Shown here piece after piece: positions 1-64,000 of a stretch of DNA of 64,000 nucleotides (within the stretch, counting starts at the first letter, position 1; the number at the start of each line of letters is the position of its first letter). The DNA is from Phycisphaerales bacterium (GTDB lineage: Bacteria > Planctomycetota > Phycisphaerae > UBA1845 > UTPLA1), in contig JACKHI010000001.1 in the NCBI GenBank assembly GCA_020639075.1, forward strand, positions 2,662,315 to 2,726,314, written 5' to 3'. The notes under the pieces were generated by a model. That model saw only the letters and a list, made by a program, of their open reading frames with translations. It ran no database searches and was not told the DNA's origin. The position numbers and the translations under genes are program-made.

Positions 1-394
1 GACCATCACCAGCCTCCGGATCCTGAAGCCAATTTAGAGTCTACCGCCGACCAACTGGGATGTGTCGGAAAAACGCAGAAGCTGGTCCGCCGCGAACAGC
101 CGCACATGTCGACCTTAAAGGTGAGGCTGTCCGGGAATTCGAGTGAGGATTTCCGATTTGCAGAACCGTCCTAAACGCCAGTGTTTTTAAGGCCAACACA
201 GCTCCGAAGGAGCGACAGTTTTTAGCCACGGGTGGAGCGGAGACCGCATAGCGGTCGGAGCGCAACCCGTGGTTAGCGTTTTTTCCCTCGGGCTTAGCCC
301 TGAAAGGGCGACACAATTCCCGGACAGTCTCACCTTCAGGGTCGGCATGGCACCCTGCGTCAGCCCACTCGATCCCTATGCAAGCAACGCCCAC

Positions 395-1144
395 CTAATC
401 CCCAATCAACGTCCCCACCTTCTGCCCCAGCACTGCCTTCCGCATGTTCCCCGTCTCCATCAGGTTGAACACGAGAATCGGAACGCCGTGCTGCTGGCAC
501 ATGTCGATCGCCGAGACGTCCATCACTTTCAACCGCTTGTCGATCACTTCGTTGTAGTCCAGCTTCGCCAACAGCTTCGCGCCGGCATCCTTTACAGGGT
601 CCGCCGTGTATACGCCGTCGACCTTCGTCGCCTTGCACAACACGTCGGCGCCGATCTCCACGGCGCCCAGCGCCGCCGCCGTGTCCGTCGTCACGAACGG
701 CCGACCGGTGCCCGCCGCCAGGATCACGACGCGTCCCTTCTCCAGGTGCCGGATGCAGCGCCGGCGGATGAAATTCTCGCACGCACTATGAATCGCGATC
801 GACGACTGCACGCGCACGGGCTGCCCCATATCCTCCAGCACGTCCTGCAGCGCGAGGGCGTTGATGACTGTCGCCAGCATGCCCATGTAATGCGCCGTCG
901 CCTCCTGGATCCGCGCCTCGCTCGCAATCGTGGCGCCGCGCAGAAAGTTCCCGCCGCCGACGACGACGGCCACTTCCACACCGATCTCGCGAACGGACAT
1001 GATCTCCTTCGCAATCGCGCGCAGCGCCGTCCCGTCGATGCCCGTCTCGCCCTTCCTGCACAATCCTTCGCCGGAGATCTTCAGCAGCACTCGCTGATAT
1101 TGAGGTTTCTTCTTCGCCGTCCGTGTCGCCTTCTTTGTAGCCAT
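395..1144 (-). CDS. pyrH: UMP kinase
   Basis: Translation MATKKATRTAKKKPQYQRVLLKISGE...GGGNF...VVILAAGTGRPF matches the amino-acid kinase family of UMP kinases. Start ATG at 1144 chosen inside the longer ORF 395..1237. Follows tsf as in the conserved rpsB-tsf-pyrH arrangement. Confidence 0.9.
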   Translation of the reverse strand: MATKKATRTAKKKPQYQRVLLKISGEGLCRKGETGIDGTALRAIAKEIMSVREIGVEVAVVVGGGNFLRGATIASEARIQEATAHYMGMLATVINALALQDVLEDMGQPVRVQSSIAIHSACENFIRRRCIRHLEKGRVVILAAGTGRPFVTTDTAAALGAVEIGADVLCKATKVDGVYTADPVKDAGAKLLAKLDYNEVIDKRLKVMDVSAIDMCQQHGVPILVFNLMETGNMRKAVLGQKVGTLIGD

Positions 1145-1203
1145 TGCATCGTCCGAATGATTGAAATGCCTGTTCTGGTGCGTCGTCCACTCGCCGCACG
1201 CGC

Positions 1204-1231
1204 ATAAAAAAAGCCGCCCGAAAGCGGCTTG
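1204..1231 (-). terminator. Hairpin plus U-run between tsf and pyrH
   Basis: On the minus strand the sequence reads aagccgcTTTCGGgcggctt followed by TTTTTTTTAT, 13 nt after the tsf stop. Confidence 0.5.
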
Positions 1232-1243
1232 ATTCACGAAGCG

Positions 1244-2059
1244 TTATGCCAACGCCCCAACCTCGAACTTCAGGAAGCCCGTTATCTCGAAGCCGTTTTC
1301 TTTGGCATATTCGCCGACGCTCTTCTTGTCGTCCATGACGAACGGCTGCTCGACGAGCACGCGCTCGGCGAACCACTTGTCCATCTTGCCGGCGACAATC
1401 TTGTCGAGGATTTGCGGCGGCTTGCCCGCGGCCTCGGCCGACGCCTTCTCCTTCGCCTCTTTCACTGACGCCGCGTCCACGTCCTCTCGAACGCGGCCCG
1501 CAATGTCGGCCGTCGAAGCGATATGCATGCAAATGCTCTTGCCGGCATCGCCCGGCGCCGTCGTGCACGCGATCGCCGTGCCGATCTGCCCGTTGTGATG
1601 CACGTAGCAGGCGCTCGAACCTTCCATTCGCGCGAGCCGCTTGATCTGCATGTTCTCCTTGATGCGACCGAACGCATCCGTCAGGAAGTCCGTGACGCTC
1701 TGGCCGCTTTCCAGCTTGGAACTCTTGAACTGCTCGACGTCCGTGATGCCGGTCCGTACGCATTGCTCCGCCAGCTTGTCGGCGAGCGAACGGAAATCCG
1801 AGTTCGTCGCGACGAAATCCGTCTCGCAGCGCAGTTCGCATAGGGCGGCGCCCTTCTCGTCGGCGTACACGCCGATGCGGCCGTTGGCGGCCTCTTTCTC
1901 GCCGCGCTCCGACATTTTGCCGGCGAACTTCTTGCGCAGAATCTCCATCGCCGACGCTTCGTCGCCGTTCGCCTCGACCAGTGCGTTCTTCACGTCCATC
2001 ATCGCGAGGCCGGTCTTCGTTCGCAGTTCCTGTACTTGCTTGGCAGATATCGCAGCCAT
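1244..2059 (-). CDS. tsf: Translation elongation factor Ts
   Basis: MAAISAKQVQELRTKTGLAMMDVKNALVEANGD... is the classic EF-Ts N-terminal UBA-like motif. Start at 2059 chosen inside ORF 1244..2152. Confidence 0.9.
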   Translation of the reverse strand: MAAISAKQVQELRTKTGLAMMDVKNALVEANGDEASAMEILRKKFAGKMSERGEKEAANGRIGVYADEKGAALCELRCETDFVATNSDFRSLADKLAEQCVRTGITDVEQFKSSKLESGQSVTDFLTDAFGRIKENMQIKRLARMEGSSACYVHHNGQIGTAIACTTAPGDAGKSICMHIASTADIAGRVREDVDAASVKEAKEKASAEAAGKPPQILDKIVAGKMDKWFAERVLVEQPFVMDDKKSVGEYAKENGFEITGFLKFEVGALA

Positions 2060-2178
2060 GCTCTTCGTCTCTCCTGGGGGTGCTAATCCGGATGTAGAAA
2101 TCGCCGCGGCGGCGACGTTCGCGCCAGCCGCGGCGATCATGTCTTCATACAACTTGATGCCGTGTCAGACCAAGCGGC

Positions 2179-3063
2179 CTACGACACGCCATCCGATACT
2201 TCGGCAGGCCGACTTTCGGCATCCATCGTGGGTGCGGCGCCGGAAACGCTCTCGGCCTCTCCAGCATCGTCGCCCGAATGCTCGCCATCGGCGACGCTCG
2301 ACGTCGATGCACGCTTCGATCGCCGTCGATGGCCGGGACCGCCGGCCGACTGCTCGCCGTCCTTTTCCGCTTCGGCTTGCCGACCGCGCTTGCCCAATTC
2401 GGCTGCATCCGCCAACTGCGAGATGATCAGCTCGATGCCGCGCATGGCGTCGTCGTTGCCCGGAATCAGAATGTCCGCGCCGTCCGGATCGCTGTCCGTG
2501 TCAACAAGGCAGACTGTCGGGATGCGCAGCTTCGCGGCTTCCTTGACAGCAATGTGCTCGCGCTTGATGTCGACCAGCACGATCGCGCCCGGGACCTTCG
2601 TCATCCGACGAATGCCGTCCAGGTTTCGTGCGATCTTCTCGCGCTCCCGCGCGATGCGCGACTGCTCTTTCTTGCTGAAATTCTTGCTTTCGCCCGTCTT
2701 TTCGAGTGTTTCAAGATGCTCCAGGCGACCGAGTCGCGAACGGATCGTCTTGAAGTTTGTGAGGGTACCGCCCAGCCACCGCTCATTCACGTAGTGCATT
2801 CCTACGCGCTCAGCATGCTTTGCCACGGAGTCTCGAGCCTGGCGCTTCGTGCCGACAAACAGCACGTCCTGGCCGGCCGATACGACTGCCGTTACGAATT
2901 TCTTCGCTCGAAGCAGGCCTTTCACGGTCTCGCGGATGTCGATGATGTGAATCGAATTCCGTTTGCCGAAGATGTAGGGACCCATCTTGGGGTTCCACCG
3001 ACTCGCGCGGTGCCCAAAGTGGATGCCCGCATCAATCAACTCACGGACCAACGCTGACGACAA
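2179..3063 (-). CDS. rpsB: 30S ribosomal protein S2
   Basis: LIDAGIHFGHRASRWNPKMGPYIFG...IVLVDIKREHIAVKEAAKLRIPTVCLVDTDSDP matches the S2 family. Apparent TTG start preceded by AGGAGGTG. Acidic low-complexity C-terminal tail. Confidence 0.9.
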   Translation of the reverse strand: MSSALVRELIDAGIHFGHRASRWNPKMGPYIFGKRNSIHIIDIRETVKGLLRAKKFVTAVVSAGQDVLFVGTKRQARDSVAKHAERVGMHYVNERWLGGTLTNFKTIRSRLGRLEHLETLEKTGESKNFSKKEQSRIAREREKIARNLDGIRRMTKVPGAIVLVDIKREHIAVKEAAKLRIPTVCLVDTDSDPDGADILIPGNDDAMRGIELIISQLADAAELGKRGRQAEAEKDGEQSAGGPGHRRRSKRASTSSVADGEHSGDDAGEAESVSGAAPTMDAESRPAEVSDGVS

Positions 3064-3185
3064 ATGTCACCTCCTAAATCAGGGGTTTCCGGGTTCTGCG
3101 CAAAATTGCGCCAAGACTCGTAAGGATAAGTGGATAACGGAAAACCGTCAACGAATGGGCAGCTCCCCATTCCGGCCATCCGACT

Positions 3186-3270
3186 GCCGATTTCGCCGGG
3201 TGCCACTGCCAGGTGCCACTGCTTTCAAGCAGTGCCGGACGCGAACCCGGGTGCCACTGCTCTCAAGCAG
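3186..3270. repeat. Cluster of three REP-like palindromic units (GTGCCACTGCTYTCAAGCAGTGC)
   Basis: Tandem units gggtgccactgc...; each has the stem CACTGCT/AGCAGTG with loop TTCA or CTCA. Intergenic between rpsB and lpxB. The same unit recurs at 4741-4768. Confidence 0.5.
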
Positions 3271-3520
3271 TGCAGGGCGCGAAGAAGTCCAAGTAGTTGA
3301 AAATCGCCAATTCGTCAACAAAATCGCGTTACCTGAATCGCCGCCATCGGGCCATCCGCCCGCCCGCCCCTGTTCGTCGCATCAATCGCCAGAATCCCAT
3401 GCCGAGGTCACGCAATGCCGCGTCCAAATTCCAGAACCCGAAAGTCCGATTCTGAATCGAAGTTTCGCTATTTATCGGACGTCTTGCCGTTCCGCCGTTT
3501 TGCTACCATGCTCCCGCAAA

Positions 3521-4738
3521 ATGACCATGACCGCCGACGATCTCACTTCGACCATGCCGCCCTCCGCCAACGCACAGGCTCCGCGCATTTTCGTCAGCGT
3601 CGCCGAGCAAAGCGCGGATGAGCACGCCGCGATTCTCGTTCGCGCGTTCAAACAATCGCACCCCGACGCCAGATTCAGCGGGCTCGCCGGCCCCGCCCTT
3701 CAGGCCGAGGGCGCAGAGTCCTTTGAGAACCTGACCGGCCAGTCCGCCATGGCTGCCGCCGCATTCAAGAAAATCCCTTGGGCGCTGCGCCTGATGCGTC
3801 GCGTTCGACGCTACCTGAACGCCGAACATTACGACGCCGCCGTCCTCGTCGATTCCCCCGCGCTTCATCTGCCCATGGCGAAGATCTGCCAGAGCCTCGG
3901 CATTCCCGTGCTCTTCTTCATCGCACCGCAGACGTGGGCGTGGGGACCGCCGAATTGGCGCAACCAACGCATCCGCAAGCGCGTCGATCGACTCGCCTGT
4001 ATCTGGCCCTTTGAAGAACCCTACTTTCAAAACGCCGGTATCAACGCCAGATACGTCGGGCATCCCTCATTCGATCGGCTCGCCGCGGTCGACGTCAGCC
4101 AGCAGGCCATCGACGGTCATCGACTCGGCGCCCAGCAGGTCATCTCATTGCTGCCGGGCTCGCGTCCGCACGTCATCAACGAAGTTCTGCCGGGACAGCT
4201 CGAAATCGCCACGGCCCTCGCGCGACGCTTTGCGAAACTCCGCGTCCTCGCCGTCGCAGCGAATGACGACGCGCGAAATCGAATCGAAGAACTGAACAAG
4301 AAACTCGCGCCAAACCTCCCGATCACTTTGCTCCAGGGAGACGACGCACGAGCAGAAGCGATCCGGGCCGCCGATCTCGTCCTCGTCGCGTCGGGCACTG
4401 TCACGCTCGAAGTCGCCTACTGGGCGACGCCCATGATCGTCATGTACAACTCGAATCGCTGGCTCTATCGCCTCATCGGTCGCTGGCTCATCCGCACACC
4501 GTGGCTGTCGATACCAAACATCGTCGCGCAGCGCGATCTGGTTCCGGAGTACATGCCGTACTACACATCGACCGCCCCGATCGCGGCCCAGGCGATCGAC
4601 TGGCTCAGCAATCCCCTCGCGCGACAACGCATCCGCGACGATTTGCGCCGCACGATTCAACCCCTGGTCAAAACCGGCGCCGCCGCCAACGCCGCCGAAG
4701 AACTCCGGCAACTCCTTCAACAATCAAAACGCAAGTAA
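3521..4738 (+). CDS. lpxB: Lipid-A-disaccharide synthase
   Basis: GT19-family hallmarks: RIFVSVAEQSADEHAA, LVDSPALHLPMAKICQSLGIPVLFFIAPQTWAWGP, LLPGSR, VLVASGTVTLE. Start at ATG 3521 (MTMTADDL). The upstream 534 nt of the ORF lie over REP repeats and look non-coding. Confidence 0.8.
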   Translation: MTMTADDLTSTMPPSANAQAPRIFVSVAEQSADEHAAILVRAFKQSHPDARFSGLAGPALQAEGAESFENLTGQSAMAAAAFKKIPWALRLMRRVRRYLNAEHYDAAVLVDSPALHLPMAKICQSLGIPVLFFIAPQTWAWGPPNWRNQRIRKRVDRLACIWPFEEPYFQNAGINARYVGHPSFDRLAAVDVSQQAIDGHRLGAQQVISLLPGSRPHVINEVLPGQLEIATALARRFAKLRVLAVAANDDARNRIEELNKKLAPNLPITLLQGDDARAEAIRAADLVLVASGTVTLEVAYWATPMIVMYNSNRWLYRLIGRWLIRTPWLSIPNIVAQRDLVPEYMPYYTSTAPIAAQAIDWLSNPLARQRIRDDLRRTIQPLVKTGAAANAAEELRQLLQQSKRK

Positions 4739-4740
4739 AA

Positions 4741-4768
4741 CTGGGTGCCACTGCTCTCAAGCAGTGCG
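4741..4768. repeat. REP-like palindrome, same family as 3186-3270
   Basis: ctgggtgccactgctctcaagcagtgcggc lies immediately after the lpxB stop. Confidence 0.4.
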
Positions 4769-4975
4769 GCGCTCGCGGCAACCGCCGCTGGTGCGAGATT
4801 CCCTTCGCTCGGCTGGTGCGAGAATCCCTTCTCGCACCCACTCCCCGCGGGAATCCCTTCCCGCCAAGCTGAGAAACGCACTCCCGCCCGACAAGACCAA
4901 CACCGCATGCGCAATGAAAAAGGACGGAAAATTCCGTCCTTTCTCATACATCCTAATTTTAGACAATCGTCGCAA

Positions 4976-5515
4976 TTACGCCAGCTTCGGCGCCGGCGGA
5001 AAATCAACGACCGTCCCAGCAATATGATTGAAGTAGTTCGTGAACAGGTTGATTGCGATGACCGCCACGATTTCCACGATCTGCTGATCGTTGAAGCCCG
5101 CGTCGCGCAACGCATTCACGTCGCCGTCGCCCACGTTGCCGCGCTTCTCGACGACGTTTTGCGCGAACTTAATCGCGGCCTGCGCATTCGCGTCGCTTGC
5201 CTTGCCCTGTCGCGCCGCGAGCGTGTCATCCTGGCTGAGGCCGAGCGACGTGCCGATCGCCGTGTGAGCGGCCAGGCAGTAATCGCAGGAATTCGCCTGC
5301 CCCACCGCCAGCGCCAACTGCTCCCGCAGCTTGCCCGGCAGCGAAGTCGTCGCCATCGCACCGCTGAATCCCAGGTAAGCCTGCAGCGCCGCCGGTGCGT
5401 GTGCCAGCGTCAGAAAGATATTCGGCGTCTTGCCGAGCTTCTTCTTCACACCATCCAACAGCTCCTTCGCCTTATCGTCAGCATTGTTCGGATCGATCGG
5501 ATTGATTCGCGCCAT
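4976..5515 (-). CDS. Carboxymuconolactone decarboxylase / AhpD-like family protein
   Basis: ALAVGQANSCDYCLAAHTAIG is the AhpD-like CxxC/H core. About 180 aa from ATG 5515 (MARINPIDP). Confidence 0.7.
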   Translation of the reverse strand: MARINPIDPNNADDKAKELLDGVKKKLGKTPNIFLTLAHAPAALQAYLGFSGAMATTSLPGKLREQLALAVGQANSCDYCLAAHTAIGTSLGLSQDDTLAARQGKASDANAQAAIKFAQNVVEKRGNVGDGDVNALRDAGFNDQQIVEIVAVIAINLFTNYFNHIAGTVVDFPPAPKLA

Positions 5516-5699
5516 GTACTGTCTCCTACACTTCTTTCCGACGCGCGACACGCGCATCCACACAGTTCCACTCATACGACGGCGATCGCAAACGCCGCGC
5601 AACACATCAATCGGCGTTCTGACGGGTAGCGCAGCGACCCGACGGACGACGATCCGATACTCTAGCGCCAATAAAACGAATTTGCCCGATTCGGGCGAA

Positions 5700-6290
5700 T
5701 CAACCATTCGCAGCGACAAAACTCGCCAGACATCCGTCGATCGCGGCCATCATTGTCGTGCTGTCGAAAGGCTTCTCGAGGACCTGATCGAATCCTTGCT
5801 GCCGCAGCGCTTCCGGCGATCCTTCGGCGGACCTTTCGACCATCGCGATCAGCGAACAATCCCGCAGATTCGCGATATTGCGAATGCTCCGAACCGTTTC
5901 CCGGCCCGCAAACCCCGGCATCGAGACGTCGACCAGCATCACCTGAGGTCCTTCCGCCTCCGACTTCGCCCCCGCTTCAAACGCGGAGCGAACCAGCGTG
6001 ACCTGGAACCCCGGCGTCTTCTCCAAAACCGTCGTCAACGCGGAACCCAGATCCGCATCCCGCTCCGCAATCAGCACGCGCACGAGCCCCGTATCGAGCC
6101 CCTCCAACGGCATGCTGTGCGCCTTCATGAACCGAACGAGTTGATCGAGCGGAATCCGACGGTCCTTGCTTCCAGGAATCCGATAGCCGCGCAGCTTCCC
6201 GCTGTCGAACCACTTCGACACCGTCCGCGGCGCGACGTTGCAGATTTTCGCGACTTCGCCAGTCGTCAGAACTTCCTTGGGCTGTCGCAT
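5700..6290 (-). CDS. Response regulator with N-terminal MerR/excisionase-type HTH and C-terminal receiver domain
   Basis: N-terminus LTTGEVAKICNVAPRTVSKWFDSGKLRGYRIPGSKDRRIP is an HTH_17/excisionase-type helix-turn-helix. C-terminus RVLIAERDADLG...VMLVDVSMPGFAG...CSLIAMVERS is a CheY-like receiver. Confidence 0.7.
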   Translation of the reverse strand: MRQPKEVLTTGEVAKICNVAPRTVSKWFDSGKLRGYRIPGSKDRRIPLDQLVRFMKAHSMPLEGLDTGLVRVLIAERDADLGSALTTVLEKTPGFQVTLVRSAFEAGAKSEAEGPQVMLVDVSMPGFAGRETVRSIRNIANLRDCSLIAMVERSAEGSPEALRQQGFDQVLEKPFDSTTMMAAIDGCLASFVAANG

Positions 6291-6708
6291 CGAAATCCCC
6301 CCGGACGACGATTCAAGACAAGTACTCGCGATCGTGCGATTCGTCGTGACCTGCGATTCCGCGACGATCCCTACGATCCGAACAACCAACACAATCGAAT
6401 CGGCTCCGCAAACCGCCGCCTTGCGGTCAAACGCCCGTCGCCCCCCCTATCGGACACGACCGATATGAATTGAACACCCCGCAATTTCGCGAACGCACTG
6501 CAACGGCAATGAGCGAAGACACTCGCCCGCAAGGCCGACGGCCTCTGGAATCGATGACCTTCAAATCTATAGGACCTAAAACTCGCTAAAACAAGCGGCA
6601 ATCGTCGGCGCGCCATGGGCGGCCCGCCTTTCGCGGAGGGACATCGAAAACCGTTCGCTCGCAATCGCCCAACGCACAATGAAGCCGACTCATCGAGATA
6701 GAAAATCG

Positions 6709-7434
6709 TCAATCCTCGATTTCTTCATACTCTTCCCCCGGAAGCAGCACGTTCCGCACGGGCGTCGTCAACTTCAGCGCATCGAACGCCAGTGCCAGCC
6801 CGACGGCAAGCAATACCGCGCCAATGGCTGTTCGTACCGGCCAGATCCATCCGCGATGCCCGGCTTCCACCTTCTGAGTTTCGCCTCGCACATCGATCGA
6901 CGCGACGCCGGATTTCGTCACCCATCGCGCATATCCAAGGGCGCCGCCGGGAGGAGACGATTCCGATAGATAGCTCTTGAACCGCTGAACCGACTCCGTC
7001 GACAATTCCGACAGCGCCGCCAGCCGACGCGCCTCGTCCGTTTCCTTCTGCAGAATCACGTTTCGCGCTTTGGAGAACATCGGAGGACGACCGACGCGCC
7101 CACAGAACCACCAGTACTCGGAGTACAGCACACCCGACATACTGATCGCCACCAGCAGCAGGATGCCCACCCAGAGCCGGTGGCGCGACACGGGGCGCGC
7201 GGCCCGCGCGAATCGAAACGCAATGCCGCCCGCAATCAATCCCTCGATGAAAAAACCGAGCAAACCGCTGAAGAACGGCAGCCACAGAAGTGTCCCCAGC
7301 AACACGTCCAGGACCAGTAACAGGATCGCTGCAATCACCAGCGCCCGAAAGAACGCCGCCGGATCGGCCGGCTTCACGATCGGCGCCCCCACGTCCACTG
7401 CATTTCCAGCCTGCTGTTGCGGTTCGTCTGCCAT
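6709..7434 (-). CDS. Hypothetical multi-pass membrane protein
   Basis: Several hydrophobic helices (LVIAAILLLVLDVLLGTLLWLPFFSGLLGFFIEGLIAGGIAF; VGILLLVAISMSGVLY). No recognisable domain. Confidence 0.5.
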   Translation of the reverse strand: MADEPQQQAGNAVDVGAPIVKPADPAAFFRALVIAAILLLVLDVLLGTLLWLPFFSGLLGFFIEGLIAGGIAFRFARAARPVSRHRLWVGILLLVAISMSGVLYSEYWWFCGRVGRPPMFSKARNVILQKETDEARRLAALSELSTESVQRFKSYLSESSPPGGALGYARWVTKSGVASIDVRGETQKVEAGHRGWIWPVRTAIGAVLLAVGLALAFDALKLTTPVRNVLLPGEEYEEIED

Positions 7435-7644
7435 CGGCGCTCCACGATAGGAATCCACGGCCCGCCGATCAAGCGGGGAAATCCGGCGGATTCGCCGACG
7501 CCACACGACGCCGGGCCGAGGGTTCGACGCCGAAATCCCGACATCGTCCAGCCGCCCTGGAATTTGCCGCGCCGCACGTCCCGCCCTACATTACGCGATT
7601 CGCTGGACGCCAACATCACCATCGATTGAATAAGGCTGCTGCAC

Positions 7645-8079
7645 ATGTTGAAGAAGCATCCACTCCAGATAGCGCTCGCGTCGCTCCTCCTGCTGACCTT
7701 CGTACAGGCCGGCTGCTCCAGCAAAAGCAGCTCCGACAAGACGTCCTCACGCAAAGGCGAAGTGAAGTCCATCGATCTCGCCAACCGTGAAGTCGTCATG
7801 ATGTTCACGAAGAAAGACGGTACGCAAACACCGCTAAAAGGCACGTATACCGACGAAACCGTCGTCCGCATCAACGGTCGTGTCATGACCATCAAAGACA
7901 TCAAAGTGGGCGACCAAGTGGAGGTCGTCGGCCGCAAGGAAGGCAGCGGCACCAACCAGCAGTTGATCGCGACCGAAGTCAAAGTGACTCGGATCGAAGG
8001 CGACTGGCAGGAAACGGGGAAAGACGCCAAGCCCGCGGCCAATGTCGCCGACAGTAATACGCCGGAGACCGAAGGCTGA
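7645..8079 (+). CDS. Lipoprotein, hypothetical
   Basis: Signal peptide with lipobox LTFVQAGC. 144 aa. Confidence 0.6.
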   Translation: MLKKHPLQIALASLLLLTFVQAGCSSKSSSDKTSSRKGEVKSIDLANREVVMMFTKKDGTQTPLKGTYTDETVVRINGRVMTIKDIKVGDQVEVVGRKEGSGTNQQLIATEVKVTRIEGDWQETGKDAKPAANVADSNTPETEG

Positions 8080-8167
8080 TTCGCCTGTTTGTTGTGCGAT
8101 ACGATCGATTTGGAACGCATCAACCGGCGAACTTTTGCAACAAGAACGTAACTCGGAGAATCGAACC

Positions 8168-8788
8168 ATGCGACGATTGACTGACATGAACGCTCTGACC
8201 CTGACGGCATGCCTGAGTGTCGCCGTCGCGCTCGGACTCGGCTGCGACGCGACGAAATCCGCGTCGAGCGGCAACTCGAACAACGCCGCGAATTCGGCCA
8301 AGTCGGCATCGGCCGAGCACGCCGAATCGTCCGACGCGCCCAAGTCCGATGTCGAGAGCCACGACAGCCAAGATCACGCCAGCCCAGATGATCCCCACGC
8401 CGACGCCCCTCACGGCGACGTCGTCGGAAACGGCGTTCCAAGTCTCGATGAGAACGGTCTCGTCGATCTGAGCAAGCTCCACATCGAACGCCGCCCCAGC
8501 GGCATCAAGCCGACGAATCGCCGCGATGCGACCGGCGACATGATCTACGCCACGGTCCGCGTCCAAATGGACATCCTCCTCGCGGATCGCAAGGCACTGC
8601 TCGACGCCGGCCACGATGTGACCGACCCGGAAGTTCGACGCAAGGAGGATTCCATCCGCAAGGCGATCGCCCTGCTGACGGAAAATGGCGAGGCAATTGA
8701 ACCGATCGACCCGCCGATCGAGGGTCTTGTCCTGCCGCGCACGGATGCGAATGCGTCGGGAACCACCGACACTGACTACGTACCGTAG
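8168..8788 (+). CDS. Lipoprotein, hypothetical (acidic, His/Asp-rich N-terminal region)
   Basis: GGAG RBS before ATG 8168. Lipobox LGLGC. Followed by a strong terminator. Confidence 0.6.
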   Translation: MRRLTDMNALTLTACLSVAVALGLGCDATKSASSGNSNNAANSAKSASAEHAESSDAPKSDVESHDSQDHASPDDPHADAPHGDVVGNGVPSLDENGLVDLSKLHIERRPSGIKPTNRRDATGDMIYATVRVQMDILLADRKALLDAGHDVTDPEVRRKEDSIRKAIALLTENGEAIEPIDPPIEGLVLPRTDANASGTTDTDYVP

Positions 8789-8810
8789 CCGATCACATCA
8801 CCGACAAAAC

Positions 8811-8856
8811 GCAATTGATCCGGCTCAAGCGACTGTCAACGCAGTCGCTTGAGCCG
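8811..8856 (+). terminator. Rho-independent terminator
   Basis: Perfect 16-bp stem ccggctcaagcgactg / cagtcgcttgagccgg with loop tcaacg, then TTGTCTTT. Confidence 0.6.
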
Positions 8857-8899
8857 GTTGTCTTTACGGAACCGCCGCGATCCGTTGAGATTCCGTCTG

Positions 8900-9604
8900 A
8901 TGACGACTGATGCCGACATCAGACGATATGATCTGACTGATTTCCAGCGCGACCAGGTGCCGCTGCTCGATCGCTTCCTCGGCCTGACGGCCAACACGAT
9001 CGCCGACCTCGGCGCGGGGCTCGGGATTCACGCCCGGCTCATGATCGATCGCAGCCGCATTGTCCACGCCGTCGATCAGTCGCCCACGAACGAACTTCGC
9101 CAACTCGCCGCCGCGAATCCCGACCATTGTCGGATCGTCATTGCCGACGTCGCCGCGCCGCCATTCGACGACGCATCCCTCGACGGCATCTGGGCGTCGC
9201 ATTGCCTTGAGCACTTGACGGACCCGCTCGCCGCGCTCGAACGCTGGCGACGAATGTTGAAACCGAACGCTCGCCTCGCCGTCATCGTGCCGCCGTTCAA
9301 GACGGAAGTCGTGGGGCGACACGTGTTCACCGGCTGGACGATCGGTCAGCTCGCGCTAACGCTTCTGCGTACCGGCTACTGCATTCGCGACGGCGCTTTC
9401 AGGAAAAACGGTTACAACATCTGCGCAATCGTCCGCCCCGATCCCGATCCGCCGACGCTCAAACCCAATGACGAAATCCTCTGCGAACACGCCGATCGCT
9501 TTCCGCCACTGATGCGCCACGAGATTCTTCGCAACAAGCGAACGAATACGTTCGGCGAGACGATCAGCTGTTTTGATGGGGCGTTTGAGAGTGTGGGTTG
9601 GTAG
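8900..9604 (+). CDS. Class I SAM-dependent methyltransferase
   Basis: LGAGLGIHA (motif I glycine-rich loop), IVIADVAAPPFDDASLDGIWASHCLEHL, RMLKPNARLAV: Methyltransf_11-like. Confidence 0.7.
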   Translation: MTTDADIRRYDLTDFQRDQVPLLDRFLGLTANTIADLGAGLGIHARLMIDRSRIVHAVDQSPTNELRQLAAANPDHCRIVIADVAAPPFDDASLDGIWASHCLEHLTDPLAALERWRRMLKPNARLAVIVPPFKTEVVGRHVFTGWTIGQLALTLLRTGYCIRDGAFRKNGYNICAIVRPDPDPPTLKPNDEILCEHADRFPPLMRHEILRNKRTNTFGETISCFDGAFESVGW

Positions 9605-9797
9605 TCGCGATCGGCGCGGCCCCAATCAGAGCCGCGACCGTAAGGGAGCGGAGAGGGCGCCGCAATTCGGCCGCTAGTCGTTTGCCAGAAACGCCGCGTG
9701 CAAGACCGAATCTCCTAGACTACCTGTAGGCGGGTGTTCAAGGCCCCCGGAGCCGCGGCTCACCGGGAGTACGGGCCAGGGGTATGCACGTCGCAGA

Positions 9798-10601
9798 TTA
9801 CGCATGCTCCCAATAATCTGACGGCCTTGGCGGCTTCGAATCGTCGAAACCCTGCGATCTCAATTCGTGCGAAGTCACGACTTTCGTCGGTTCCCCGTGG
9901 ATCATCTTGAATAGCGTTTGGACCAACTCGACGTGGGCGGCCTTTGTGTCAAGGTAGCCTTGCATGATCTTCTTCAACAACTCGATGACTCGCTGGCCGT
10001 CTTCGCCTGCGTCCTCAATCCGCGAATGAAGGAGACCGCTTTCGAGCATACCTGCGGTAGGTGTTGTGGCCTGATGGTAGGAGCGGACGACGGATCGCAT
10101 CAGCATGACGAAGACATAGCGAGATCCGATTTCCTGGGCGGATTCGAAAGGTGGAACGACGCGCAGCTCGAACATCGCCTCCAGGTGTCTGAGCAACTCG
10201 CGATAGTATTCCTCGATGTCTTTGTGGATGTGCTCGCGCGTCGCCAGCAAATAGACATCGATCAAACGTTTCCAATCGTAGTCCCCGCCAGTGACGTCAT
10301 CGAATTGGTAGCCGGCGCCAAATCGACTTGCGGGCGTGACGTCGGACGTCGACTGATGGCGACACCCAAGTCGATACGCGCATGCGACCAACGGATAAAG
10401 GCAAATGGCGGCAAGTACCAAGTAGCCGAGCGACGCCGGATTCGCTGATTGGGCAGCCAGCTGCGCGATCGCCCAGATCTCTGCCGCCGCGAAAATGACG
10501 ACGCCCAGCCTGCAGAGTGAGACATACTGTTGCACCCGATGCCACATGCCGACCCTTTCCTTCTCTCCAGCCCGTCGTTTGACGATCGGCGAACGACTCA
10601 A
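9798..10601 (-). CDS. Hypothetical membrane protein
   Basis: Two N-terminal TM helices then a soluble domain with no recognisable family. Alternative start at 10547. Confidence 0.45.
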   Translation of the reverse strand: MSRSPIVKRRAGEKERVGMWHRVQQYVSLCRLGVVIFAAAEIWAIAQLAAQSANPASLGYLVLAAICLYPLVACAYRLGCRHQSTSDVTPASRFGAGYQFDDVTGGDYDWKRLIDVYLLATREHIHKDIEEYYRELLRHLEAMFELRVVPPFESAQEIGSRYVFVMLMRSVVRSYHQATTPTAGMLESGLLHSRIEDAGEDGQRVIELLKKIMQGYLDTKAAHVELVQTLFKMIHGEPTKVVTSHELRSQGFDDSKPPRPSDYWEHA

Positions 10602-11269
10602 TACGGCGCTTTGATCGGCTCAAATGTCATGTTGTTGAAGTCCTTGAGCATCCGTTCTTCATCAATGCCGTTTACCGTCACTTTTCCAGTGAAGATTGCG
10701 CCACGAGTGCTCCAAAGCAGTCGCCCACGAACGTAGTCCGCCCATTCCCATTCACTTACGTCAACGACTCTCCCTGTTAGCGTCTCTACCAACTCGTGTT
10801 CATCGAAATAGTTGCCCTTTCCTTCGGAATGATCTGTCGTTGCATGCGCGAACTTCCGCAGTACCCAGCTGTCGATGACATCTTTTTCAAAAATTGTGAC
10901 CGCTTGTATACGATTTCGCTGAGTGTTCGGTTCTCCCGTTTCGACGACTCTCCATCCATCTCGCATCAATCTTGGGTAATACACACCCGGGTCTTCGCTT
11001 GACGGGGTGACTCTTCCTTCATGCGAAAAGACGCGTGTCAACTTGTCTGGTCGGCGCATGAGTCGGTCCATTGGATTCTCATGAATCCAATATTCACGAT
11101 TGGAAACAAATAAGCCGCCACCGTTCCATGTGCTGCCATTTCCCCACAGACCAATCGCCTTCAGGTATGGAGCGCATGAGATCGCGGTCCACGAACCCTT
11201 GGTTTCGCTTTCCCATCGACCATTCATGGCAAATAGATCATAAAGCGGCCGTTGGGCGAGAGATCGCAT
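10598..11269 (-). CDS. Hypothetical protein (lower-GC segment)
   Basis: 223-aa ORF with noticeably lower GC than its neighbours. Overlaps by 45 nt with ORF 11224..11463 in another frame. Confidence 0.4.
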   Translation of the reverse strand: MRSLAQRPLYDLFAMNGRWESETKGSWTAISCAPYLKAIGLWGNGSTWNGGGLFVSNREYWIHENPMDRLMRRPDKLTRVFSHEGRVTPSSEDPGVYYPRLMRDGWRVVETGEPNTQRNRIQAVTIFEKDVIDSWVLRKFAHATTDHSEGKGNYFDEHELVETLTGRVVDVSEWEWADYVRGRLLWSTRGAIFTGKVTVNGIDEERMLKDFNNMTFEPIKAPY

Positions 11270-11463
11270 CGGCGCTCACGAATTCGCCCCTTCAGCCATT
11301 GACCAATTACAAACTCGTCGGTTCTCAGATTCCAGCCAATGGTGCAGACCTGCTTTGACGGGCCGCGGCGAATGACGACGGCAAAGGGTTTCTCTCGTGC
11401 CACGAGAACGTGGATCCTTGCCGGTATCGGCGCCCTGCTTTCCTTTCCTTCCGCCATATGCAC
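11224..11463 (-). CDS. Hypothetical; possibly the frameshifted N-terminal part of 10598..11269
   Basis: 79-aa ORF ending inside the start of the next ORF. A frameshift or sequencing error is suspected. Confidence 0.25.
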   Translation of the reverse strand: MHMAEGKESRAPIPARIHVLVAREKPFAVVIRRGPSKQVCTIGWNLRTDEFVIGQWLKGRIRERRCDLSPNGRFMIYLP

Positions 11464-11584
11464 GTTCCTCCGGCCATGGTTCCTTTCACTGTCGTCAATC
11501 TGGCATTGTCGATTTTGCCCACCTCGCCAAGTATGCCGGCGCCGCTGTACCGACTCCCCTACGGTCGCGGCTCTGATCGGCGAT

Positions 11585-11603
11585 TCCGGTGGGCACGGCC
11601 CAC
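11585..11603. repeat. 17-bp palindrome GGTGGGCACGGCCCACC
   Basis: Perfect hairpin immediately downstream of ftcD. Its mirror variant is at 13378-13394 upstream of ftcD. Confidence 0.4.
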
Positions 11604-11621
11604 CCTACGGCGCACGGCGAA

Positions 11622-13319
11622 TTACCCCTTCGTCATCGCCTTCTGCACGCTCGCAAGAATCTCCGCCTCCATCGCCTCCGCCTTGTCCTCGATCTCCTTG
11701 CCACGCGACAGAAACCCATCCCGCGCTGCCGGGTCCTTTAGATCTTTCGCATTGATCCGCACGTTCAGGTACGCCCCCTTTACGGCTGTGCGCGCACACA
11801 GCGCCGCGACGCCCGCGTCCGACGCACTGGCGGACATACCGATCTCTGCCATCTTCCTGGCAACGTCCATGCTCTCCAGCGCAACCTGCATCACGCGCAA
11901 CGGCGTCTCGATCGCGCCGACCGTTGCCGCCTGGATCGCGCGATCGCGGGCCGCATTCTCTTCGTCGTTGCCCTTGGGCAGGCCGAACGCATCCATGATC
12001 CTGTTGAATGCCTGCGTGTCCTCATCGACGAGCCGCAGCAGCTCGTCGTGATGCTTCTTGCCGCGCACGGCCCACTCGCTGAACTCCTCCCAGCGATCGT
12101 CCCAGCCGCGCTTGTGACTCGACAGGTTGGCGACCATCGTCGCCAGGGCCGCGCCGAATGCACCGACGGCCGCAGAGATGCTGCCGCCGCCCGGCGCCGG
12201 GCTTTCCGACGCTGTCTCATGCGTGAAATCCGTCAGCGTCATATCGACGAGCCGTTTCGTCTTGCCCGCGCGGGCCGCAATCGCGTATTCGATGATCTTC
12301 TCTTCCGGCTTGAACGGCGCGAGTTCGTCCATGCCCATGCTCTTGACGGCGATCTTAATCAGCTCCTTGTCGCTGACGCCGAGCGAGCGCTGCTGCTTGC
12401 GCAGGAAATACTCGCCCGCCTCGATCATGCTCTTCAGCGGCAAGAGCCCCACGACTTCGCTGCCCGTCACGCGAATGCCGCGTTCTTCCGCCTTCCTGCA
12501 ACATTCATCAAACGCAACGTGAACGGGCGTTACGCCGATGTTCGTCAGGTTCATCGAAATCTGGGCGACGCCGTATTCTTCGATGAACCAGCCGATCCCC
12601 TTGACGCATTTAAGCGAACCCGGCTCCCACATCGGCTCGCCGTTCGCGTCGTTAACGATCTTGCCCGTGACCGGATCGCCTTCGCGCTTGATGCGCCCCT
12701 TCTCGCGAATGTCGAACGCGATCGCATTCGCGCGCCGCGTGCTCGTCGTATTGAGGTTCACGTTGTAGGCGACGAGAAAGTCACGCGCGCCGACGGCCGT
12801 TGCGCCGCTCCGCGCGTTGAACTTCTCGGGGCCGAAGTCCGGTTTCCACTCCGGCTTCTTCAGCTTGTCGGCGAGCCCTTCGTACTCGCCTGCGCGAACA
12901 GTCGCCAGATTGCGACGCTCCGGCTTTGTGGCCGCGCTCTCGTAGCAATAAATCGTCAGGCCGACTTCCTCGCCGAGTCGTTTCGCGAGTTGCCGCGCGA
13001 ACACCGCCGTCTCGTCCATCGTGATATTCGCGACGGGCACGAGCGGGCAGACGTCCATCGCCCCGAAACGCGGATGCTCGCCGTGGTGTTTCGTCATGTC
13101 GATCAGTTCCGCCGCCTTGCGCCCCGCCCGAACGGCCGCCTCAATCACGGGCGCCGGTTCGCCCACGAACGTCACGACCGTGCGATTCGTCGCCGCGCCC
13201 GGATCGACGTCCAGCAACGTGACGCCGTCGACGCTCTCGATCGCGTCGGTAATCTGCTTCATGACGGCCATGTCGCGGCCTTCGGAAAAGTTGGGAACGC
13301 ATTCAATCAGTTGGGACAT
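11622..13319 (-). CDS. ftcD: Glutamate formimidoyltransferase / formiminotetrahydrofolate cyclodeaminase (bifunctional)
   Basis: N-terminus MSQLIECVPNFSEGRD is a formiminotransferase. C-terminal half (GGGSISAAVGAFGAALATMVANLS...) is the cyclodeaminase domain. Start ATG at 13319. Confidence 0.85.
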   Translation of the reverse strand: MSQLIECVPNFSEGRDMAVMKQITDAIESVDGVTLLDVDPGAATNRTVVTFVGEPAPVIEAAVRAGRKAAELIDMTKHHGEHPRFGAMDVCPLVPVANITMDETAVFARQLAKRLGEEVGLTIYCYESAATKPERRNLATVRAGEYEGLADKLKKPEWKPDFGPEKFNARSGATAVGARDFLVAYNVNLNTTSTRRANAIAFDIREKGRIKREGDPVTGKIVNDANGEPMWEPGSLKCVKGIGWFIEEYGVAQISMNLTNIGVTPVHVAFDECCRKAEERGIRVTGSEVVGLLPLKSMIEAGEYFLRKQQRSLGVSDKELIKIAVKSMGMDELAPFKPEEKIIEYAIAARAGKTKRLVDMTLTDFTHETASESPAPGGGSISAAVGAFGAALATMVANLSSHKRGWDDRWEEFSEWAVRGKKHHDELLRLVDEDTQAFNRIMDAFGLPKGNDEENAARDRAIQAATVGAIETPLRVMQVALESMDVARKMAEIGMSASASDAGVAALCARTAVKGAYLNVRINAKDLKDPAARDGFLSRGKEIEDKAEAMEAEILASVQKAMTKG

Positions 13320-13377
13320 CGTGCTGTTGCTCCGTCCTGCGGTAGGGAAAGTCGGCTTGAATTCGTCACATCGTAAT

Positions 13378-13394
13378 GTGGGCCGTGCCCACCG
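13378..13394. repeat. Palindrome GTGGGCCGTGCCCAC (mirror of 11585-11603)
   Basis: Same stem with the loop inverted, on the opposite side of ftcD. Confidence 0.4.
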
Positions 13395-13487
13395 ATCGTC
13401 CGTTAAGAGCACCGCATCCTACCACGCCGCCAATGGGGCGGGAATCTGCAGGAAATCAGCGGCAAGTCCTAGAATGCTCACGTCGCG

Positions 13488-13540
13488 CCACTGGCGGCTT
13501 GCCACGTGCCACTGGGTGCTTGCCACCCAGTGTTCAGGGC
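13488..13540. repeat. REP-like palindromes (GCCACTGG...CCAGTG family; CCCACTGGGTGCTTGCCACCCAGTG)
   Basis: cgccactggcggcttgccacgtgccactgggtgcttgccacccagtg. The same 25-bp unit recurs at 15397, 16097 and 17712. Confidence 0.45.
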
Positions 13541-13546
13541 GCAGCG

Positions 13547-13800
13547 TCAATCCCACGACCACACGGTCACTCGCGGCCGCGTCGGTGCATTCCTCCCCTC
13601 CTCTTCCGAATACGCCCACCAACTCGACCACTTCCACGCCGAAGGATGATCAACCAGCGAGCGCCGCGTCGGGTTGCGATGAATGTAGTCGATCGTTCGC
13701 CAGATCAGATCAGCACCGCGGATGTTCCGATCGAAACCGGGGCCCTCCTGCCAGAAACGAAAACAGGTTGCACCAGGTCGCTCGCGAATCGTCAGCGCGT
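13547..13800 (-). pseudogene. C-terminal fragment of an IS200-like / REP-associated tyrosine transposase (RAYT)
   Basis: FRFWQEGPGFDRNIRGADLIWRTIDYIHRNPTRRSLVDHPSAWKWSSWWAY matches the Y1-transposase C-terminal signature (WQ.GF.D..IR...DYIH.NP...LV..P.DW.WSS). The HUH/tyrosine N-terminal half is absent. The ORF's apparent first 13 codons are read from the terminus of IS copy A. Confidence 0.45.
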
Positions 13801-13813
13801 AGGTCGGGTCATC

Positions 13814-15354
13814 GACCGAATGGCATGTAGACATAACTTCTTTTACGACGCGCACTTACAAGCGGTTGCGCAATAGATGACCTCCCGTTGCAATGGTGTT
13901 GTCAAGTAAAGGCACCGTTACGACAGGAGGTCGATCATGCGTAGTTTGAGGGTTGCCGCCCGTGGGCTCAAGGGGCTTGTCGATTCCGAATGTCACTTTT
14001 CTCTTATTCCACAGGCGACCATCGATGCGATCAGTCGTGCGGTCGGGTATCGCGGCCGGCGTTGCTTTTGGACGCCGACTGTCATTGTGTGGACCTTCCT
14101 GCGACAGATCCTCGTCAGCAATTGCGCTTGCCGCGAGGCCGTCGCCATGACGATCAGCGGATCTCTCGCTCGCGATATTCAGCGACACGGCGAACCACAA
14201 TGTTCGATATCCGGTGATCCCAGCGCCTATGCACAGGCGCGTGGCAGACTCCCGCTGAAGTGGTTCGAGGCACTCCATCGGCGCATCTCCGACGATGTGT
14301 GCGGTCGCGTGGGCGACACGCTGCGCTGGTGCGGACGTCGCGTTCGCATCATCGACGGCGCGACGATCAGCATGCCGGATACGCCGGCGTTGCAGGCGGC
14401 ATTTCCGCAACCCCATGGTCAGAAGCCCGGCTGCGGTTTTCCACAACTTCGCCTGACGGCGATTTTCTGTCATGCGAGCAGCGCCCTGTTGGATCTGACG
14501 GTCGATGCGCTTCGCGTGCAGGAACTTCCCCTCTTGCGACGCATGCTCCAGCGGTTTGATTCCGGCGATGTCATCGTTGCCGATCGCGCCTATCAAAGCT
14601 ATGCAGACGTGGCGGAATGGCGACGTCACGGCATCGACGTGCTGCTGCGGCTGAATGAAGCACCGCTTCCGAATCTGCGGCCGTTGCGCCGTCTGGACCG
14701 CAACGACACGTTGATCGTGTGGCGTCGGCCGAAGAACCGCATACGACATCTTTCGCCGGAACAATGGGCGGTGTTGCCGGAATCGATGCACGTTCGACGG
14801 GTCGAAACGACTGTGGCTGCGTACGGATTCCGCACGCAGCACATCCAGGTATTGACGACCTTGCTTGACGAGGCGGCCTACTCGGCCGAATCGATTGCCG
14901 CGTTGTATCGTGATCGTTGGATGGCTGAGTTGAACCTGCGGAGCCTGAAGACAACGCTGAACATGGAAGTGCTCCGGGGAAAGTCGCCAGATATCGTTCG
15001 CAAGGAAGTGTACATGTACGCCGTGGCCTACAACCTGATTCGTTCGTTGATGTGGCGCGCGGCGAGGAGTCGCGATGGCGATCCGCGACGACTGAGTTTC
15101 GACGGAGCGCGGCAGCGAATCACAGCGATGGCGCCGTTCCTCGAAATCCTCCACGCACACAGCGATCGTGTCGCCTTGCTACAAAGACTCCTGGAACTCG
15201 TCGCCGCCGACAAGCTCCCGAATCGACCTGACCGAATCGAGCCTCGAGCCGTCAAACGCAGACCCAAGACGTACCTGCGGCTCACCCAATCACGATCCAA
15301 AATCCGCGCAAAACTCCGAAAAACTCACGCGGCTTAGCTTCATGCCATTCGGTC
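13814..15354 (+). mobile_element. IS4-family insertion sequence, copy A (about 1.54 kb)
   Basis: 14-bp perfect terminal inverted repeats GACCGAATGGCATG / CATGCCATTCGGTC. Single transposase ORF. Flanked by ggtcatcgacc on both sides (11-bp target duplication; only the 3-bp ATC overlap is also possible). Confidence 0.85.
13937..15337 (+). CDS. IS4-family DDE transposase
   Basis: 466 aa. VIVADRAYQSY and YRDRWMAELNLRSLK fit the IS4 Y-x2-R-x3-E-x6-K signature exactly. Confidence 0.9.
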   Translation: MRSLRVAARGLKGLVDSECHFSLIPQATIDAISRAVGYRGRRCFWTPTVIVWTFLRQILVSNCACREAVAMTISGSLARDIQRHGEPQCSISGDPSAYAQARGRLPLKWFEALHRRISDDVCGRVGDTLRWCGRRVRIIDGATISMPDTPALQAAFPQPHGQKPGCGFPQLRLTAIFCHASSALLDLTVDALRVQELPLLRRMLQRFDSGDVIVADRAYQSYADVAEWRRHGIDVLLRLNEAPLPNLRPLRRLDRNDTLIVWRRPKNRIRHLSPEQWAVLPESMHVRRVETTVAAYGFRTQHIQVLTTLLDEAAYSAESIAALYRDRWMAELNLRSLKTTLNMEVLRGKSPDIVRKEVYMYAVAYNLIRSLMWRAARSRDGDPRRLSFDGARQRITAMAPFLEILHAHSDRVALLQRLLELVAADKLPNRPDRIEPRAVKRRPKTYLRLTQSRSKIRAKLRKTHAA

Positions 15355-15396
15355 ATCGACCCGACATTCGCCGGAGCGTGCCGATTGCGCATCGTC

Positions 15397-15420
15397 CCAC
15401 TGGGTGCTTGCCACCCAGTG
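15397..15420. repeat. REP-like palindrome CCCACTGGGTGCTTGCCACCCAGTG
   Basis: Located 40 bp outside the right end of IS copy A. Confidence 0.45.
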
Positions 15421-15640
15421 ACACGATGTGGTTGCGCAGTGACACGATGGCAGGCAATGAGTGCACGAAAATACGACGAATCGCCCCCGATTTGGTGTAT
15501 CGAGTGAGGCCGCGGCGTGACATAGTGGATTCGTTCAACTAGAATAAAGAGATCAACTGTCCCTGTTCACGAGCTTGCGTCGACGCCCACAGCGTCGCGG
15601 AGCGTCGCTGCTCGCTCGACAATCCGGCGAGGGAGCGATC

Positions 15641-15997
15641 ATGGCAACGGAACCCCGAAACGACAACGAAAAGGAAGTCGGCGAGATCAGCAGCCTCACG
15701 GTGCTCCTTGGCCGCCTGACATGGATGGTCATCGGCCCCGCTGCCCTTGTCTATGTGATCTACTCCATCGTCTCCAGCGGAGACGGCTGGTTCACGCCAT
15801 GGGATTTCGCATTCGTGATTATCGCCGCACTCATGATCGGCGGACGCTGGATCGAACAGCGCTCCGGCGGCGCGATGACAGTCATGGGGCACCGCTCGAC
15901 GAGCGAACACTTCGCGCGCTACGTCCGCATTCTTCTTCCCGCCGCAATCGGCGCGTGGATCGTTGCGAATGTCGTCGGGAATCACTTGCTGACGTGA
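15641..15997 (+). CDS. Small hypothetical membrane protein (118 aa), bracketed by the two IS copies
   Basis: GGGAG RBS then ATG 15641. Two or three TM helices (LTWMVIGPAALVYVIYSIV; FAFVIIAALMIGG; LLPAAIGAWIVANVV). Confidence 0.5.
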   Translation: MATEPRNDNEKEVGEISSLTVLLGRLTWMVIGPAALVYVIYSIVSSGDGWFTPWDFAFVIIAALMIGGRWIEQRSGGAMTVMGHRSTSEHFARYVRILLPAAIGAWIVANVVGNHLLT

Positions 15998-16096
15998 CGC
16001 CAGTCGGGCCCGTTAGTATCAGGCAACGCGACGAACAAGAAAGCGCGTTCGCGCAAGCGACTTCCTAAATTGTGCCACCGCGTGCGCACTTCGTCC

Positions 16097-16120
16097 CACT
16101 GGGTGCTTGCCACCCAGTGC
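16097..16120. repeat. REP-like palindrome CCCACTGGGTGCTTGCCACCCAGTG
   Basis: Directly abuts the palindromic target just outside the left end of IS copy B. Confidence 0.45.
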
Positions 16121-16135
16121 GTAGGTCGGGTCATC

Positions 16136-17677
16136 GACCGAATGGCATGAAGCTAAGCCGCGTGAGTTTTTCGGAGTTTTGCGCGGATTTTGGATCGTGA
16201 TTGGGTGAGCCGCAGGTACGTCTTGGGTCTGCGTTTGACGGCTCGAGGCTCGATTCGGTCAGGTCGATTCGGGAGCTTGTCGGCGGCGACGAGTTCCAGG
16301 AGTCTTTGTAGCAAGGCGACACGATCGCTGTGTGCGTGGAGGATTTCGAGGAACGGCGCCATCGCTGTGATTCGCTGCCGCGCTCCGTCGAAACTCAGTC
16401 GTCGCGGATCGCCATCGCGACTCCTCGCCGCGCGCCACATCAACGAACGAATCAGGTTGTAGGCCACGGCGTACATGTACACTTCCTTGCGAACGATATC
16501 TGGCGACTTTCCCCGGAGCACTTCCATGTTCAGCGTTGTCTTCAGGCTCCGCAGGTTCAACTCAGCCATCCAACGATCACGATACAACGCGGCAATCGAT
16601 TCGGCCGAGTAGGCCGCCTCGTCAAGCAAGGTCGTCAATACCTGGATGTGCTGCGTGCGGAATCCGTACGCAGCCACAGTCGTTTCGACCCGTCGAACGT
16701 GCATCGATTCCGGCAACACCGCCCATTGTTCCGGCGAAAGATGTCGTATGCGGTTCTTCGGCCGACGCCACACGATCAACGTGTCGTTGCGGTCCAGACG
16801 GCGCAACGGCCGCAGATTCGGAAGCGGTGCTTCATTCAGCCGCAGCAGCACGTCGATGCCGTGACGTCGCCATTCCGCCACGTCTGCATAGCTTTGATAG
16901 GCGCGATCGGCAACGATGACATCGCCGGAATCAAACCGCTGGAGCATGCGTCGCAAGAGGGGAAGTTCCTGCACGCGAAGCGCATCGACCGTCAGATCCA
17001 ACAGGGCGCTGCTCGCATGACAGAAAATCGCCGTCAGGCGAAGTTGTGGAAAACCGCAGCCGGGCTTCTGACCATGGGGTTGCGGAAATGCCGCCTGCAA
17101 CGCCGGCGTATCCGGCATGCTGATCGTCGCGCCGTCGATGATGCGAACGCGACGTCCGCACCAGCGCAGCGTGTCGCCCACGCGACCGCACACATCGTCG
17201 GAGATGCGCCGATGGAGTGCCTCGAACCACTTCAGCGGGAGTCTGCCACGCGCCTGTGCATAGGCGCTGGGATCACCGGATATCGAACATTGTGGTTCGC
17301 CGTGTCGCTGAATATCGCGAGCGAGAGATCCGCTGATCGTCATGGCGACGGCCTCGCGGCAAGCGCAATTGCTGACGAGGATCTGTCGCAGGAAGGTCCA
17401 CACAATGACAGTCGGCGTCCAAAAGCAACGCCGGCCGCGATACCCGACCGCACGACTGATCGCATCGATGGTCGCCTGTGGAATAAGAGAAAAGTGACAT
17501 TCGGAATCGACAAGCCCCTTGAGCCCGCGGGCGGCAACCCTCAAACTACGCATGATCGACCTCCTGTCGTAACGGTGCCTTTACTTGACAACACCATTGC
17601 AACGGGAGGTCATCTATTGCGCAACCGCTTGTAAGTGCGCGTCGTAAAAGAAGTTATGTCTACATGCCATTCGGTCA
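16136..17677 (-). mobile_element. IS4-family insertion sequence, copy B (inverted relative to A)
   Basis: Interior is the reverse complement of copy A with a single nucleotide difference (the paired antisense shadow ORFs 13856-15160 and 16330-17634 differ T vs A, and the overlapping 65-aa shadow ORFs V vs A; the 466-aa transposase proteins are identical). Same 14-bp IRs and identical flanking target sequence. Confidence 0.85.
16153..17553 (-). CDS. IS4-family DDE transposase (copy B)
   Basis: Protein identical to 13937..15337. Confidence 0.9.
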   Translation of the reverse strand: MRSLRVAARGLKGLVDSECHFSLIPQATIDAISRAVGYRGRRCFWTPTVIVWTFLRQILVSNCACREAVAMTISGSLARDIQRHGEPQCSISGDPSAYAQARGRLPLKWFEALHRRISDDVCGRVGDTLRWCGRRVRIIDGATISMPDTPALQAAFPQPHGQKPGCGFPQLRLTAIFCHASSALLDLTVDALRVQELPLLRRMLQRFDSGDVIVADRAYQSYADVAEWRRHGIDVLLRLNEAPLPNLRPLRRLDRNDTLIVWRRPKNRIRHLSPEQWAVLPESMHVRRVETTVAAYGFRTQHIQVLTTLLDEAAYSAESIAALYRDRWMAELNLRSLKTTLNMEVLRGKSPDIVRKEVYMYAVAYNLIRSLMWRAARSRDGDPRRLSFDGARQRITAMAPFLEILHAHSDRVALLQRLLELVAADKLPNRPDRIEPRAVKRRPKTYLRLTQSRSKIRAKLRKTHAA

Positions 17678-17711
17678 TCGACCCGACATTCGCGGGCGCG
17701 TACCGATTGCG

Positions 17712-17735
17712 CATCGTCCCACTGGGTGCTTGCCC
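17712..17735. repeat. Truncated REP-like palindrome (CCCACTGGGTGCTTGCCCGAAGC)
   Basis: Same spacing from the right end of IS B as 15397-15420 from the right end of IS A. The 3' arm is degenerate. Confidence 0.35.
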
Positions 17736-18044
17736 GAAGCTGCTCTCAAATCCTCCTCCTTCGAAACTCGCATTCGATAAAGACACTCGCCCGGGGGGTA
17801 TGCGCTCATTGCCAGGGACTTCAGTCCCTGGAGGGAGTTTTCGTCCAATTGCCGCCCGACACGGCGGACGTCGCCATCGAAACAACAGTCGCCGCACGTC
17901 ACGAACTCCACGCACAGCGACCGGCCAATCTACAGGGCACGCAACGCGTTACCCCTCACGGAACCACGATCAAGGACTGCAACGTCATGCTGCGCAAAAA
18001 AACAACGACAGCCCCACAACAAACTCCGGACGCGCAAGCTGAAA

Positions 18045-18094
18045 TTTGCGAGCGTTTGCGACACTTTGCGACACTTTGCGACTGTTTGCACAGG
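18045..18094. repeat. Five phased 10-bp tandem repeats TTTGCGACAC
   Basis: aaaTTTGCGAgcgTTTGCGAcacTTTGCGAcacTTTGCGActgTTTGCAcagg. Exact 10-bp periodicity, about 300 bp upstream of the esterase gene. Confidence 0.6.
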
Positions 18095-18394
18095 CGTTTT
18101 TTTCAACAACCAAAGCGAACTCCCGCCGGGAAGGGGATTTATCGCTTGAATTCAATACTGCACGACAATCGACGCCCCAAACAAGCCCGACGCCCATCTG
18201 CAACTCCGCCTCATGGCAGCCCGAAGGGAAAATCCAGACAAATTTCAGAGACACTTCCGAGATTCCCCGATCACCCGGCAATACGCAACGATTTGCCCCG
18301 TTTGTCCTGCATCGGGACGGCCTGCGCCGACAAAAATCGGTCTGGCACGACCCGACACCGACCCGACTGCCTGCATGACAATTGGAGAATCCGG

Positions 18395-19561
18395 ATGCCC
18401 CCTCGCCCACAGCTCGCCGCGCTGGTCGCGATCGCTTCGCTCATCGCTGTCGACTCGATCCGCGCCCAACCCGTCACGCCCGCTTTCAACGATGTATCGA
18501 TCGGCATCGTCCCGACGGACGACGGCGGAACGTATGAGCTGCATACAGACATCTATCACGCGACTGTCGGAGCGGGACCTCGACCCATCGTCATCTGGAT
18601 TCACGGCGGCGGCTGGCAGAGCGGCACGTATCAGAACTTCGCACAGGCGGCGCGACCGCTGCTGGCACGCGGCATTCATGTCGCGACGGCCGACTATCGA
18701 CTCAGCGGCCAGGCGATCTTCCCGGCGCAGATTCACGACGTGAAAGGGCTCGTTCGGCACCTGCGCGCAAATGCCGCAACGTACAACATCGATCCCGATC
18801 GAATCGGTGCGTGGGGCTCCTCCGCAGGTGGTCACTTGACGGCGCTGCTGGCGACGTCGGGCGGCGTTGTCGAACTCGAAGGCGCGTCGGGCGGAAACTC
18901 GACGTATTCGAGTCGAGTGCAGGCGGCCGTCGACTATTTCGGACCAACGAATCTGTTGACGATGAACGACGACGTGACAGATCCGCCCGGCAGCGGCATC
19001 GATCACGACGCCGCGGACTCACCGGAATCGCGATTGATCGGCTTCGACGGCGCTGGCGAGGGGATCGGCGTGCTGCGCGCGAACATCGACAACCCGGCGC
19101 CGCCCTTTCCGGAGAAGCGCGCGCTCGCGGCGCTCGTCAGTCCGATGACGCACGCCGGCGCTGACGATCCGGCGCTTTTGATCTGCCATGGACTCGAAGA
19201 TCGATCGGTGCCGTTTTATCAGAGCGTTCGGTTGTTTCAAGCGTTGGCGCCGCTTAGCGTGGATGTTGCTCTTCGGCCCGTGCCCGGCTTCGGCCACGGC
19301 GCGCTCGGCAACGAGACGGACGAGGCGGCGCGGGAGTTCCTGGTGCGCCGACTCCTGCCGCGGACGCCGGGCGACATGGATTGCGATGGTGTTGTGGATG
19401 CGGCCGATATCGTCCCGTTCGCCCGCCTGCTCGTTCGACCCGCGTGGTATGCAGTCAACTTTCCCGCATGCAATGCCGCGAACGGTGACTTCAATGATGA
19501 TGACGAAATCGACGGAGGCGACGTCGCCGGGTTTGTGGACGCCTTGTTGGCAAACCCCTAA
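18395..19561 (+). CDS. Secreted alpha/beta-hydrolase (esterase/lipase) with C-terminal dockerin-like repeats
   Basis: Signal peptide. HGGGW oxyanion motif and GSSAGG nucleophile elbow. C-terminal GDMDCDGVVDAADIVPF...NGDFNDDDEIDGGDVAGFVDALL repeats. GGAG RBS before ATG 18395. Confidence 0.75.
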   Translation: MPPRPQLAALVAIASLIAVDSIRAQPVTPAFNDVSIGIVPTDDGGTYELHTDIYHATVGAGPRPIVIWIHGGGWQSGTYQNFAQAARPLLARGIHVATADYRLSGQAIFPAQIHDVKGLVRHLRANAATYNIDPDRIGAWGSSAGGHLTALLATSGGVVELEGASGGNSTYSSRVQAAVDYFGPTNLLTMNDDVTDPPGSGIDHDAADSPESRLIGFDGAGEGIGVLRANIDNPAPPFPEKRALAALVSPMTHAGADDPALLICHGLEDRSVPFYQSVRLFQALAPLSVDVALRPVPGFGHGALGNETDEAAREFLVRRLLPRTPGDMDCDGVVDAADIVPFARLLVRPAWYAVNFPACNAANGDFNDDDEIDGGDVAGFVDALLANP

Positions 19562-19734
19562 GTCGCTTGGACGCCGCGACAAGCCATGTGCGTGACACAA
19601 TGAAAGAACGATGATTTTATCCGAGAGCGATTTGAGCGTTGAGCCCCTGAAGAGAGACTGGACCTTCTTGCCCCCACTCGATACGCGTCACTCATCTCTC
19701 GAAACTCGATACTCAACCATCGGTAAAAAGAGGA

Positions 19735-19772
19735 AGGCGGGACCGAGCCTTAGCCCAATCCCGCCCTACTCC
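19735..19772 (-). terminator. Putative terminator downstream of flagellin
   Basis: On the minus strand ggcgggattgggctaaggctcggtcccgcc is followed by TTCCTCTTTTTAC. Confidence 0.45.
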
Positions 19773-19837
19773 GTTCCCCACCAGGCCGAAGCCTGCCGAA
19801 AAGAGTCTGGTCCGAAATGTCCTGCCCCGCCGCGTTG

Positions 19838-21238
19838 TTACCGCAGCAGCGAGAGAACCTGCGATGTCTGCTGACCCGCGACGCCGAGCAGCGAGATCGA
19901 CGACTGGAGCAGCGTGTTCTGACGCGAGAGCTCGGCCGTTTCCACGGCGAAGTCCACATCGTTGATCAGGCTTCGAGCGGACTCGAGCGAGATCTTGGTT
20001 GCGTTGAGTGAGTTGATCGATGTCTCCACCTGGAACTTCTGGAAGCCGCCGATGCGTCCTCGCTGAGTCGCAACCTGGTTGATCGCGCTCTTGGCGATCA
20101 GCACGGCGTTGTTCGCATTGGTGGAAAGATCGTTCGCGCCACCGCTCTTCAGTTCACTGAGGAAGCCGGTGTTCGTGTCGCCGAGTTCGTGGGCGAAGAT
20201 GGAGCTGATGCCCACAGTCGCCTGCGTATTGCTGGCCGTTCCAAGCTGGAAGGTCAGACCGCCGCCGGCGATATTCAGCGTACCGACGGAACCCGACGTC
20301 GTGTTGCCCGTCGCCGTCAGAGAGAATTCGCCGCTGGATCCGTTGGAGTTAAAGCTGACGCGAAGGCCATCGACGAACGCCTGCTGACCGTTAACAGTCA
20401 CAGACGCGTCGGTTCCTGTCGTCTGCTGAACGCCAGCGGCAAAGTCCGTGTCACCGCTGATGAACGTCGAGCCGACAAACGCGTTCGTGCCGTACTCGCG
20501 GCTCTGAATGTGAAGCTCGGTGCCGCTGACGGAAGCCGAGACGCCTGTCTCGCTCGCCGCGGCGATAATTTTGTCGCGAATATCCGTGATCGCGTCCGAT
20601 GCGGCGACGGTGATCGTCGCCGTGCCGGCTGTACCCGTCACAGTAAACTCGGCAGCGCTGATCGACACGCCGAGGTCGGCAACCGTCGCGGACGCGACGG
20701 TGCCTGCGGACTCGACGCTGACTGCGAAGCTCTGGCTCGAGTTCGATGTCGGTCGCGAGTAGAGCTTGACGTCGGTCACAAGCGTCGGTGACGACGCCGT
20801 CGCGCGGATGCCCTGCTGTCCGTCGAGCAGTCGTTTGCCGTTAAACGTCGTCGTCTGGACGATCCGGTTAATGGCATCGATCGCGTTATCAATCTGCGCC
20901 TGGTTCGCGGAGATTTCGGCGGCGCTGAGACCGCCGGAGCTGGTGCTCTGAGCGGCGAGGGTCTCGATTTCAGAGAGAAGGCTGCCGATTTCACCGAGCG
21001 ATGCGTCGGCAACGTCCAATACGGAGTTGGCGCGTTGGCCGTTGTTGATGGCGGCATCGACCGCGGTGAGTTCAGCGGACAAGCTCTGAACGGCGATCAA
21101 GCCCGCCGGATCATCCGAGCCCTTGTTGATCTTGAAACCGGTCGACAGCTTCGTCAGTGACGCTGACTGCTTTGCGGACGTCTGATTCAAGATGTTCAGA
21201 AGCGACAGTGTGTTGACATTGTTGACTGTAAGACCCAT
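19838..21238 (-). CDS. fliC: Flagellin
   Basis: Conserved flagellin N-terminal domain (LSLLNILNQTSAKQSASLTKLSTGFKINKGSDDPAGLIAVQ) and C-terminal domain (ETAELSRQNTLLQSSISLLGVAGQQTSQVLSLLR). Ser/Thr/Gly-rich variable centre. Confidence 0.9.
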   Translation of the reverse strand: MGLTVNNVNTLSLLNILNQTSAKQSASLTKLSTGFKINKGSDDPAGLIAVQSLSAELTAVDAAINNGQRANSVLDVADASLGEIGSLLSEIETLAAQSTSSGGLSAAEISANQAQIDNAIDAINRIVQTTTFNGKRLLDGQQGIRATASSPTLVTDVKLYSRPTSNSSQSFAVSVESAGTVASATVADLGVSISAAEFTVTGTAGTATITVAASDAITDIRDKIIAAASETGVSASVSGTELHIQSREYGTNAFVGSTFISGDTDFAAGVQQTTGTDASVTVNGQQAFVDGLRVSFNSNGSSGEFSLTATGNTTSGSVGTLNIAGGGLTFQLGTASNTQATVGISSIFAHELGDTNTGFLSELKSGGANDLSTNANNAVLIAKSAINQVATQRGRIGGFQKFQVETSINSLNATKISLESARSLINDVDFAVETAELSRQNTLLQSSISLLGVAGQQTSQVLSLLR

Positions 21239-21583
21239 GACTCTTTCCCTTCTTCAGCCGGTGAGGAACTTTTCACACCAGGCCGGGTAATGCTGCCGGT
21301 CGCAGCTGTTGCCCATATCAATGCTGGCAACAGGGATTTCGTGACATCACGGGGTAAAGGTAAGATATAACAAACTTCGAGTGGTTTTTTTCAGTCGATG
21401 CAAATCACTGCCATAAGCTACTAAGAACCATGAGCTTACGACAGCAGTCCGAATAGCTTCGGCGTCCGTTTTTCGACAGTTGTCTGTATTGGCGGGTCGC
21501 GGTCCGCAATTTGCCAAAACCGCTCGGGAATCGGATGTGCTCGAACGTCCGATCAAGTGATCGACATGCCGTTGCGGGTTTGA

Positions 21584-22192
21584 TTAGGGTGTCGGCGTGT
21601 CAGAGGTGTTTGCGGCTGCCGAGGCCGCGGCACGCATCCTGGCTTCATGTGCTTCGATTTGTTCGACGGCGTCACGTGTAATCGGGCGGATCTTGAGGCG
21701 TCCCCCCTCCTTGCCGACGACGAGGCGGATGACGTTCCCCGCGTACTCGTTCACGGCGGCAATCTTCTTTTCGAGGTCGAACTCGGCGACGATCAGCCAT
21801 GTCGGCCCCTCGAACTGCTTGAGATCCGGTAATCGCCGGAGTTGGGTAATCCGAGCTTCCTTGAGGACGTTAAAGGTAGACTCAAACCTGGCGGGCGGGA
21901 TTTCCTGGCCAGGCTGGCTTGTATACATCAGCTTGAACTCGCTGTACTTGCCTTCCCCACAGATGCGGAAGAACCGATCAATGAATCGATTGACTTCGAG
22001 GTCCGTCGTGCGGAGTTCGTCCGGGAACTTGAACTTGGGAATGAGCTCCGGATCCGGATGCACGACTTCGGGGAATATGTCCTCGGTTGAATAGTCCGGA
22101 TCCTCATCGCGCATGACGACGACGACCACGGTCGTACCGAGTACGACGGCAGCAACCGCAAGGAGGAACAACGGGTTCTTGATGCCACGCAA
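21584..22192 (-). CDS. Hypothetical N-terminally membrane-anchored protein
   Basis: Single N-terminal TM helix (LFLLAVAAVVLGTTVVVVV), then a soluble domain of unknown family. Confidence 0.5.
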   Translation of the reverse strand: MRGIKNPLFLLAVAAVVLGTTVVVVVMRDEDPDYSTEDIFPEVVHPDPELIPKFKFPDELRTTDLEVNRFIDRFFRICGEGKYSEFKLMYTSQPGQEIPPARFESTFNVLKEARITQLRRLPDLKQFEGPTWLIVAEFDLEKKIAAVNEYAGNVIRLVVGKEGGRLKIRPITRDAVEQIEAHEARMRAAASAAANTSDTPTP

Positions 22193-22307
22193 GAGTCGGT
22201 CTCCAGATCCCAGAATGCCGTATCACGTTACCGGATCAGCGTAAAAGCCACCAGTCGCGACGATACTCCAGTTGATGGGGGTAACGGGAATCGATCACGC
22301 ATCGGGC

Positions 22308-22793
22308 CTAGAGACCACCACGACGGACGGCGCGCTGCATGTCACGTGTGTCCTGCTTCTTCCGGGCATCCTGACGTTTGTCGTGAAGCTTCTTGCCGAT
22401 GGCGAGCGCGAGCTCAATCTTGGCGCGTCCGGATTCATTGAAGTAAACCCGAAGCGGAATAAGTGTCTGCCCCTTGATTTTGACTTTCTTTTCGAACTTG
22501 CCAATTTCTCGCTTGTGGAGCAAGAGGGTCTTAATGCGCTTGGAATCGTGGTTGAAATGGGTGGCCTGCTCGTACGGCTGTATTTGGAAGTTATGGAGCG
22601 TGGCCTTGCCGCCATCGATTCGGGCGTAGGCCTCCCCGAGACTTGCCTGGCCGAGCCGTAAACTCTTTACCTCACTGCCTTTAAGCTCCATTCCAGCCTC
22701 GATTGTCTCGAGGATCTGATATTCGAAGCGGGCCTTGCGATTTAATATTTCCGCCGCGTGGCCGCCTCGCGAGTTTTTCTTAATATTCGACAT
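22308..22793 (-). CDS. smpB: SsrA-binding protein
   Basis: NRKARFEYQILETIEAGMELKGSEVKSLR...LLLHKREI...KGQTLIPLRVYF matches the SmpB family. Confidence 0.9.
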   Translation of the reverse strand: MSNIKKNSRGGHAAEILNRKARFEYQILETIEAGMELKGSEVKSLRLGQASLGEAYARIDGGKATLHNFQIQPYEQATHFNHDSKRIKTLLLHKREIGKFEKKVKIKGQTLIPLRVYFNESGRAKIELALAIGKKLHDKRQDARKKQDTRDMQRAVRRGGL

Positions 22794-22875
22794 TACAATA
22801 CTTTACGTCACAGTCCTTACGTCGGCAATGGATTTACTGGGTTGCAGCCTTGGGGAAGCCGTAAAGTATAATAGG

Positions 22876-23520
22876 ATGTCGACAATGAACGGGGAAGCAG
22901 ACTCAAGCCGGCTGACGCAGCTCGAAGAGCGGCGTCTCATCGAACGCGCGCAACGCGGTTGCGAAACGAGCGCGCATCGGTTGATCGCTGCGCACCAGGA
23001 TCGGCTTCACGCATTCGTCTGGCGAATGGTCCGCCGCGATCCCGACGCGGAGGAGATCTGCCAGGACGCATTTCTTCGCGCGTTCCAGGCGTTGGACAAG
23101 TTCGACTTCGCGTATCGGTTCAGCACGTGGCTGTTCACGATCGGTTATCGGCTTTGCCTGAACACGATGCGTCGCCGGAAGGACTATTCGGGCGAGACGG
23201 ATTTCTCGGCCCTGCCGGGGGATGGCCGTGGCGAGCCTGAGCCGGATATCTCCGAGCAGTTCGCGAACAGCGACGAAGCAATCCGGCTGAAAAAAGTTAT
23301 CTGGGATTCAGTGGAAAATCTGACACCACCGCAGCGCGCGGCGGTATTACTGTTCTATAGAGAGTCCCTGAGTTGTCATGAGATCGGGGACATCCTCGAG
23401 ATGCCCGCCGCGACGGTGAAGAGCCATCTCCATCGAGCGCGAACGCGATTAAAGGGCATGCTCGAGAAACAACTGGTGGAGGACTGGTCGGCGGTCAGGT
23501 TCGGCGAGGCGTCGGCATGA
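22876..23520 (+). CDS. ECF (sigma-70 family) RNA polymerase sigma factor
   Basis: Region 2 (FVWRMVRRDPDAEEICQDAFLRAFQALDKFD...FSTWLFTIGYRLCLNTMRRR) and region 4 (LTPPQRAAVLLFYRESLSCHEIGDILEMPAATVKSHLHRAR). Divergent from smpB. Confidence 0.85.
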   Translation: MSTMNGEADSSRLTQLEERRLIERAQRGCETSAHRLIAAHQDRLHAFVWRMVRRDPDAEEICQDAFLRAFQALDKFDFAYRFSTWLFTIGYRLCLNTMRRRKDYSGETDFSALPGDGRGEPEPDISEQFANSDEAIRLKKVIWDSVENLTPPQRAAVLLFYRESLSCHEIGDILEMPAATVKSHLHRARTRLKGMLEKQLVEDWSAVRFGEASA

Positions 23521-23559
23521 TCGAAGGATTCGAGCAGTCAAACGTAAAGGGGTGATCGC

Positions 23560-24201
23560 GTGTTATTGACGTGTCGCCATGTGAATGAACAGCGGGACTT
23601 GTACCTGGACGGCGAGTTGTCGCCGAGCCTGACGGCTGAGGTGCATGCACATCTGCTTCAATGTCCGGCCTGTCAGCAGCAGTTCGAGATGATGCGCGCC
23701 TGCGGCGATCTGATCGCAAAGGACGCCGCCGAACCGGTGCTGGACGCCGGCTTCGCCAGCCGCGTCGTCGCGTCGTTGCCGAAGCGATCGGCCACATCCG
23801 TACTCGTGACGCGCCGCGACAATCGGCAACGGTTCATGAAGATCTTCGCCGGGGCCGGCTTGCCTGCGGCGGCCGCGTTGTTGTTCCTGTCCGTGCTGAT
23901 CTGGCCGACGCCGGAAAAACCGAGCGGCATCGTTCTGGATAAGACCGCGACGAATCTCACTCCGGTCGATGAGCTTGTCAGTCCGGCGATAAACGTATTG
24001 GGCGAGACACGCGACACGATTCGTGACGTCACGAAGGCCGTTCAGAAATCGGTGGACAACGCCGAGTTGGCGTCCGTGCCGTCCAACGATGGAACGACGA
24101 CCCAGCCGTCGCTATTGGATGCATTTCTGTCGCCGTTCAAGAACGCCCTGACACCGCCCGCCGACGACACGGAATCCGACAAGGAGGTCGTGCGATTCTG
24201 A
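23560..24201 (+). CDS. Anti-sigma factor (zf-HC2 type, single TM)
   Basis: Immediately follows the ECF sigma gene. HAHLLQCPACQ zinc-finger motif. One TM helix (LPAAAALLFLSVLIW). GTG start. Confidence 0.65.
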   Translation: MLLTCRHVNEQRDLYLDGELSPSLTAEVHAHLLQCPACQQQFEMMRACGDLIAKDAAEPVLDAGFASRVVASLPKRSATSVLVTRRDNRQRFMKIFAGAGLPAAAALLFLSVLIWPTPEKPSGIVLDKTATNLTPVDELVSPAINVLGETRDTIRDVTKAVQKSVDNAELASVPSNDGTTTQPSLLDAFLSPFKNALTPPADDTESDKEVVRF

Positions 24202-24206
24202 TTGCC

Positions 24207-26240
24207 ATGCAGAACGGCCAGTCAAGATCAATTTCCAGCCGTCGCACTCTCGCGGCGGCTTTTTTTGTCGCTGCGCACTTCATCGCAGGCGCACATAACG
24301 GCAGCGGTGTCGCACGCGCGGAGCAGTCGGCCAACGCGCCGACGATCGACTTCGCACGGATCGTCCCGGGCGACGCGGATTTCTACGTCGAAGTCTCGAA
24401 CCTGTCGGAATTGCGCGCCTCGTTTCAATCGCTGGGCATCTGGCAGGCGTTGCGTGAGACGCTCGAGGGCGATGTTCCATCGACGCAGCCCTGGCAGAAT
24501 CGATCAGAGCAACTGCTCGGCATGTCGTCGGAGGAACTGATCGTCCGTGTCCTCGGCAAGCGGGCCGCCCTGTTTGCGAAACGATCGGACGACTGGCAAA
24601 ACGGCGTCCTCATCGCGGAGATCGAATCCCAACTATCGCTACGAGTGCTCCTTCAGGATTGGCGAGCTCGCCCACTGGCCGACGAAGGCGCCGTGCGACG
24701 CTACCTGTTGCGCGGAAACCTCCTGTGCGCGGTACTTGACCGAACGATCCTGCTCGGACCGCCGGACGATCCCGATGGCCTGTGGGGTCGATCGGTCCTG
24801 CTGATGACGGGGCGCGGACCGCATCTCGCCGGGCAGTCGGCATTCGCTTCACTTCGATCGAGATTGACGAGCGAGCCCGACGCCATGGTCTTTGCACGAT
24901 GGCCGGATGATTACCCATACGCGTTTGCGAATTGCGAGCGCCTGATGCTCTCGATGCAGTTCGACGGCGCGAAAACGTCTTGCTCGCTCTATGGCAGACG
25001 ACGAACGCCGAAGCACGATGAGCCCAGGATCAACTCGGATATCCTGCGCCGTGCGTCGGGCTCCGCGATCGCGCTTTGGGCGGGTGCGCTCAATGAAGCC
25101 AGCACTTCGCCTTCGGACGATACACTCGCACCGACAGGCCCCGGCGAATTCCTTCATCAGATCATCGCCAAGCTCCCCGCCTGGCGATCAACGGGACCGT
25201 CGTTACTCGCTTCGATTGATCCATGCGTACTGCTGCAACTGGGATCGTTGAAGACAGATGACTTCCACTTCCCCACACTCACGCTGACGATGCGATCGGA
25301 GGAAGCCGCGAGCATCGTTCGTCAATTGGATCCAGTCCTGGTTCTGTTCACGCAGATGATCGCCATTTTCGCCACGTCAACGGGGGGGACGACTGACATG
25401 CCAGATGTGGAACACATCGAGGCGGCCGGCGCTGATCTGCGTCGGATCGATCTCGGTCGCGTCCTTGCGCGGCGGAGCGGATTGGCGTTTCTGCGTCCCA
25501 TGAAGCTGGCGTGGACGGCGGACGGCAAGGACGTCATCATCGGCACCTCCGCGGAATCGGTTACGGAGTCGATCCAGGCGAGGCACAACCCCGGCAACTC
25601 GACATCGCCCATCCAAGCGGCCCTTCGGGAACTCCATAACGACAACGAAGAGTCCATGGCGGAATTCGGGTACATCCGCGGCGAATCAGTCTCGGAGATG
25701 TTGAATTCGTGGATCACGTTCGCCGAGCAGCGGCATCCGGAAGTCGTCGACAACGGCTGGTGGCAGGTTTGGATCGCCAGCAAGCTGGCCGAGGAATCGA
25801 GACTCGGCGTGGGCATGGTTGATGACGAAACCGCACCGGGACGAGCGATTGTCAAGGAAATCTCACCGACGTCGCCGGCGGCACTTTTTCTGCGCGAAAA
25901 TGACGTTGTCGTCGGTATTTTCGGCAAGCCGCTGGACGCAAAGCACGCCGCCCGATCCGTCGCGGATCGATACGAACGGCGCGGTGACGCCGACGTCCTT
26001 TCGCTCGATGTCATTCGAGACGGGAACAGAATTCAGCTCGACATTCCGGTTCCCAAGCCGCCGAAACTGACGTCGCTCAACATACGGCCAGTGACGGCGT
26101 TGCGTCGTTTGGCGGGACTTTTGAGCGGCATCGAAAGCGCTTCGTACGTTCGGGTTTCGAATGATCCGTCGAATCTCGACGTGCGCGTGGTCGTTCGCTG
26201 GTCGGCCAGGGGCGCCGAACAATCAACCACATCCCGATAA
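24207..26240 (+). CDS. Secreted protein with C-terminal PDZ domain, co-operonic with the sigma/anti-sigma pair
   Basis: ATG 6 nt after the anti-sigma stop. N-terminal signal peptide. C-terminal GVGMVDDETAPGRAIVKEISPTSPAALFLRENDVVVGIFGKP is PDZ-like. Confidence 0.6.
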   Translation: MQNGQSRSISSRRTLAAAFFVAAHFIAGAHNGSGVARAEQSANAPTIDFARIVPGDADFYVEVSNLSELRASFQSLGIWQALRETLEGDVPSTQPWQNRSEQLLGMSSEELIVRVLGKRAALFAKRSDDWQNGVLIAEIESQLSLRVLLQDWRARPLADEGAVRRYLLRGNLLCAVLDRTILLGPPDDPDGLWGRSVLLMTGRGPHLAGQSAFASLRSRLTSEPDAMVFARWPDDYPYAFANCERLMLSMQFDGAKTSCSLYGRRRTPKHDEPRINSDILRRASGSAIALWAGALNEASTSPSDDTLAPTGPGEFLHQIIAKLPAWRSTGPSLLASIDPCVLLQLGSLKTDDFHFPTLTLTMRSEEAASIVRQLDPVLVLFTQMIAIFATSTGGTTDMPDVEHIEAAGADLRRIDLGRVLARRSGLAFLRPMKLAWTADGKDVIIGTSAESVTESIQARHNPGNSTSPIQAALRELHNDNEESMAEFGYIRGESVSEMLNSWITFAEQRHPEVVDNGWWQVWIASKLAEESRLGVGMVDDETAPGRAIVKEISPTSPAALFLRENDVVVGIFGKPLDAKHAARSVADRYERRGDADVLSLDVIRDGNRIQLDIPVPKPPKLTSLNIRPVTALRRLAGLLSGIESASYVRVSNDPSNLDVRVVVRWSARGAEQSTTSR

Positions 26241-26255
26241 GTCGCCGACAATACG

Positions 26256-27281
26256 TCAGCCTTTGAGTGCCGCGATCTGGGCGTCGAGGCTTTCGTGGGC
26301 AGCGGCGACGACTTCCTTCATAACTTCCTGCAGGGGCTTGTTTCGAATTCGCACACCGGCCGCGTGCGCGTGGCCGCCGCCGTGAAACTTCTGCGCCAAT
26401 TCGACGACGCGTACGCCGCCTTCGCCGCGCAGGTTGATACGAACGACGCCGGGCTCACCTTCGGTGAACAGCATTGCCATATGGACGCCCTTGAGGGCAA
26501 GCGGAATCGCGACTTGATCGTCGATATCCTCGGGTCTCGCGCCGGCGGCCAGAAAGTCCTGGTGCGTCAGGTGGCTATAGGCAATCCGCTGGTCGTCCGT
26601 CACAACTGTGTTGTCGTAAACGCGTCGAAGCAATTCGAAATCGGAGCGAACCTGGGATCGGCAGAGCTGCTCGCCGACGAACGCCACATCCGCACCGCAT
26701 CGGAGCAGCGTAGCGGCCGTCTCCATCGTGTCCGGCGACGTGCTCGGCAGACTGAAACCGGCCGTATCGCCGTAGATGCCGGCGTAAAGCAATGAGGCAA
26801 CGCTGGGCGAGACTTTCCAACCCAGCTTCTCGATCAACCTGGCGACGAGTTCGCAGGTGCTGGAGGCCTTCGCATCGATCCAGTTGTACCGGCCGAATGC
26901 CGTATTGGACACATGATGGTCGATGTTGAAGACGTCGATATGTCCATCCAACGGCAGCCCGGGCTCCATGTTGATTCGGTTGGCCCCGGCCGTATCGAGC
27001 ACAATAAACCCATCGTAGCCGTCGTCGGCGGACCAGGAGTCTGCACAAGGCGTATCGGAGACGAGACGCAGCAGGAAATCGAGCTTCTTGGCAACCGTCG
27101 AAGCCGGCAGCCCGCAGACGGCGTGGATACCCTGGGCGCGCATGGCAGTCGCCAGGCCGAGGGACGAACCTATGGCGTCGGCATCCGGCGTCACGTGGCC
27201 CACGACGAACACTCGGCGGCGACTTCGAAGCGCCGCCAGGAGTTCATCACTTGGTAAGAAGTTACTTGCATTCAAAGTCAT
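26256..27281 (-). CDS. DHH/DHHA1 phosphoesterase (NrnA-like oligoribonuclease/pAp phosphatase)
   Basis: VFVVGHVTPDADAIGSSLG, IVLDTAG, DHH (IDHHVSN), and C-terminal GGGHAHAAG DHHA1 motif. Confidence 0.8.
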   Translation of the reverse strand: MTLNASNFLPSDELLAALRSRRRVFVVGHVTPDADAIGSSLGLATAMRAQGIHAVCGLPASTVAKKLDFLLRLVSDTPCADSWSADDGYDGFIVLDTAGANRINMEPGLPLDGHIDVFNIDHHVSNTAFGRYNWIDAKASSTCELVARLIEKLGWKVSPSVASLLYAGIYGDTAGFSLPSTSPDTMETAATLLRCGADVAFVGEQLCRSQVRSDFELLRRVYDNTVVTDDQRIAYSHLTHQDFLAAGARPEDIDDQVAIPLALKGVHMAMLFTEGEPGVVRINLRGEGGVRVVELAQKFHGGGHAHAAGVRIRNKPLQEVMKEVVAAAHESLDAQIAALKG

Positions 27282-27656
27282 GAAACCTGTGCCCCCCAGA
27301 AAACAAGAGAGTCGCTGAATCGCCATGCGTACCGGCTAAGCGACTCCGGCACGAACTTCGCATGTCGACGCCGATGTCCAAACCCGACATGCCGAATGAC
27401 GAGGCAGACAGAATACGCGACGACGTTCGTCCGGGCCAGTACAGGTGTGGATTCACTGGATTGCGACGTAAGAAGGCGGCCAGGGTTCGGGTGCGTGCTG
27501 GGGGGAAACACGCGGGGCGCCGAAGCCCTGACCGCGGCGGACATCGTATTCACGGGCCCATATGTTTCAAGCGAAAAGCGAGCGAAGGTGCACGCAATTG
27601 TGGCGCGTACAAACATATTCGGTCGCGCAGTTTTTGCGTGTACAGGATTGGATGTG

Positions 27657-28448
27657 TCAGGACGCCAGCAGGAACGCCAGCAATCGCGACGCCGCGCCGG
27701 CGAGCAACGCAGTGATCGCGATCACGAACAGGAAGAAAAACGGTCGTCTCGCAAGAAAGAGGATCACGAGCTGCTTGAGGTAGAGCATTTGCTGACGCGC
27801 CGTGAGTTTGCTCTCCCCTGCGTGTCGATCGACGAAGTGAATCGGAATCTCGCGTACGCGTCGGCATCCGGATCGAACGAAGACCTCGAGACCGATCTTG
27901 TAACCGATGGCCAGCATGCCGTTGCGTCGGGCATTGTCGAAGGTCTCTCGTCGAATGCAGAAGTAGCCGGCCATCGGATCGCATGCATTCATCAGAGGCC
28001 TCGCGAGCCACGTCGCGACTTTCGAATTCAGCCGTCGAAGGAAGCCCCAATCCTCACTCGTTCGGCCTCCGCTGACATAGCGGGAACCGATGCAGAAGTC
28101 GGTTTCGTTGCGGGCGACGGGGTTGATGATGTCCACGAGTTTCTCGGGCGGATGCGACAAATCGGCGTCCATGCAGACCAGCAGGTCGCGATCGGATTCG
28201 TCAAAGCCGCGAATGACGGCGGACGACAGGCCGCGTTCTCCCCGCCTCGTGATCAATCGAACGGCGTACTTCTTCGACAATTCCGCAACGACGTCGACCG
28301 TGGCGTCCGGGCTGTCATCATCCACGATGATGAGTTCGGCATCGAATCCCGCGCTTCGCGTCGCCGCAAACACGCGCTCGCACATCGGCCGGAGGTTCTC
28401 CGCTTCGCAATACGTCGGGACCACGATGGATACGCGAACAACCTGCAT
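27657..28448 (-). CDS. GT2 glycosyltransferase (polyprenol-phosphate mannose/glucose synthase, Dpm1-like)
   Basis: VSIVVPTYCEAENL, IIVDDDSPDAT, CMDADLSHPPE, MAGYF, and two C-terminal TM helices. Confidence 0.8.
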   Translation of the reverse strand: MQVVRVSIVVPTYCEAENLRPMCERVFAATRSAGFDAELIIVDDDSPDATVDVVAELSKKYAVRLITRRGERGLSSAVIRGFDESDRDLLVCMDADLSHPPEKLVDIINPVARNETDFCIGSRYVSGGRTSEDWGFLRRLNSKVATWLARPLMNACDPMAGYFCIRRETFDNARRNGMLAIGYKIGLEVFVRSGCRRVREIPIHFVDRHAGESKLTARQQMLYLKQLVILFLARRPFFFLFVIAITALLAGAASRLLAFLLAS

Positions 28449-28722
28449 CGGATTCGATTCTATCGCCTGGGGCGAGAGACCGGCACGAGCCTTCTGCGGT
28501 CTCGTCGTCACATAGGTCGTGGTCGTCGTTCCCATAACACTGCCCCATACCGCGTCGGCGCAGCGAATCGCAAACGCCTCGCCGGTTCACCATCTATTGA
28601 GTCGGGTTCCGCCGGTTCGGCGGTAAGGATGAGTCGACGGAAAGATCGAAGCTCGGAACAGCGGCCGGTAATGATCGGCTGCGGGACGCTGCTGTCGCCA
28701 GCGGGTACACTCCGCGGCCTAT

Positions 28723-29706
28723 ATGACCTCAGACGCGATCGGACAATTGTGCGCACTGACGGCGGCGATGACGTGGGCATTGGCGCTGATCTTTTTCAGG
28801 AAGAGCGGCGAGCGCATTCATCCGCTCGCGCTGAATCTCTTCAAGAACGTCGTCGGAATTGTGATGATCCTGATCGCCCTGGTGATCCTGGAAGCACTCG
28901 GCGCAGCGGACTTCGGATTCGACACGTCCAGCGAGGTGGGCTGGCGGCAAACGGCGCCGGCGTCGGACTACTACCTTCTGATCATCAGCGGTTTTCTGGG
29001 CATCGCGATCGCCGATACGCTGCTGTTCAAGTGTCTGAATCTCGTCGGTGTAAGCATGTTCGTGATCGTCGAGTGCACGTACAGCCCGATCACGCTGCTC
29101 GTCGCCTGGTGGGTGCTTGCGGAGAAGATCGAGTGGCCTCACATCGTGGGCGGCATACTGATCCTGATTGCCATCCTGCTGACGGTCAAAGCGCGACCGC
29201 CGGCGGATCGCACGCGACAAGAGATCTTCGTCGGCTTCGTGCTCGGGATTCTCTATATCTTCCTGATGGCGATCGGCATCGTGCTGGCAAAGCCTGTGTT
29301 CACGACGGACCGATTCCCGTTGCTTGAAGCGACGGTGCTTCGCCTGATCGCAGGCACGGTCGCGCTGGCGCTGATGGCGGCGGCCTCGCCGAAGCGAAGG
29401 GAACTATTCGGCGTCTTTCGACCGACGCGGTACTGGAAGTACACGTTCCCCGGGGCGCTGCTCGGCGGCTTTCTGTCGATGGTGTTCTGGATCGCGGGCT
29501 TCAAGTACACGGAAACGGGGATCGCTGCGATATTGAACCAGACGTCCGTCGTGTTCGCGGCGGTCTTCGCAGTCATTTTTCTCCGCGAGCACATTTCGCG
29601 GCGAAAGCTCATTTCCATCGCGCTTGCGTTTGCGGGCGTGCTGCTGGTTCGGCTGGGGCCGTCGCTGTCCCGCCAAATCGAAGCCGTTATGCACAATGCA
29701 CAATGA
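28723..29706 (+). CDS. EamA/DMT-family transporter
   Basis: About ten TM helices in two repeated halves. No hydrophilic domains. Confidence 0.75.
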   Translation: MTSDAIGQLCALTAAMTWALALIFFRKSGERIHPLALNLFKNVVGIVMILIALVILEALGAADFGFDTSSEVGWRQTAPASDYYLLIISGFLGIAIADTLLFKCLNLVGVSMFVIVECTYSPITLLVAWWVLAEKIEWPHIVGGILILIAILLTVKARPPADRTRQEIFVGFVLGILYIFLMAIGIVLAKPVFTTDRFPLLEATVLRLIAGTVALALMAAASPKRRELFGVFRPTRYWKYTFPGALLGGFLSMVFWIAGFKYTETGIAAILNQTSVVFAAVFAVIFLREHISRRKLISIALAFAGVLLVRLGPSLSRQIEAVMHNAQ

Positions 29707-30091
29707 TCTCGCGATTATGTGGATCGCGGCGATGCTCCCACAGGTACACGCCCTGCCAGGTTCCGAGCGAGAGTGAACCATTCACAATCGGAATCGACAG
29801 AGAGGTCGACGTGAGGATCGCCTTGATGTGCGACGGCATGTCGTCGGGGCCCTCGGCGGTATGGGTGTAGAGCCGGTCATTTTCGGGAACGAGTCGATTG
29901 AGCCAGGTCTCGAGATCGCGGCGCGCGGATGGATCGGCGTTTTCCTGGATGGTGAGACTGGCGGACGTATGCCGAACGAAGACGGTGCAGAGACCTTCGA
30001 TGACGTTCGCGCGGCGCACGATGTTGTGAAGTTGCGGCGTGAATTCGCAGAGTCCCTGTTTCGTCGTTCGGATCTGAAGTGTTTCGACCAT
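29687..30091 (-). CDS. YjbQ/UPF0047 family protein (secondary thiamine-phosphate synthase-like)
   Basis: MVETLQIRTTKQGLCEFTPQL...CTVFVRHTSASLTIQENADP...HIKAILTSTSLSIPIVNGSLSLGTWQGVYLWEH matches YjbQ. The ORF's upstream 280 codons overlap the tRNA and look non-coding. Confidence 0.8.
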   Translation of the reverse strand: MVETLQIRTTKQGLCEFTPQLHNIVRRANVIEGLCTVFVRHTSASLTIQENADPSARRDLETWLNRLVPENDRLYTHTAEGPDDMPSHIKAILTSTSLSIPIVNGSLSLGTWQGVYLWEHRRDPHNREIIVHCA

Positions 30092-30507
30092 GGACGAATC
30101 TCCCGGGCGATCGATCAAATTGACACGTGTCTGTATTGCGCGCAACTGCGATCGTTTATTCGACAAAAACATTGTATTTCGCTTGACTCCCAATGACTGC
30201 GGTGTATATTTCCTAATGAAAACGAGGGGCCGGCGCGGTTTCTCTATCGACACAGTTTTGAAAGACTCACTGGGAGCGGTTATCGAGTGACAGGCGTAAG
30301 ACGACAGACCGGAATGCCGACGATGTGGCGAACGCCATGCATCGCAGGGATTGCGCAGTCGTATTCCGCACTGCGCGCGCGATGCATAACCCTCGGTTCG
30401 TTCAGCATTTGCAAAGGCGATTGCCTTAGCGACGCCGTGTTCGGCGCCGGCAAGAACGAAGAGGATTGCGCGAGGACTGGCCCTCCCGAATGAGGTCTTG
30501 GGTGTAT

Positions 30508-30556
30508 TGAACCCCAAAGCCCCGGAAGCGGCCCTCGCTTCCGGGGCTTTTTTTTT
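30508..30556 (+). terminator. Hairpin plus T-run
   Basis: aagccccggaagcg-gccct-cgcttccggggctt followed by TTTTTTTTGG. Confidence 0.45.
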
Positions 30557-30868
30557 GGCCGATGCGGTTCGGGCCGCCGCGGCATGCAGACAAACGTCGA
30601 TTTTGACGTCGCGAGAAACGAAGGGTCTCGCGGCAACGGACATGGTGCGCGCACGCAAGGCGTGCGCGTCTGAGAAATGGAGATTTCGTGATGGTTCGAT
30701 GGACTCGTCAAGCGCGAACGATTGCGGACGAGGACCTGGAGCGCTGGCACATTCGCATCGCTCCTTACACATGGATCGGGGATCAGTCGGTGTACCGCCG
30801 GCGGCGCGCGGGGCGTCAAGTGACTGGTTTCCGCGCGTACCGCGAACGGCTTCAACAGCACCGGTTCG

Positions 30869-30944
30869 CTTGTGGTAGCTCAATGGAAAGAGCATCAGGC
30901 TGAAAACCTGAACGTTGCCGGTTCGAATCCGGCCCACTCCGCCA
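30869..30944 (+). tRNA. tRNA-Phe (GAA) with non-canonical 5' acceptor strand (possibly defective)
   Basis: D-arm GCTC-AATGGAAA-GAGC. Anticodon arm TCAGG-CTGAAAA-CCTGA (anticodon GAA). T-arm GCCGG-TTCGAAT-CCGGC, then CCACTCC-G-CCA. Only 4 of 7 acceptor pairs form (5' CTTGTGG vs 3' CCACTCC). Confidence 0.55.
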
Positions 30945-31435
30945 GGAGCCCGTTTCGACGGGCAAGCCCAGGTCGGGGGAAACCGACCACCAGACTGTCA
31001 CTCTGGCAAGGAACGGGTCGAGGGATCGATTCACTGGATTTGCCGGTCGCACCGGCGAGGCGGTCAGCGTCGAAACATCGACGCGATCGCCAAACCGTTA
31101 CGACACTGTTCGCACGGCTCAGCCGCCGGGTGGATACCGTCGAGACAAACAGGGTCGACCGTCGTCGCTCGCGCAAATCAGGGAACGCGGCGGCGCGGTT
31201 CACGCACTGTCACTGACTCGGCTCAAACCCGGCGCCGCCGATGCGGGCGGGGCCAACCAGCGAATCGCCCCTCGGCCCGAACATTGAAGTGAAATCGCGC
31301 GGCGCCGTTGAGTCGCCGTGCGTAGGCGATAGACGAACGATGGGTGCCAACCATACAAGCACGCCGACGATGGGCGTCGGCCCGGCACCCGTAAATGAAC
31401 AGACAGGTTACGTATTGATGAAGGGAGGTAACCCG

Positions 31436-32566
31436 ATGTTGATGTTCAAAACGTGGCGAATCGGTAAGCACGAACGGGGCCTCTGGTTCCGACATGGAGA
31501 CTTCCAGGGGATTCTGCGCCCGGGGAAGCATCGGTTCTGGAATTGGCCGTTGCTGCGCCGAGCGAACTGGGTACAGACCGTCAACACGCTGGTCACAAAG
31601 TTCGAACACACGCTGCTCGACATGATCGTCCGCGATCCGCGGGCGCGCGACGAACTGCTGGTGCTGGACCTCGGTGACAGCGAGCGGGCGTTCGTCTGGA
31701 AGAACGACCGGCTGGCGTACGTGCTCGAGCCAGGTCGGCACGTGTTCTGGCGCGAGCCGGCTGAGCTCACTGTCGAAACCTACAACGTGAGCGAATTCCG
31801 TTTCGATCACGCGCGGTTGGAGACGATCGTCGGCATGGCGGACGCGCGCAAGCACCTGCTGATCGTCGATGTCGAGCCGCACGAAACCGTGTTGCTGCTG
31901 CGCGACGGACAGATCGTCGACACGCTCGGGGAAGGCCGCTACGCCTACTGGCGCGCGGCCGGTCGACTCGAGGCGCGCAAAGTGGACCGGCGCGAGCAGG
32001 TTCTGGATGTCGCGGGCCAGGAGATCATGACCCACGACAAGGTCACGCTGCGTGTCAACCTGCTGGTGATGTGGAGCGTTACGGATCCGGTCAAGATGGC
32101 GACGCTGGTCAAGGACGCGGACCAGGCGCTGTACCGCGACGCGCAGCTCGCGCTGCGGGCGGCAATCGGAACGCGCAAGCTCGAGACGCTGCTGGCGAAC
32201 AAGGATGCCGTGGGCGACGAGCTGCGCGAGGCGATGGTCAAGCGCGCCGAGCACATGGGGATCGCGATCCACACGGTGGGCCTGAAGGACATCATTCTGC
32301 CGGGCGAGATGAAGGCGATCCTGAACCGCGTCATCGAGGCGGAAAAGCAGGCGGAAGCGAACCTGATTCGTCGACGCGAGGAGACGGCGACGGTCCGCAG
32401 CCAGCTCAACACGGCGAAGCTGATTGCGGAGACGCCGCACCTGGCGCGCGAGCGCGAGCTCGAGCTATTGGGTGAGATTCTCCGCGGAACCAAGGCGACG
32501 ATCGTTCTCGGCCAGGGAGACGTGGCCGAGCAGATCCGCGGAATGGTGAGTAGCCTGGAGAGCTGA
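31436..32566 (+). CDS. SPFH/band-7 (stomatin-prohibitin-like) domain protein
   Basis: TKDKVTLRVNLLVMWSVTDPVKMA...LALRAAIGTRKLETLLANKD...GIAIHTVGLKDIILPGEMKAILNRVIEAEKQAEANLIRRREE. Strong RBS GGGAGGT before ATG 31436. Confidence 0.8.
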   Translation: MLMFKTWRIGKHERGLWFRHGDFQGILRPGKHRFWNWPLLRRANWVQTVNTLVTKFEHTLLDMIVRDPRARDELLVLDLGDSERAFVWKNDRLAYVLEPGRHVFWREPAELTVETYNVSEFRFDHARLETIVGMADARKHLLIVDVEPHETVLLLRDGQIVDTLGEGRYAYWRAAGRLEARKVDRREQVLDVAGQEIMTHDKVTLRVNLLVMWSVTDPVKMATLVKDADQALYRDAQLALRAAIGTRKLETLLANKDAVGDELREAMVKRAEHMGIAIHTVGLKDIILPGEMKAILNRVIEAEKQAEANLIRRREETATVRSQLNTAKLIAETPHLARERELELLGEILRGTKATIVLGQGDVAEQIRGMVSSLES

Positions 32567-33113
32567 AAGATCTGCGAATCGCATTTTGTTTCTCGTTCGG
32601 CGTCGACGCGGGAATGGCGATTCGCACACAGCGAAAATTGTCGTAACTCTCAGCCGGAGAGCTGCGGCAATCGGCCATGGCAACGAGCCGATTGTCGCGA
32701 TTCGAAGTCGTTGCCTGATTGGTATGGAATTGAATCAGAAAGGAGGTGATGCCAGAGCGTGATGGTCGCTGACTGCGCGGCGCCGCGCGGTCGGCGTCCG
32801 TCACGACGCTTTGTTTAGCCGCAACGATCGGGCAATGGCTCGATCGATTCGATCGATTTGCGTACTTATTTGCTGCAGCTTGGGGGCGGTCCACGATGGG
32901 TCGCTCCCATGATGGTCCCAGCGTGATGGCCTCCTCGTGGCGGGACTGGATTCGACAGACATCACGAGAAACCGCGAGCACCCCGTGAGTCGCCGGCTGG
33001 TCGCGCCGGCGCCGCTCTTATATGGCGGTCGCGCAAGAGGTTCGATTCCTCCTCACGGGAGATCAGATCGCATTCGGCTCATCGACTCGATCGGTTCGGA
33101 AGCTACCGTCGTG

Positions 33114-34052
33114 CTACATTGCGGCAGCAAGTTCACGAGGCTTGGCCGGCTCAGACGCCGGTTCGGGCCGCTTCGATTCGGGCTGACACGGACCTTCCGT
33201 CGAAGGTACGTCGATCAACGTCGAATCTGTGAAGAAGTTGGCGCCGTCGAGCAACATCAGGAGTTCCGATTCGTCCTTCAACTGGGCGATGCCCGTAAAG
33301 AGCGCGGACTGTCCGAGCCGATCGGGAAGCGGTTGAATCTGGTCGGGCTGGATTCGCACGACGGAGTCCACGGAGTCAACCTGAACGCCGAGCTGTCGGT
33401 TGTCCGATTCCAGAACAATGATCAGCGGCTTACGCAACGAATGAAGCAATTCGCGAATCTGGCCCAGGAGCGACATCATCGTGCCGAGCTCCTGCTGACT
33501 CGTCTGGTCGATGATCCTGTGCGCGGCGTCCGTATCACCATCGCGCATGAATCGCGTCACTTTGTCGGCGATGGAGTGAATCGTCTTGTGCGGCGTATCG
33601 AGTTGCCCGATCAGCCTGTAAAGCGTGAAGTTCGAGTTCGTGAGTTTCTGAAGGCGCCCTTCATCGGAAACGAGTGCGTCGTACCATTTGCCAAACGCGC
33701 ACTTGTGCGGATCTCGCGCAAGTGTGAACTCGCGGTTCTCATTGACGGAGCGCTTGAGTTCATCGATCCATTTGATGTGATCCTGTTCGCGGGCTTCGAG
33801 GAGTTGGATGATTTCCTTGGTTTCCGCGTCCAGAGAGTTGAGACCGATCATTGTTCGAAGGTCGCGCACAGCAATCACTCTGCCACGCAAGCTGAGCGCC
33901 CCGACGACATGCTCGGGCGTCTGCGGAAGCTGACGGATTTCATGATCACGAGACGGCGTCAGTTCCCGGACCCCCGCGACATGAACGGCATACTTCTGGT
34001 CAGAAAGCGTAAATACGAGCCACTGATTGGACGTTCCGTGCTGCTGAGTCAT
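33114..34052 (-). CDS. CheW-like chemotaxis coupling protein with central CZB (chemoreceptor zinc-binding) domain
   Basis: Two CheW-like domains (QWLVFTLSDQKYAVHVAGVREL...; PLIIVLESDNRQLGVQVDSVDSV...) flank HKCAFGKWYD (H-x3-C-x-F-G-x-W, the CZB zinc motif). Confidence 0.7.
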   Translation of the reverse strand: MTQQHGTSNQWLVFTLSDQKYAVHVAGVRELTPSRDHEIRQLPQTPEHVVGALSLRGRVIAVRDLRTMIGLNSLDAETKEIIQLLEAREQDHIKWIDELKRSVNENREFTLARDPHKCAFGKWYDALVSDEGRLQKLTNSNFTLYRLIGQLDTPHKTIHSIADKVTRFMRDGDTDAAHRIIDQTSQQELGTMMSLLGQIRELLHSLRKPLIIVLESDNRQLGVQVDSVDSVVRIQPDQIQPLPDRLGQSALFTGIAQLKDESELLMLLDGANFFTDSTLIDVPSTEGPCQPESKRPEPASEPAKPRELAAAM

Positions 34053-34272
34053 GGATAACCACCCCTTCTTGTCTTCTATCATCGGATCAACGCGACTCGT
34101 ATCGTTGTACGAACCTCTGGACCGCTGCCGATAATCGATTGGCGAGGGTGTAGAAAAACAGGCCGGCGCCGACAATTTGTTGAGAATTCCGGTAAGGCAA
34201 TAGGCGGATCACTCATGCGGGAATGCTCCAGTCATGGGCTTCGAGGCGGAGCACGGATCAAGGGCCTGTTGC

Positions 34273-35637
34273 ATGACAAAGAGCAACAAGGCCCCAGATT
34301 CATGTCGCCTCGACACTCCGAACGCTAGCGTCACTGGTCGCAAGATCCCATGGGTTCCACTCCTGCCCTATCAAAAGGCGGCGATCGAGCGCAGCGACCG
34401 ATTCACGTGGAACTGCTGGTCCCGGCAGACGGGGAAGAGCTTCACATTCAGTCTTCGCCGCTTGATTCGCGGTCTCCATCGGCGGCGCAATCAGATCATC
34501 CTCTCCGCAGGCGAACGACAGAGCCGCGAAGTCATGCACAAGGTGCGGATGCACTGCCATGCAATGCAGATTCATGCAAGTTGGACCGGCAGTTCGATCA
34601 TGAACGGGGCGACATTCAAATCCCTGGAGGCGACGCTCCCGAACGGGGTGCGAATCCTGGCATTACCCGCCAACCCGATGACGGCGCGTGGGTTCACGGG
34701 CGACGTATTTCTCGACGAGTTTGCAATGCATCGCGACGATGCGGAAATCTGGGCGGCGCTGTTTCCGACGTTATTGCGCGGCGATGGCGAATTGGACGTT
34801 GCATCAACGCCCCGAGGAAAAGGAAACCTGTTCTATCGGATGCGCGACAATCCGCAATTCGCAACGTCGCTCGTGACGCTTCGGGATGCGATCGATCAGG
34901 GGCTCCAGGCGAATGAGAGCGAGTTGCGAGACGGCATCGGCGATGAATTCGCATGGCGACAGGAGTTCTGTTGCGAGTTCCTTGACGAGGCCTATGCGTT
35001 CATGCCGCTGGACATGATCCACAATTGCGAGTCCCGCGATGCATCGGTCGCGATCAACTGGGACCTGTTGCGGCTGCACGGCGTGGAGGTTTTTGTCGGC
35101 ATCGACATCGGTCGGTTTCGCGATCTGACAGCGATCTGGCTATGGCGTCGCGACGGCGCAACGTACACAACGATCGGCGTCGAAACGCTCGAGAACACGC
35201 CGTTTGACGAACAGGAAGCGATGATCGCGGAAGTCCTCTCGCAACGGGCAGTGCGGCGATGTTGCATCGATGCATCGGGAATCGGTCTGCATCTGTCCGA
35301 GCGACTCGTCGAGCGATTCGGCGCCCACAGCGTCGAACCCGTTGTGTTCACGCTCGCGGCAAAGAGCCGTATGGCTTCGACGCTTCGAATTCAGGCCGAG
35401 CGCGGCGCGCTTCAGATTCCAAGCGATCGGGCCATCGTCGAGGACTGGCATTCCGTAACGCGCACGGCGAGCGCAGGCGGCAGCGTTCGTTTCGAGGCGG
35501 ATCGCAACAAGAACGGCCACGCCGATCGATTCTGGGCGGCGGCTCTTGGATTGACCGCGGCCGAGGGATGCGGACCGATGGGCGCGGACTTCGCCACGGA
35601 CGGTCGACTCCGCTTCGGCGGCGCCGGGATCTGGTAG
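34273..35637 (+). CDS. Phage terminase large subunit (Mu gp28-like)
   Basis: PLLPYQKAAIERSDRFTWNCWSRQTGKSF is the Walker-A-like ATPase motif. C-terminal nuclease-like region with conserved acidic residues (DIGRFRD, DASGIG). Lies upstream of the portal gene. Confidence 0.8.
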   Translation: MTKSNKAPDSCRLDTPNASVTGRKIPWVPLLPYQKAAIERSDRFTWNCWSRQTGKSFTFSLRRLIRGLHRRRNQIILSAGERQSREVMHKVRMHCHAMQIHASWTGSSIMNGATFKSLEATLPNGVRILALPANPMTARGFTGDVFLDEFAMHRDDAEIWAALFPTLLRGDGELDVASTPRGKGNLFYRMRDNPQFATSLVTLRDAIDQGLQANESELRDGIGDEFAWRQEFCCEFLDEAYAFMPLDMIHNCESRDASVAINWDLLRLHGVEVFVGIDIGRFRDLTAIWLWRRDGATYTTIGVETLENTPFDEQEAMIAEVLSQRAVRRCCIDASGIGLHLSERLVERFGAHSVEPVVFTLAAKSRMASTLRIQAERGALQIPSDRAIVEDWHSVTRTASAGGSVRFEADRNKNGHADRFWAAALGLTAAEGCGPMGADFATDGRLRFGGAGIW

Positions 35638-35768
35638 CGGCGTACGCGCTCGAAATCACCTCACGAGTGCAATCGCGCCGGGCCGGAACACCGGGCAAGT
35701 TCGGAACAGAGAATTCGCGATTGTCGCGGTGCGACGACCGGACCGCGCCGAAAACAGGGAGCCATGCC

Positions 35769-37091
35769 ATGCAATTCTTCGATCGAATCGTCAATTCGCT
35801 GCGTCGAGCCCGTCCGTCTGTTCCGCGCCCCGGGGTCCTCGTGGGCCGGCAGTCAAATGAGCTCTGGCGCGAGTATCCGGCTGACGGTCTGACGCCGCAG
35901 AAGCTGGTCGCGATCATGCGTGAAGCGGACTCGGGCGATCTGGCCGCCCAGATGGCCCTCTTCGAGCAAATGGAAGAACGCGATGCGCATCTCTTCAGCG
36001 TCGCCAACACGCGGCGGCTTGCGATTACCGGTCTTCCGTGGGAAGTCGTGTCGGCGACGGAGATGCCGGGCTGGCGAAGCGCTCCGATCGGACCGGCCGG
36101 CGACAAATCGTTGGCGGACGAAGCGGCGGCCTTCTGCGATGAGACGTTGCGCGGGCTTTGCGAATTCGACGACGCACTTGCGCATCTGTCGCTGGCGTTT
36201 GGTCGGAACATATCAATCGTCGAGCTCGTCTGGGAACCGGGCGCGGGCGGCGTACGACTTGCCGGTATGGTCCCGATTGCGTTCGACCGGCTCATGATCA
36301 ACGACGCGGGGGAGACGCGGATCCTGACGGACGAGGAGCGATTCAAGGGGATCGCCCTGCCGCCGGACAAGTTCATCGTGCATTCGCCGCACGCGCGGAG
36401 CGGTCATGCGATGCGCGGCGGGCTGTTGCGCGTAACGGCGCTGGCGTACCTCGCGAAGCACTTCGCCATCAAGGACTGGATGATCTTCGCCGAAGTCTTC
36501 GGCATGCCGGTTCGCATCGCGCGATACGCGCCGAATGCGACGGAGCGCGAGAAGCGCGAACTGCTGTCGATGTTGAAGCAGCTCGGAGCGGATGCGACGG
36601 GGATTTTCTCGAAGGCCGTCGATGTCGAGATCGTGCAGTCGCGGCTGCCCGGGGAGACGAATCTCTACGAGAATCTGTGTCTCTACTTCGATCGAGAGAT
36701 CAGCAAGGCGTGGCTCGGGCAGACGCTGACGACGGATACGATCCGGACGCGCGCGAGCGCGGGGGCCGCAGCCGTACACGATCGAGTGCGGCGCGATTTG
36801 CGCGACGACGATCTGCGCCGGGAGTCGGCGACGCTGCGTCGCGATGTCCTGGGGCCATTGACGCGGCTTCGATTCGGCCCCGACGCGCCGGTGCCGCATT
36901 TCCGGAGGATTCCGGATCTGACGCTGGAGCCGGAGCGGCTGGCGGCACTGCTGGACACGGCGGTCAACCGGCTCGGCGCGCGTGTGCCACGGCGATGGGC
37001 GCATGCAGCATTGGGAATACCCGAGGCGAACGCCTCCGAGGAAACCGTGCGGGGGCGAGGTAGCAACCTGTCTGTTCCTCGCACGAATTGA
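35769..37091 (+). CDS. Phage portal protein (DUF935, Mu gp29-like)
   Basis: 440 aa from ATG 35769 (AGGGAG RBS). Conserved DUF935 stretches DLAAQMALFEQMEERDAHLFSVANTRRLAITGLPWEV and AFGRNISIVELVW. Confidence 0.8.
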   Translation: MQFFDRIVNSLRRARPSVPRPGVLVGRQSNELWREYPADGLTPQKLVAIMREADSGDLAAQMALFEQMEERDAHLFSVANTRRLAITGLPWEVVSATEMPGWRSAPIGPAGDKSLADEAAAFCDETLRGLCEFDDALAHLSLAFGRNISIVELVWEPGAGGVRLAGMVPIAFDRLMINDAGETRILTDEERFKGIALPPDKFIVHSPHARSGHAMRGGLLRVTALAYLAKHFAIKDWMIFAEVFGMPVRIARYAPNATEREKRELLSMLKQLGADATGIFSKAVDVEIVQSRLPGETNLYENLCLYFDREISKAWLGQTLTTDTIRTRASAGAAAVHDRVRRDLRDDDLRRESATLRRDVLGPLTRLRFGPDAPVPHFRRIPDLTLEPERLAALLDTAVNRLGARVPRRWAHAALGIPEANASEETVRGRGSNLSVPRTN

Positions 37092-37277
37092 CGGCCGCCG
37101 CCGCCATGAACGGCACGCCTCCGCGACCGACTCGATGGCTTTGACGAAATACCTGCCAATATGCGTACAGAATCCGCGTTGCATCCGGCCTGATTCCAGA
37201 CACTATTGAAACCCGTTGCACGACAAAAGCGATTCTGGTTTCATGGTCATTGTCCGGCGATCAGAAGGACGCACGTC

Positions 37278-38480
37278 ATGGCGAACAGCACGGCCCAGAT
37301 TCCGTACACTTATCCGTCGCATGCGCGGTATCGACAGAAGCGCATTCGAATGCAACGGCTGGGCCCACCTGCGTCCATAGCGATCTCGGCGATCGTCTTC
37401 GCGTTGATTGCCGTTCCCGTCTCACAGGTGATCGCGCCCATGGTCGCGAGCATTTCCAACTGGTATTCAATCCTCGCGGCGAGCTCATTCGTGCTCGTTG
37501 CCTGGATGGCAGTCAGTCTTGCAGTCTCGTACGTGCTCGCCCGCTGCACTTACTACGTGTGTCGATATCGGACGATTTCCATCCCGGTGTCATCGTGCGA
37601 TCACTGTCAATATGACCTTTCGAATAACATCAGTGGCAAATGTCCCGAGTGCGGACATGAGATATCAACGCTTCCAACCGAGGAACTTCGTTCCACTCGA
37701 CTGGGCCGCCGCGCTGTTCGATTTGTCGGGATTGTCTCCGCATTCATGGCTGTTGTCGTTCTCGCGACGCTTGCCGTCGGCTGGATCGGTATACGCTTTG
37801 CATCAGTTATTCCGATGCGCCCCGCGCCGGTCACGGCGCCGGTCGGCCAGCCGTCGCTTGCGACGATTTCCGATTCGCAAGGGACGATTACCGTCGCAGC
37901 GGCGACGACCAAGTCGTCGAGCGGCATTCGAGGCAGTGTTCAGTTCGCCGACGAATCGTCAGCCAGTCCGACTGCCGTCGCGAACTGCGTCGTGTACATC
38001 AGGAATGGTCCTGCGACGGGTGCACCCGCGAACACGACGCCATTTGTTTTCGACCTCGTACCGAACGGATTCAGCACGATGCAGGTGTGCATTCAGGCAG
38101 GTCAGCCGATGATCGTGCGTAACCTCGATAGCGTCGGCCGGCAATTCCAGTCGGGCAGACGTCGCCCTGCCAATCCACCCCAGATGCGCGCACTTCCCCA
38201 ATCCGGAATGCAGTTCACCACAAGCTTCGCAATTCCGGAACGAGACATTGCGATCTTCGATACGATTTATGCGCGGGCGGGTACCGTCCGCATGCACGTG
38301 TTCGGTCATCCGTATTTCACGATGACGGATTCGACGGGGGCGTTTGCCCTTCCGATGCTGCCGGCCGGCACATACGAACTCGTCTGCGAAAGCGAGCGCT
38401 ACGGGCGAGTCACGGGCGACATTGTGGTAACGGATTCTTCGCCGTTGGCCATCGAAGTCGTTTACGATGATCTGCGCTAG
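37278..38480 (+). CDS. Membrane protein with zinc-ribbon and C-terminal carboxypeptidase-regulatory-like beta domain (not a known phage function)
   Basis: Two or three TM helices. CDHCQYDL...CPECGHE zinc ribbon. C-terminal GTYELVCESERYGRVTGDIVVTDSSPLAIEVVY beta-sandwich motif. Confidence 0.5.
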   Translation: MANSTAQIPYTYPSHARYRQKRIRMQRLGPPASIAISAIVFALIAVPVSQVIAPMVASISNWYSILAASSFVLVAWMAVSLAVSYVLARCTYYVCRYRTISIPVSSCDHCQYDLSNNISGKCPECGHEISTLPTEELRSTRLGRRAVRFVGIVSAFMAVVVLATLAVGWIGIRFASVIPMRPAPVTAPVGQPSLATISDSQGTITVAAATTKSSSGIRGSVQFADESSASPTAVANCVVYIRNGPATGAPANTTPFVFDLVPNGFSTMQVCIQAGQPMIVRNLDSVGRQFQSGRRRPANPPQMRALPQSGMQFTTSFAIPERDIAIFDTIYARAGTVRMHVFGHPYFTMTDSTGAFALPMLPAGTYELVCESERYGRVTGDIVVTDSSPLAIEVVYDDLR

Positions 38481-38688
38481 CGATCCCCGCCCCCAAAGCC
38501 AGCAGGAAATCGGGCCATCTTGGGGCTTGCGGGCTTGAAGTATTCCACACATTTAGGTAGTTTGATTCCTGGGCGCCGGGGGGGATCGAGCCTTTCCGGC
38601 AGATTTTCATCGTCAGACGCGGCGGGCCCGCTTTGGCAAACACAATTCAGTCATTACGAACCAAGCGGAAGCGATTCTGGGGAGAATC

Positions 38689-41600
38689 ATGAACCGATTC
38701 AACATCCTGGCCGGTGGATTGATCTGTCTGTTCGGATTTGTCAGTATCACGGGCGGCGCAACGCTGTCGCCGGTGATTGACGGGTATGTCTCGAACACCG
38801 TAGCGAACGGTCCGTTTATCAACGTCAATACAACGGGCGATTCCGCGCTTGCGCTGGTCCAGTCGAGCCACGAGGATCGAGCGATCTTCGAATTTGATGT
38901 TCGAAGCTACGGCAGCGGCGCTGTGATTGACAGTCTGTCGTTTCGCTTTCGCATTGTGGCGTCAAACTCCAGCAGTCAAGGGCCGCACACGATCAACTTC
39001 TATGCTTACTCCGGAGACGGCGCGATCACAGCTGCCGATGCGACGGTATCTGGGACATTGATCGGTTCGTTGGTCGCTCCCGATCTCGGAGTGATGGAGA
39101 TTGCCGTTGACGGCGCGACGATCGAGGCATTGATTCAGTCGTCGGACTACCTGGGAATCCGCATTCAATCGACGGGTCCCGGCGGCATTTTCGTCGGAAC
39201 GACGGAGCATTTCGTTGCGGAATTCAGGCCGACGCTCTCGCTGTTGCCGGATCGCGTGTGGCATGTCAATGACGATGCAGCGCCCGGCGGCGACGGTCTG
39301 ACCTGGGCGACGGCTTTCAACGACCTCCAGATGGCAATGGACAGCGCCCAGCCCGGTGAGGAAATCTGGGTGGCGGAAGGCGTCTATCGCCCGACCAAAC
39401 GCACGATTGCAGCGGACCCGCGATCGGCGACATTCGAACTGCGTAACGGCACACGGCTCTACGGCGGTTTTCACGGATTCGAAACAACGCGCCGAATCCG
39501 GCATCCGTTCGAAATCAAGTCGACGCTGCACGGCGACCTGCTTGCTGACGACGTCGGGTTTTCGAATCGCGGAGACAACGCGTATCACGTCGTCAGCGCG
39601 TTGTTCGGCACGACGGATGCAGTCATCGACGGATTCGATATCACTCGCGGCAATGCCTCGGGTGCAACGCCGGATCGGCAGATCGGCGCAGGGTTCTACG
39701 CCAGCTCGGGGACGCCATACGTCCGTAACTGCACGATTCGAGACAACAGTGCGAGCAACCAGGGCGACGGCGCGTATTGCTCCAATTCGTCGGGCAATAC
39801 CTACTTCATCAATTGCATCTTCGATCAACATACATCGGGGGAAGCGCTTCGACTTTCCGGCTCAACGACGAATGCCACGATCCTGAACTGCCTGTTCACG
39901 CGATACGATCGTGGATTGATCACGGGTACGGCAACGGCACATGTGACCAATTCGATCTTCAAAGCCAACACGGGGTTTACGACATTCGAATCCGACCATA
40001 TCAGCGGCAACATCATCATCAATCGTTCGTGCGTTCAAAATTGGACGGGGAACTTCGGCGGCCAGGGGAACTTCGGCGATGATCCGATGCTCGTCTCATT
40101 CGGCACGAGTGGATCGGATTATCACACGCTGCCGGGCTCACCTTGCCGGGACGCGGGCGACGCATCCGATTTCCCGCCGGACATCGACGATTTGGACGAG
40201 GACGGCGACTTCGACGAACCGATGCCGATCGATCTGAGCGGTCAGACCCGAATTGCCGACGACACATGCCAGGCGGATACCGGCGTTCCGGATGCCGGCG
40301 GCGCAGTCATCGACATCGGTCCATACGAGTATTCCCCGACGCAGCCGGCGCCGACGACGAGTCGATTGTATGTGGACCCAATGGCGATGGGCGCAAACAA
40401 CGGTACGAGTTGGTCGGACGCCTTCGTCGAGCTGCGCGATGCGATGGATGCGGCGTATTACCATCCGTGCGCAGGCGTCGAGGAAATCTGGGTCGTGTCG
40501 GGAACTTATCTGCCGTCGGATGCGGCCGATCGATTCGCGAGTTTCAAGCTGTCCGACGATGTGAAAGTCTACGGAGGGTTCAGCGGCGGCGAGAATGCGC
40601 TCGAACAGCGCAATGCAGATCCGATGACGAACGGGTCCATACTCAGCGGAAACATCGGAGACGCAAACGCGACGGACAACGTGTACACTGTCGTCGACGT
40701 GACTCGATCGAGCGCGCTGGCGACGCTGGACGGCTTCACGATCACCGGCGGATATGCCGATCAACGCTCGTCGACATCGCCTCGCGGAACGGGCGGCGGG
40801 ATCTTCGGGCTCGAATCCAACTTGCATCTTCGGAATCTGCGAATCACAGACAATATCGCGTACGTCGGCGGCGGCGTGAATATTGACGACGGCAATCCCG
40901 TGTTTGAGGACTGCACGATCGACTCAAACACACTCTTCGAGAACGTCAATGTCAACCGCGCGGCGGGCGTGAACATCGGCATCGGCCTGCGACCCGAGTT
41001 TCGTCGCTGCCGATTCCTCAACAACCAACGAGAGACGGCGATCGGCGGCGCCCTGTCGTTTCGTGGATCCGTCGGGCGAATACCGATTGTGGACTGTGAT
41101 TTCGAGGACAACATCGCAGGCATCGGCGGCGCGATCAGCTACGACCTGAACGCATCCGTGGATATCGTGAATTGCCGGTTCAGGAACAATCGCGGATACG
41201 TCGAGAGTTTCCCCAACTCGCACAGCGGCGCGCTCTTCCTTCTGGGAGGCGACGTCACGTTGACCAATTGCGAATTCGTCGGGAACGTCGGCCGCAATTT
41301 CGGCGGCGCGATCGTTTCGGGCTACCTGTCGAATCTAGAGATCTCGAATTGCACTTTCACCGACAACCATACAGACGGAAATGGCGGCGGGATCATTGCG
41401 ATCGCATCCACGATCACGATTCGCAACAGCATCCTCTGGGGCAATACGGACAACGGCGGCGCGAACGGCGACGCAGGCGCACAGATATACGATGAGTCCT
41501 CTGACGGACCGAACACGATCACGATGGAGTACAGTTGCGTGCAGGACGGCAACCCCGGCGACGGAAGCGTCTATGTTGGGGCAGGAAACATCGATGTGGA

Positions 41601-42252
41601 TCCCCAGTTCGTCGGGGTGGATGATGTACATCTGTCGATGACATCGCCGTGCCTCGATGCTGGTGACAACACCGGCGTTGCGCCCGACGTGCTCGATATC
41701 GATGGCAATGCCGATACCGCGGAACCCATTCCGTATGATCTGGACGGCGTCGCACGTTTCAGTGACGCGCCCGCCGTGGATACGGGCAATCCTGACGGTG
41801 TTCATCCCATCGTGGATATGGGTGCGTATGAACTGGTCTCGAGTTTCGTCGCGCGCCTGGGCGACATGAACTGCGATACGCTCGTGGATGGGCGGGATGT
41901 CGAGCCGTTTATCTTGGCGATGACCGATCCGCTGGAATTCATGGCACGCTATCCCGACTGCAATGCGGCAAACGGCGACATCGACGAGAACAGCGTTCTG
42001 GAACTGGCGGACCTGCCAGGCTTCATCTACCTCCTGCTCGATCGCTCGGTTGAATTTCGCCCGGGCGACATGAATTGTGATGGTTTGGTGAACGGCATCG
42101 ACGTCGGCGCGTTCGCCCTGGCTGTGACGGACCCGGCGCATTTTGAGTCGACATTCCCGAACTGCTCGTTGTTGAACGGGGATTTGAGCGGCGATCAAAC
42201 GGTACAGCTTGACGATCTGCCGTTCTTCGTGGACCTGCTGCTCGCTGACTAG
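38689..42252 (+). CDS. Large secreted right-handed beta-helix (pectate-lyase fold) protein with three C-terminal dockerin-like repeats
   Basis: 1187 aa. Signal peptide. Two pectin-lyase-fold regions with the N..T..N/IRDN repeats. C-terminal GDMNCDTLVDGRDVEPF..., GDMNCDGLVNGIDVGAF... repeats, the same module as the esterase at 18395-19561. Confidence 0.7.
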   Translation: MNRFNILAGGLICLFGFVSITGGATLSPVIDGYVSNTVANGPFINVNTTGDSALALVQSSHEDRAIFEFDVRSYGSGAVIDSLSFRFRIVASNSSSQGPHTINFYAYSGDGAITAADATVSGTLIGSLVAPDLGVMEIAVDGATIEALIQSSDYLGIRIQSTGPGGIFVGTTEHFVAEFRPTLSLLPDRVWHVNDDAAPGGDGLTWATAFNDLQMAMDSAQPGEEIWVAEGVYRPTKRTIAADPRSATFELRNGTRLYGGFHGFETTRRIRHPFEIKSTLHGDLLADDVGFSNRGDNAYHVVSALFGTTDAVIDGFDITRGNASGATPDRQIGAGFYASSGTPYVRNCTIRDNSASNQGDGAYCSNSSGNTYFINCIFDQHTSGEALRLSGSTTNATILNCLFTRYDRGLITGTATAHVTNSIFKANTGFTTFESDHISGNIIINRSCVQNWTGNFGGQGNFGDDPMLVSFGTSGSDYHTLPGSPCRDAGDASDFPPDIDDLDEDGDFDEPMPIDLSGQTRIADDTCQADTGVPDAGGAVIDIGPYEYSPTQPAPTTSRLYVDPMAMGANNGTSWSDAFVELRDAMDAAYYHPCAGVEEIWVVSGTYLPSDAADRFASFKLSDDVKVYGGFSGGENALEQRNADPMTNGSILSGNIGDANATDNVYTVVDVTRSSALATLDGFTITGGYADQRSSTSPRGTGGGIFGLESNLHLRNLRITDNIAYVGGGVNIDDGNPVFEDCTIDSNTLFENVNVNRAAGVNIGIGLRPEFRRCRFLNNQRETAIGGALSFRGSVGRIPIVDCDFEDNIAGIGGAISYDLNASVDIVNCRFRNNRGYVESFPNSHSGALFLLGGDVTLTNCEFVGNVGRNFGGAIVSGYLSNLEISNCTFTDNHTDGNGGGIIAIASTITIRNSILWGNTDNGGANGDAGAQIYDESSDGPNTITMEYSCVQDGNPGDGSVYVGAGNIDVDPQFVGVDDVHLSMTSPCLDAGDNTGVAPDVLDIDGNADTAEPIPYDLDGVARFSDAPAVDTGNPDGVHPIVDMGAYELVSSFVARLGDMNCDTLVDGRDVEPFILAMTDPLEFMARYPDCNAANGDIDENSVLELADLPGFIYLLLDRSVEFRPGDMNCDGLVNGIDVGAFALAVTDPAHFESTFPNCSLLNGDLSGDQTVQLDDLPFFVDLLLAD

Positions 42253-42623
42253 GGATGTGAAGCGGCGTCGCGCGAGCAACGCACGATGGCTCCGCAGTCG
42301 GCTGCTGAAACCAATGCCGGATCGACCGTGCGATGGTCACAATCGGCCCGGATTCACGGAACGGAATCGACCCCGCGGATTGGTCGGCCGAGCCGACTGG
42401 CCCTCGGCGATCATACTAACGCAACGCCATATGATTCAGTGATTTATGTCACGCCGCCCGCGCGCAATCCGGCCTGAGGGCGGTTCTCGCCAAGGGTGCC
42501 GATAGGCGAGCGCGGATCGTTGAATCCCGTCCGAAAACTCGATATCATAGCTGACTGAGACGCGCGGATTGCGCGCCTGGGAAAGTAGCAAGTCTCTCGT
42601 CTCGAAGAAGGGAATAAAGAAGC

Positions 42624-43340
42624 ATGTTCAATCGACGACATCAAACGGCGGTCGCGGCTTTGGCGATCGTCGCGCTCTTTGCGACGCTGCCGGCAACGGC
42701 TGCGGAAATAGAAGTCGGCTCAGCCATGGGAACGGTCACACTGAACAGCGACACCGTCGGAACCGTTGATCCGATCGCCGGGACGGATGCGTTCCAGTGG
42801 ACCGGCAACATGACGAACTCGACGATGGGCTGGGGGCTCACGTGGGATCTGACGATCGATCCGGACCCCGGAATCTCCGGCGTTGCGGCGTTCACGAATC
42901 TGACCGGCGTCACGATGAACTTCACGTATAACGTGTCGGCGCTCTCGACGATTGCGATCGGCAGCCCGACGGTATTCGGCTCATCGGCGATTACCGTGAC
43001 TGACGGCGTATCGCTCGGCGGTGCGACGATGTCGGCGTTGACGGGCGACTCGATCTACAACGCGTTTATCAATGCGGCGACGCAGGGAACGTTGTTCAAC
43101 GATCCCTATTCGCTCGTCGCCCCACAGTTCGGATCCAACTCCGACAACGCGAGCTGGGGACCGCAGGCGGCGACTGGACCGCTGGCCATCGGCGACACGT
43201 TCGGCATCAATCACGACTTCAGCCTGACGCCGGGCGACCAGGCGACGGTCAACAGCAATTTCTTCATCATTCCGGAACCGGCGACGCTGGGCTTGCTCGC
43301 GTTCGGCGGCATCGTCATGCTTCGACGCCGCAGTCGCTGA
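42624..43340 (+). CDS. PEP-CTERM sorting-domain protein
   Basis: Signal peptide, Thr/Gly-rich body, C-terminal IPEPATLGLLAFGGIVMLRRRSR (PEP motif, TM helix, basic tail). Confidence 0.75.
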   Translation: MFNRRHQTAVAALAIVALFATLPATAAEIEVGSAMGTVTLNSDTVGTVDPIAGTDAFQWTGNMTNSTMGWGLTWDLTIDPDPGISGVAAFTNLTGVTMNFTYNVSALSTIAIGSPTVFGSSAITVTDGVSLGGATMSALTGDSIYNAFINAATQGTLFNDPYSLVAPQFGSNSDNASWGPQAATGPLAIGDTFGINHDFSLTPGDQATVNSNFFIIPEPATLGLLAFGGIVMLRRRSR

Positions 43341-43373
43341 ATCATACGGAATCACCTGATTAGACAAGAAGGC

Positions 43374-43405
43374 CGATCGCGTTTGCGATCGGTCTTTTTT
43401 TGTGT
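43374..43405 (+). terminator. Rho-independent terminator
   Basis: ggccgatcgc-gttt-gcgatcggtc followed by TTTTTTTGTG. Confidence 0.6.
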
Positions 43406-43499
43406 TCTTCACGCATTTGCGAGACGACACCCTGTATTCGTCCCTGCCCCTCAGAACTTTGGGCAGCAAGGCTCTTGACGACCATTGAAGCCCCGAAAA

Positions 43500-43800
43500 A
43501 AGTGGTCCATCACTGAATATCGTGAAGCTCCGTTGGCATCTGCGGTAGCGCAAGTACCGCGTCCCGATAGGGACGCGCTGAGAATAGCCCAGCCTTTCAA
43601 GGCTGGGATTGATAGTTGGTTACTACCATCGCCGTGCCGTAGGTACGGCGCGACTCCGCGCATCAAGCTCATCCCGTCCTGCTGGGCAACGCCGTGAACT
43701 GAACACAGCTGCGGCAGCACCAGTCAGAGAAACTATGAGCGTGTTCCCCCGGTTGGGATAATTGACCCAAGTTGTTAGAGACGGGTTTGGTTATCTCACG
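43500..43800 (+). ncRNA. Candidate IS110 bridge/seeker RNA in the element's 5' leader
   Basis: Stable hairpins: gcggta-gcgcaag-taccgc (43542-43560), cgcgtccc-gata-gggacgcg (43558-43577), cccagcc-tttcaa-ggctggg (43588-43607), gccgtgcc-gta-ggtacggc (43631-43649). Confidence 0.35.
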
Positions 43801-43816
43801 AACGGAGGAACTCACA

Positions 43817-44848
43817 ATGTTATATGTTGGCATGGACGTACATCTGTTGTCTACCACGATTTGCATTTTTGATCCGACGGCGGACGAACGGCGTCGATAT
43901 CGCACGGTGAAGGTCCCGACGACCGCCGAGGCGATTCGTGGAGTGCTCGAGCCGCTGAACGGGGATTGCAAGGCCGTTTTCGAGATCGGTCCTCATGCCC
44001 AGGCGATCATGGCCATTGTCAAACCCCTGGCCGCCGACGTTCTGGTCGCCAACCCATCCCTGATCCCGTGGCTCTTTCGCGACGGTCGCAAGAACGACAA
44101 GATCGACGCACGCAAGTTGGTGACGTTGCTCTATCTGAACCAGGTGCCGACGGTGCATCTGCCGAGGGCCGACATCGCCGCGTGGCGGGCGCTGATCAAC
44201 CATCGCCGCACCGTGGTGAAGCGTCGCACCAGGGTCAAGAACCAGATTCGCTCGATCCTCCGCGCCTACCTGTACCGCTGCCCGCACAGGAGTTGCTGGA
44301 CGCGAGTCGGACGAATCTGGCTCTCGTCGCTGGCCTTCGACGAACTTCGTCAGTTCATGGTCGAATCGCAGACGGCGGAACTGGACGGGCTCGACGAGAA
44401 GCTGAACGACATTCATCGCCAACTCGATCGGATCGCCAGGCTGCATTCGGACGTGGCGCTGCTACAGACGATTCCCGGCGTGGGACCGCGCACTGCAGAA
44501 GCCGTCGTTGCCTTTACCGACGGCGTCAAACGCTTCCGCGATGGCAAACAGTTCTCGAGTAACTTCGGGGTCGTGCCGACGCTGGATGTCTCGGATGGTC
44601 GCGGCCGCGAAGGATGTATATCGCGGCGCGGCGCCAGCGTGGTGCGTTGGCTGGTCGTCGAGGCGGCGCATGTGGTGATCCGACGCAACCCCGAAATGCG
44701 CGCCTTCTTCGAGCGAGTCCATCGCGGCAGGAAGGATCGGTACAAGAAGGCCATCGTCGCGACGGCTCGCAAGTTGTTGGTGATCGCGTATGCGATGATG
44801 CGGGATCAATCGAAATTCGCACCACAGCGCGTGAGTGCGGCCGCATGA
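43817..44848 (+). CDS. IS110-family transposase (DEDD N-terminal domain plus Transposase_20 C-terminal domain)
   Basis: N-terminus MLYVGMDVH...EIGPHAQ (DEDD_Tnp_IS110). C-terminus LLQTIPGVGPRTAEAVVAFTDGVKRFRDGKQFSSNFGVVPTLDVSDGR. RBS ACGGAGGAA. Confidence 0.85.
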   Translation: MLYVGMDVHLLSTTICIFDPTADERRRYRTVKVPTTAEAIRGVLEPLNGDCKAVFEIGPHAQAIMAIVKPLAADVLVANPSLIPWLFRDGRKNDKIDARKLVTLLYLNQVPTVHLPRADIAAWRALINHRRTVVKRRTRVKNQIRSILRAYLYRCPHRSCWTRVGRIWLSSLAFDELRQFMVESQTAELDGLDEKLNDIHRQLDRIARLHSDVALLQTIPGVGPRTAEAVVAFTDGVKRFRDGKQFSSNFGVVPTLDVSDGRGREGCISRRGASVVRWLVVEAAHVVIRRNPEMRAFFERVHRGRKDRYKKAIVATARKLLVIAYAMMRDQSKFAPQRVSAAA

Positions 44849-45448
44849 TCCGACCGTCGCGAGGCCTCCGATTGGGTGAAGGCCCCGCGATCGGTCGAAT
44901 CATGCTGAGGGTGTAAGACGAAAAAGTGCCGGCGACTGGCGTTGAAAAGGTCGCGGCGGACAGGAGCGTGAAACGGGTCAAGAACGACGGGATGAATTGG
45001 AGTGAGCCCGAACGTGGCGGCTTGATCGTCGAACGGTTGAAAGAACCGCCGGCAGATCGATTCCAGAGAATGGGCCACTCCCCCTGCAAAATCTCATGTG
45101 CCCCGGCCGCATCGAAAGCTACGGAAGGTGAGCACGAATCAGAAGCCTGGAACATTATCCGTCAAAAAATCCCGCCCCTTGACAAACACACGCTCATAGA
45201 AGCCGCCGTGTCCTCACGGCGGAGTCATGCCCATGTACGCTGGATGATTCGCCACGCTGAGACGGTGAGGCACTGATTAGAGCATTCAGTTCACGGCGTT
45301 GCCCGCTGGGACGGGACCTGAAAAACGGCCGCCAACCCCCCGTTGCAGACGGGGGGCCATTCTCATGTGATCCCTGCGGGATCCGGAGTGGATACATCTG
45401 TCGCTCTTGTACCAAGACACCGAATCATCCCGATTTTCCGTGATGAAC

Positions 45449-45491
45449 CAAAAAAGAGCAGCTTGGCCATCCATCGATAACCAAGCTGCTC
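45449..45491 (-). terminator. Rho-independent terminator after 45540..45968
   Basis: Minus strand gagcagcttgg-(14-nt loop)-ccaagctgctc followed by TTTTTTGG. Confidence 0.5.
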
Positions 45492-45539
45492 TCAACTGAC
45501 TTCTGCGGCCGGCGCGCCGGCCGTCAGGCTGATTCGTGA

Positions 45540-45968
45540 TTATTCGACGATTTGCTGAAACCAATCCTCCGTGATCAGTACATCGCGACTGTCGTAGGCC
45601 TCCAGCGTGAATGTGATATCCCTGTCAAGTGCGAAGGTATCGACCGGCACGCTGCCGAACAGGCATTGTTTCTCATCATCGTCCTTACGGACCGACATTT
45701 TGTAGGACTTGTCGTTCACGGTGATCATGCCACGTGCGGGCAGCATGTCTTCCGGAAACTCGGCCATCGGAGTGATTTTGAAAACAGCGGAACCATCCTT
45801 CCAGACCTGATACTCGTAGAGCATGGGCTGATCAAGCGGCCCAGCGTCCGACTCACTCGTCAGTACGGGTTTCTCTGACCAGTTCATCGAACCTGCGATT
45901 GCGGAGATCGAGGTCATCGCCAGGACTGCAATGATTGATCCAATGGCGAGGTGTTTTCGAGCCTTCAT
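45540..45968 (-). CDS. Small secreted protein (142 aa), paralog of 52054..52473
   Basis: Signal peptide. About 50% identical to 52054..52473 (shared W.E.PV..TS..AG..DQP..YE..VWKDGSA..K.TPM.E.PE.MLPA.G.I.VND..YKM.VRKD....QCL.G..PV). No known family. Confidence 0.55.
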   Translation of the reverse strand: MKARKHLAIGSIIAVLAMTSISAIAGSMNWSEKPVLTSESDAGPLDQPMLYEYQVWKDGSAVFKITPMAEFPEDMLPARGMITVNDKSYKMSVRKDDDEKQCLFGSVPVDTFALDRDITFTLEAYDSRDVLITEDWFQQIVE

Positions 45969-46323
45969 CACCTGTCTCCCTTTGTCGTGCGCGGCACTCG
46001 GCCTCTTGAGGATCGCTGCCCGAGCCCCCTTTCCGCTGTGCATATGAAAATAGCAGAGATTGTGGCCATCCTGCAACAATAATATGCAGCATCTCCACAC
46101 ACTGCCGCGTGACTCTCGAATTCTAGCAGAAGGCCGCCATACCTCTGACGCTTCCATCGGGGCTCCACGATTCGAAATACTCCCAATTCACTACTGCGCG
46201 GCACTCCCGGATCGAGTTGCCATGCCGGCGAGAATTCTGAAATCGCCTCCACTTCGCGGAACACCGGTCAAGGATGAGTCCCGAATTGCACGAGTGAATT
46301 CGGCCATATTTCGGGAGGTCAAC

Positions 46324-47391
46324 ATGACAAGTTCAATGGTCCATTCAGCGGAGCGAGCGCGGCCGCAGGAATGCGAGCGGATCGCGCTTGAGGCGACACA
46401 AGTGTGTCACAGTGAGCAAATATCGGCGCCGCCGGTGCGCGTTCTGATCGTGCCCTGGGGTGAAGTCCGCAGCGCTTCCGGAGACTTCGTCGTCGATGCC
46501 GACGGCGCGGCACAGGCGATTGCGGCGTTCTCGGCGCACGGCGCGGATCTGCCGGTAGACTACGAACATCAGACGCTCGGTGGAACCTACGCGTCGCCAA
46601 ACGGACAAGCCCCCGCCGCCGGTTGGATCACGGGGCTTCGTGTCGTGACGCCAAGCGGCGATCGCGCGCCCGGCGCATCCGCAATCAACTCAGCCTTGTC
46701 GGACGAGACCGACTCGCACAGCTTGAGCGTCAACGACGACGGTTCCGGAACATCCCGACCGGCACCGGGCATCTGGGCGGACGTATCCTGGACGGACGAC
46801 GCAAAGCAGCATCTCGCGGCGCGGCGCTATCGCTATCTCTCGCCGGTCGCGCTGGTACGCAAGGCCGATCGCAAATTGATCGGCGTGCACTCCGTTGCGC
46901 TGACGAACAAGCCGGCGATCGTGGGCATGACGCCGGTCGTGAATCGGTCGGCGACGATCGAAGCGGAGTCGCTGGATCTCGCGCCGCTGAAGTCGGTGCT
47001 GCGCCTCGACGACTCGGCGTCGGCGACGGCGATCGTCGCGGGGGCAGTGTCTCGCGTGCGCGAACTCGAGCGGCGGGAGACCGAGCGAGAGGCGGCGCGA
47101 CGCGTCGAGGAGGCGTGCCGGTCCGGCAAGCTCGCGGCGCCGCAGCGCGACTGGGCGTTCGCATTGGCCCTGAAGGATGCCGCGGAGTTCGATCGCTGGC
47201 TGGCAAGTGCGCCTGTCGTCGTTCCGCTCGGGCGTTCGACGGCGCCGGGCCCGGGATCTGCATCGCACGCCGGCTTTCAACGCTCCGCGGCTTCATCGGC
47301 GAAAGCCGAGTGGCAGGCGAATCGTGCATTCCTGGAGCGTCTCTGCACGGAAGAGGCGTATGTCGCGACGGCGCTGCGCGACGTGAACTAA
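46324..47391 (+). CDS. Mu-like prophage protein I (head maturation protease/scaffold, gp32-like)
   Basis: VRVLIVPWGEVRSASGDFVVDADGAAQAIAAFSAHGADLPVDYEHQT resembles the Mu I N-terminal domain. Coiled-coil C-terminal region. GGGAGG RBS before ATG 46324. Confidence 0.7.
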   Translation: MTSSMVHSAERARPQECERIALEATQVCHSEQISAPPVRVLIVPWGEVRSASGDFVVDADGAAQAIAAFSAHGADLPVDYEHQTLGGTYASPNGQAPAAGWITGLRVVTPSGDRAPGASAINSALSDETDSHSLSVNDDGSGTSRPAPGIWADVSWTDDAKQHLAARRYRYLSPVALVRKADRKLIGVHSVALTNKPAIVGMTPVVNRSATIEAESLDLAPLKSVLRLDDSASATAIVAGAVSRVRELERRETEREAARRVEEACRSGKLAAPQRDWAFALALKDAAEFDRWLASAPVVVPLGRSTAPGPGSASHAGFQRSAASSAKAEWQANRAFLERLCTEEAYVATALRDVN

Positions 47392-47557
47392 CGCGCTCGC
47401 GAATCGGTTGGCGACATGCGGGCTGATCGATCGACACCCATCCATTGAGTAATCACGGGCGTTATGTCGCGAGCCCCGGTGTCAGTTCGGCTACGCCGCA
47501 TTGATTCGCATCTGACGTCCGATTGAACATCAACAAGAACATCGGAAGGAGAACATT

Positions 47558-48313
47558 GTGGCGCTAACGGCAAATCGGGAATTGAATCGGTATGTGGATC
47601 AGGAGCTGCGATCTTTCGGCGTCGCGGCGAGCGAGCACATTTACAAAGGCGCACTGGTCGGATTCGATCGTACGTCGGGATTTGTGCGGCCCTATGCTGC
47701 AGGCGATACGTTCGCAGGGATCGCCTACGAAGAGATCGACAACAGTGCCGGCCAGGGCGGCGATCTGTCGATCCGGCTGTACACGCAGGGGGATTTCATT
47801 CTCACCGTCAACGGCGCCGTGCAGAATCTCGCGGGGGCTGCGGTCTATGCATCGAACGATGATCTGATGACGGCCGTTCCGAGCGGGAATCTGACGCCGG
47901 CGGGCATTCTGATCGCCGTCGTCGGATCGAATCTCGGAATCGTGCGGATCCGACCGTTCCTGGCGTCGTCGATCGAGCACGTGGTGCAGACGTCGATCGC
48001 CGGTTCTACATCGGCGGCGACGACTCACGTCGTGTTGACGACGCAACACGCGATCCGAATCGTCAGCGTGCAGGTTCTGTATCTCACGCCGCCGGACCAG
48101 GGCGCCCTGGACGTCGGCTTTTCAGTCGCGGACCCCGACGACATCGTCAACAACTTCAATCTGGCGACGCTGTCCGCGAACGCGATCCAGGCGATGACGC
48201 TTGCGGGGCGCGACGTGACGGCGGGCGTTTCGCTGCTGGCTCGCGTGGGGCAGGCTTCGTCGAACGCGGGTGCGGGCGGCATCGTGACGATCCGGTACGT
48301 CGAACTGCCGTGA
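47558..48313 (+). CDS. Phage head-module protein, unknown (occupies the Mu Z scaffold position)
   Basis: GTG start with GGAAGGAG RBS. Lies between the protease and major-head genes. No recognisable domain. Confidence 0.5.
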   Translation: MALTANRELNRYVDQELRSFGVAASEHIYKGALVGFDRTSGFVRPYAAGDTFAGIAYEEIDNSAGQGGDLSIRLYTQGDFILTVNGAVQNLAGAAVYASNDDLMTAVPSGNLTPAGILIAVVGSNLGIVRIRPFLASSIEHVVQTSIAGSTSAATTHVVLTTQHAIRIVSVQVLYLTPPDQGALDVGFSVADPDDIVNNFNLATLSANAIQAMTLAGRDVTAGVSLLARVGQASSNAGAGGIVTIRYVELP

Positions 48314-48414
48314 CGATCGGAATGACAGCCGTTTCTTTCTGAGATTAGGCGTCGCGCGGCATCCGATTGTCGTGACGCGTTGAATAACAACCACAGCCAC
48401 AGGAGTGCTGACAA

Positions 48415-49329
48415 ATGGCCATTATCAATACGGGGCTATTGACGAAGGGGCTCAAGAGCGAATTCTTCAATCGGCTCGAAGCAACGAAGACGCATTACCA
48501 GGATTTGTCGACGCGCGTGACGTCGACGACGGATCGCGAGACGTATCGCTGGCTCGGCACCGTTCCGCAGGTTCGCGAATGGGGCACGGGCCGACTCGCG
48601 AAGGGGTTGCGCAACGAGAGCTACTCCATCGAAAATCTCAAGTATGAGTCGACGCTGGAAGTCGATCGCGACGAAATCAGCGACGACCAGACGGGGCAGA
48701 TACGATTGCGCGTGGCGGAACTGGCCGAACGCGCAGCGACGCACAAGGACTTCCTCATTGCGCAATTGCTGGCCAATGGCGAGATGGCGGGGAACGACGG
48801 CTACGACGGCGTCAGTTTCATCAATGCCAATCACGTTTCGGGCGCATCCGGGACGCAAAGCAACCTGATGTCATTCGACGCCGCCGATGTCGCCGAGCCG
48901 ACGGTCGATGAGTTCAAGGAGGCGCTCAAGGCGGCGATCAGCCAAATGCTCGGATTCAAGGACGACCAGGGCGAGCCGATGATGACGACGGCGAGCGGTC
49001 TGACCTGCGTCGTACCAACGACGATGTTGTTCACCGCGTCGGAGGCGATCAACTCCACGGTCATCGACAATTCGACGAACGTGCTGCACGGCATCGCGCG
49101 GGTGATCGCCTTTCCGTGGCTGACCGACCTCTCCAAATGGTACCTGTTGAAGACCGACGGGGTCGTGCGGCCCTTCATTTTCCAGGATCGCGAGCCGATT
49201 GAGTTCAACGCATTGACCGAAGATTCGGACGAGGGCTTCCGGCGCGAGAAGTTCCTGTTCGGCGTGCGGGCGCGGTATCGCATGGCCTATGGCTACTGGC
49301 AATTCGCCGTGCGGACGGACTTCATCTAA
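48415..49329 (+). CDS. Mu-like major head subunit (gpT family)
   Basis: MAIINTGLLTKGLKSEFFNRLEATKTHYQDLSTRVTSTTDRETYRWLGTVPQVREWGTGRLAKGL matches the gpT/PF10124 N-terminus. Confidence 0.8.
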   Translation: MAIINTGLLTKGLKSEFFNRLEATKTHYQDLSTRVTSTTDRETYRWLGTVPQVREWGTGRLAKGLRNESYSIENLKYESTLEVDRDEISDDQTGQIRLRVAELAERAATHKDFLIAQLLANGEMAGNDGYDGVSFINANHVSGASGTQSNLMSFDAADVAEPTVDEFKEALKAAISQMLGFKDDQGEPMMTTASGLTCVVPTTMLFTASEAINSTVIDNSTNVLHGIARVIAFPWLTDLSKWYLLKTDGVVRPFIFQDREPIEFNALTEDSDEGFRREKFLFGVRARYRMAYGYWQFAVRTDFI

Positions 49330-49500
49330 AGCCGGCGCACGGATGTCCCATCTCCGAGTGGGCACGGGGATGGGGCATTCTGCGCTTGTTGAAGATCTCA
49401 GCCCCAGTATCCGCGCAATAGGTTTGACGCCCGACCCGATCCGTCCAAGCCCGACATCAGGCGCGGGGTACGGTGTCTTTCATCAGAGAGGAAAACTGTC

Positions 49501-49944
49501 ATGGCATACGTATCAAATGCGGACATACAGGCGCTGCTCGGAACAGCGGCGACGATCGAGCTGACGGACGACGCGGGGAGCGGGACGATCAACGCGTCGA
49601 TTCTGACGACGGCCCGAATCGGCGCCGAAGGCGAGGCCAACAGCTACTTCGCGACACGCTATCGGGTTCCGGTCGAACTATCGAACGAAGCCGAAGTTGC
49701 GGCCGTGATTCAGACATTCGTCCTTGATCTGGCGGTCTATCGGCTGCACAGCCGCAAGCCACCGATCCCCGATGACATCGTCCGCCGGCGACAGGAGGCG
49801 GTTGCCTGGCTATCGCGCGTGGCGGATGGTCGTGTGCGCCTGCCGTCCATCGCATTGCTGCAAGACAACGACGCGGCAGGGTTGATCGGCAAGGCGACAG
49901 GGCCCACACGAACCATGACGCGCGAGTCATTGGACGACATCTGA
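49501..49944 (+). CDS. Mu gp36-like head-tail connector protein (DUF1320)
   Basis: MAYVSNADIQALLG...LTDDAGSGTINASILTTARIGAEGEANSYFATRYRVPVE fits the DUF1320 pattern. Confidence 0.7.
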   Translation: MAYVSNADIQALLGTAATIELTDDAGSGTINASILTTARIGAEGEANSYFATRYRVPVELSNEAEVAAVIQTFVLDLAVYRLHSRKPPIPDDIVRRRQEAVAWLSRVADGRVRLPSIALLQDNDAAGLIGKATGPTRTMTRESLDDI

Positions 49945-50054
49945 GAAACGTGAGGGCGACGACGTGACGCAGCGAACCGGGTAACGGCACGATTGCGCCG
50001 TCGAATCGGGTGTCGGCGTCACGTTCGCCAACGACTCCGGGAAAGAGGATCCAC

Positions 50055-50882
50055 ATGTCTCGACTGGGCGACATCGAATCAACCATCGTTTCTCGACTCT
50101 CAACAGCAACCGTGGCTGGCAGCCCGGCATATGCGACGATCGAAGGCGTCAGCGGCGGCAATCGAGCCGCGCTCCGCGAGGCACTGCGACGTGAACGAAT
50201 GCCGGCGGCCTACGTCTCCTTCGTCGATGAACCGTTGGCGCCGGAGGTGCGAGAGGCGATTCGCGGCTCGAGGTTTGCGGTGCTCGTCGCCGATCGAACG
50301 TTGCGACCGGCGTCGGATCCGAGGCTGGGTGACGAGTCGACGCCCGGAACATTCGCCCTGCTGGATGCGGCCCAGGCCGTACTGGACGACTTCTCTCCGG
50401 CGGCGGGGACTCGTCTTGTCGCTATTCAGGCGCGATTCGTCGAGGCGGATGATCGCGTCGGCATGTATGAACTGCTCTATCGCGCGTGGCCGATCGACGA
50501 GGTCGCACCAAGCGTGCTGGAATTCGATGGAAGCACGATCGCCGGCGCGCTCAGCGAATTGCGTGCGGACATCGGAAGTTTTCGCGTCGTGCCCGAGGAT
50601 CCGGAGGCCGATCCGCCTTGGACGTATGTCAACACGTCGCGCCCCATCGTCTGGCGCGGAGAGATTCGCTCGACGACCCATGCGGCGATGTGGGCGATCG
50701 AAGACAACATCGAGGCGCTCATCGCGGCGCGAACCGTCGCAACGCTCAAAAGCGTCCACGGTCAAAACCTCGACGACTGCCTGATCGAGCGGTACGAGCG
50801 CGTCGGGGCGCGGCGGATCGTCGGGACGCGCATTACGCAGCCCGCGGCGATTCACTTCTCGCAGTTGACGCCGGTGCCGTAG
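50055..50882 (+). CDS. Mu gp37-like protein (DUF1834-like), last phage-type gene of the module
   Basis: Position after the gp36-like gene. GAAAGAGGA RBS before ATG 50055. Its last 250 bp are duplicated at 56238-56492. Confidence 0.5.
   Translation: MSRLGDIESTIVSRLSTATVAGSPAYATIEGVSGGNRAALREALRRERMPAAYVSFVDEPLAPEVREAIRGSRFAVLVADRTLRPASDPRLGDESTPGTFALLDAAQAVLDDFSPAAGTRLVAIQARFVEADDRVGMYELLYRAWPIDEVAPSVLEFDGSTIAGALSELRADIGSFRVVPEDPEADPPWTYVNTSRPIVWRGEIRSTTHAAMWAIEDNIEALIAARTVATLKSVHGQNLDDCLIERYERVGARRIVGTRITQPAAIHFSQLTPVP
50632..50882. repeat. Direct repeat copy 1 (3' end of the gp37-like gene including its stop)
   Basis: Near-identical (about 5 mismatches in 250 bp) to 56238-56492. Confidence 0.8.
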
Positions 50883-50973
50883 CTGCGCGGCGGCGATTGA
50901 TGATCTGTCCGGCCATTCGGGTTTGGCGGCAATCCCCGAGCGAGCGAGACCTCGCACGAACTGCGGCGGGATG

Positions 50974-51879
50974 TCAAGGAACCGATTGCCGCAAATTGTC
51001 GGGCAGATGCAGGTCGTTGCGCGGCGCCTCGCGACCGGCTGGCGGCGGAATTGTGCCGAGATAATCCGGTCGGGGGCCGGACTCAGTCGTCTGCGGTTCA
51101 CTCAGTCGTACGCGCCGCGCGAAACGCGCGGGTTGCCACTGCGCCGGATCCGGAGTCAAGAAAATCGCAACCTGCCGTCTGTTCAATCCATCCCAATCGA
51201 CGCCGCGCGCGGAATAGATGCCCACGACGCAGACCCGGCCGTCGGCCCCCAGGACGGCCACGGGGCCGCCCGACATCCCGGCCGTGTCCGTCGGCGGCAC
51301 GACCGCTCGTTTGACGCGCGGGCCGTCGCCCGCTCTTGGCGCAATGATTCGCCCCATGATGATTTTCGGCGATCGCGCCTGAAGCGCCGCCTCCGCGTCA
51401 CCGCCCGTCGCCCCCGTTGTAAAACCGCCGATGAAGACGGCCTCCCCGATTTGGAAATCGTGGTCCGGGTCGAGGTCGTTGTAATGCCAGCAATCCGTCA
51501 TACACGCCAGCACGGCCCAGTCGTCGGCGCGCGCGCGATGCGGGTCAGCCGCCTGCGCGGTCCGCAGAAATGGGTACATCCGTCGCCCTGCGACCGTCGC
51601 AAAGTCGGCATCATTCAACACGTGCGCCGCGCAAACGACGTTGCGCGGGTGCGTCGGGAATCCGGAGCCCCAAATCCCCGTGCGCACCGGAAGAACGATG
51701 AGCTGCCGGCGCACCTCGCGAATTGCGGCCGCATCCTGCTCGGGACCTGGCGCAATACACCTGGTCGTGGACGCCAGCATCACAAACAGCGTGAGGTAAA
51801 TACCGGTTCGCGGCAGTTTGTCCGGCGCCGATCGTCGTCGTGTCTGTGTTCGGTTGCTGCCAGTGGGTTCGCCGCGCAT
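50974..51879 (-). CDS. Trypsin-like S1 serine peptidase (paralog A), secreted
   Basis: Catalytic motifs VVCAAHVLND (His), DDWAVL (Asp), GMSGGPV (Ser). Signal peptide. Start 51879 (the ORF extends to 51990). Confidence 0.7.
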   Translation of the reverse strand: MRGEPTGSNRTQTRRRSAPDKLPRTGIYLTLFVMLASTTRCIAPGPEQDAAAIREVRRQLIVLPVRTGIWGSGFPTHPRNVVCAAHVLNDADFATVAGRRMYPFLRTAQAADPHRARADDWAVLACMTDCWHYNDLDPDHDFQIGEAVFIGGFTTGATGGDAEAALQARSPKIIMGRIIAPRAGDGPRVKRAVVPPTDTAGMSGGPVAVLGADGRVCVVGIYSARGVDWDGLNRRQVAIFLTPDPAQWQPARFARRVRLSEPQTTESGPRPDYLGTIPPPAGREAPRNDLHLPDNLRQSVP

Positions 51880-52053
51880 TGGCAGTGCGTTATACGCCTG
51901 CACCGCCACCGGATCAACGACGGCGGTGTAGGCCGCGAATGTCGGCAGTCGGAAAAGGCAACGGAACGCAAAAGGCGGTCCATGCGGCATTGAGCCGCAT
52001 GTACCGCCGCTGGCTTCTGGAATGGATGACAGACCAATCCCGCGCTCGCGAGA

Positions 52054-52473
52054 CTACTCCACAACATTGGATGCGTAGTCGTTGAAAATACGCTTGTCGC
52101 GATAGTCGTACGCCGTTGCCGTGTAGACAATGGTCTCGTTCAGCGTCAGGGTGCCGACGGGCAGGCAGCCGTAGAGACACTGGCGGCCTTCGCTGTCTTT
52201 CCGCACGGCCATCTTGTATTCCGTATCGTTGACTCTTATCGAGCCGTATGCCGGCAGCATCTCTTCCGGCAGCTCTGTCATGGGTGTGAGCTTGAGCTCT
52301 GCGGAACCATCTTTCCAGACGCGGGTCTCGTAGCGGATCGGCTGATCCCAATAGCCCGCCTCGCCACTCGTCTCAATCACCGGATTTTCGGACCACGCGA
52401 TCGAACCGGCAAATGCGCTGAGGGTGGAAACGACTGCCAACGCGGCCAGCACGAATGCAATTCGGGGTTTCAT
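52054..52473 (-). CDS. Small secreted protein (139 aa), paralog of 45540..45968; candidate partner of the S1 peptidases
   Basis: Signal peptide MKPRIAFVLAALAVVSTLSAFA. Conserved core shared with 45540..45968. Located between the two peptidase genes. Confidence 0.6.
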   Translation of the reverse strand: MKPRIAFVLAALAVVSTLSAFAGSIAWSENPVIETSGEAGYWDQPIRYETRVWKDGSAELKLTPMTELPEEMLPAYGSIRVNDTEYKMAVRKDSEGRQCLYGCLPVGTLTLNETIVYTATAYDYRDKRIFNDYASNVVE

Positions 52474-52861
52474 TGAAGTCTCCTGCGCTGGTCATTATGA
52501 CATTGGTGCTTGTTCATTTCACGCTCTCATCCGTACAGTTGGCAACAACGGTCCGAAAGCACTTCGAGAACGACGCCCCGACCGAAGGCGCTCAGTAGAA
52601 ATCGTTCCGGGCCGAGTGCTTCCCGCAAAATACCATACATGTGTCGCCCCAAGGTGACATTTGACTGGGGCCCGATGGCCGCCGCGGTCATCGGGGGCGA
52701 GTAGCCAATTACGGGATCCACCGCATCGACGTTCGCAAGTGCACATCAAATAGCGAGCCGTGAGTTTCGAGTTTCGATGGACTTGACTGGCGGAGAACTT
52801 GCAGTCGGCAAGATGGCGCCGAACTCAACCACTGTCGCCCTGCAGCGCTTTGCCCGCTCAG

Positions 52862-53725
52862 TTAGCGCCTCCCCGTGGCCTGGCTACGCAGGTATTCCGG
52901 CAGGAACAAATCGCCGTCCATCGGATTCGCACCCAATGGCGGAAAGGTCCCATCGAAGCTCTTGCGATGCACAATCTTTTCGGGCGCATGGCCCGAATCG
53001 AACATGTCGAAGCAGGCCCGGCCCCACTGCTGTTTCGTCGGCACGATGAATGCACATAGCTGTTTTCGAGCCAGCGGGCTCCAATACGATGCGCCGCCGA
53101 CTGCTACGCCGATCACCTTGACCCGACCATCTGCGCCAATAACCGCCACCGGGCCGCCGGAAATCCCGGAGTGGTCCCGCCACGGCACATGCGCCCGATA
53201 GAGTGGGCCAGCGTCGCCGGATCGGCGAGGAAACACGGCACCGGAGAACACGCCGGGGGCTGCGGCCCGCGCCCCGTTCGTATACCCGCCGAAATAGACC
53301 GTGTCGCCCGCCGACAATGCGACTTCCGGCTCGATGTCGTTGCAGTGCCAGAGATTCTCGGCAACGCCGAGGATTGCCCAGTCCTCGCTGCGCGGCCGAT
53401 CGGGATCCATACAGTACGACTTGCGTGAAAGCGGTTCCGTCGTGTGGCCGGCGACGTCGACGGTCGCCTGTGCGTCGACGATGTGCGCGGCTGTGATGAG
53501 GTTGCGGCGACTCGTTGGAAAGCACGAGCCGTATGTGCCATCGGGGTTCCTGATCGGCAGAACGATCAGTTGGTCTCGAACGCGACTGATTCCGGCGGAA
53601 TCCTGGATAGGATCGACCACCGGGGCGCAACCGAGCACGCCTGTCATTGCGGCGGAGAGCGTGGCGGCCCACGCCCATTGGCGCGCTAATAGTCTGATTC
53701 GACTGTGTTGTGTCACCGCCGGCAT
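52862..53725 (-). CDS. Trypsin-like S1 serine peptidase (paralog B), lipoprotein
   Basis: LITAAHIVDA (His), EDWAIL (Asp), GISGGPVAV (Ser). Lipobox LGC. About 40% identical to paralog A. Confidence 0.7.
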   Translation of the reverse strand: MPAVTQHSRIRLLARQWAWAATLSAAMTGVLGCAPVVDPIQDSAGISRVRDQLIVLPIRNPDGTYGSCFPTSRRNLITAAHIVDAQATVDVAGHTTEPLSRKSYCMDPDRPRSEDWAILGVAENLWHCNDIEPEVALSAGDTVYFGGYTNGARAAAPGVFSGAVFPRRSGDAGPLYRAHVPWRDHSGISGGPVAVIGADGRVKVIGVAVGGASYWSPLARKQLCAFIVPTKQQWGRACFDMFDSGHAPEKIVHRKSFDGTFPPLGANPMDGDLFLPEYLRSQATGRR

Positions 53726-53856
53726 CCGCAACTCGCCCGCCGTCTGAGGAAATACTGCCCCGCCGCGCCGGCAGGCGAGCATTGACCCTAACGAAACGTG
53801 CGTGCGCCAGCAACCTGGCGCACGCACGACCAACTCACATTACGGTATGGCGGCTG

Positions 53857-54639
53857 CTAGAGGCTGAACTTCATGCTGACCTCGCCATCCTTGTATAGTA
53901 GGATGGTGTCAAAGTCGTCGTAGGGGCCGTTGAGCCCGAGGCTATACTTCGTGCCGCCGGTCTCGAAATCAAGCGACTTCACTCCCAGGCGCCCCAGCAC
54001 CTCGATCGTTTGTCCAAGGGTCGCCTGGTTGACTTGCACCATGAGGGCGGGCTCCGCGGAATCCGCCAGGGGGACGTCATAGATCTCTATTCTGTCTTCG
54101 CCAATTGCAGTCAACAATTCGGGAACTTGCTCCCACGGGAGCGCCCAATGTCGGTCGCAGACGACAAAGAATGTCAATCGGTCGCCGCTGGACAGCTTGC
54201 CGGGCGAAACTGGCGCGTATGCGTATGCACTGACCATAAGGTGAAGGTTGCCGTATTCGTCTGGGTCAAGCCCGTACTCGCTTCGCGTCGATGAACCCGA
54301 CGTGATCGGGGGATATTTATCCGGGTCGAAACCCGGCCATTGGGTTGGGTTTCTTGGCTTTCCATTCTCATCGAAACCGAGGCACTTCGGCGGTGTCACG
54401 CCTTCCGCGCACCACTCCCGATTGCCGTTTCGGTCGAAGACCCAGGTAATTCCTGTATTTGGGTCGTAGCTTCGCACTTTGGCGCGGGGCTCGCCCACAG
54501 CATGGGCCGGGCGAGGCACATCGTCCGATTCGCGTTCGTTCGTATTGCCCTCGTACTCGCTTCCGGGGTTGATGCACCCGGCCAGTAATGGTGCAACGAC
54601 CAATGCCAATACCAGCGTTGTCAGCTTTCTCTGTTTCAT
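53857..54639 (-). CDS. Lipoprotein, hypothetical
   Basis: Signal peptide with lipobox LLAGC. No recognisable domain. Confidence 0.55.
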   Translation of the reverse strand: MKQRKLTTLVLALVVAPLLAGCINPGSEYEGNTNERESDDVPRPAHAVGEPRAKVRSYDPNTGITWVFDRNGNREWCAEGVTPPKCLGFDENGKPRNPTQWPGFDPDKYPPITSGSSTRSEYGLDPDEYGNLHLMVSAYAYAPVSPGKLSSGDRLTFFVVCDRHWALPWEQVPELLTAIGEDRIEIYDVPLADSAEPALMVQVNQATLGQTIEVLGRLGVKSLDFETGGTKYSLGLNGPYDDFDTILLYKDGEVSMKFSL

Positions 54640-55070
54640 GCTCTCGGCTCCAATCGTTAACGCGACCGCCTATTCGGCCGCGCAGTCACTGAGTACGCAA
54701 TGGAGCGGTAATTTGCAAGCATTTTTTTGGGGATTACCGCCGGAATGGCATCGATTGTCATTGGATTGCCACCCGTGTGGCATTGCAATCGTAGCGCGTG
54801 GCACCGGCCCGCGAACCGCCCGCGGACGGGGACTATTTTGCAATTGGGCCCAGATGTTCCGCAATTCCGCGTCTCGCCAATCGAATTTCCATTTTTGAAT
54901 GCGGTCGCGCGCTCGGATTCGGCGTCGCAGTTCTGGATACGTGTTCCACCGAGGCACCGGCGCCCTAGCGCATTTTTTTGTCTCGAGCGCGTATTGGGCG
55001 TACCCCGGGAGCGGGCCGGTCGGCAGGAACGGCTGTAGCGCGATTAGGGGCGTTTCGCAGCGGAATCCGC

Positions 55071-55760
55071 CTATCCCCCCACCGTCGCGGACGCGACAGC
55101 CGAAAGCGGGCCGCGTTCGCCGCGCGTGTTCACCCACCGTAAGACATAGCTTGCCGTCTTACCGCCATCGGCGCCGCCGAACTCCACCACCGCCGGCGTG
55201 CGCGTGGCCAGATTCACGAAACCGAATGGTGCAAGGGATCCGGTGGACGGTGGATCGATTGACGGGGTAGCGCCCCCAACATGGACCCAGATCTCCGCGC
55301 CGATGACGCCCTTCGGCTTCGCCCGCCGTGTCGGCATCCGCGAATCGGCGAAATGCAAAGTATGACGCAGCCGCTCCGACGTATCGACTGAGATCAACGG
55401 CACGCTTGTCGGGACATCCGACGGCGTGAGGACAGAGTCACGAATCGTGATTCCTAACGCCGCGCGCATGGCATCGCTCGTCGACTCAGCATCCTGAATC
55501 CGCGCGACAAGCGACCGGACTTGCGACTTCAGTGCCTTCATCGCGAGCGCCTTCGCTGAAGCGGCCTCCGCATAGGCGGCGCGCGCTGCGGCCAGACCGG
55601 CATAGTGCTTCTGCCACGTGACGCTCTGTTCCTGCAGCTTTTCGACATCCCCATCCGAAAGGCCCAGCGCTTTCGAATGTGCGACGGCGTAGGCGACAAA
55701 GTTCTCCTGCCACGCATCGAATGCGCCGCCGGCATCGGGCATGAAATCGGTGGTTCGCAT
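55071..55760 (-). CDS. Hypothetical protein, first gene of the antisense cassette
   Basis: 229-aa ORF with coding-like composition. N-terminal half alpha-helical and Ala-rich. Confidence 0.4.
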   Translation of the reverse strand: MRTTDFMPDAGGAFDAWQENFVAYAVAHSKALGLSDGDVEKLQEQSVTWQKHYAGLAAARAAYAEAASAKALAMKALKSQVRSLVARIQDAESTSDAMRAALGITIRDSVLTPSDVPTSVPLISVDTSERLRHTLHFADSRMPTRRAKPKGVIGAEIWVHVGGATPSIDPPSTGSLAPFGFVNLATRTPAVVEFGGADGGKTASYVLRWVNTRGERGPLSAVASATVGG

Positions 55761-56237
55761 TGCTCGGCCCTCCCCTGCCGATTTTGTCGGGCATCTTCGC
55801 CTGATGATTCAATGGGCGGCACGCCAATACACCGTTCTCGGAAACTGCGAACGCAAACCGAATTTCGCCGGTGCCACCGTCATGTCGTTGTACCGCGCAC
55901 CGACCCGCAATCAGGTCCGATCAGTCGTTACCACGGGCCGCCCGGCGCGAGAGGGCGCATTACCAACACGCAATGCCGTTGGATTGCACGAGAGTAGCGA
56001 ATTTATAGGCGACCGGCGCGCGGGAATGAGCCCCGCTCCCCCGGCGCGGCGCGCCGGGGATCCGGCACACCGCGCCGGAATACCGGAATGAAACAACGGA
56101 TGTCTGTCGCGCCATCACAGAGCCCCGGCGCGCCAATGCACTTCGGCGGCGCGCCATGGCGGACATCTGCGGCGCAACCACAGCGGACTGCCGCGCCCGT
56201 ACGGAGACGCTGCCGCCGGGCCCCCCGCCGACAGGCG

Positions 56238-56492
56238 GAATGCGCGTCGCGCCCCATCATCTGGCGCGGAGAGATTCGCTCGACGACCCATGCGGCGATG
56301 TGGGCGATCGAAGACAACATCGAGGCGCTCATCGCGGCGCGAACCGTCGCAACGCTCAAAAGCGTCCACGGTCAGAACCTCGACGACTGCCTGATCGAGC
56401 GGTACGAGCGCGTCGGGGCGCGGCGGATCGTCGGGACGCGCATCACGCAACCCGCGGCGATTCACTTCTCGCAGTTGACGCCGGTGCCGTAG
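56238..56492 (+). pseudogene. Truncated duplicate of the gp37-like 3' end (direct repeat copy 2)
   Basis: Encodes ...RPIIWRGEIRSTTHAAMWAIEDNIEALIAARTVATLKSVHGQNLDDCLIERYERVGARRIVGTRITQPAAIHFSQLTPVP*, identical to the C-terminus of 50055..50882 apart from a few SNPs. No start codon or N-terminal region. Confidence 0.75.
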
Positions 56493-56642
56493 TGCACTAT
56501 CTCAGACTTGCGCGTTGTTCAATACCTGGAGAATTCGGGCTCCGAAGCCGACACTCCCCTACTTAGTAACCACCCAACTGAGTCGCGATCGAGTCGTCAT
56601 TGGCGGCGTTGGGGTTCTCGTGCGATCGGCTACAATGTCGGC

Positions 56643-57515
56643 ATGGCGATCAACCCCACAGTTGGCGAATCTCGGGACCTCACCGGCGGCGGCATGTTGC
56701 TGGCGCGCGAGATTCGTTTTTCGATCGATCGCGACTGGGCGGCGGCGGCGCACGGCGAAGACGGGTTTGGCAGCGCGCATCCCATCACGAATTCCTGGGG
56801 CGGCTGGCCGTCCGCCGTCGGGATCGCTCCCTATCTCGTGCTTCGTATTGAGGTGGTCGGCACGCCCGACACCGTGACGGGATACCTCGTCAATATCATG
56901 GAGCTCGATCGGCTGTTGCGCAATCACGCGCTGCCGCAAGCGGCGCGCAAGTTGCGCGAGCGCGGCGTGCACCTGACGGGCGAGTTGCTGATTCGCGGCA
57001 TCTGGGAGGAACTGTCCGGGCGCGAAGCCGAGGCCTGGTCGATGCGGGCGCTGACGTTGTGGACGACGCCGCATCTGTCGTATGCGATTCGCGCGGGAGA
57101 CGCTGACATGACGGAACTAACGCAGTGCTTCGAGTTTTCTGCCTCGCATCGACTGCACGTGGCGTCGATGAGCGATGAAGACAATCGTCAATACTTCGGA
57201 AAGTGCAACAACCTGAACGGCCACGGCCACAACTATCGCGTCGAAGTCACGATCGGCCGGGAATCGCTGGACTCCGCCGGACGCGTCGCAGCGATCCCGA
57301 AGTTTGAATCCGTCGTCCAACACGAAGTCATCGATCGGCTCGATCACAAGCATCTCAATGCCGACGTCCCCGAGTTTCGCGACGTCAACCCATCCGTCGA
57401 GAACATCGCTCGAACCGTCTGGTCATATCTGCAAGGCAAGCTGGAGCCGGCCCGCCTCGTTCGGGTTCGCGTCTGGGAAACGGCCAAGACTTATGCCGAA
57501 TACCGCGGCGAATGA
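56643..57515 (+). CDS. 6-pyruvoyl-tetrahydropterin synthase / QueD-family protein (about twice the usual length)
   Basis: Catalytic triad region CNNLNGHGHNYRVEVTI...HKHLN...PSVENIA in the C-terminal half. The N-terminal half is a second PTPS-like repeat. Confidence 0.7.
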   Translation: MAINPTVGESRDLTGGGMLLAREIRFSIDRDWAAAAHGEDGFGSAHPITNSWGGWPSAVGIAPYLVLRIEVVGTPDTVTGYLVNIMELDRLLRNHALPQAARKLRERGVHLTGELLIRGIWEELSGREAEAWSMRALTLWTTPHLSYAIRAGDADMTELTQCFEFSASHRLHVASMSDEDNRQYFGKCNNLNGHGHNYRVEVTIGRESLDSAGRVAAIPKFESVVQHEVIDRLDHKHLNADVPEFRDVNPSVENIARTVWSYLQGKLEPARLVRVRVWETAKTYAEYRGE

Positions 57516-57642
57516 CGCCAGTCGAGTATGCATTAAGTAGATCTCCCTCAACGAAAACACCCTGCTCGCCGGCAATCATCCTACCGCCGGATCGACGCGC
57601 CAATCGCAATCTCTCCGTTGCGCGTGGAATCCCGACGCGCAA

Positions 57643-58107
57643 TCAGCGCGCTTTCGCAGCGCTCGTATCGGGAAACGAACGAGATCTGAGTAATTCGATG
57701 CCGGCCATGGCTCGGCGCTTGAGGGGCGTAAAGGAAAGGCTGTCAATCCAACGACCGGCGTGCCGGTCGAAAACCTCCTCGTCGAAGAAGATCAGCATCG
57801 GAGACGGCAGGTTGACGCCGCGTGCGAAGAGTTTCAGGACGAAACGATCTCGAAAGCCGATCCCCATCTTGCGAAGAATCATGTCGAACAAGCGAACGGG
57901 GTGATTATGTTCATTCTCCGTGCTGCGCCCGACTGAGATTCTACGTGCAATCACCCAAATCAGGGCAATCGCGATGACGCATCCGAACAGGATGAAGAAG
58001 CCGGTGATATCCGTCGGGTCGGTCTTCCGATCGTCGAATGCACCGCGCAGGCCCTCGAGCCGATTCTGATACGGCGTCTGCGCCAAGATGGAGAGGATCG
58101 GCATCAC
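57643..58107 (-). CDS. Hypothetical membrane protein
   Basis: One TM helix (ITGFFILFGCVIAIALIWVIA). The 4-nt overlap with the downstream HEAT gene suggests translational coupling. Confidence 0.4.
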   Translation of the reverse strand: MMPILSILAQTPYQNRLEGLRGAFDDRKTDPTDITGFFILFGCVIAIALIWVIARRISVGRSTENEHNHPVRLFDMILRKMGIGFRDRFVLKLFARGVNLPSPMLIFFDEEVFDRHAGRWIDSLSFTPLKRRAMAGIELLRSRSFPDTSAAKAR

Positions 58108-60053
58108 GATGTCGCTCCCGCACCCGTGCTTGGTGCTTTCTTCGGATTGGCTTGGGACAGGCGTTTCGCAACGTGCTCGGCAATTCGTGCAATGCGAGCA
58201 TCCGGATCAATCTCGGCGATCTGGCGGATACGCGCTTCGAGGGTATACAGCTTGAGTTGGTCGACGATCCACAGGGCCGAGCATCGGTGATCGGGACGCG
58301 GGTCGATCAGCATTTTCATCAGGGATCGTGCTGCCTCGGGTACGCGTTGACGAAGCAGGCAGCGTGTCGCGGCGGCGCGGACGTCGGCGTCTTCGCTGTC
58401 GGTCAGCGGCTCTACGAGCGTACGGGCATTCGGGAGTTGAAGGGCTTCGACTGAATCGATGGCCGCCGCCCGAACCTCCGGGGCTTCGTCGACGAGGGAT
58501 CGCTCGAGGATTCGACGCGTTGTCTCGCCTTCGATCTGTCCGAGCGTCGCGACGGCCGTGCGTCGAATTTCGGTATCGGCGTCGTTGGTCGCGGTGTAGA
58601 CGTCTTTTTCAAACTTGGCGCCGAGCGAGAGCGTACGCACGATTCGCATCGCGCGGAGTCTGTCGGCGGGCGACTTCGCAAGCAGCTTTGTCTGCAGGCG
58701 CATTGCGAAATTCGTGATGAATGTGAGGGCATGCGGACCGGCCTTGCCTGCGAGCCCTGCGTCGAGTCGTTCAAAGTTCTGCCAGACGCTCTCGAACTCT
58801 TCCGAGACGCCAGCGCTCTGGAGCAGCGTCGCCCAATCCTCGGGGCGCGTCTTGAGCGAACGCGGGACGGGTGCGCGATGACGGCCTCGATCGCGACGAT
58901 CCAGCTCAATGCGTGCGATCCGACGGACTTCTTCCCGATCGTGATCAAGCAATCCCTGCATGGCCGTTGTGCAATCCGGCGAGTCGATGCGCGTGAGGGC
59001 CCAGACTGCGGCGCGATTGGCATCGACGTCATCGAGAATCAGCAGGTTCAGTAGCAGCGAGATTTTCTGGCCGACTGGGATGCCGAGCGGCAGCAGCCAC
59101 GACGGCGCTGCGGCCGCGACGTCGGCGGGCAGATTGAAGGTCGTTTCGAAGCCGTCGTTGAGCCATGTCAGTTGCCGAATCGCCGCCAGGTGCTTGCGGA
59201 TATTCGGATCGCGACCGACCCAGTGCCAACGGATGAACTCACAGAAGAAGGCGTTGTCCCGGCAACGGCCGAGGATCGCCACGACCTTTCGTCGCAATTC
59301 CGGAAAGGCCATCGCGACGTACACAAACGGCGCGTGCTCGGGCAGAAGGCGATCGGAGAGAATCTCCTCGATTGCGTGCGAGAGTTTTCCGCGCTTGATC
59401 GTGCTCTGCTTGAGCAATGAAGGTTCCAGATCCAGCGCGAAGGGCATGGCGGCCTCAACGACTTCTGGTCGATGATGGCTCTCATAATGTTCAAGCGCCT
59501 CGCCAAGCGCGTTGACGATATATTCGCGCCTGGATGCAACGCCGTGCAGCGTGGCGGCGAGCTCCCGGCAGGAAGCGGCGTCCGCAGTATTTGCGGGATC
59601 CAGCGCCGTGATGACGCGGCGCGTGTCTTCGAGTTGACGGCGCGAGAGGCGCAGCAGCGTGGCGGCGGCGTGCGATCGAATGCGCGGCGAGCCGTCATGG
59701 ATCGCATGCGCGGCGAGGTATGCCAGGCGAGCGTCACCGCTCTCCGAGATGATCTCAAGGGAGTTTTGTCGAGTCTGGGCGTTGCTGCTTCGTGCGCACG
59801 TTCGTAGCGCCGAAAAGAGCCGGTCCGAGTTTTCGATCACAAGGCGTCGCGCGGCCGGCTCGAGCTTGCCCATGAGCGGCGGCAAACCCTGAAGCCCAAC
59901 GGGCTGTGCGCGGTCGATCAATAGCCGGACGATCTCAATCTGTCGCATGGGCGAGACGACGGTGAGCGCAGACAACAACGTCCGATCGGGCGCGTCGCCC
60001 TCCATGTCGGTCATGATGTCCAGAATCGCGAGGCGCGCCGTCATGCATTCCAC
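58104..60053 (-). CDS. HEAT-repeat protein
   Basis: Repeated alpha-helical pairs with PEVR/DVR motifs (DEAPEVRAAAIDSVEAL, DSEDADVRAAATRCLL). Confidence 0.65.
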   Translation of the reverse strand: MECMTARLAILDIMTDMEGDAPDRTLLSALTVVSPMRQIEIVRLLIDRAQPVGLQGLPPLMGKLEPAARRLVIENSDRLFSALRTCARSSNAQTRQNSLEIISESGDARLAYLAAHAIHDGSPRIRSHAAATLLRLSRRQLEDTRRVITALDPANTADAASCRELAATLHGVASRREYIVNALGEALEHYESHHRPEVVEAAMPFALDLEPSLLKQSTIKRGKLSHAIEEILSDRLLPEHAPFVYVAMAFPELRRKVVAILGRCRDNAFFCEFIRWHWVGRDPNIRKHLAAIRQLTWLNDGFETTFNLPADVAAAAPSWLLPLGIPVGQKISLLLNLLILDDVDANRAAVWALTRIDSPDCTTAMQGLLDHDREEVRRIARIELDRRDRGRHRAPVPRSLKTRPEDWATLLQSAGVSEEFESVWQNFERLDAGLAGKAGPHALTFITNFAMRLQTKLLAKSPADRLRAMRIVRTLSLGAKFEKDVYTATNDADTEIRRTAVATLGQIEGETTRRILERSLVDEAPEVRAAAIDSVEALQLPNARTLVEPLTDSEDADVRAAATRCLLRQRVPEAARSLMKMLIDPRPDHRCSALWIVDQLKLYTLEARIRQIAEIDPDARIARIAEHVAKRLSQANPKKAPSTGAGATS

Positions 60054-60223
60054 CCGTGGGAATTGAAATGAAACCCCTATCTGAATCGGGATTCTCGGTC
60101 TCGAGGGTTAGGTTTGACGCCACACGTCGGGCAATCCCGGCCGCCAACGGCCTGGTGCGTCACAATTAGCCGGCAAATGCTGCGCAAACGTCGGATAACA
60201 CGAAAGGGCCGCACCAGCCAAAT

Positions 60224-61948
60224 TTACCTGCGAGAGGATCTCGCGAGGGTGTGCAGTTTGTCGGCGTCGAATGGACCAAACGTCTGAGACGTTCCGTCAG
60301 TCCATCGGACCGTTACGGCATCGACGCGCTTCAGCGGTCCGAGGCCGACATGGACGCGAGGATCATTGGCGGCACAGAAGCTATAGACCGACTCAACGGA
60401 ACGGGCGAAGGTCCGATCGCCCGCTCGGATTGTGAGACGCGCGTTCAGGGCGTCGCGTCGCTTTTCGTCGAGCACTTTGAATGTGATGAAATGGTTGCCT
60501 TGCTTGTTCGCAATGTTCCGGAGCAGCCGAACCGGGCCGTCCGACTCAACGACAAGGACGTCGACATCACCGTCGTTGTCAATGTCGCCGAAGGCGGCGG
60601 ACCGACTTGTTCCGACGACGGGTTTTGCCGTACCGCCGATCGGACTGACCTCCTGAAACGCGCCGTTGCTGACACCGCGCATGAGCTGATTCGGATCCAC
60701 ATAGGGGTCTTTCATGCCTGCGGGATCGGCAACACCGTCGAGCGTCACCTTTCCGTTGGCGATGTAGAGATCGAGACGGCCGTCGTGATCGAAATCCGCA
60801 AAACCGACGCCGAAGGCGGTGAATCGAATGCTGGGCGCGGCCAGCCCGAGTTGCGCCGTCTTATCGTCGAAGACGCCGCCGTTGTTGATATAGAGCGTAT
60901 TCGATTCGTTTCGAAGGTGAGTCATGAAGAGGTCGAGATCGCCGTCGGGCTCCACATCAAACACAGCGACGCCCATTCCGGCTTCGGCGGCGCCCTGGGA
61001 ATTCACTGCGCATCCGGCGAGCAACGCGTCGTTTTCGAATCGATTTCCACCGAGATTCAACCACAGCTGATTCGGGTTTCCATCGTTGGCGACATACACG
61101 TCCGTCCGTCCATCATCGTTGAAGTCGCCAAATACCAGGCCGAGACCGTTGCCGAAGGCGGCGTCGATCCCGGCGGTTCGCGTCGCGTCGGTGAACGTGC
61201 CGTCGCCGTTGTTCAGGTAGAATACGTCACGTGCCGGCGCATCATAGTTCTCTGGGTTGCAATAATCCCGCTCCCCGGAAGTTCGACTGCAAGTCAGTTC
61301 GCTATCCGCTCGCCAGTTGATGTAATTGACGACGAAGAGATCGAGATCACCGTCATTATCCGCGTCGAAGAACCCGGCGCTCGTGCCCCATCCGGCATCG
61401 CCCGTGCCGCTTTGAGCGGTAACATCGGAGAATGACCCGTCGCCGTTATTTCGATAGAGCACATTCGCGCCGTAGTTGGTCACGTACAGATCGTTGTCGC
61501 CGTCCGAATCGTAATCTCCGACGGCGCATCCCATCCCATACCCTTGATCGCCGACGCCGGCGAACTTGGTGATGTCCTCAAACGTGCCGTCGCCTCGATT
61601 GCGAAAAAGCTGATTCGCCGGCCGGGACGACGGGGCTGCCCGAAGATCCCCCGCCTGGACGAAGTACACATCCAGATCGCCGTCACCATCGGCATCGAAG
61701 AGCGCAGCGCCGCCGGCAATCGTCTCGGGGAAGTCATACCGACGGGGCCCGATCGAATGCGTGAATGCAAGTCCGGCTTCGGCCGCGACCTCTTCGAACC
61801 AGATCCCTGACTGCGGCGGCGCCGAAGTCTCACTGCCGCGAGCATCCTGGGGAACGCTCTCGGATCGACAGCTCGCGTGGACAACGAGCGTCATCCAGAT
61901 TGCGATCATCGCCGCGTGCCTTATGGCGCGAAACAAAGATGCCTGCAT
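60224..61948 (-). CDS. Secreted FG-GAP/VCBS repeat protein (CRTAC1 family)
   Basis: Signal peptide. Repeated FxDxDxDGDxDL and NxGDGTF motifs (FDADGDGDLDVYFV; DYDSDGDNDLYVTNYG; NNGDGSFSDV). Confidence 0.7.
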   Translation of the reverse strand: MQASLFRAIRHAAMIAIWMTLVVHASCRSESVPQDARGSETSAPPQSGIWFEEVAAEAGLAFTHSIGPRRYDFPETIAGGAALFDADGDGDLDVYFVQAGDLRAAPSSRPANQLFRNRGDGTFEDITKFAGVGDQGYGMGCAVGDYDSDGDNDLYVTNYGANVLYRNNGDGSFSDVTAQSGTGDAGWGTSAGFFDADNDGDLDLFVVNYINWRADSELTCSRTSGERDYCNPENYDAPARDVFYLNNGDGTFTDATRTAGIDAAFGNGLGLVFGDFNDDGRTDVYVANDGNPNQLWLNLGGNRFENDALLAGCAVNSQGAAEAGMGVAVFDVEPDGDLDLFMTHLRNESNTLYINNGGVFDDKTAQLGLAAPSIRFTAFGVGFADFDHDGRLDLYIANGKVTLDGVADPAGMKDPYVDPNQLMRGVSNGAFQEVSPIGGTAKPVVGTSRSAAFGDIDNDGDVDVLVVESDGPVRLLRNIANKQGNHFITFKVLDEKRRDALNARLTIRAGDRTFARSVESVYSFCAANDPRVHVGLGPLKRVDAVTVRWTDGTSQTFGPFDADKLHTLARSSRR

Positions 61949-61974
61949 GAGATCGCCTCCCCGACAGCGCGTGG

Positions 61975-63465
61975 CTACTGTCGCTGTACCATTTGAAGGC
62001 GTTGTCTCAGAGCGGCCGTTTGCGGGTCATCCGGACCCAGTGCATCCGCACGGGCAAATGCGCGAACGGCCGTATCGATTGCCCCATGCTGCAAGGCGAC
62101 GGCGCACAGGTTGACGTGCGCGACGAACAGGTCCGGCTGCAGGGCCACTGCGTCCTGAAGGTATCGAATCGACTCATCGAACCGATTCACTTTCCCGCAA
62201 AGGCGTCCCATGGCAACAAGGACTTGCGCGTTTGCCGGCGCCAGCTCGTGGGCGCGCTGGTAGGACGCCAGCGCGCCGTCGATGTCCTTTGCAACGGACA
62301 GCGCATCGCCAAGTGCGATGTGGCACTGTGAGACGTGCGAGCCGCGCGCAACGGCTTCGCGTGCGTAAACAATCGCATCGGCATACTGATGGAGTTGAAT
62401 AGAGCAGAACGACATGTTGATGAAAGGACCGAACAGTCGATCGTCGGACGCTACGACTTCCTTGAGGATTTTCATCGCATCCTCGTGGCGCTTAGAATCG
62501 ATCAGGACGGCCGCGAGGTTGTTCAGAACGGCGACGTCATCCGGATAATCAACGGCCAGCTTTCTCAGGATCGCCTCGGATCCGGCGAGATCGCCCCGAT
62601 CGCACAACCTGACGGCGCGACCGAGCCGACCGATTCGGGAAATCCCGAGTTCTATCGAACGTTCGGAAAGAGGATCGGGCAACGATCGCGTCTCGGCGCC
62701 GAGACCCAGCTGCAACTCGCGCTTGGCGGCATCGCGATCGCCGGCGCCGCGCAGGGCCAATCCGAGTTGATAGTGCGCAACGACATACTGCGGGTCCAGT
62801 TTCAGGGCTTTTTCGGAAACCGTGCGCGCCTTCTCGAATCGGCTCTGTCGATTGAAGATGTCGGCCAGGGCGACAAGCGGTTCGGGGCGGTTCGGCGATT
62901 GAGCTGCCGCTTTTTCAAACGCGACCGCCGCGCCTTCCAGATCTCCGTCGCCGGCACGAGCGACGCCGAGTTCGAAGTAGATCGCCGGAAATGCCTCCGC
63001 GCGCATAGCCAGTTCGGCGAGCAACGCGGTGGCTTCACCTGTTTCACCGATCTGCCGCATGGCCATGGCTCTTCTGAACGGCCAGACGAGGTTGCCGGAA
63101 TCGAGGGACTCCGCATGTTCGAAACAGGCGATCGCTTCTTGATGAAACCCATTCTCGGAATAAAGCAGTCCCAAATCGCCATGGGCGCTTGCCTCCCCTG
63201 AATGGGCGGCGACATTCGCGATCAAGTCATCAATGGCCGTTAGAAGTCGTGCATTGGCCTTCGTTGGATCGAGGGGACGTACGGGGGGAATTGACGGAGC
63301 TCGCGAAACGTACGCTATGCCTGCGACCACGAGAACGACCACGACGCTGCCGATCCAAACCGGCAACCGGCGTCGAGAAGAGCCCCTGCGATCCGACCCG
63401 CCAGAGCGCGCACGCCTAGACGGTTGCGCGCGATGACGCAGCTTTCGCTTCTTTGACATGTGCAC
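61975..63465 (-). CDS. TPR-repeat protein with N-terminal TM anchor
   Basis: One TM helix (VWIGSVVVVLVVAGIAYV), then many 34-residue TPR units (AIACFEHAESLD..., AHYQLGLALRGAGDRDAAKRELQ...). Confidence 0.7.
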   Translation of the reverse strand: MHMSKKRKLRHRAQPSRRARSGGSDRRGSSRRRLPVWIGSVVVVLVVAGIAYVSRAPSIPPVRPLDPTKANARLLTAIDDLIANVAAHSGEASAHGDLGLLYSENGFHQEAIACFEHAESLDSGNLVWPFRRAMAMRQIGETGEATALLAELAMRAEAFPAIYFELGVARAGDGDLEGAAVAFEKAAAQSPNRPEPLVALADIFNRQSRFEKARTVSEKALKLDPQYVVAHYQLGLALRGAGDRDAAKRELQLGLGAETRSLPDPLSERSIELGISRIGRLGRAVRLCDRGDLAGSEAILRKLAVDYPDDVAVLNNLAAVLIDSKRHEDAMKILKEVVASDDRLFGPFINMSFCSIQLHQYADAIVYAREAVARGSHVSQCHIALGDALSVAKDIDGALASYQRAHELAPANAQVLVAMGRLCGKVNRFDESIRYLQDAVALQPDLFVAHVNLCAVALQHGAIDTAVRAFARADALGPDDPQTAALRQRLQMVQRQ

Positions 63466-63661
63466 TCGCCTCAGAACTGATTCGCCCGGTCGGGGGCGGC
63501 CGCCTCAATGCGACATTACAAACCGACGGCGCCGCCTCAGAAAAAAAGCGGAGTCGTCAATACGCGAGCTAAGAACTACTTAGAAGAACCTTCCCAAAGT
63601 TCCCGATGTAGCATTCTACCAGCGCGCCGTTCCGGATTCAATTGATTTCAGACCGTTGGAG

Positions 63662-63979
63662 TCAAGGTCGCAATCGACGCCGAAACTCGTCCTGATCGCG
63701 ATTTCGCGTTTGACGGTCCGTCAGATGGGCCTTGTTCTTTCCGCCGTCATCAAGCGGCGGATAGGCCGTCATGCCGTGCCACGGCAGTGGGCCGACGGTC
63801 TTTCCCGTCGCGGAATTGAGGTCGCCGTCCTTCAGCCAGCCATCCGTATGGACAATAAAGTCACGCGTCCAGCCGTCGGGAAGCGGCGGCACTTGCCCGG
63901 CGTCGAACGACATGAGCACTTCATCACCCGCGCCGACAATGACATAGTCATCGTCGACAGCGAGCAGCGCGTTCGTCAC
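63662..63979 (-). CDS. Hypothetical protein, C-terminal part (N-terminus may lie beyond the window)
   Basis: Open frame to near the window edge. No confident family assignment. Confidence 0.3.
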   Translation of the reverse strand: MTNALLAVDDDYVIVGAGDEVLMSFDAGQVPPLPDGWTRDFIVHTDGWLKDGDLNSATGKTVGPLPWHGMTAYPPLDDGGKNKAHLTDRQTRNRDQDEFRRRLRP

Positions 63980-64000
63980 GTCGCCGATGGCCGAGTAGCC

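Follow-up and report, generated by a model that had tools for sequence, protein, structure and literature searches.

The window, that is, the whole 64,000-nucleotide stretch of Phycisphaerales DNA analysed here, contains two copies of a 1533-bp insertion sequence (IS) in opposite orientations (Table 1), each bearing perfect 10-bp terminal inverted repeats, GAATGGCATG, and bordered by an 11-bp direct repeat, GGTCATCGACC. The tip GAATGGCATG occurs four times in the window (13818+, 15341-, 16140+ and 17663-), compared to a shuffle expectation of 0.25, and four occurrences were reached in none of the 100 shuffles; GGTCATCGACC is also present four times, on the forward strand only (at 13807, 15351, 16129 and 17673; shuffle expectation 0.12). 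When copy A is aligned to the reverse complement of copy B, the sole mismatch within the element is a synonymous T versus C at position 13963, and copy A is 100% identical to an IS copy found at another locus (L002). The single nucleotide that separates the two copies and the 99.6%-100% identity of the IS at four other loci support recent activity of the element, as the sequence-only reading had proposed; its description of twin copies with identical junctions, coordinates included, was accurate.

Table 1. Features of the locus (positions in the window)
Feature	Position	Strand	Remarks
IS copy A, IS4 family, subgroup IS4-like, 1533 bp	13818..15350	+	bounded by GAATGGCATG / CATGCCATTC
IS copy B, 1533 bp	16140..17672	-	opposite orientation to copy A; one synonymous mismatch
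Transposase gene, copy A, 466 aa	13937..15337	+	single ORF; Pfam DDE_Tnp_1, E 3.5e-24
Transposase gene, copy B, 466 aa	16153..17553	-	protein identical to that of copy A
Target-site duplication, site A, left copy	13807..13817	+	GGTCATCGACC
Target-site duplication, site A, right copy	15351..15361	+	11 bp
Target-site duplication, site B	16129..16139 (left), 17673..17683 (right)	+	
Target REP-like hairpin 1, head half	13799..13817	+	GTAG + GTCGGGTC + ATC + GACC; also flanks the IS in L001, L002 and L100
Target REP-like hairpin 1, tail half	15351..15365	+	GGTC ATC GACCCGAC
Target REP-like hairpin 2, head half	16121..16139	+	GTAG + GTCGGGTCATCGACC; holds left duplication copy
Target REP-like hairpin 2, tail half	17673..17687	+	holds right duplication copy
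Linker common to both right flanks	15366..15395	+	second copy 17688..17717
Second hairpin family, CCCACTGGGTGCTTGCCACCCAGTG	15396..15420	+	a different REP family
Truncated remnant of a REP-associated tyrosine transposase (RAYT)	13547..13795	-	without N-terminal HUH region; abuts the head of hairpin 1

The IS4-family identity suggested earlier is borne out by the DDE_Tnp_1 match and by comparison with the NCBIfam model NF033592 (transpos_IS4_1), against which the transposase scores 208.5 bits (cutoff 115); in the profile search its scores against the IS701, IS1634, IS1380 and IS1182 models were far under their cutoffs. The putative catalytic residues, assigned by motif, are D140 (IIDGAT), D216 (VADRAY) and E331, spaced by 75 and 114 residues, and the YREK motif occupies residues 324-338 (Y324-K338; YRDRWMAELNLRSLK). 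The protein is 27% identical to InsG of Escherichia coli IS4 over 360 residues (E 3e-28), and the predicted catalytic motifs align with IDG, MDKGY and YSHRWEIELGYREIK of InsG. The IS4 family is defined by a single-ORF transposase with D(60-110)D(100-150)E and Y(2)R(3)E(6)K signatures (PMC2266710); the window IS has one ORF without a frameshift, the DDE spacing, the YREK motif and a profile match above the curated cutoff. Furthermore, the size (1533 bp), tips (GAATG) and duplication (11 bp) agree with those given for subgroup IS4, namely, 1400-1650 bp, a terminal consensus '-AATR' and 10-13 bp, respectively (PMC2266710, Table 1), and these Table 1 criteria support placing the element, by its sequence features, in subgroup IS4 of the IS4 family. 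It resembles E. coli IS4 in the single-ORF DDE/YREK transposase, the tips (GAATGGC versus TAATGCC in IS4), a size within 1400-1650 bp and a duplication within 10-13 bp, but differs in its low sequence identity and its target, a GTAG-headed REP-like hairpin of Phycisphaerae.

This target can be written as 5'-GTAG-GTCGGGTC-ATC-GACCCGAC-3' and, as single-stranded DNA, folds into an 8-bp stem with a 3-nt loop and a few outer pairs (-11.5 kcal/mol, z -3.9). The sequence-only reading had proposed an uninterrupted 31-bp palindrome as the target; this longer palindrome contains an internal TAG/ATT mismatch, and what other sites conserve of it is limited to the inner 19-bp hairpin and its 5' GTAG head. 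Empty sites, the search for which had been recommended, do exist: intact 19-bp hairpins lie beside IS copies (three cores each in L001 and L002) and in many Phycisphaerae/Planctomycetota metagenome-assembled genomes (MAGs). A hairpin scan recovered the intact target hairpin in at least 93 stretches from many MAG species, and tblastn yielded no match to IS relatives in these loci. Position -4, which lay outside the hairpin search pattern, is G in 120 of the 125 hairpin copies, giving the GTAG head, and the flanks of the 125 intact hairpins are conserved only for this 5' GTAG and a 3' purine. Many of the hairpins form +/- doublets 20-110 bp apart, and L002 has tandem clusters. GTAG is a hallmark of REPs (PMC3333891), and a short palindromic hairpin with a conserved 5' GTAG, as in RAYT-type REPs, is present in the target; a non-exhaustive search found no cognate RAYT flanked by the target hairpin family. 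Judging by the GTAG head, the hairpin, the copy number and the doublet arrangement, the target may be described as REP-like. In a 47% identical relative of the IS (L115), the target palindrome of that relative is located on both sides of a RAYT-like gene.

The two sites in the window have more in common than the hairpin. Their right flanks share 62 nt beyond the IS end (15351-15412 and 17673-17734), contained in a 75-nt repeat of 95% identity, and on the left 21 nt are common to both (GCGTAGGTCGGGTCATCGACC). The shared right flank, put at about 66 bp in the sequence-only reading, is thus present, but it is not a general target, and the composite BIME-like target proposed in the same reading fails at the other insertion sites, where the second hairpin and the linker of ~30 nt are missing. 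Specifically, the linker motif tested had two matches, both in the window, and the second hairpin (CCCACTGGGTG...) was not found near the IS in L001-L004 or L099-L101; both are local, and the second hairpin is not needed for IS insertion. Further copies of CCCACTGGGTGCTTGCCACCCAGTG lie at 16095-16119, at 13508-13532 (one mismatch) and at 17718-17734 (truncated). The RAYT remnant aligns with positions 103-146 of the 146 in the NCBIfam profile REP_Tyr_transpos (E 5.4e-7), and its homologs (P0122-P0131) carry an MPEHVHLL motif ahead of the region that aligns. Intact homologs of the remnant are flanked by another hairpin, GTGCCACTGGC-nnn-GCCAGTG, and no homolog of the remnant, intact or not, was found in the loci from the target-hairpin scan. 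The second hairpin CCCACTGGGTGCTTGCCACCCAGTG resembles the hairpins that flank these intact homologs.

The survey of IS copies covered those retrievable by exact protein look-up and added four (L001-L004) with an identity of at least 99.6%, which lie among unrelated genes in two sister assemblies. At all six distinct sites (A, B and L001-L004), the IS resides in one hairpin at one fixed nucleotide position, the sites are intergenic, and both IS orientations relative to GTAG are used. Both hairpin halves and a clean 11-bp direct repeat are present at five sites; at the sixth, L004, the flanks are non-direct, with two head halves, and must stem either from recombination between copies or, as the site is at a contig end, from an artefact of assembly. 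Relatives behave similarly: in an 81% identical element (L100/L101), the target and duplication are as in the window IS; in an 87% identical one (L099), the left junction is the same (both these relatives come from metagenomes); and a 59% identical element (L103) is inserted into the variant GTCGGGTCTGCAGACCCGAC, where the cut falls at the equivalent point of the arm and 12 bp are duplicated. In a reconstruction of the window before insertion, 2/2 hairpins of the target family and 0/45 of the other perfect hairpins are taken by the IS. Collectively, these observations confirm that target-specific insertion of the IS is real and does not reflect a local duplication. The earlier proposal of two independent insertions into the same hairpin target, in opposite orientations and with an 11-bp duplication, is thereby upheld, and the proposed specificity survived the search for copies with unrelated flanks, given that the six sites and the 81% and 87% relatives all show the same hairpin and position. 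We consider it highly probable that this is a recently active 1533-bp IS4-family element with specificity for the centre of a single REP-like hairpin family, which is spread through Phycisphaerae/Planctomycetota genomes. In the window, two such hairpins, 789 bp apart and equally oriented, were hit independently, once per IS orientation.

The strand-transfer points are 11 bp apart, after GTCG in the half-site GTCG^GGTC on each strand, and their symmetry about the dyad accounts for the duplication GGTCATCGACC; because the hairpin arms are two-fold symmetric, either orientation of the IS produces identical forward-strand junctions. The DDE/YREK transposases of the Tn5/Tn10 type form a two-fold symmetric transpososome and operate by cut-and-paste. 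Each transposase subunit would read one arm of the duplex palindrome, and the asymmetric GTAG head and the loop would go unread, which would explain why both orientations occur. It is also conceivable, albeit unlikely, that the transposase recognizes a structure, either an extruded cruciform or a hairpin in single-stranded form, and not the duplex arm sequence. The strong single-stranded fold of the target is compatible with such structure-directed recognition, as is the behaviour of a 47% relative, which uses two sequence-unrelated palindromes and cuts each of them at points 11 bp apart that are symmetric around the dyad; moreover, the duplication is 11 bp in an odd-length palindrome and 12 bp in an even-length one, implying that the dyad sets the cut positions. 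However, the IS uses a single hairpin family (2/2 versus 0/45 perfect hairpins in the window) and, unlike single-strand hairpin-targeting elements, both orientations, and the 10-bp sites chosen by a 49% relative have a CCCTAC core that is not palindromic. In addition, known IS4-family transposases capture duplex target DNA.

The sequence-only reading also entertained a 3-bp duplication, under which the IS would be 1541 bp long, with 14-bp inverted repeats GACCGAATGGCATG, and would duplicate the loop ATC only. Under either parse, every copy of the IS and of its close relatives reconstructs to one and the same empty site, and the choice between 3 and 11 bp therefore comes from more distant relatives. 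Those with GAATGGCATG tips carry unrelated 10-11-bp duplications (GGGTCCGTCCC, GGGACGGTAAC, GTACCGGAC(A/C)C and CTCCCTACCC) that neither start with GGTC nor end with GACC; GGGTCCGTCCC, GGGACGGTAAC and CTCCCTACCC belong to elements of 46%-49% identity with exactly these tips. Duplications among the relatives span 10-12 bp, the K-12 copy of E. coli IS4 has a 12-bp duplication, and those of the IS4 family correspond to about one helical turn, 10-13 bp in subgroup IS4 (PMC2266710). By this comparison, the target duplication is 11 bp, not 3 bp, and the shorter alternative is quite improbable.

Three further scenarios carry very little weight. A local duplication and inversion of one insertion, with the junctions shared by common descent, would fit the distance of just 789 bp between the sites and the ~50 nt of additional right flank (linker and second hairpin) common beyond the target hairpin, but is hardly credible: although copy B is inverted relative to copy A, the hairpin halves and the asymmetric ATC loop have the same forward-strand orientation at both sites, whereas GAT would be expected had a segment been duplicated and inverted; similarity of the left flanks ends 21 nt from the IS; and identical junctions recur in unrelated contexts at the four sites on other contigs and in the 81% and 87% relatives, which come from unrelated samples, the differing neighbouring genes arguing against mis-assembly of the window locus as the source of L001-L004. 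It is similarly implausible that the hairpin halves belong to an element of ~1575 bp that ends in imperfect inverted repeats of ~31 bp and duplicates no target: a repeat search did return 34-nt arms, 82% complementary, spanning flank and tip, and the 21 nt outside the tips of a 31% relative (L134) are inverted rather than direct, but the central ATC reads in the same direction at both ends of each copy instead of being inverted, the intact hairpin exists in the at least 93 stretches of other genomes in which tblastn found no IS relative, and relatives with the same tips have very different flanks. Finally, random insertion with survival only of copies in harmless intergenic repeats agrees with the intergenic location of every observed site, but there is next to no chance that it suffices, because selection leaves unexplained why six insertions coincide to the nucleotide within a 19-bp sequence and why the same position is used by the 81% and 87% relatives, with other intergenic DNA and hairpins untouched. 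A composite transposon (IS-passenger-IS) was ruled out as well: the inner junctions of the pair consist of the tail half of hairpin 1 and the head half of hairpin 2, and either IS is flanked by two matching halves of a hairpin of its own, so that two hairpins were hit separately.

Target-specific insertion of this kind is known from other IS families. All copies of IS1397 and ISKpn1 (IS3 family) and of IS621, ISPpu9, ISPpu10 and ISPa11 (IS110 family) occupy one fixed REP position (PMC1525189), and the IS110 group is outlined as relying on a DEDD recombinase guided by a bridge/seek RNA (PMC11208160, PMC11187229). The chemistry of the window IS differs from that of these REP-targeters, with a DDE enzyme, a dyad-symmetric 11-bp duplication and insertion in both orientations. 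On account of DDE_Tnp_1, the 11-bp duplication and the use of both orientations, we rejected the possibility that the window IS is a single-strand hairpin-targeting element of the IS200/IS605 or IS110/IS1111 type; those have an HUH (Y1) or DEDD enzyme, no or a very short duplication and a fixed orientation to the target. IS231A is said, after work by Hallet and colleagues in 1994, to generate a duplication of ~11 bp at the symmetric consensus GGG(N)5CCC, a shape that GGTCATCGACC in the window IS and GGGTCCGTCCC in a relative fit; this consensus is a short motif, whereas the target of the window IS is a genomic REP family. IS231A is an IS4-family member of subgroup IS231 with insertion specificity (PMC2266710), but IS231 tips start with CAT, and the subgroup and host phylum are different.

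A close parallel is ISRm22 of Sinorhizobium meliloti 1021, an IS4-family element of subgroup IS4Sa (PMC2266710), all copies of which are inserted in Sinorhizobium REPs, often in REP clusters, at the axis of palindromy, some with hybrid non-direct repeats that were ascribed to recombination between copies (PMC1525189). The window IS shares the flanking REP halves, the insertion at the dyad, the hybrid copy and the REP clusters; judging from the published description, it differs in its GAATG tips and 11-bp duplication (6 bp in ISRm22; PMC1525189), the hosts are Planctomycetota and Alphaproteobacteria, respectively, and the REP sequences are distinct. The REP-targeting pattern defined as a 'type 1 association', in which every copy interrupts a repeated palindromic element at one position and is flanked by its broken halves (PMC1525189), was found at all six sites, L004 being a hybrid. 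Accordingly, the novelty for the IS4 family implied by the sequence-only reading does not stand, because REP-targeting IS, one IS4-family example included, are already known, namely, ISRm22 (PMC1525189), and a 'spectacular' target-arm specificity has been described for subgroup IS4 (PMC2266710). The element described here is a new member of this known REP-targeting kind in a new phylum, the Planctomycetota, and its preference for REPs, which are intergenic and repeated, would give it many harmless landing sites.

The element that occupies the window twice, once in each orientation (copies A and B), is an IS4-family insertion sequence, as the sequence-only reading had proposed. Its transposase gene product matches Pfam DDE_Tnp_1 (E 3.5e-24) and scores 208.5 bits against NCBIfam transpos_IS4_1 (cutoff 115), with models of neighbouring families falling far under their own cutoffs. 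The YREK signature YRDRWMAELNLRSLK spans residues 324-338, and the candidate DDE residues D140, D216 and E331, assigned by motif, are spaced by 75 and 114 residues; both the spacings and the YREK motif are inside the IS4-family ranges (PMC2266710). Similarity to InsG of Escherichia coli IS4 extends over 360 residues (27% identity, E 3e-28), with the motifs aligned, and a PDB sequence search returned no match at E 0.01. By published criteria (PMC2266710), the length of 1533 bp, the GAATG tips (consensus '-AATR') and the 11-bp duplication (10-13 bp) fit subgroup IS4; the E. coli K-12 IS4 copy has TAATGCC tips and a 12-bp duplication. When copy A is aligned with the reverse complement of copy B, a single mismatch is found within the element, as first noticed (13963, T vs C); this synonymous change leaves the 466-aa transposases identical. 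The 5' UTR of copy A, mirrored in copy B, contains an anti-Shine-Dalgarno stem that would sequester the ribosome-binding site of the transposase and is conserved in nine relatives, with compensatory changes from A-U to G-C; its probable effect is to restrict translation of read-through transcripts. Such restriction is familiar from other IS4-family elements, for example IS10.

Features of the window, followed by the target sites of relatives with the same tips
Feature	Position or locus	Strand	Details
Copy A	13818-15350	+	1533 bp
Copy B	16140-17672	-	1533 bp
Transposase ORF	13937-15337		in copy A
Anti-Shine-Dalgarno stem	13879-13885 with 13926-13932		GACCTCC / GGAGGTC, copy A
RAYT remnant (C-terminal part)	13547-13795	-	NCBIfam REP_Tyr_transpos, E 5.4e-7, profile positions 103-146
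Second hairpin	15396; 16095		CCCACTGGGTGCTTGCCACCCAGTG
Second hairpin, one mismatch	13508-13532		GCCACTGGGTG-cttgc-CACCCAGTG
Second hairpin, truncated	17718-17734
Small ORF between copies A and B	15641-15997	+	probable membrane protein, no Pfam match
Other GTAG-headed hairpins	11587-11609; 13372-13394		CGTAG-GGTGGGC-CGT-GCCCACC, inverted
Formiminotransferase-cyclodeaminase gene	11622-13412
GGGTGCCACTGCTCTCAAGCAGTGC hairpins	3206-3281; 4738-4775		three copies, two tandem
~245-bp element	105-349		35-nt inverted repeats, 89% complementary
248-nt direct repeat	50635-50882; 56245-56492		98% identical, 5.6 kb apart
Relative P0096	L115/L118		direct repeat GGGTCCGTCCC (11 bp); palindrome AAAATAGGG-TCCGT-CCCTATTTT
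Relative P0096	L116 + L119 (hybrid contigs)		direct repeat GGGACGGTAAC (11 bp); palindrome GAAACCTGG-...-CCAGGTTTC
Relative P0060	L120		direct repeat GTACCGGAC(A/C)C (11 bp); no clear palindrome
Relative P0071	L105		direct repeat CTCCCTACCC (10 bp); non-palindromic CCCTAC core

Both copies split the same REP-like hairpin, composed of a GTAG head, the arm GTCGGGTC, the loop ATC and the arm GACCCGAC. In the 64-kb window, the tip GAATGGCATG occurs four times, once per IS end (0.25 expected from shuffles), and GGTCATCGACC likewise four times, on the plus strand only and immediately outside every IS end (0.12 expected). The left flanks of the two copies have 21 nt in common and the right flanks 62 nt, with a few mismatches in the repeat search. 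Exact-protein look-up identified further copies in the sister assemblies GCA_020639055.1 and GCA_020639025.1 and in one sequencing-run assembly, which are 99.6-100% identical to the window copies and have unrelated neighbouring genes. Two loci (L001 and L002) share the junctions ...GTAGGTCGGGTCATCGACC - IS - GGTCATCGACCCGAC..., and a further one (L003) displays the reverse complement of this arrangement. At L004 (1-1573), where the IS copy lies at a contig end with a left flank of only 20 nt, the GTAG head half is present on both sides (ATC left, GAT right) with no direct repeat, reflecting either a hybrid from recombination between copies or a contig-end assembly artefact. Relatives from unrelated metagenomes, with transposase identities of 87% (L099) and 81% (L100/L101), have junctions as in the window; a 59% relative (L103/L104) resides inside the variant hairpin GTAG-GTCGGGTCTGCAGACCCGAC, cut after the same GTCG in each arm, with a 12-bp duplication containing one mismatch, and a 56% relative (L122) in a similar variant, an intact copy of which is found close by. 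The initial claim of target specificity, as opposed to local duplication, is thus borne out, because the flanks of other copies proved to be the same hairpin in unrelated gene contexts. Scanning metagenomes for the left tip of the IS, GAATGGCATGTAGACATAAC, gave no match, and a protein-based metagenome scan only two distant relatives (31-37% identity).

Empty sites, suggested earlier as a check, do exist: a genome-collection scan for TAGGTCGGGTCATCGACCCGAC returned at least 93 stretches, and intact target hairpins adjoin occupied ones in L001 and L002 (three in each); the window as it stands contains no intact target hairpin. Among the matches listed, nearly all are from Phycisphaerae/Planctomycetota MAGs of many species, and many of the hairpins form plus/minus doublets 20-110 bp apart. 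A G precedes the searched TAG in 120 of 125 intact copies, yielding the GTAG head, and a purine directly follows the hairpin in 119 of 125, with the flanks farther out being unconserved. GTAG just 5' of the palindrome is a conserved REP feature needed by E. coli TnpA(REP) for binding and cleavage (PMC3333891). With the IS removed in silico, the window contains 47 perfect hairpins (stem of at least 7 bp, loop of 3-6 nt); the two of the GTCGGGTC family were both occupied by the IS, and the remaining 45 were not.

The sequence-only reading described the target as an uninterrupted 31-bp palindrome within a composite BIME-like repeat. Re-examination of the window sequence confirmed its account of the coordinates and junctions apart from this palindrome, which has an internal mismatch (TAG/ATT) and folds with a stem of 8 bp, a loop of 3 nt and a few outer pairs. 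The second hairpin, which lies beside both window sites, was not found in the loci with other insertion sites, and the tested linker motif was found only in the window. Given that conservation of the flanks is restricted to GTAG and the purine, and that the second hairpin and linker are missing elsewhere, the conserved target is GTAG plus the 19-bp hairpin, and neither the 31-bp unit nor the composite target is retained. When the transposase and the RAYT remnant were searched by tblastn against hairpin loci from other species, no relatives emerged. The exact 22-nt target hairpin, often in tight inverted doublets, is also present in MAGs labelled Alphaproteobacteria, Armatimonadota and Campylobacterales (L040, L049 and L075, which are JANQQE01 contigs of 379-892 kb; L046; L050), owing either to mislabelled or misbinned sequence or to spread of the REP family across phyla.

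For this IS alone, the same empty site is expected whether the duplication is 11 bp with 10-bp inverted repeats or 3 bp with 14-bp inverted repeats. Relatives with 46-49% identity retain the tips GAATGGCATG/CATGCCATTC exactly and are flanked by unrelated direct repeats. The boundary is thereby set at GAATGG, with a duplication of 10-12 bp that matches expectation for the family; of the two lengths entertained at first, 11 bp therefore stands and 3 bp (ATC) is not supported, the relatives having 10-11-bp repeats next to the same tips. A 233-aa RAYT-like gene in L115 is flanked on either side by the palindrome that the relative P0096 targets, indicating that REP-type targets recur in the clade. 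Insertions of P0071 (49% identity; L105-L114) are found on metagenome contigs with many hybrid flank combinations; their 10-bp duplications are centred on CCCTAC (GTAGGG on the other strand), as in CTCCCTACCC and GACCCTACCT, and one insertion (L114) directly adjoins a GTAG-headed hairpin. This lineage seems to target a motif like the REP head, not the hairpin centre. A 31% relative (L134) carries, just beyond its GAATGCCAT-type tips near positions 100 and 1590, 21-nt flanks that are inverted, not direct, and contain the hairpin GCCGAC-gagggc-GTCGGC; either its terminal repeats extend further out, or it landed between two hairpins lying in inverted orientation.

The two sites of joining lie 11 bp from each other, placed symmetrically around the hairpin dyad, each strand being joined after GTCG in the half-site GTCG^GGTC, and the even-length variant palindrome gives a 12-bp duplication. 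Both IS orientations relative to the asymmetric GTAG head occur, with the head at the transposase-proximal end in copy A, L001, L002 and L100, and at the distal end in copy B, L003 and L103. IS4-family enzymes, such as those of Tn5 and Tn10, form two-fold symmetric synaptic complexes, move by cut-and-paste and attack duplex target DNA. The target stagger in the family is about one helical turn (PMC2266710). We infer that the arms of the duplex palindrome are read by one transposase subunit each; one subunit per arm would produce identical junctions in either orientation and no orientation bias. The main alternative, recognition of an extruded cruciform by the transposase, is consistent with the use of two unrelated palindromes by a 47% relative, but is at odds with the strict choice of one hairpin family among the many in the IS-free window (2/2 vs 0/45) and with the non-palindromic CCCTAC-type targets of the 49% relative. 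An entire clade of subgroup-IS4 elements with GAATGGCATG tips might be specialised for REP-palindrome dyads, its lineages being retargeted to different REP families, sometimes beside RAYT genes, and the stagger flexing between 10, 11 and 12 bp to stay dyad-centred, although we consider such a generalization improbable. Were it true, a Tn5-like transpososome would capture its target by symmetry or extruded structure, not by fixed spacing, and an IS lineage would be tracking RAYT/REP systems across Planctomycetota.

The loop triplet ATC is on the plus strand beside all four IS ends in the window, despite the inverted copies, which rules out both a duplicated-and-inverted segment and flanks that belong to the IS. 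Local duplication or inversion of a single insertion is rejected given this shared loop orientation and the independent sites elsewhere, and inversion by recombination of the segment between the copies given the perfect direct repeats at both, since that arrangement would have ATC on one side and GAT on the other. The idea that the flanks are long terminal repeats belonging to the element is dismissed given the direct orientation of ATC, the empty hairpins elsewhere and the unrelated flanks of relatives. The 789-bp stretch between the copies contains a small ORF and, flanked as it is by inverted IS copies, might theoretically be mobilized as a composite transposon; no sign of this was seen.

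The RAYT remnant, a truncated REP-associated tyrosine transposase gene in the left flank of copy A, adjoins the head of the occupied hairpin and is without the HUH region; a Phycisphaerales MAG contains precisely this fragment under the annotation hypothetical protein. In homologs of the remnant, the HUH motif MPEHVHLL precedes the aligned region, hence the window copy is truncated. Intact homologs (L125-L127) are bracketed by inverted hairpins GTGCCACTGGC-nnn-GCCAGTG, which resemble the second hairpin just beyond the remnant stop; accordingly, we interpret the second hairpin as belonging to the REP family of the remnant itself, which is separate from the one targeted by the IS. Nor is the remnant supported as the RAYT cognate to the target hairpin, since its homologs are bracketed by this different family, and no RAYT gene flanked by the target hairpin was found among the RAYT homologs and hairpin loci searched. 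Several other repeats populate the window. Another GTAG-headed hairpin family brackets the formiminotransferase-cyclodeaminase gene and is not occupied by the IS, and the head of the GGGTGCCACTGCTCTCAAGCAGTGC family is similar to the hairpins around the RAYT homologs in L125-L127. The ~245-bp element, which has a 95% identical copy in a sister assembly (L003 1327-1551), looks like a miniature non-autonomous transposable element, and a 248-nt direct repeat is also present.

REPs are known targets of IS from five families, and every copy of the IS4-family ISRm22 in Sinorhizobium meliloti resides in REPs, inserted 'just at the palindromy axis', with hybrid direct repeats ascribed to recombination (PMC1525189). 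The present element is similarly an IS4-family IS, inserting in REP-like hairpins, but its host phylum and REP sequence are different and its duplication is 11 bp, against 6 bp reported for ISRm22. The hairpin-targeting elements of the IS110 and IS200/IS605 families, cited in the sequence-only reading, use other enzymes, and their duplications and orientation behaviour are also unlike those of the present element. The original observation is real and its interpretation is right at the core, but the novelty it implied for hairpin targeting in the IS4 family is pre-empted by ISRm22 (PMC1525189). Current understanding is unchanged, because IS that target REPs, an IS4-family one among them, have been in the literature since 2006. 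For annotation, identical junctions are accounted for without duplication, and target hairpins are flagged as assembly-breaking IS hotspots. The relatives that share the tips and use different palindromic targets offer material for mapping the target-recognition determinants of Tn5-like transposases. Collectively, our results define a GTAG-headed REP-like repeat family common to many Phycisphaerae MAGs and provide a clean, recently active natural case in which an IS4-family DDE transposase chooses its target with near-absolute strictness, in a host phylum that has been little studied (Planctomycetota, Phycisphaerae).

Follow-up and report, generated by a model that had tools for sequence, protein, structure and literature searches.

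The head module and its flanks

The window analyzed here is a 64-kb stretch of a Phycisphaerales contig, and it contains seven genes of a Mu-like head module, all on the plus strand and arranged in two groups. Gene identities were assigned by Pfam and PHROG profile scans.

34234..35637, plus strand (alternative start 34273): large terminase (TerL); Pfam Terminase_6N, 2e-16, and Terminase_6C, 9e-12
35769..37091, plus strand: Mu-type portal, 440 aa; Pfam Portal_Mu, 3e-82
46324..47391, plus strand: Mu protein I-type prohead protease/scaffold, 355 aa; Pfam Mu-like_Pro, 5e-48
47558..48313, plus strand: minor capsid/decoration-like virion protein, 251 aa; phrog_1731 "virion structural protein", 5e-18
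48415..49329, plus strand: major capsid protein, Mu gpT family; Pfam Mu-like_gpT, 9e-57
49501..49944, plus strand: gp36-type head-tail adaptor; Pfam Phage_Mu_Gp36, 7e-23
50055..50882, plus strand: gp37-like neck protein, 275 aa; Phage_Mu_Gp37, 1e-7, and Phage_tail_terminator, 1e-3

TerL has intact Walker A (RQTGKS), Walker B (VFLDEF) and nuclease Asp motifs, with orthologues at 41–62% identity in 54 loci. The portal start was set at the methionine of MQFFDRIV on the basis of alignments of relatives and translation, and the protease/scaffold gene is preceded by a GGGAGG ribosome-binding site. An independent assembly (SRR12358676, locus L001) has the identical call for this gene and carries the identical gene set at 100% amino-acid identity; its contig ends about 45 nt into the 248-nt repeat described below. 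The same assembly supplied the adopted start of the gp37-like gene (50055), whose reading frame opens at 50010. The gp37-like product, which matches its family HMM at 2e-109, combines a gp37/tail-terminator-like N-terminal half with a C-terminal domain conserved among relatives. Counterparts of the adaptor gene occur in 77 related loci and of the 47558-48313 gene in 75; the latter product also matches phrog_122 (head decoration, 2e-4) and, weakly, the XM1_gp53 minor capsid protein.

Comparison with the annotated Mu record shows that the gene order is that of Mu gp28–gp37. A preliminary description had recognized a head-only Mu-like module with terminase, portal, protease, gpT, gp36 and gp37 genes, and the profile scans bear this out, confirming each of these assignments; its gene list had overlooked the head gene at 47558-48313. 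The module in the window includes no small terminase, Mu F (gp30) or G (gp31), tail, lysis, transposase A/B or integrase gene, and HMMs of all the tail-side families of relatives gave no further match in the 64 kb. No small-terminase gene is found upstream of TerL, where, as had been noted, a CheW gene is located. The flanks are marked by the following genes:

33114..34175, minus strand: CheW-CZB gene, upstream flank, divergent from TerL; Pfam CheW, 2.5e-24, and CZB, 6e-13
56508..57515, plus strand: PTPS-domain protein, downstream flank; Pfam PTPS, 3e-36
57643-60053, minus strand: 154-aa protein and HEAT-repeat genes, which together with PTPS mark a conserved chromosomal site

Two insertions in the window lineage

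The portal and protease/scaffold genes are separated by cellular-type genes and an IS110 transposase:

37092..46323: lineage-specific 9.2 kb insertion splitting the cluster
37206-38480: CarboxypepD_reg (Pfam) membrane protein, 424 aa
38689-42252: beta-helix protein, 1187 aa
42624-43340: PEP-CTERM protein
43366-43399, plus strand: strong terminator-like hairpin (terminator scan)
43772-44848: IS110 transposase
45540-46157, minus strand: small secreted protein

The preliminary description had treated this gap as part of the arrangement, but in 61 related loci the portal and protease genes lie a median of 56 nt, and at most 313 nt, apart. By this comparison the 37.1–46.3 kb gap is a secondary insertion unique to the window lineage. 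Given the split, the terminator-like hairpin and the IS110 element, the distal half of the module would need its own promoter. The region is IS-rich.

A second insertion follows the gp37-like gene, bracketed by a direct repeat whose copies are 98% identical (repeat search):

50635..50882, plus strand: repeat copy 1, 248 nt, gp37-like 3' end through the stop codon
50883..56244: 5.4 kb inserted block, all genes on the minus strand, absent from L002
50974-51990, minus strand: trypsin-like protease (Pfam Trypsin_2)
52054-52473, minus strand: small secreted protein
52862-53833, minus strand: trypsin-like protease (Pfam Trypsin_2)
53857-54639, minus strand: lipoprotein
55071-55760, minus strand: 229-aa protein with no family named
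56245..56492, plus strand: repeat copy 2, 248 nt, an orphan gp37 3' fragment keeping the ancestral gp37-PTPS junction

In the related locus L002, gp37 abuts PTPS directly with no intervening block, so both outer junctions of the repeat are ancestral and the repeat brackets an insertion. The earlier suggestion that the second half of a prophage had been deleted at this repeat is accordingly not supported in that form. The duplication left the gp37-like gene intact, and the block is partly common to L017, the closest relative by flanking genes. Beyond it, the window carries PTPS, HEAT, FG-GAP and TPR genes.

Distribution and chromosomal site in the Phycisphaerae

A search of a one-genome-per-species collection, in which nearly all genomes compared were metagenome-assembled genomes (MAGs), found 119 relatives of the window capsid in Phycisphaerae/Planctomycetota, from which 80 loci from distinct assemblies were retained. 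Capsid identity across these 80 loci is 68–91%, the 68% floor being an ascertainment effect of finding relatives through exact 8-residue peptides of the window capsid. At least 80 distinct Phycisphaerae/Planctomycetota genomes have the same seven genes in a compact, operon-like cluster of 5.5–6.9 kb, the TerL-to-gp36 span having been measured in 54 loci. Only two distant matches (53%) were found among 2.9 million viral contigs, and among the phage records of the INPHARED/GenBank collection none exceeds 35% capsid identity.

The surroundings of the cluster are cellular. PTPS lies downstream of it in 14 related loci and HEAT in seven; a Band7 gene lies upstream in both the window and L011, with a tRNA gene upstream of Band7 in each. 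No tRNA adjoins the cluster in 40 loci, and no conserved ORF precedes TerL across 44. In a survey of 82 upstream and 92 downstream neighboring ORFs, the commonest Pfam families listed were cellular without exception, and none of them was an integrase, tail, lysis or small-terminase family. Cellular genes occur on either side of the cluster within single contigs, including two complete chromosomes.

Capsid identity correlates with the identity of the flanking proteins (r=0.87 for PTPS, r=0.95 for HEAT), and the head-gene tree is congruent with that of the distal genes described below, both being neighbor-joining trees compared only with each other. Taken together, these comparisons indicate that the head and packaging genes are an old, chromosomally fixed set that has co-diverged with its flanks. 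The head-only arrangement, which the preliminary description had proposed to look for at orthologous loci, has counterparts in many species, and its position in the chromosome is conserved. A Mu-like transposable element is present in a Phycisphaerae MAG.

Selection and integrity of the head genes

All seven head genes of the window are full length. dN/dS between the window and its relatives is 0.05–0.5, at saturated dS; between pairs of head-only species (e.g. L025/L029) it is 0.09–0.3 for all head genes. Saturation affects most comparisons, and constraint lost recently, and only in the window lineage, would escape detection. The window retains 291 of 293 family-invariant residues (108/110 in TerL, 63/63 in the protease, 120/120 in the portal), and its branch shows no rate acceleration relative to L011, L002 or L017. 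These values place the head genes under purifying selection across many species, and the retained residues and unaccelerated branch agree with the earlier impression that the genes do not resemble those of a decaying prophage. L017 has a capsid gene truncated at its 5' end and no adjoining upstream head genes, indicating that the cluster can decay in the window's sub-lineage.

A distal block lost repeatedly

In L011, L013, L024 and other loci, the interval from gp37 to PTPS holds seven gene families (F13, F15, F8, F27, F9, F14 and F17); no members of these families were detected by HMM search within the 64-kb window. The predicted structure of F13, the first gene after gp37, has a pLDDT of 87.4 and matches baseplate hub and tail-tip proteins at E values of 1e-8 to 1e-5, including the Bxb1 and Douge tail tips, PVC/eCIS spikes, Mu gp44 and VgrG. 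The F13 product is thus predicted to fold as a baseplate hub/tail-tip protein. In genomes and metagenomes alike, close F13 homologues directly follow head genes wherever their upstream sequence is visible.

The gene comparisons indicate that the ancestral cluster had these seven further genes past gp37, and that the block was lost independently in several lineages, the window's included, while the head genes stayed constrained. The loss left no trace at the 248-nt repeat. The idea of a lost second half holds as far as the distal block is concerned, but what was lost belonged to a 12–14 kb cluster that was reduced beforehand and fixed in the chromosome, and not to a full prophage.

A proposed gene-transfer-agent-like capsid module

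We consider that the region is probably an interrupted, tail-less copy of a domesticated, gene transfer agent (GTA)-like module for capsid formation and packaging. The preliminary description had raised a domesticated capsid unit as one possibility, and recurrence in many species, a conserved site and purifying selection support it. An ancient phage-derived cluster is fixed in Phycisphaerae chromosomes with a conserved core of TerL, portal, protease/scaffold, minor capsid/decoration, gpT capsid, gp36 and gp37-like genes; in the window genome, the 9.2 kb insertion later split it and the 5.4 kb block entered after gp37. Protease/scaffold and capsid protein would build a prohead, TerL would fill it with DNA via the portal, and sealing of the portal vertex would fall to gp36 and gp37, giving a DNA-filled, portal-closed capsid. 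No member of the cluster family yielded a small terminase or a lysis function; because a small terminase is lacking, packaging is probably not sequence-specific, by analogy with GTAs. Tail genes of head-only genomes could lie outside the examined loci. The tail-less particle might depend on tails or tail tips supplied from another source, as is the case for capsid-forming PICIs (cf-PICIs), or might serve a host function needing no injection device. Particle formation, DNA content and release are predicted from the genes. Purifying selection on the cluster in more than 100 Phycisphaerae species, many without tail genes, suggests a GTA-like particle of a new type.

A freshly broken prophage was rejected on the conserved cluster at a fixed site in many species and on purifying selection. 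An inert remnant, in which the window's cluster is non-functional after loss of the hub block and the 9.2 kb split while the family may function elsewhere, is unlikely. Intact frames would then mean only that little time has passed since the loss and the split, and recent relaxation would be masked by saturated dS; the split by an insertion with IS110 and a strong terminator-like hairpin, the second insertion with partial gene duplication at the 3' end, the IS-rich region and the truncated capsid of L017 all fit such a history. Against it stand the seven full-length genes with their retained invariant residues, a window branch with no excess of substitutions relative to L011, L002 and L017, a gp37 left intact despite the 248-nt duplication, and purifying selection on head-only clusters in many other species. 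We regard as rather improbable a complete particle whose tail or tail-tip genes occupy another chromosomal site, as RcGTA accessory loci do. Retention of the gp36 adaptor and the gp37 terminator-like neck protein under constraint makes most sense with a docking partner, and inspection of the window genome covers 64 kb; yet the distal-block families have no match in that window, close F13 homologues with visible upstream sequence all directly follow head genes, and several independent relocations would be a less parsimonious account than several losses.

Largely refuted, and most improbable, are a mobile satellite of the cf-PICI type and an ordinary Mu-like prophage that an assembly break has cut short. 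The combination of terminase, portal, protease, capsid and connectors without a tail resembles the cf-PICI packaging module, and one Phycisphaerae MAG is known to carry a Mu-like transposable element. However, no locus has an integrase, replication or regulatory module or small terminase within 10 kb, Mu A/B genes and Mu ends are absent, the cluster occupies the same site across species and diverges with its flanks, cellular genes bound it on single contigs, two of them complete chromosomes, and the independent assembly (L001) agrees with the window.

Comparison with known systems

Like the RcGTA-type GTAs of Alphaproteobacteria, the family is a small, chromosomally fixed, phage-derived structural cluster (~7–14 kb here), vertically inherited across a large clade under purifying selection, with no integrase, replication or lysis genes and too small for a phage. 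It differs in its host phylum, Planctomycetota, in its head genes, which belong to Mu families (Portal_Mu, Mu-like_Pro, Mu-like_gpT, gp36, gp37) and not to those of RcGTA/HK97, and in lacking a small terminase. Its ancestral distal block has a hub but no recognizable tube or tape-measure genes, and many members, the window's included, have no tail genes at all. Transfer activity of the family is putative.

The head region (gp28–gp37) of Mu and of Mu-like transposable prophages shares TerL, portal, I, T, gp36 and gp37 in the same order. The Phycisphaerae cluster, in contrast, lacks gp27 (small terminase), gp30 (F), gp31 (G) and gp38, as well as sheath, tube, tape measure, transposase A/B, repressor, lysis genes and Mu ends; a minor-capsid gene is added between I and T, and the chromosomal position is fixed.

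Cf-PICIs encode their own terminase, portal, protease, capsid and connectors but no tail, and release tail-less DNA-filled capsids that become infective after binding the tails of others (10.1101/2025.02.11.637232). They are the closest working model for a head-only module and a precedent for functional tail-less DNA-filled capsids. They are, however, mobile satellites that bring along a small terminase as well as integrase, regulatory and replication modules, and they occur as identical copies across species, whereas the Phycisphaerae cluster lacks those modules and diverges with the host chromosome. As in domesticated defective prophages (PBSX-like elements, tailocins), phage structural genes that have lost their autonomy are retained by the host under selection. 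In tailocins the tail is kept and the head lost; the Phycisphaerae family does the opposite, keeping head, packaging and neck genes and repeatedly losing the tail-tip block.

The head and packaging genes

Annotation of the window by ORF calling and Pfam/PHROG scans identified a head and packaging cluster of seven genes:

34234/34273-35637, large terminase (TerL), with Terminase_6N and Terminase_6C domains
35769-37091, Mu-type portal (Portal_Mu, 3e-82)
46324-47391, protein I-type protease/scaffold (Mu-like_Pro, 5e-48)
47558-48313, virion structural protein (phrog_1731, 5e-18; weak minor-capsid and decoration matches)
48415-49329, gpT-family major capsid protein (9e-57)
49501-49944, gp36 adaptor (7e-23)
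50055-50882, gp37-like neck protein (Phage_Mu_Gp37, 1e-7; weak tail-terminator match)

Scores to Portal_Mu, Mu-like_Pro, Mu-like_gpT, Phage_Mu_Gp36 and Phage_Mu_Gp37 exceeded the Pfam cut-offs for the window ORFs, and the gene order is that of gp28-gp37 in the annotated Mu genome (NC_000929). All the head genes and the Mu late-gene order put forward in the preliminary description are thereby confirmed, and the virion structural gene at 47558-48313, which that description had missed, is added to them. The cluster in the window has no counterparts of Mu gp27 (small terminase), gp30 (F) or gp31 (G), Phage_Mu_F has no Pfam match in the window, and no lysis genes lie in the cluster. No tail or lysis gene was matched by Pfam or PHROG between 32.9 and 57.5 kb, and Pfam, PHROG and family-specific HMM searches of the window detected no tube, tape-measure, hub or fibre genes. 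Among the window ORFs scanned there was no transposase A/B or integrase, nor were a c repressor or Mu ends found, and the only transposases are those of insertion sequences (IS110, DDE_Tnp_1). The earlier statement that tail, lysis, transposase A/B and small terminase genes are all missing is borne out by these scans. A plus-strand ORF at 32937-34058, considered as a candidate small terminase, was rejected as artefactual, being antisense to the CheW gene.

The genes of the region suggest that the host is a planctomycete. The surroundings of the cluster comprise the following features:

13.9-17.6 kb, DDE_Tnp_1 copies (insertion sequences)
farther upstream than the CheW-CZB gene, a Band7/SPFH gene and then a tRNA
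upstream of TerL, opposite strand, CheW-CZB gene
43772-44848, IS110 (insertion sequence)
downstream of the cluster, minus strand, two trypsin-like proteases and secreted/lipoproteins
beyond the minus-strand protease genes, a PTPS-domain protein, then HEAT, FG-GAP and TPR proteins

Related clusters across the Phycisphaerae

A scan of GTDB r232 (one genome per species) with the capsid protein yielded 119 relatives, 80 of which, from as many different assemblies, were retained (capsid identity 68-91%). The labels of these 80 assemblies are Phycisphaerae, Phycisphaerales or Planctomycetota, apart from a few uninformative ones and one Thiobacillus that is probably mis-binned, and two of the loci lie on complete chromosomes and many on contigs longer than 100 kb. 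INPHARED/GenBank phage records reached a capsid identity of at most 35%, every match being to a Mu-like phage, and a search of 2.9 million viral contigs returned just two matches, both at 53%. These sole viral-contig relatives (L082 and L083, from IMG/VR) carry, after gp36, a run of genes for 140-170-aa proteins, a 445-aa gene and several 265-680-aa genes with the look of a long-tail module, and may be free phage relatives of the domesticated cluster.

Mapping of the window proteins by tblastn recovered the seven genes from the relatives, in unchanged order and as a compact block, with a TerL-to-gp36 span of 5.5-6.9 kb (54 loci) and a portal-protease gap of median 56 nt that never exceeds 313 nt (61 loci). 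The cluster is not confined to the genome from which it was first described. Since the relatives carry the same compact seven-gene block, the absence of Mu F/G and of a small terminase extends beyond the window to the whole family; no conserved ORF was found upstream of TerL in 44 loci.

Chromosomal site and vertical descent

The most frequent Pfam families listed among flanking ORFs within 4-5 kb (82 upstream and 92 downstream, from dozens of loci) are all cellular, including TPR proteins, kinases, transporters, response regulators and sugar-nucleotide enzymes, with no phage family, integrase or transposase A/B among them. Within the window's clade the chromosomal position is conserved: the PTPS gene follows the cluster in 14 loci, and genes for a 154-aa protein and a HEAT protein do so in 6-7 loci. 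The locus on chromosome CP030884.1 (L011) has a Band7 gene upstream, as in the window, with a tRNA upstream of Band7 in both (tRNA-Phe in L011). Capsid identity correlates with flank identity (r=0.87 for PTPS, n=14; r=0.95 for HEAT, n=7), and the capsid is more conserved than the flanks, at 79% for the capsid and 45% for HEAT in the comparison with locus L013.

In the PTPS gene of the window (56508-57515) the 6-pyruvoyl-tetrahydropterin synthase/QueD-like domain covers residues 204-335 only, and the N-terminal ~200 residues match no family yet are conserved in relatives. In its 14 loci the gene always lies after the cluster on the same strand, and it sometimes overlaps the last cluster gene.

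Integration linked to a tRNA was considered and rejected. A 79-nt tRNA-Ile(tat) called by ARAGORN at 32982-33060 is unsupported by Rfam, the tRNA at 30872-30937 (found by Rfam at 57 bits, model positions 4-67 of 71, and missed by ARAGORN) is two cellular genes away from TerL, and no tRNA abuts the cluster in any of 40 loci.

Repeated loss of an ancestral distal block

Clustering of ORFs across loci distinguished three states downstream of gp37. In one of them (State B), gp37 is followed by seven same-strand genes and then by the flank (PTPS in L011 and L024; the 154-aa and HEAT genes in L013). The seven genes, by ORF family and approximate protein length, are:

F13, ~715 aa
F15, 160 aa
F8, 280 aa
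F27 and relatives, 207-230 aa
F9, 175 aa
F14, 250 aa
F17, 120 aa

A distant clade (State C) has a different short block (F11, F12, F7, F16 and F21). In the head-only state, found in no fewer than 17 species of the clade to which the window belongs, cellular genes come after gp37 either directly or past unrelated genes.

Neither the distal-block families nor the alternative block families F11, F12 and F7 gave useful matches in Pfam, PHROG or PDB-sequence profile searches. A confident AlphaFold model of F13, built from an 80-sequence alignment (mean pLDDT 87.4), matched the tail tips of phages Bxb1 (E 1e-8) and Douge (E 8e-8) in Foldseek searches of the PDB, with further matches to the central spikes of PVC/eCIS, Mu gp44 (1wru, 9ki1) and VgrG. 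These matches place F13 among baseplate hub and tail-tip proteins, so that in the ancestral cluster a hub-type distal device came immediately behind the neck gene, and no tube, sheath or tape-measure gene is recognisable between the two in the ancestral cluster. An exhaustive HMMER search collected 382 F13-like clusters, and wherever upstream sequence is visible, close F13 homologues always lie directly behind head genes.

The concatenated head-gene tree and a separate tree of F13, F8, F9 and F14 are congruent, and the State B members of the window's clade (L011, L012, L013 and L024) cluster together, away from the deep State B clade. This agreement indicates that the block was inherited vertically and that the head-only states arose by several independent losses, at least six of which are counted on a neighbour-joining topology displayed without support values. 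The nearest hub-containing relative of the window is L011; no trace of the distal block was detected in the whole 64 kb of the window with family HMMs, including a deep F13 profile.

The L011 block (12556-17896) is itself divergent, at 37-39% identity, as compared with 53-62% among the blocks of L012, L013 and L024; the L011 head genes, unlike its distal block, are not unusually divergent. This may reflect relaxed constraint in the lineage in which the window then lost the block. One sub-clade (L030, L048, L061, L063, L052 and L050) has F15, F8, F9 and F14 without the F13 hub and without the long gp37. What looked in relatives like a second gp37 paralogue (207-216 aa) was dismissed as a single-linkage clustering artefact that is not homologous to the window gp37.

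Insertions and repeats around the window copy

The portal-protease gap of the window measures 9.2 kb and contains cellular-type genes, the IS110 element and a strong terminator-like hairpin (43366-43399). Given the median of 56 nt and maximum of 313 nt in 61 loci, it represents a secondary insertion unique to the window lineage. A CarboxypepD_reg membrane protein is encoded within it at 37206-38480, and in three other species (L013, at 1798-2676, L015 and L051) a member of this family lies upstream of TerL at a distance of a few kb, making the family a recurrent neighbour of the head cluster.

A second insertion lies downstream. The final 248 nt of the gp37-like gene, stop codon included, occur twice: copy 1 runs on from the rest of gp37, which remains intact despite the duplication, and copy 2 is followed by PTPS, matching the gp37-PTPS junction of the related locus L002. 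The ancestral state is thus preserved at both outer junctions of the repeat, and what lies between the copies (5,362 nt) is an insertion. The copies differ at ~2% of positions, as against an identity of only ~71% for the same segment between the window and the related locus L017, so that the duplication is either recent or homogenised. At the corresponding position L017 carries orthologues of the trypsin-like genes and no repeat. The contig of an independent assembly (L001, from SRR12358676) stops ~45 nt into copy 1, as expected of a real repeat.

Two pairs of paralogues are situated around the distal half of the window head cluster. Small secreted proteins encoded at 45540-46157 and 52054-52473 on the minus strand, 54% identical by tblastn, lie one inside the 9.2 kb and the other inside the 5.4 kb insertion; the other pair consists of trypsin-like serine proteases with a GxSGGPV motif (50974-51990 and 52862-53833, both minus strand). 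In both the window (55071-56492) and L017 (1558-3495), a 229-aa minus-strand gene adjoins a 5'-truncated head-cluster fragment, namely the orphan gp37 3' end, ~0.5 kb away, in the window and an abutting capsid gene lacking ~31 codons in L017; this may be coincidence or mark a recurrent recombination partner. Farther upstream, the DDE_Tnp_1 element is present as two inverted 1576-nt copies, 99% identical and 747 nt apart (13796-17694); there is also a 75-nt direct repeat, at 15338 and 17660.

Selective constraint on the head genes

Comparison of the window with twelve relatives, in which dS was saturated, gave each core gene a dN/dS of 0.05-0.5, similar to that of the flanking cellular genes. 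In close pairs of head-only loci (L025/L029, L003/L005, L014/L025, L019/L068 and L010/L027), dN/dS was 0.09-0.3 at dS 0.7-2 for TerL, portal, protease, minor capsid, capsid and gp36. Of the 110 TerL positions conserved to 95% or more across the family, the window retains 108, with the Walker A/B and nuclease motifs among them, and the window protease and portal keep all of theirs (63/63 and 120/120). Tajima-type relative-rate counts revealed no surplus of window-specific changes relative to L011, L002 or L017 (for example, 33 vs 43 in TerL, 37 vs 44 in the portal and 24 vs 27 in the capsid). A further triple comparing the window with L003, with L013 as outgroup (TerL chi2 10.8), was discarded as invalid because in the concatenated tree the window and L003 are not sisters. 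The view of these genes as intact and non-decaying, formed initially from their reading frames, agrees with the retention of nearly all conserved residues and with the even rates.

Affinities of the cluster and possible function

GTAs are resident clusters without phage integration, replication or regulatory modules, vertically inherited under purifying selection and encoding a head together with a tail or delivery device; their particles deliver random host DNA fragments, too small for the cluster, to recipients. The present cluster is likewise chromosome-resident without integrase or transposase A/B, between cellular flanks (CheW-CZB; proteases and PTPS), and shows vertical inheritance (flanks, identity correlations and congruent trees) and purifying selection. 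Unlike a complete GTA, the window has no tail or delivery genes, the ancestral hub block being absent. The absence of a small terminase is compatible with random packaging of host DNA, and is not evidence for it. Judged from its gene content and descent, the family is most like a GTA in being resident, reduced, vertically inherited and constrained, and the proposal of a domesticated, GTA-like capsid unit made in the preliminary description is considerably strengthened by family-wide conservation, a fixed site and purifying selection.

Neither a Mu-like prophage nor a mobile island accounts for these features. The cluster shares with Mu-like prophages its Mu-family head genes in Mu order, and differs from them in having no A/B genes, Mu ends, tail or lysis genes. 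Half of a prophage, its second half deleted at the 250-bp repeat, had been offered as an alternative; this fails on the ancestral outer junctions, with the repeat bracketing an insertion. The repeat was equally rejected as an att site, there being no recombinase inside it and related genes without a repeat in L017, and no att-like repeats bound the cluster in the window. Capsid-forming phage-inducible islands (cf-PICIs) are mobile elements with an integrase, an AlpA-type regulator, a primase/replication module, their own TerS and TerL and HK97-type heads, and no tail genes. The cluster has TerL and head genes without tail genes, no small terminase, and head genes that belong to the Mu families; the window and related loci have no integrase, AlpA-type regulator or primase/replication module, copies diverge with their host flanks, and neither att-like repeats nor an adjacent tRNA (40 loci) were found. 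As to the state of the window copy itself, constraint, conserved residues and even rates argue against neutral decay, at divergences at which a very recent relaxation would be invisible. Recent inactivation appears improbable, and we lean modestly towards a copy that is still functional.

Gene identities, intactness, family architecture, chromosomal fixation, purifying selection and an ancestral hub block with its loss are the established ground from which a particle can be proposed. The protease/scaffold and capsid protein would assemble on a portal dodecamer, TerL would package DNA, and gp36 and gp37 would seal the portal vertex. As the whole family has no small terminase, packaging probably starts without sequence specificity. 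Members with the hub might form a GTA-like particle that has a minimal delivery device. The closest working precedent for the head-only ones would be the cf-PICIs, which release tail-less, DNA-filled capsids that then acquire tails from other elements (10.1101/2025.02.11.637232). The retention under constraint of adaptor and terminator-like neck genes would fit a particle that still docks to something.

We tentatively propose, while holding it at less than even confidence, an undescribed class of domesticated Mu-type particle in the Phycisphaerae, which in many lineages, including that of the window, would be a tail-less DNA-packaging capsid under host selection. Such a capsid could transfer genes with tails or tail tips borrowed from relatives or co-resident phages, or could serve for DNA export or storage without injection. 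Horizontal gene transfer routes in Planctomycetota are poorly understood and, to our knowledge, GTAs occur in few lineages only, none of them in Planctomycetota; we found no description of a planctomycete GTA, or of a Mu-like element in Phycisphaerae, in the searchable literature. What is new is a domesticated Mu-type head cluster in a new phylum that has repeatedly discarded its tail tip. If the proposal is correct, this would be the first GTA-like system in Planctomycetota and the first chromosomally fixed element to keep heads while repeatedly discarding tails. The wider family is of more interest than this single copy: a conserved, compact Mu-type head/packaging cluster whose tail tip was shed several times is a testable candidate for a new particle type and a natural experiment on the use of a capsid without a tail. 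Prophage finders will mark such loci as incomplete prophages in hundreds of MAGs, and the loci behave as host genes.

A separate Mu-like element was identified in a Phycisphaerae MAG that also bears a head cluster (L075). Represented on BTUC01000182.1 (L103) and on a Logan contig (L104), this element has genes for a transposase resembling MuA, an ATPase resembling MuB, a Mu I-type protease, a protein of 521 aa and a 797-aa F13-like hub, with no recognisable terminase, portal or capsid gene between protease and hub. The occurrence of a Mu-like element in at least one cluster-bearing Phycisphaerae MAG indicates that potential tail donors are present in the class.

What the first reader, a model, noticed from the sequence alone, without database searches (positions are those of the whole stretch)
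43420..43816. IS110-family element with a 400-bp hairpin-rich 5' leader that is a candidate bridge (seeker) RNA
IS110-subgroup elements carry a structured non-coding RNA in the left end. It base-pairs with both target and donor DNA to program the DEDD/serine-like recombinase. Here the transposase gene is preceded by an unusually long non-coding stretch containing at least four stable stem-loops. The 3' flank after the gene is short. This layout matches the IS110-subgroup arrangement (bridge RNA 5' of the recombinase gene), not the IS1111 subgroup (3' location). The element also sits right after a terminator hairpin, a common target for this family.
Basis: partly seen in the sequence, partly recalled or inferred. 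Interest (0 to 1): 0.55.

Follow-up and report, generated by a model that had tools for sequence, protein, structure and literature searches.

The report
IS1111-type element, bridge RNA downstream
The gene is a genuine IS110-family RNA-guided transposase. The hairpin-rich 5' "leader" is host DNA outside the mobile element, and the guide (bridge/seek) RNA lies downstream of the gene, as in the known IS1111 subgroup.

Summary
The hairpin-rich non-coding stretch 43420-43816 and the IS110-family transposase gene (43817-44848) are real.

- **Left boundary.** Three other copies with the identical protein share DNA only from 43725 to 45209. Only about 90 bp upstream of the ATG belong to the element. 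Positions 43420-43724 match nothing in about 100 related loci.
- **Layout.** The element has the IS1111 arrangement: a 12-bp subterminal inverted repeat (43733-43744 / 45188-45199), a short left end, and a 352-361 bp right non-coding end.
- **RNA.** The right end holds a 216-nt structured RNA (44973-45188). It is conserved downstream of the gene in 80+ relatives. Its pairs are 96% standard, against 35-41% in slid controls.
- **Guides.** Two loop segments covary with the insertion junctions (0 of 10,000 permutations each). GGCGGCUU (45016-45023) complements AAGCCGCC at the right junction. CAGAGAA (45064-45070) equals the left junction. They overlap at a probable AG core, giving the target CAG-AG-CCGCC, which is present at all three insertion sites. 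A third segment (45141-45147) tracks the right donor end.

Verdict: a new member of a known kind, an IS1111-group element with a right-end bridge/seek RNA. Interest is modest.

The parts
43366..43399 (+). Intrinsic terminator of the upstream PEP-CTERM protein gene (42624-43340). It is host DNA, about 325 nt away from the element.
   Evidence: 15-pair stem plus T-run; PEP-CTERM
43400..43724 (.). It is NOT part of the element. It contains the left arm of a 32-nt inverted repeat (43672-43703) and a sub-threshold Acido-Lenti-1-like double hairpin on the minus strand (43560-43607).
   Evidence: copies diverge left of 43725; no match in any relative; z = -3.2
43725..43729 (+). Left target half CAG (43725-43727) plus the probable core dinucleotide AG (43728-43729). 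It is shared by all copies because all three sit in the same target.
   Evidence: uninterrupted CAGAGCCGCC look-alikes in the L001 flanks
43730..45202 (+). Mobile element proper, 1473 bp counting one core copy (boundaries +/- 2 nt). The DNA shared between copies is 43725-45209 (1485 bp).
   Evidence: L003 is a 1485-bp repeat-collapsed contig matching exactly 43725-45209
43733..43744 (+). Left subterminal inverted repeat CTATGAGCGTGT
   Evidence: I12, 12 nt, 100% complementary to 45188-45199; conserved in relatives
43817..44848 (+). IS110-family DEDD RNA-guided transposase, 343 aa. D7, E56, D94, D97 and S259 are invariant among homologues. A GGAGG ribosome-binding site lies upstream.
44973..45188 (+). 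Structured non-coding RNA (bridge/seek RNA). An outer helix pairs GGGUCAAG..CGGG (44975-) with CCCG..CUUGACA (-45184) and encloses a target-binding module, a variable hairpin and a multiloop.
   Evidence: 96.1% of cells paired; 30 of 37 pairs with changes on both sides
44998..45082 (+). Target-binding module: a stem, an internal loop carrying guides S1 and S2, and a distal hairpin. It is 85 nt, the size of the published short seekRNAs.
   Evidence: helices 3 and 4; PMC11187229 section 9
45016..45023 (+). Guide S1, GGCGGCUU. It is complementary to the top strand AAGCCGCC (45200-45207), that is A + core AG + right target half.
   Evidence: cognate 6.33 vs non-cognate 3.57 nt; 0 of 10,000 permutations
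45064..45070 (+). Guide S2, CAGAGAA. It has the same sense as the top strand 43725-43731 (left target half + core AG + first 2 nt of the element), so it would pair with the bottom strand.
   Evidence: 7.26 vs 4.60; 0 of 10,000
45141..45147 (+). Guide S3, AGAAGCC, in the multiloop. It has the same sense as the right end 45198-45204 (donor end + core + 2 nt). It tracks the A/G variants of CTCATRGRAGC in relatives.
   Evidence: 7.44 vs 5.13; 0 of 10,000
45188..45199 (+). Right subterminal inverted repeat ACACGCTCATAG
   Evidence: I12
45201..45209 (+). Core AG (45201-45202) plus the right target half CCGCCGT (45203-45209). CCGCCGTG is the 5' arm of the host hairpin CCGCCGTG-TCCT-CACGGCGG (45203-45222).
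45285..45316 (.). Right arm of the 32-nt host inverted repeat that brackets the insertion site. With the element removed, the site folds into one long hairpin.
   Evidence: I1, 88%; -99.6 kcal/mol, z = -6.3

Best explanation
Positions 43730-45202 are a 1.47-kb insertion sequence of the IS1111 subgroup of the IS110 family.

**Components.** It encodes a DEDD/Ser recombinase (43817-44848). In its long right non-coding end it encodes a ~216-nt structured guide RNA (44973-45188, same strand as the gene).

**Target recognition.** The RNA's internal loop carries two short guides.
- S1 (45016-45023) pairs with the top strand of core + right target half (AG-CCGCC).
- S2 (45064-45070) pairs with the bottom strand of left target half + core (CAG-AG).
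- Together they specify the ~10-nt target CAGAGCCGCC, with exchange at an AG core.

**Donor recognition.** A multiloop segment, S3 (45141-45147), matches the element's right end. It most likely holds the donor (the circularised element) in the same complex.

**Reaction (inferred).** The recombinase then exchanges strands at the core, leaving AG on both sides and no other duplication.

**The leader.** The hairpin-rich DNA at 43420-43724 is host intergenic sequence. It forms half of a large palindrome into which the element inserted.

**What is shown and what is inferred.**
- Shown: the boundaries, the subterminal repeats, the RNA structure covariation, and the guide/junction covariation.
- Inferred from the published IS1111/IS621 mechanism: transcription of the RNA, its binding to the recombinase, the circular intermediate, and the exact cleavage positions.
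For: **Boundaries.**
- Identical protein at two other sites of GCA_020639055.1, plus a 1485-bp collapsed contig. Shared DNA is 43725-45209.
- In relatives, the left end is conserved only from ~43728. The right non-coding end is conserved up to ~45206. The leader is not found anywhere.

**Subgroup.** A 12-bp subterminal inverted repeat. Left non-coding end ~87-92 nt against right ~352-361 nt. These are the published IS1111 criteria (PMC11208160; PMC11187229).

**RNA structure.**
- Model R1 finds it once in the window, at 44973-45188.
- It is found downstream of the gene, on the gene's strand, in loci including a ~40%-identity clade that was not used for training.
- 96.1% of cells are paired against 35-41% when partners are slid. 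391 cells have changes on both sides. G-U pairs fix the strand.

**Guides.**
- S1, S2 and S3 match their own junctions better than those of other elements (0 of 10,000 permutations each). The four cross-controls show at most about 0.3 nt excess, against 2.3-2.8 nt for the cognate pairings; one control still reached 46 of 10,000 permutations.
- Near-identical elements at different sites differ in the flank but not in the guide: L004 vs L016 and L037 vs L010. The matched bases outside the core are therefore target-derived.
- The guide order (top-strand match 5' of bottom-strand match, overlapping in the target) is the one reported for IS1111-type seekRNAs.
- All three copies sit in CAG-AG-CCGCCGT.
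Against: - No expression data exist, and no sigma-70-like promoter was found in the linear element.
- A guide for the left donor end (AG-AAACTATGAG) was not identified. The candidate CUCAUG (45094-45099) varies among relatives while the left end does not.
- The AG core rests on uninterrupted look-alike sites, not on a true empty site. In one subclade the right-junction core reads AA, which is compatible only through G·T / U·G wobble.
- The transposase has S-D where 25 of 30 homologues have the S-G motif.
- The covariation counts were made on an alignment fitted to the model.
- Phylogenetic placement among reference IS1111 transposases was not tested.
Confidence: 0.88

Rival explanations
1. One reading: the element is IS110-subgroup, the 400-bp 5' leader (43420-43816) is its left end, and the leader encodes the bridge RNA.
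For: The leader is non-coding and more structured than shuffles. It directly precedes the transposase gene.
Against: - Copies at other sites share nothing left of 43725.
- Nothing in ~100 related loci matches the leader.
- The element has a 12-bp subterminal repeat and a long conserved right end.
- The covariance model of the family's RNA scores at most 2.6 bits in the leader.
- There is no Rfam hit above threshold.
Confidence: 0.02
2. The conserved right-end sequence is not a guide RNA. It would instead be a DNA-level feature (transposase-binding sites, duplicated end sequences, or a 3' UTR or terminator). The matches to the junctions would then be by-products of end duplication.
For: - S3 and the helix arm CTTGACA resemble end-proximal DNA motifs, and TTGAC also occurs in the left end.
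- The outer helix varies little within the close clade.
- There is no expression evidence.
Against: - 30 of 37 pairs show compensatory changes, and there are many G-U pairs that would be C-A on the other strand.
- S1 is the reverse complement, not a copy, of the junction. It tracks bases that lie outside the element (L004/L016).
- The same architecture has been shown experimentally to be an RNA in IS1111 elements.
Confidence: 0.05
3. The hairpin-rich flank is a functional host or mobile feature in its own right. It could be a palindromic MITE/REP-like element, or a small RNA of the Acido-Lenti-1 type on the minus strand. The element used it only as a landing site. This is compatible with the best explanation.
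For: - The reconstructed empty site folds into one long hairpin closed by 32-nt arms, z = -6.3.
- Parts of the right flank recur next to or near the other two copies.
- The Acido-Lenti-1 match covers the full model at 28.1 bits, E = 1.4e-4 in the 390-nt search.
- Relatives also sit in hairpins: L004, L006, L046.
Against: - The Acido-Lenti-1 score is below the gathering threshold of 37.
- No further copy of the flank or its hairpins occurs in the 64-kb window.
- The complete genome could not be scanned.
Confidence: 0.3

Closest known systems
IS1111-family elements with a 3' seekRNA / bridge RNA (ISEc11, ISPa11, ISKpn4; Siddiquee et al. 2024, PMC11187229; Durrant et al. 2024, PMC11208160)
   Same: - Subterminal inverted repeats with short terminal extensions.
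- Short left end and long right non-coding region.
- Transposase of 330-350 aa.
- RNA encoded downstream of the gene.
- The top-strand match lies 5' of the bottom-strand match, and the two overlap in the target.
- Donor-matching bases lie in a multiloop.
- No duplication beyond the shared core.
- Hairpin / REP-type targets.
   Different: - Host is Planctomycetota (Phycisphaerales).
- At most 32% protein identity to any plasmid-borne IS110-family gene.
- Own target (CAGAGCCGCC) and a probable AG core.
- S-D instead of the S-G motif.
- The RNA, its processing and its activity are untested here.
IS621 / ISCro4 (IS110 subgroup; bridge RNA in the left end; PDB 8wt6, 9t56)
   Same: - DEDD + Ser recombinase fold family (phmmer E = 2.9e-7 and 3.5e-11).
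- Two-strand recognition of the target around a 2-nt core.
   Different: - The RNA is on the opposite side of the gene.
- Long (12 bp) rather than 2-3 bp subterminal repeats.
- The guide order is reversed.
- The donor loop is a multiloop rather than an internal loop.
- Only the C-terminal domain aligns by sequence.
ISPpu9 / ISPpu10 / ISPa11 (REP-targeting IS1111-type elements)
   Same: Insertion into extragenic palindromic DNA, with an RNA gene downstream of the transposase gene (PMC12288879 abstract).
   Different: The target palindrome here is not a detectable high-copy REP family in the 64-kb window.

Membership tests
IS110 family (DEDD RNA-guided transposases) | N-terminal DEDD (RuvC-like) domain plus C-terminal Transposase_20 domain | tested here: met
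   Pfam PF01548 (E = 9.6e-15) and PF02371 (E = 1e-19). NCBIfam NF033542, 221 bits against a cutoff of 140.
IS110 family (DEDD RNA-guided transposases) | Catalytic D-E-D-D residues and the conserved C-terminal Ser | tested here: met
   D7, E56, D94, D97 and S259 are invariant in 30 homologues. The residue after the Ser is D here, against G in 25 of 30.
IS110 family (DEDD RNA-guided transposases) | Site-specific, oriented insertion without a target duplication beyond a short shared core | tested here: met
   Three copies all lie in CAG-AG-CCGCCGT. Only AG is repeated at both junctions.
IS1111 subgroup | Subterminal inverted repeats of 7-17 bp | tested here: met
   12 bp, 43733-43744 / 45188-45199, 100% complementary. 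Criterion from PMC11208160.
IS1111 subgroup | Long non-coding region downstream of the transposase gene and a short one upstream | tested here: met
   Left 87-92 nt, right 352-361 nt. The same holds in relatives.
IS1111 subgroup | Guide RNA in the right end, with the top-strand match 5' of the bottom-strand match | tested here: met
   S1 at 45016-45023 lies 5' of S2 at 45064-45070. Criterion from PMC11187229 section 9.
IS1111 subgroup | Transposase clusters with IS1111-type transposases (330-350 aa; G-L-x-P-x4-S/T-G motif) | tested here: inconclusive
   The length of 343 aa fits. The motif reads G-V-V-P-T-L-D-V-S-D. No reference IS1111 proteins were available for a tree; the attempt via plasmid hit L103 failed.
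   The left end is ~90 nt and the leader lies outside the element. The right end is long, and the repeat is 12 bp.
Bridge / seek RNA | Conserved secondary structure supported by covariation | tested here: met
   96.1% paired against 35-41% slid; 30 of 37 pairs with changes on both sides; 0 of 500 shuffles. Caveat: the alignment was fitted to the model.
Bridge / seek RNA | Loop segments complementary to both strands of the target around a core, changing with the target | tested here: met
   S1 and S2 against cognate versus non-cognate junctions, 0 of 10,000 permutations each. The cross-controls show at most about 0.3 nt excess.
Bridge / seek RNA | Segments matching both donor ends | tested here: inconclusive
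   The right-end guide S3 covaries. No convincing guide for the left donor end was found.
Bridge / seek RNA | The RNA is made, binds the recombinase and is required for transposition | not testable with these tools
   Needs RNA-seq, co-purification or transposition assays.
Acido-Lenti-1 RNA (RF01687), for the flank | Score at or above the Rfam gathering threshold | tested here: not met
   28.1 bits against 37, at 43560-43607 on the minus strand.

The most novel reading that the evidence does not exclude
The Planctomycetota clade to which this element belongs may have a modular guide system. At least three diverged relatives (L027, L017, L005/L018) carry a second, shorter target-binding module directly after the first RNA. 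In L017 and L027 it is the second module, not the first, that matches the actual insertion site. If both modules are functional, one element could hold two target specificities, or could switch targets by module duplication. The window's own copy has only one module. Its most novel aspect would be that its landing site is a ~170-bp palindromic element of unknown nature.
Probability: 0.15. Interest if true: 0.55.

Novelty: new member of a known kind. Interest (0 to 1): 0.27.

Why it matters
This corrects an annotation-level error of subgroup, boundaries and RNA location.

It also gives a well-supported example of an IS1111-type bridge/seek RNA from Planctomycetota. The example comes with a family alignment, a covariance model, a readable guide code (target CAG-AG-CCGCC, probable AG core) and natural retargeting across dozens of relatives. 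That may be useful as another orthogonal RNA-guided recombinase candidate.

It does not reveal a new mechanism.

Tried and rejected
- **Rfam** at gathering and at E <= 10. There is no bridge-RNA family hit anywhere, not even over the real RNA. Only the sub-threshold Acido-Lenti-1 match appeared in the flank.
- **Empty allele.** I looked up the upstream PEP-CTERM protein. The only contig with DNA (L102) stops at window 43574, before the site.
- **Genome scan**. It returned 12 relatives but not the window's own genome, so the full copy census could not be made.
- **Placing the protein among named IS1111 elements** through plasmid hits. The best hits are unnamed 'IS110 family transposase' at <= 32% identity. 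L103 is not IS5075 (no Tn21 inverted-repeat motifs nearby), and its match region does not read as one full-length ORF.
- **Left-donor guide.** The candidate CUCAUG at 45094-45099 matches ATGAG of the left repeat, but it varies in relatives while the repeat does not. I left this unresolved.
- **Junction promoter.** On a modelled circle, TTGACA (45179-45184) would be followed after 17 nt by GAAACT, only 3 of 6 matches to a -10 box. No sigma-70-like site occurs in the linear element either. I do not claim one.
- **attC-like reading of the host palindrome.** The arms do not fit RYYYAAC / GTTRRRY, by eye.
- **Target as a high-copy repeat.** There is no further CAGAGCCGCC or hairpin copy in the window.
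- **End structure of the distant ~40% clade**. Its right ends lie further downstream and could not be defined, so I did not use it for donor-guide covariation.

Full report
**1. What is at the coordinates**

Positions 43341-43816 are non-coding. The stretch 43420-43816 folds with an MFE of -155.6 kcal/mol, against -128.5 +/- 6.1 for shuffles (z = -4.4). The part that turns out to be flank, 43400-43724, still gives z = -3.2. The ORF 43817-44848 (343 aa, GGAGG upstream) matches Pfam DEDD_Tnp_IS110 and Transposase_20. It also matches NCBIfam NF033542, 'IS110 family RNA-guided transposase', at 221 bits against a cutoff of 140. An intrinsic terminator of the upstream PEP-CTERM gene lies at 43366-43399. 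The raw observation, a hairpin-rich non-coding stretch before an IS110-family gene, is therefore real.

**2. Where the element begins and ends**

The identical protein is encoded at two other sites of assembly GCA_020639055.1 (L001, L002) and on a 1485-bp repeat-collapsed contig (L003).

- BLAST and alignments show that the copies share DNA only from window 43725 (CAGAGAAACTATGAG...) to 45209 (...CTCATAGAAGCCGCCGT). L003 spans exactly that interval.
- Left of 43725 the three sites are unrelated (...CACCAGT, ...GCCAAT, ...TTGTAAG).
- I collected about 100 loci with relatives at 37-86% protein identity. The last ~90 nt before the ATG are conserved in more than 50 of them. The alignment always starts at position 1-4 of 43725-43816.
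- The 361 nt after the stop codon are conserved in 46 loci, up to window ~45206.
- The sequence 43341-43724 matches none of them, either upstream or downstream.

The leader is not part of the element.

**3. Subgroup**

A perfect 12-bp inverted repeat lies just inside the ends: CTATGAGCGTGT at 43733-43744 and ACACGCTCATAG at 45188-45199. The left non-coding end is ~90 nt and the right one 352-361 nt. The published criteria for the IS1111 subgroup are subterminal repeats of 7-17 bp, a short left end, a long right end and the RNA in the right end (PMC11208160; PMC11187229). The statement that 'the 3' flank after the gene is short' is therefore wrong, and the layout is the opposite of the one proposed.

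**4. The RNA**

The conserved right-end block was aligned (A4/A5) and a covariance model was built (R1).

- In the window the model hits once, at 44973-45188 on the plus strand. With filters off, nothing in the leader exceeds 2.6 bits.
- In the loci it gives 88 hits. All are on the gene's strand, nearly all downstream of its stop codon (two overlap a mis-extended or broken reading frame). They include the ~40%-identity clade L062-L095, which was not in the training set (24-52 bits).
- On the resulting alignment, 96.1% of cells form standard pairs, against 35-41% when partners are slid by 1-3 columns. 30 of 37 pairs show changes on both sides (391 cells), and 0 of 500 shuffles reach the observed values.
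- Frequent G-U pairs fix the strand as the gene's strand. One caveat applies: the alignment was fitted to the model.

The architecture has four parts:
- an outer helix, GGGUCAAG..CGGG with CCCG..CUUGACA;
- a target-binding module at 44998-45082, made of a stem, an internal loop and a distal hairpin;
- a variable hairpin;
- a multiloop.

**5. Guides**

Three variable segments track the junction sequences.

- **S1** (45016-45023, GGCGGCUU) is the reverse complement of AAGCCGCC at the right junction (45200-45207).
- **S2** (45064-45070, CAGAGAA) equals the left junction 43725-43731.
- **S3** (45141-45147, AGAAGCC) equals 45198-45204. It follows the A/G variants of CTCATRGRAGC in relatives.

I compared each element's guide with its own junction and with other elements' junctions, measured as the longest common substring.

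| Guide | Cognate (nt) | Non-cognate (nt) | Permutations reaching the observed value |
|---|---|---|---|
| S1 | 6.33 | 3.57 | 0 of 10,000 |
| S2 | 7.26 | 4.60 | 0 of 10,000 |
| S3 | 7.44 | 5.13 | 0 of 10,000 |

The four cross-controls show at most about 0.3 nt excess, although one of them (S2 against the right junction) still reached only 46 of 10,000 permutations.

Near-identical elements at different sites keep the guide while the flank differs by a base. L004 has AG-CCTGCGG and L016 has AG-CCTGAGG. L037 has ATC-AG and L010 has GTC-AG, with S2 reading GUCAG. The matched bases outside AG are therefore target, not element.

S1 (the top-strand match) lies 5' of S2 (the bottom-strand match), and the two overlap in the target. 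This is what has been reported for IS1111-type seekRNAs.

**6. Target and core**

The left junction reads NNN-AG-AAACTATGAG and the right junction CTCATAGA-AG-CNNNN. Only AG is common to both.

Uninterrupted look-alikes of the fused site occur in several places:
- CAGAGCCGCC occurs twice in the flanks of L001;
- CAGAGCCGCGAC occurs next to relatives L023 and L028, and the right junction of other relatives (for example L009 and L099) reads AG-CCGCGAC.

I therefore place a 2-nt core AG at 43728-43729 and 45201-45202. The mobile unit is then 43730-45202 (1473 bp), and the target is CAG-AG-CCGCC(GT), which is present at all three sites.

This is inference, because no true empty site or circle junction was available. 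In the L054-type subclade the right-junction core reads AA, which fits only with G·T / U·G wobble.

**7. The landing site**

With the element removed, 43660-43729 joined to 45203-45330 folds into one long hairpin closed by the 32-nt arms 43672-43703 and 45285-45316 (z = -6.3). The right target half is the 5' arm of a small hairpin, CCGCCGTG-TCCT-CACGGCGG. Relatives also sit in hairpins (L004, L006, L046). In L002 the site lies 5 nt after a terminator. Here the terminator is 325 nt away.

The nature of the host palindrome is unknown. It is not repeated in the window.

**8. Comparison and verdict**

The element works like the experimentally characterised IS1111-family elements (ISEc11, ISPa11, ISKpn4). 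It meets every structural membership criterion I could test. Phylogenetic placement, RNA expression and activity were not tested.

It is distant from anything on plasmids (<= 32% identity) and from the solved IS110-group recombinases (ISCro4 E = 3.5e-11, IS621 E = 2.9e-7, C-terminal domain only).

Two points remain open. No left-donor guide was found. The transposase has S-D in place of the S-G motif. Three copies encoding the identical protein argue that this form has moved.

The result is a new member of a known kind.

Noticed in passing
L027:3456-3582, L017:2398-2518, L005:4474-4517, L018:2809-2852: Some relatives carry a second, shorter target-binding module (guide, hairpin, guide, then the outer-helix 3' arm and the intact subterminal repeat) directly after the first full RNA. 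In L017 and L027 the second module's guide (GUCGCGGC / GCGCGGC) matches the real right junction AG-CCGCGACC. The first module's guide (CACUGCGGC) does not. The window's element has a single module.
   Followed up: partly
window 43560-43607 (minus strand): Full-length but sub-threshold match to Rfam Acido-Lenti-1 (28.1 bits against a gathering score of 37; E = 1.4e-4 in the 390-nt search). It consists of two hairpins joined by GGCUAUU, inside the host flank.
   Followed up: partly
window 43672-43703 and 45285-45316: A 32-nt inverted repeat (88%) in host DNA brackets the insertion. The reconstructed empty site is a ~170-nt palindrome (z = -6.3) of unknown nature, possibly a MITE/REP-like element or a regulatory hairpin.
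   Followed up: partly
window 45250-45278; L001:13110-13138 (minus); L002:~11437-11467: A ~30-nt motif (CGCCACGCTGAGACGGTGAGGCAC) recurs near all three copies of the element. The whole right flank 45203-45281 is ~74% identical to the right flank of L002. This suggests the target lies in a low-copy repeated host sequence.
   Followed up: no
L001:~9880-9908 and 11394-11430: The L001 copy is flanked by two further uninterrupted target-like motifs (TTCAGAGCCGCCGATG upstream; AGCAGAGCCGCCCTGTCCTCAGGGCGGAGT downstream). Together with the occupied site this makes three tandem CAGAGCCGCC sites.
   Followed up: no
window 43817-44848, residue 260: The transposase has Asp after the invariant Ser259. Of 30 homologues, 25 have Gly (the S-G motif reported as essential in Piv), 4 have Ala, and only this protein has Asp. 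The three copies nevertheless encode the identical protein.
   Followed up: partly
window 13937-15337 (+) and 16153-17553 (-): Two ORFs of identical length (466 aa) with identical Pfam scores, both DDE_Tnp_1 transposases. They lie in inverted orientation ~800 bp apart. This is a second, unrelated insertion sequence present twice, in a composite-transposon-like arrangement.
   Followed up: no
window 46060-47391 (+): An ORF with a Mu-like prophage I protein domain (E = 5e-48). The region to the right of the element may be a Mu-like prophage.
   Followed up: no
window 19838-21238 (-) and 30872-30937 (+): A flagellin gene (Flagellin_N / Flagellin_C) and a tRNA gene. The tRNA is the only Rfam gathering-level hit in the window.
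   Followed up: no
L102 (= window 38624-43574): A public read-run assembly contig that is 100% identical to the window ends at 43574, inside the hairpin cluster and 150 nt before the element. The perfect palindromes there probably break assemblies.
   Followed up: no
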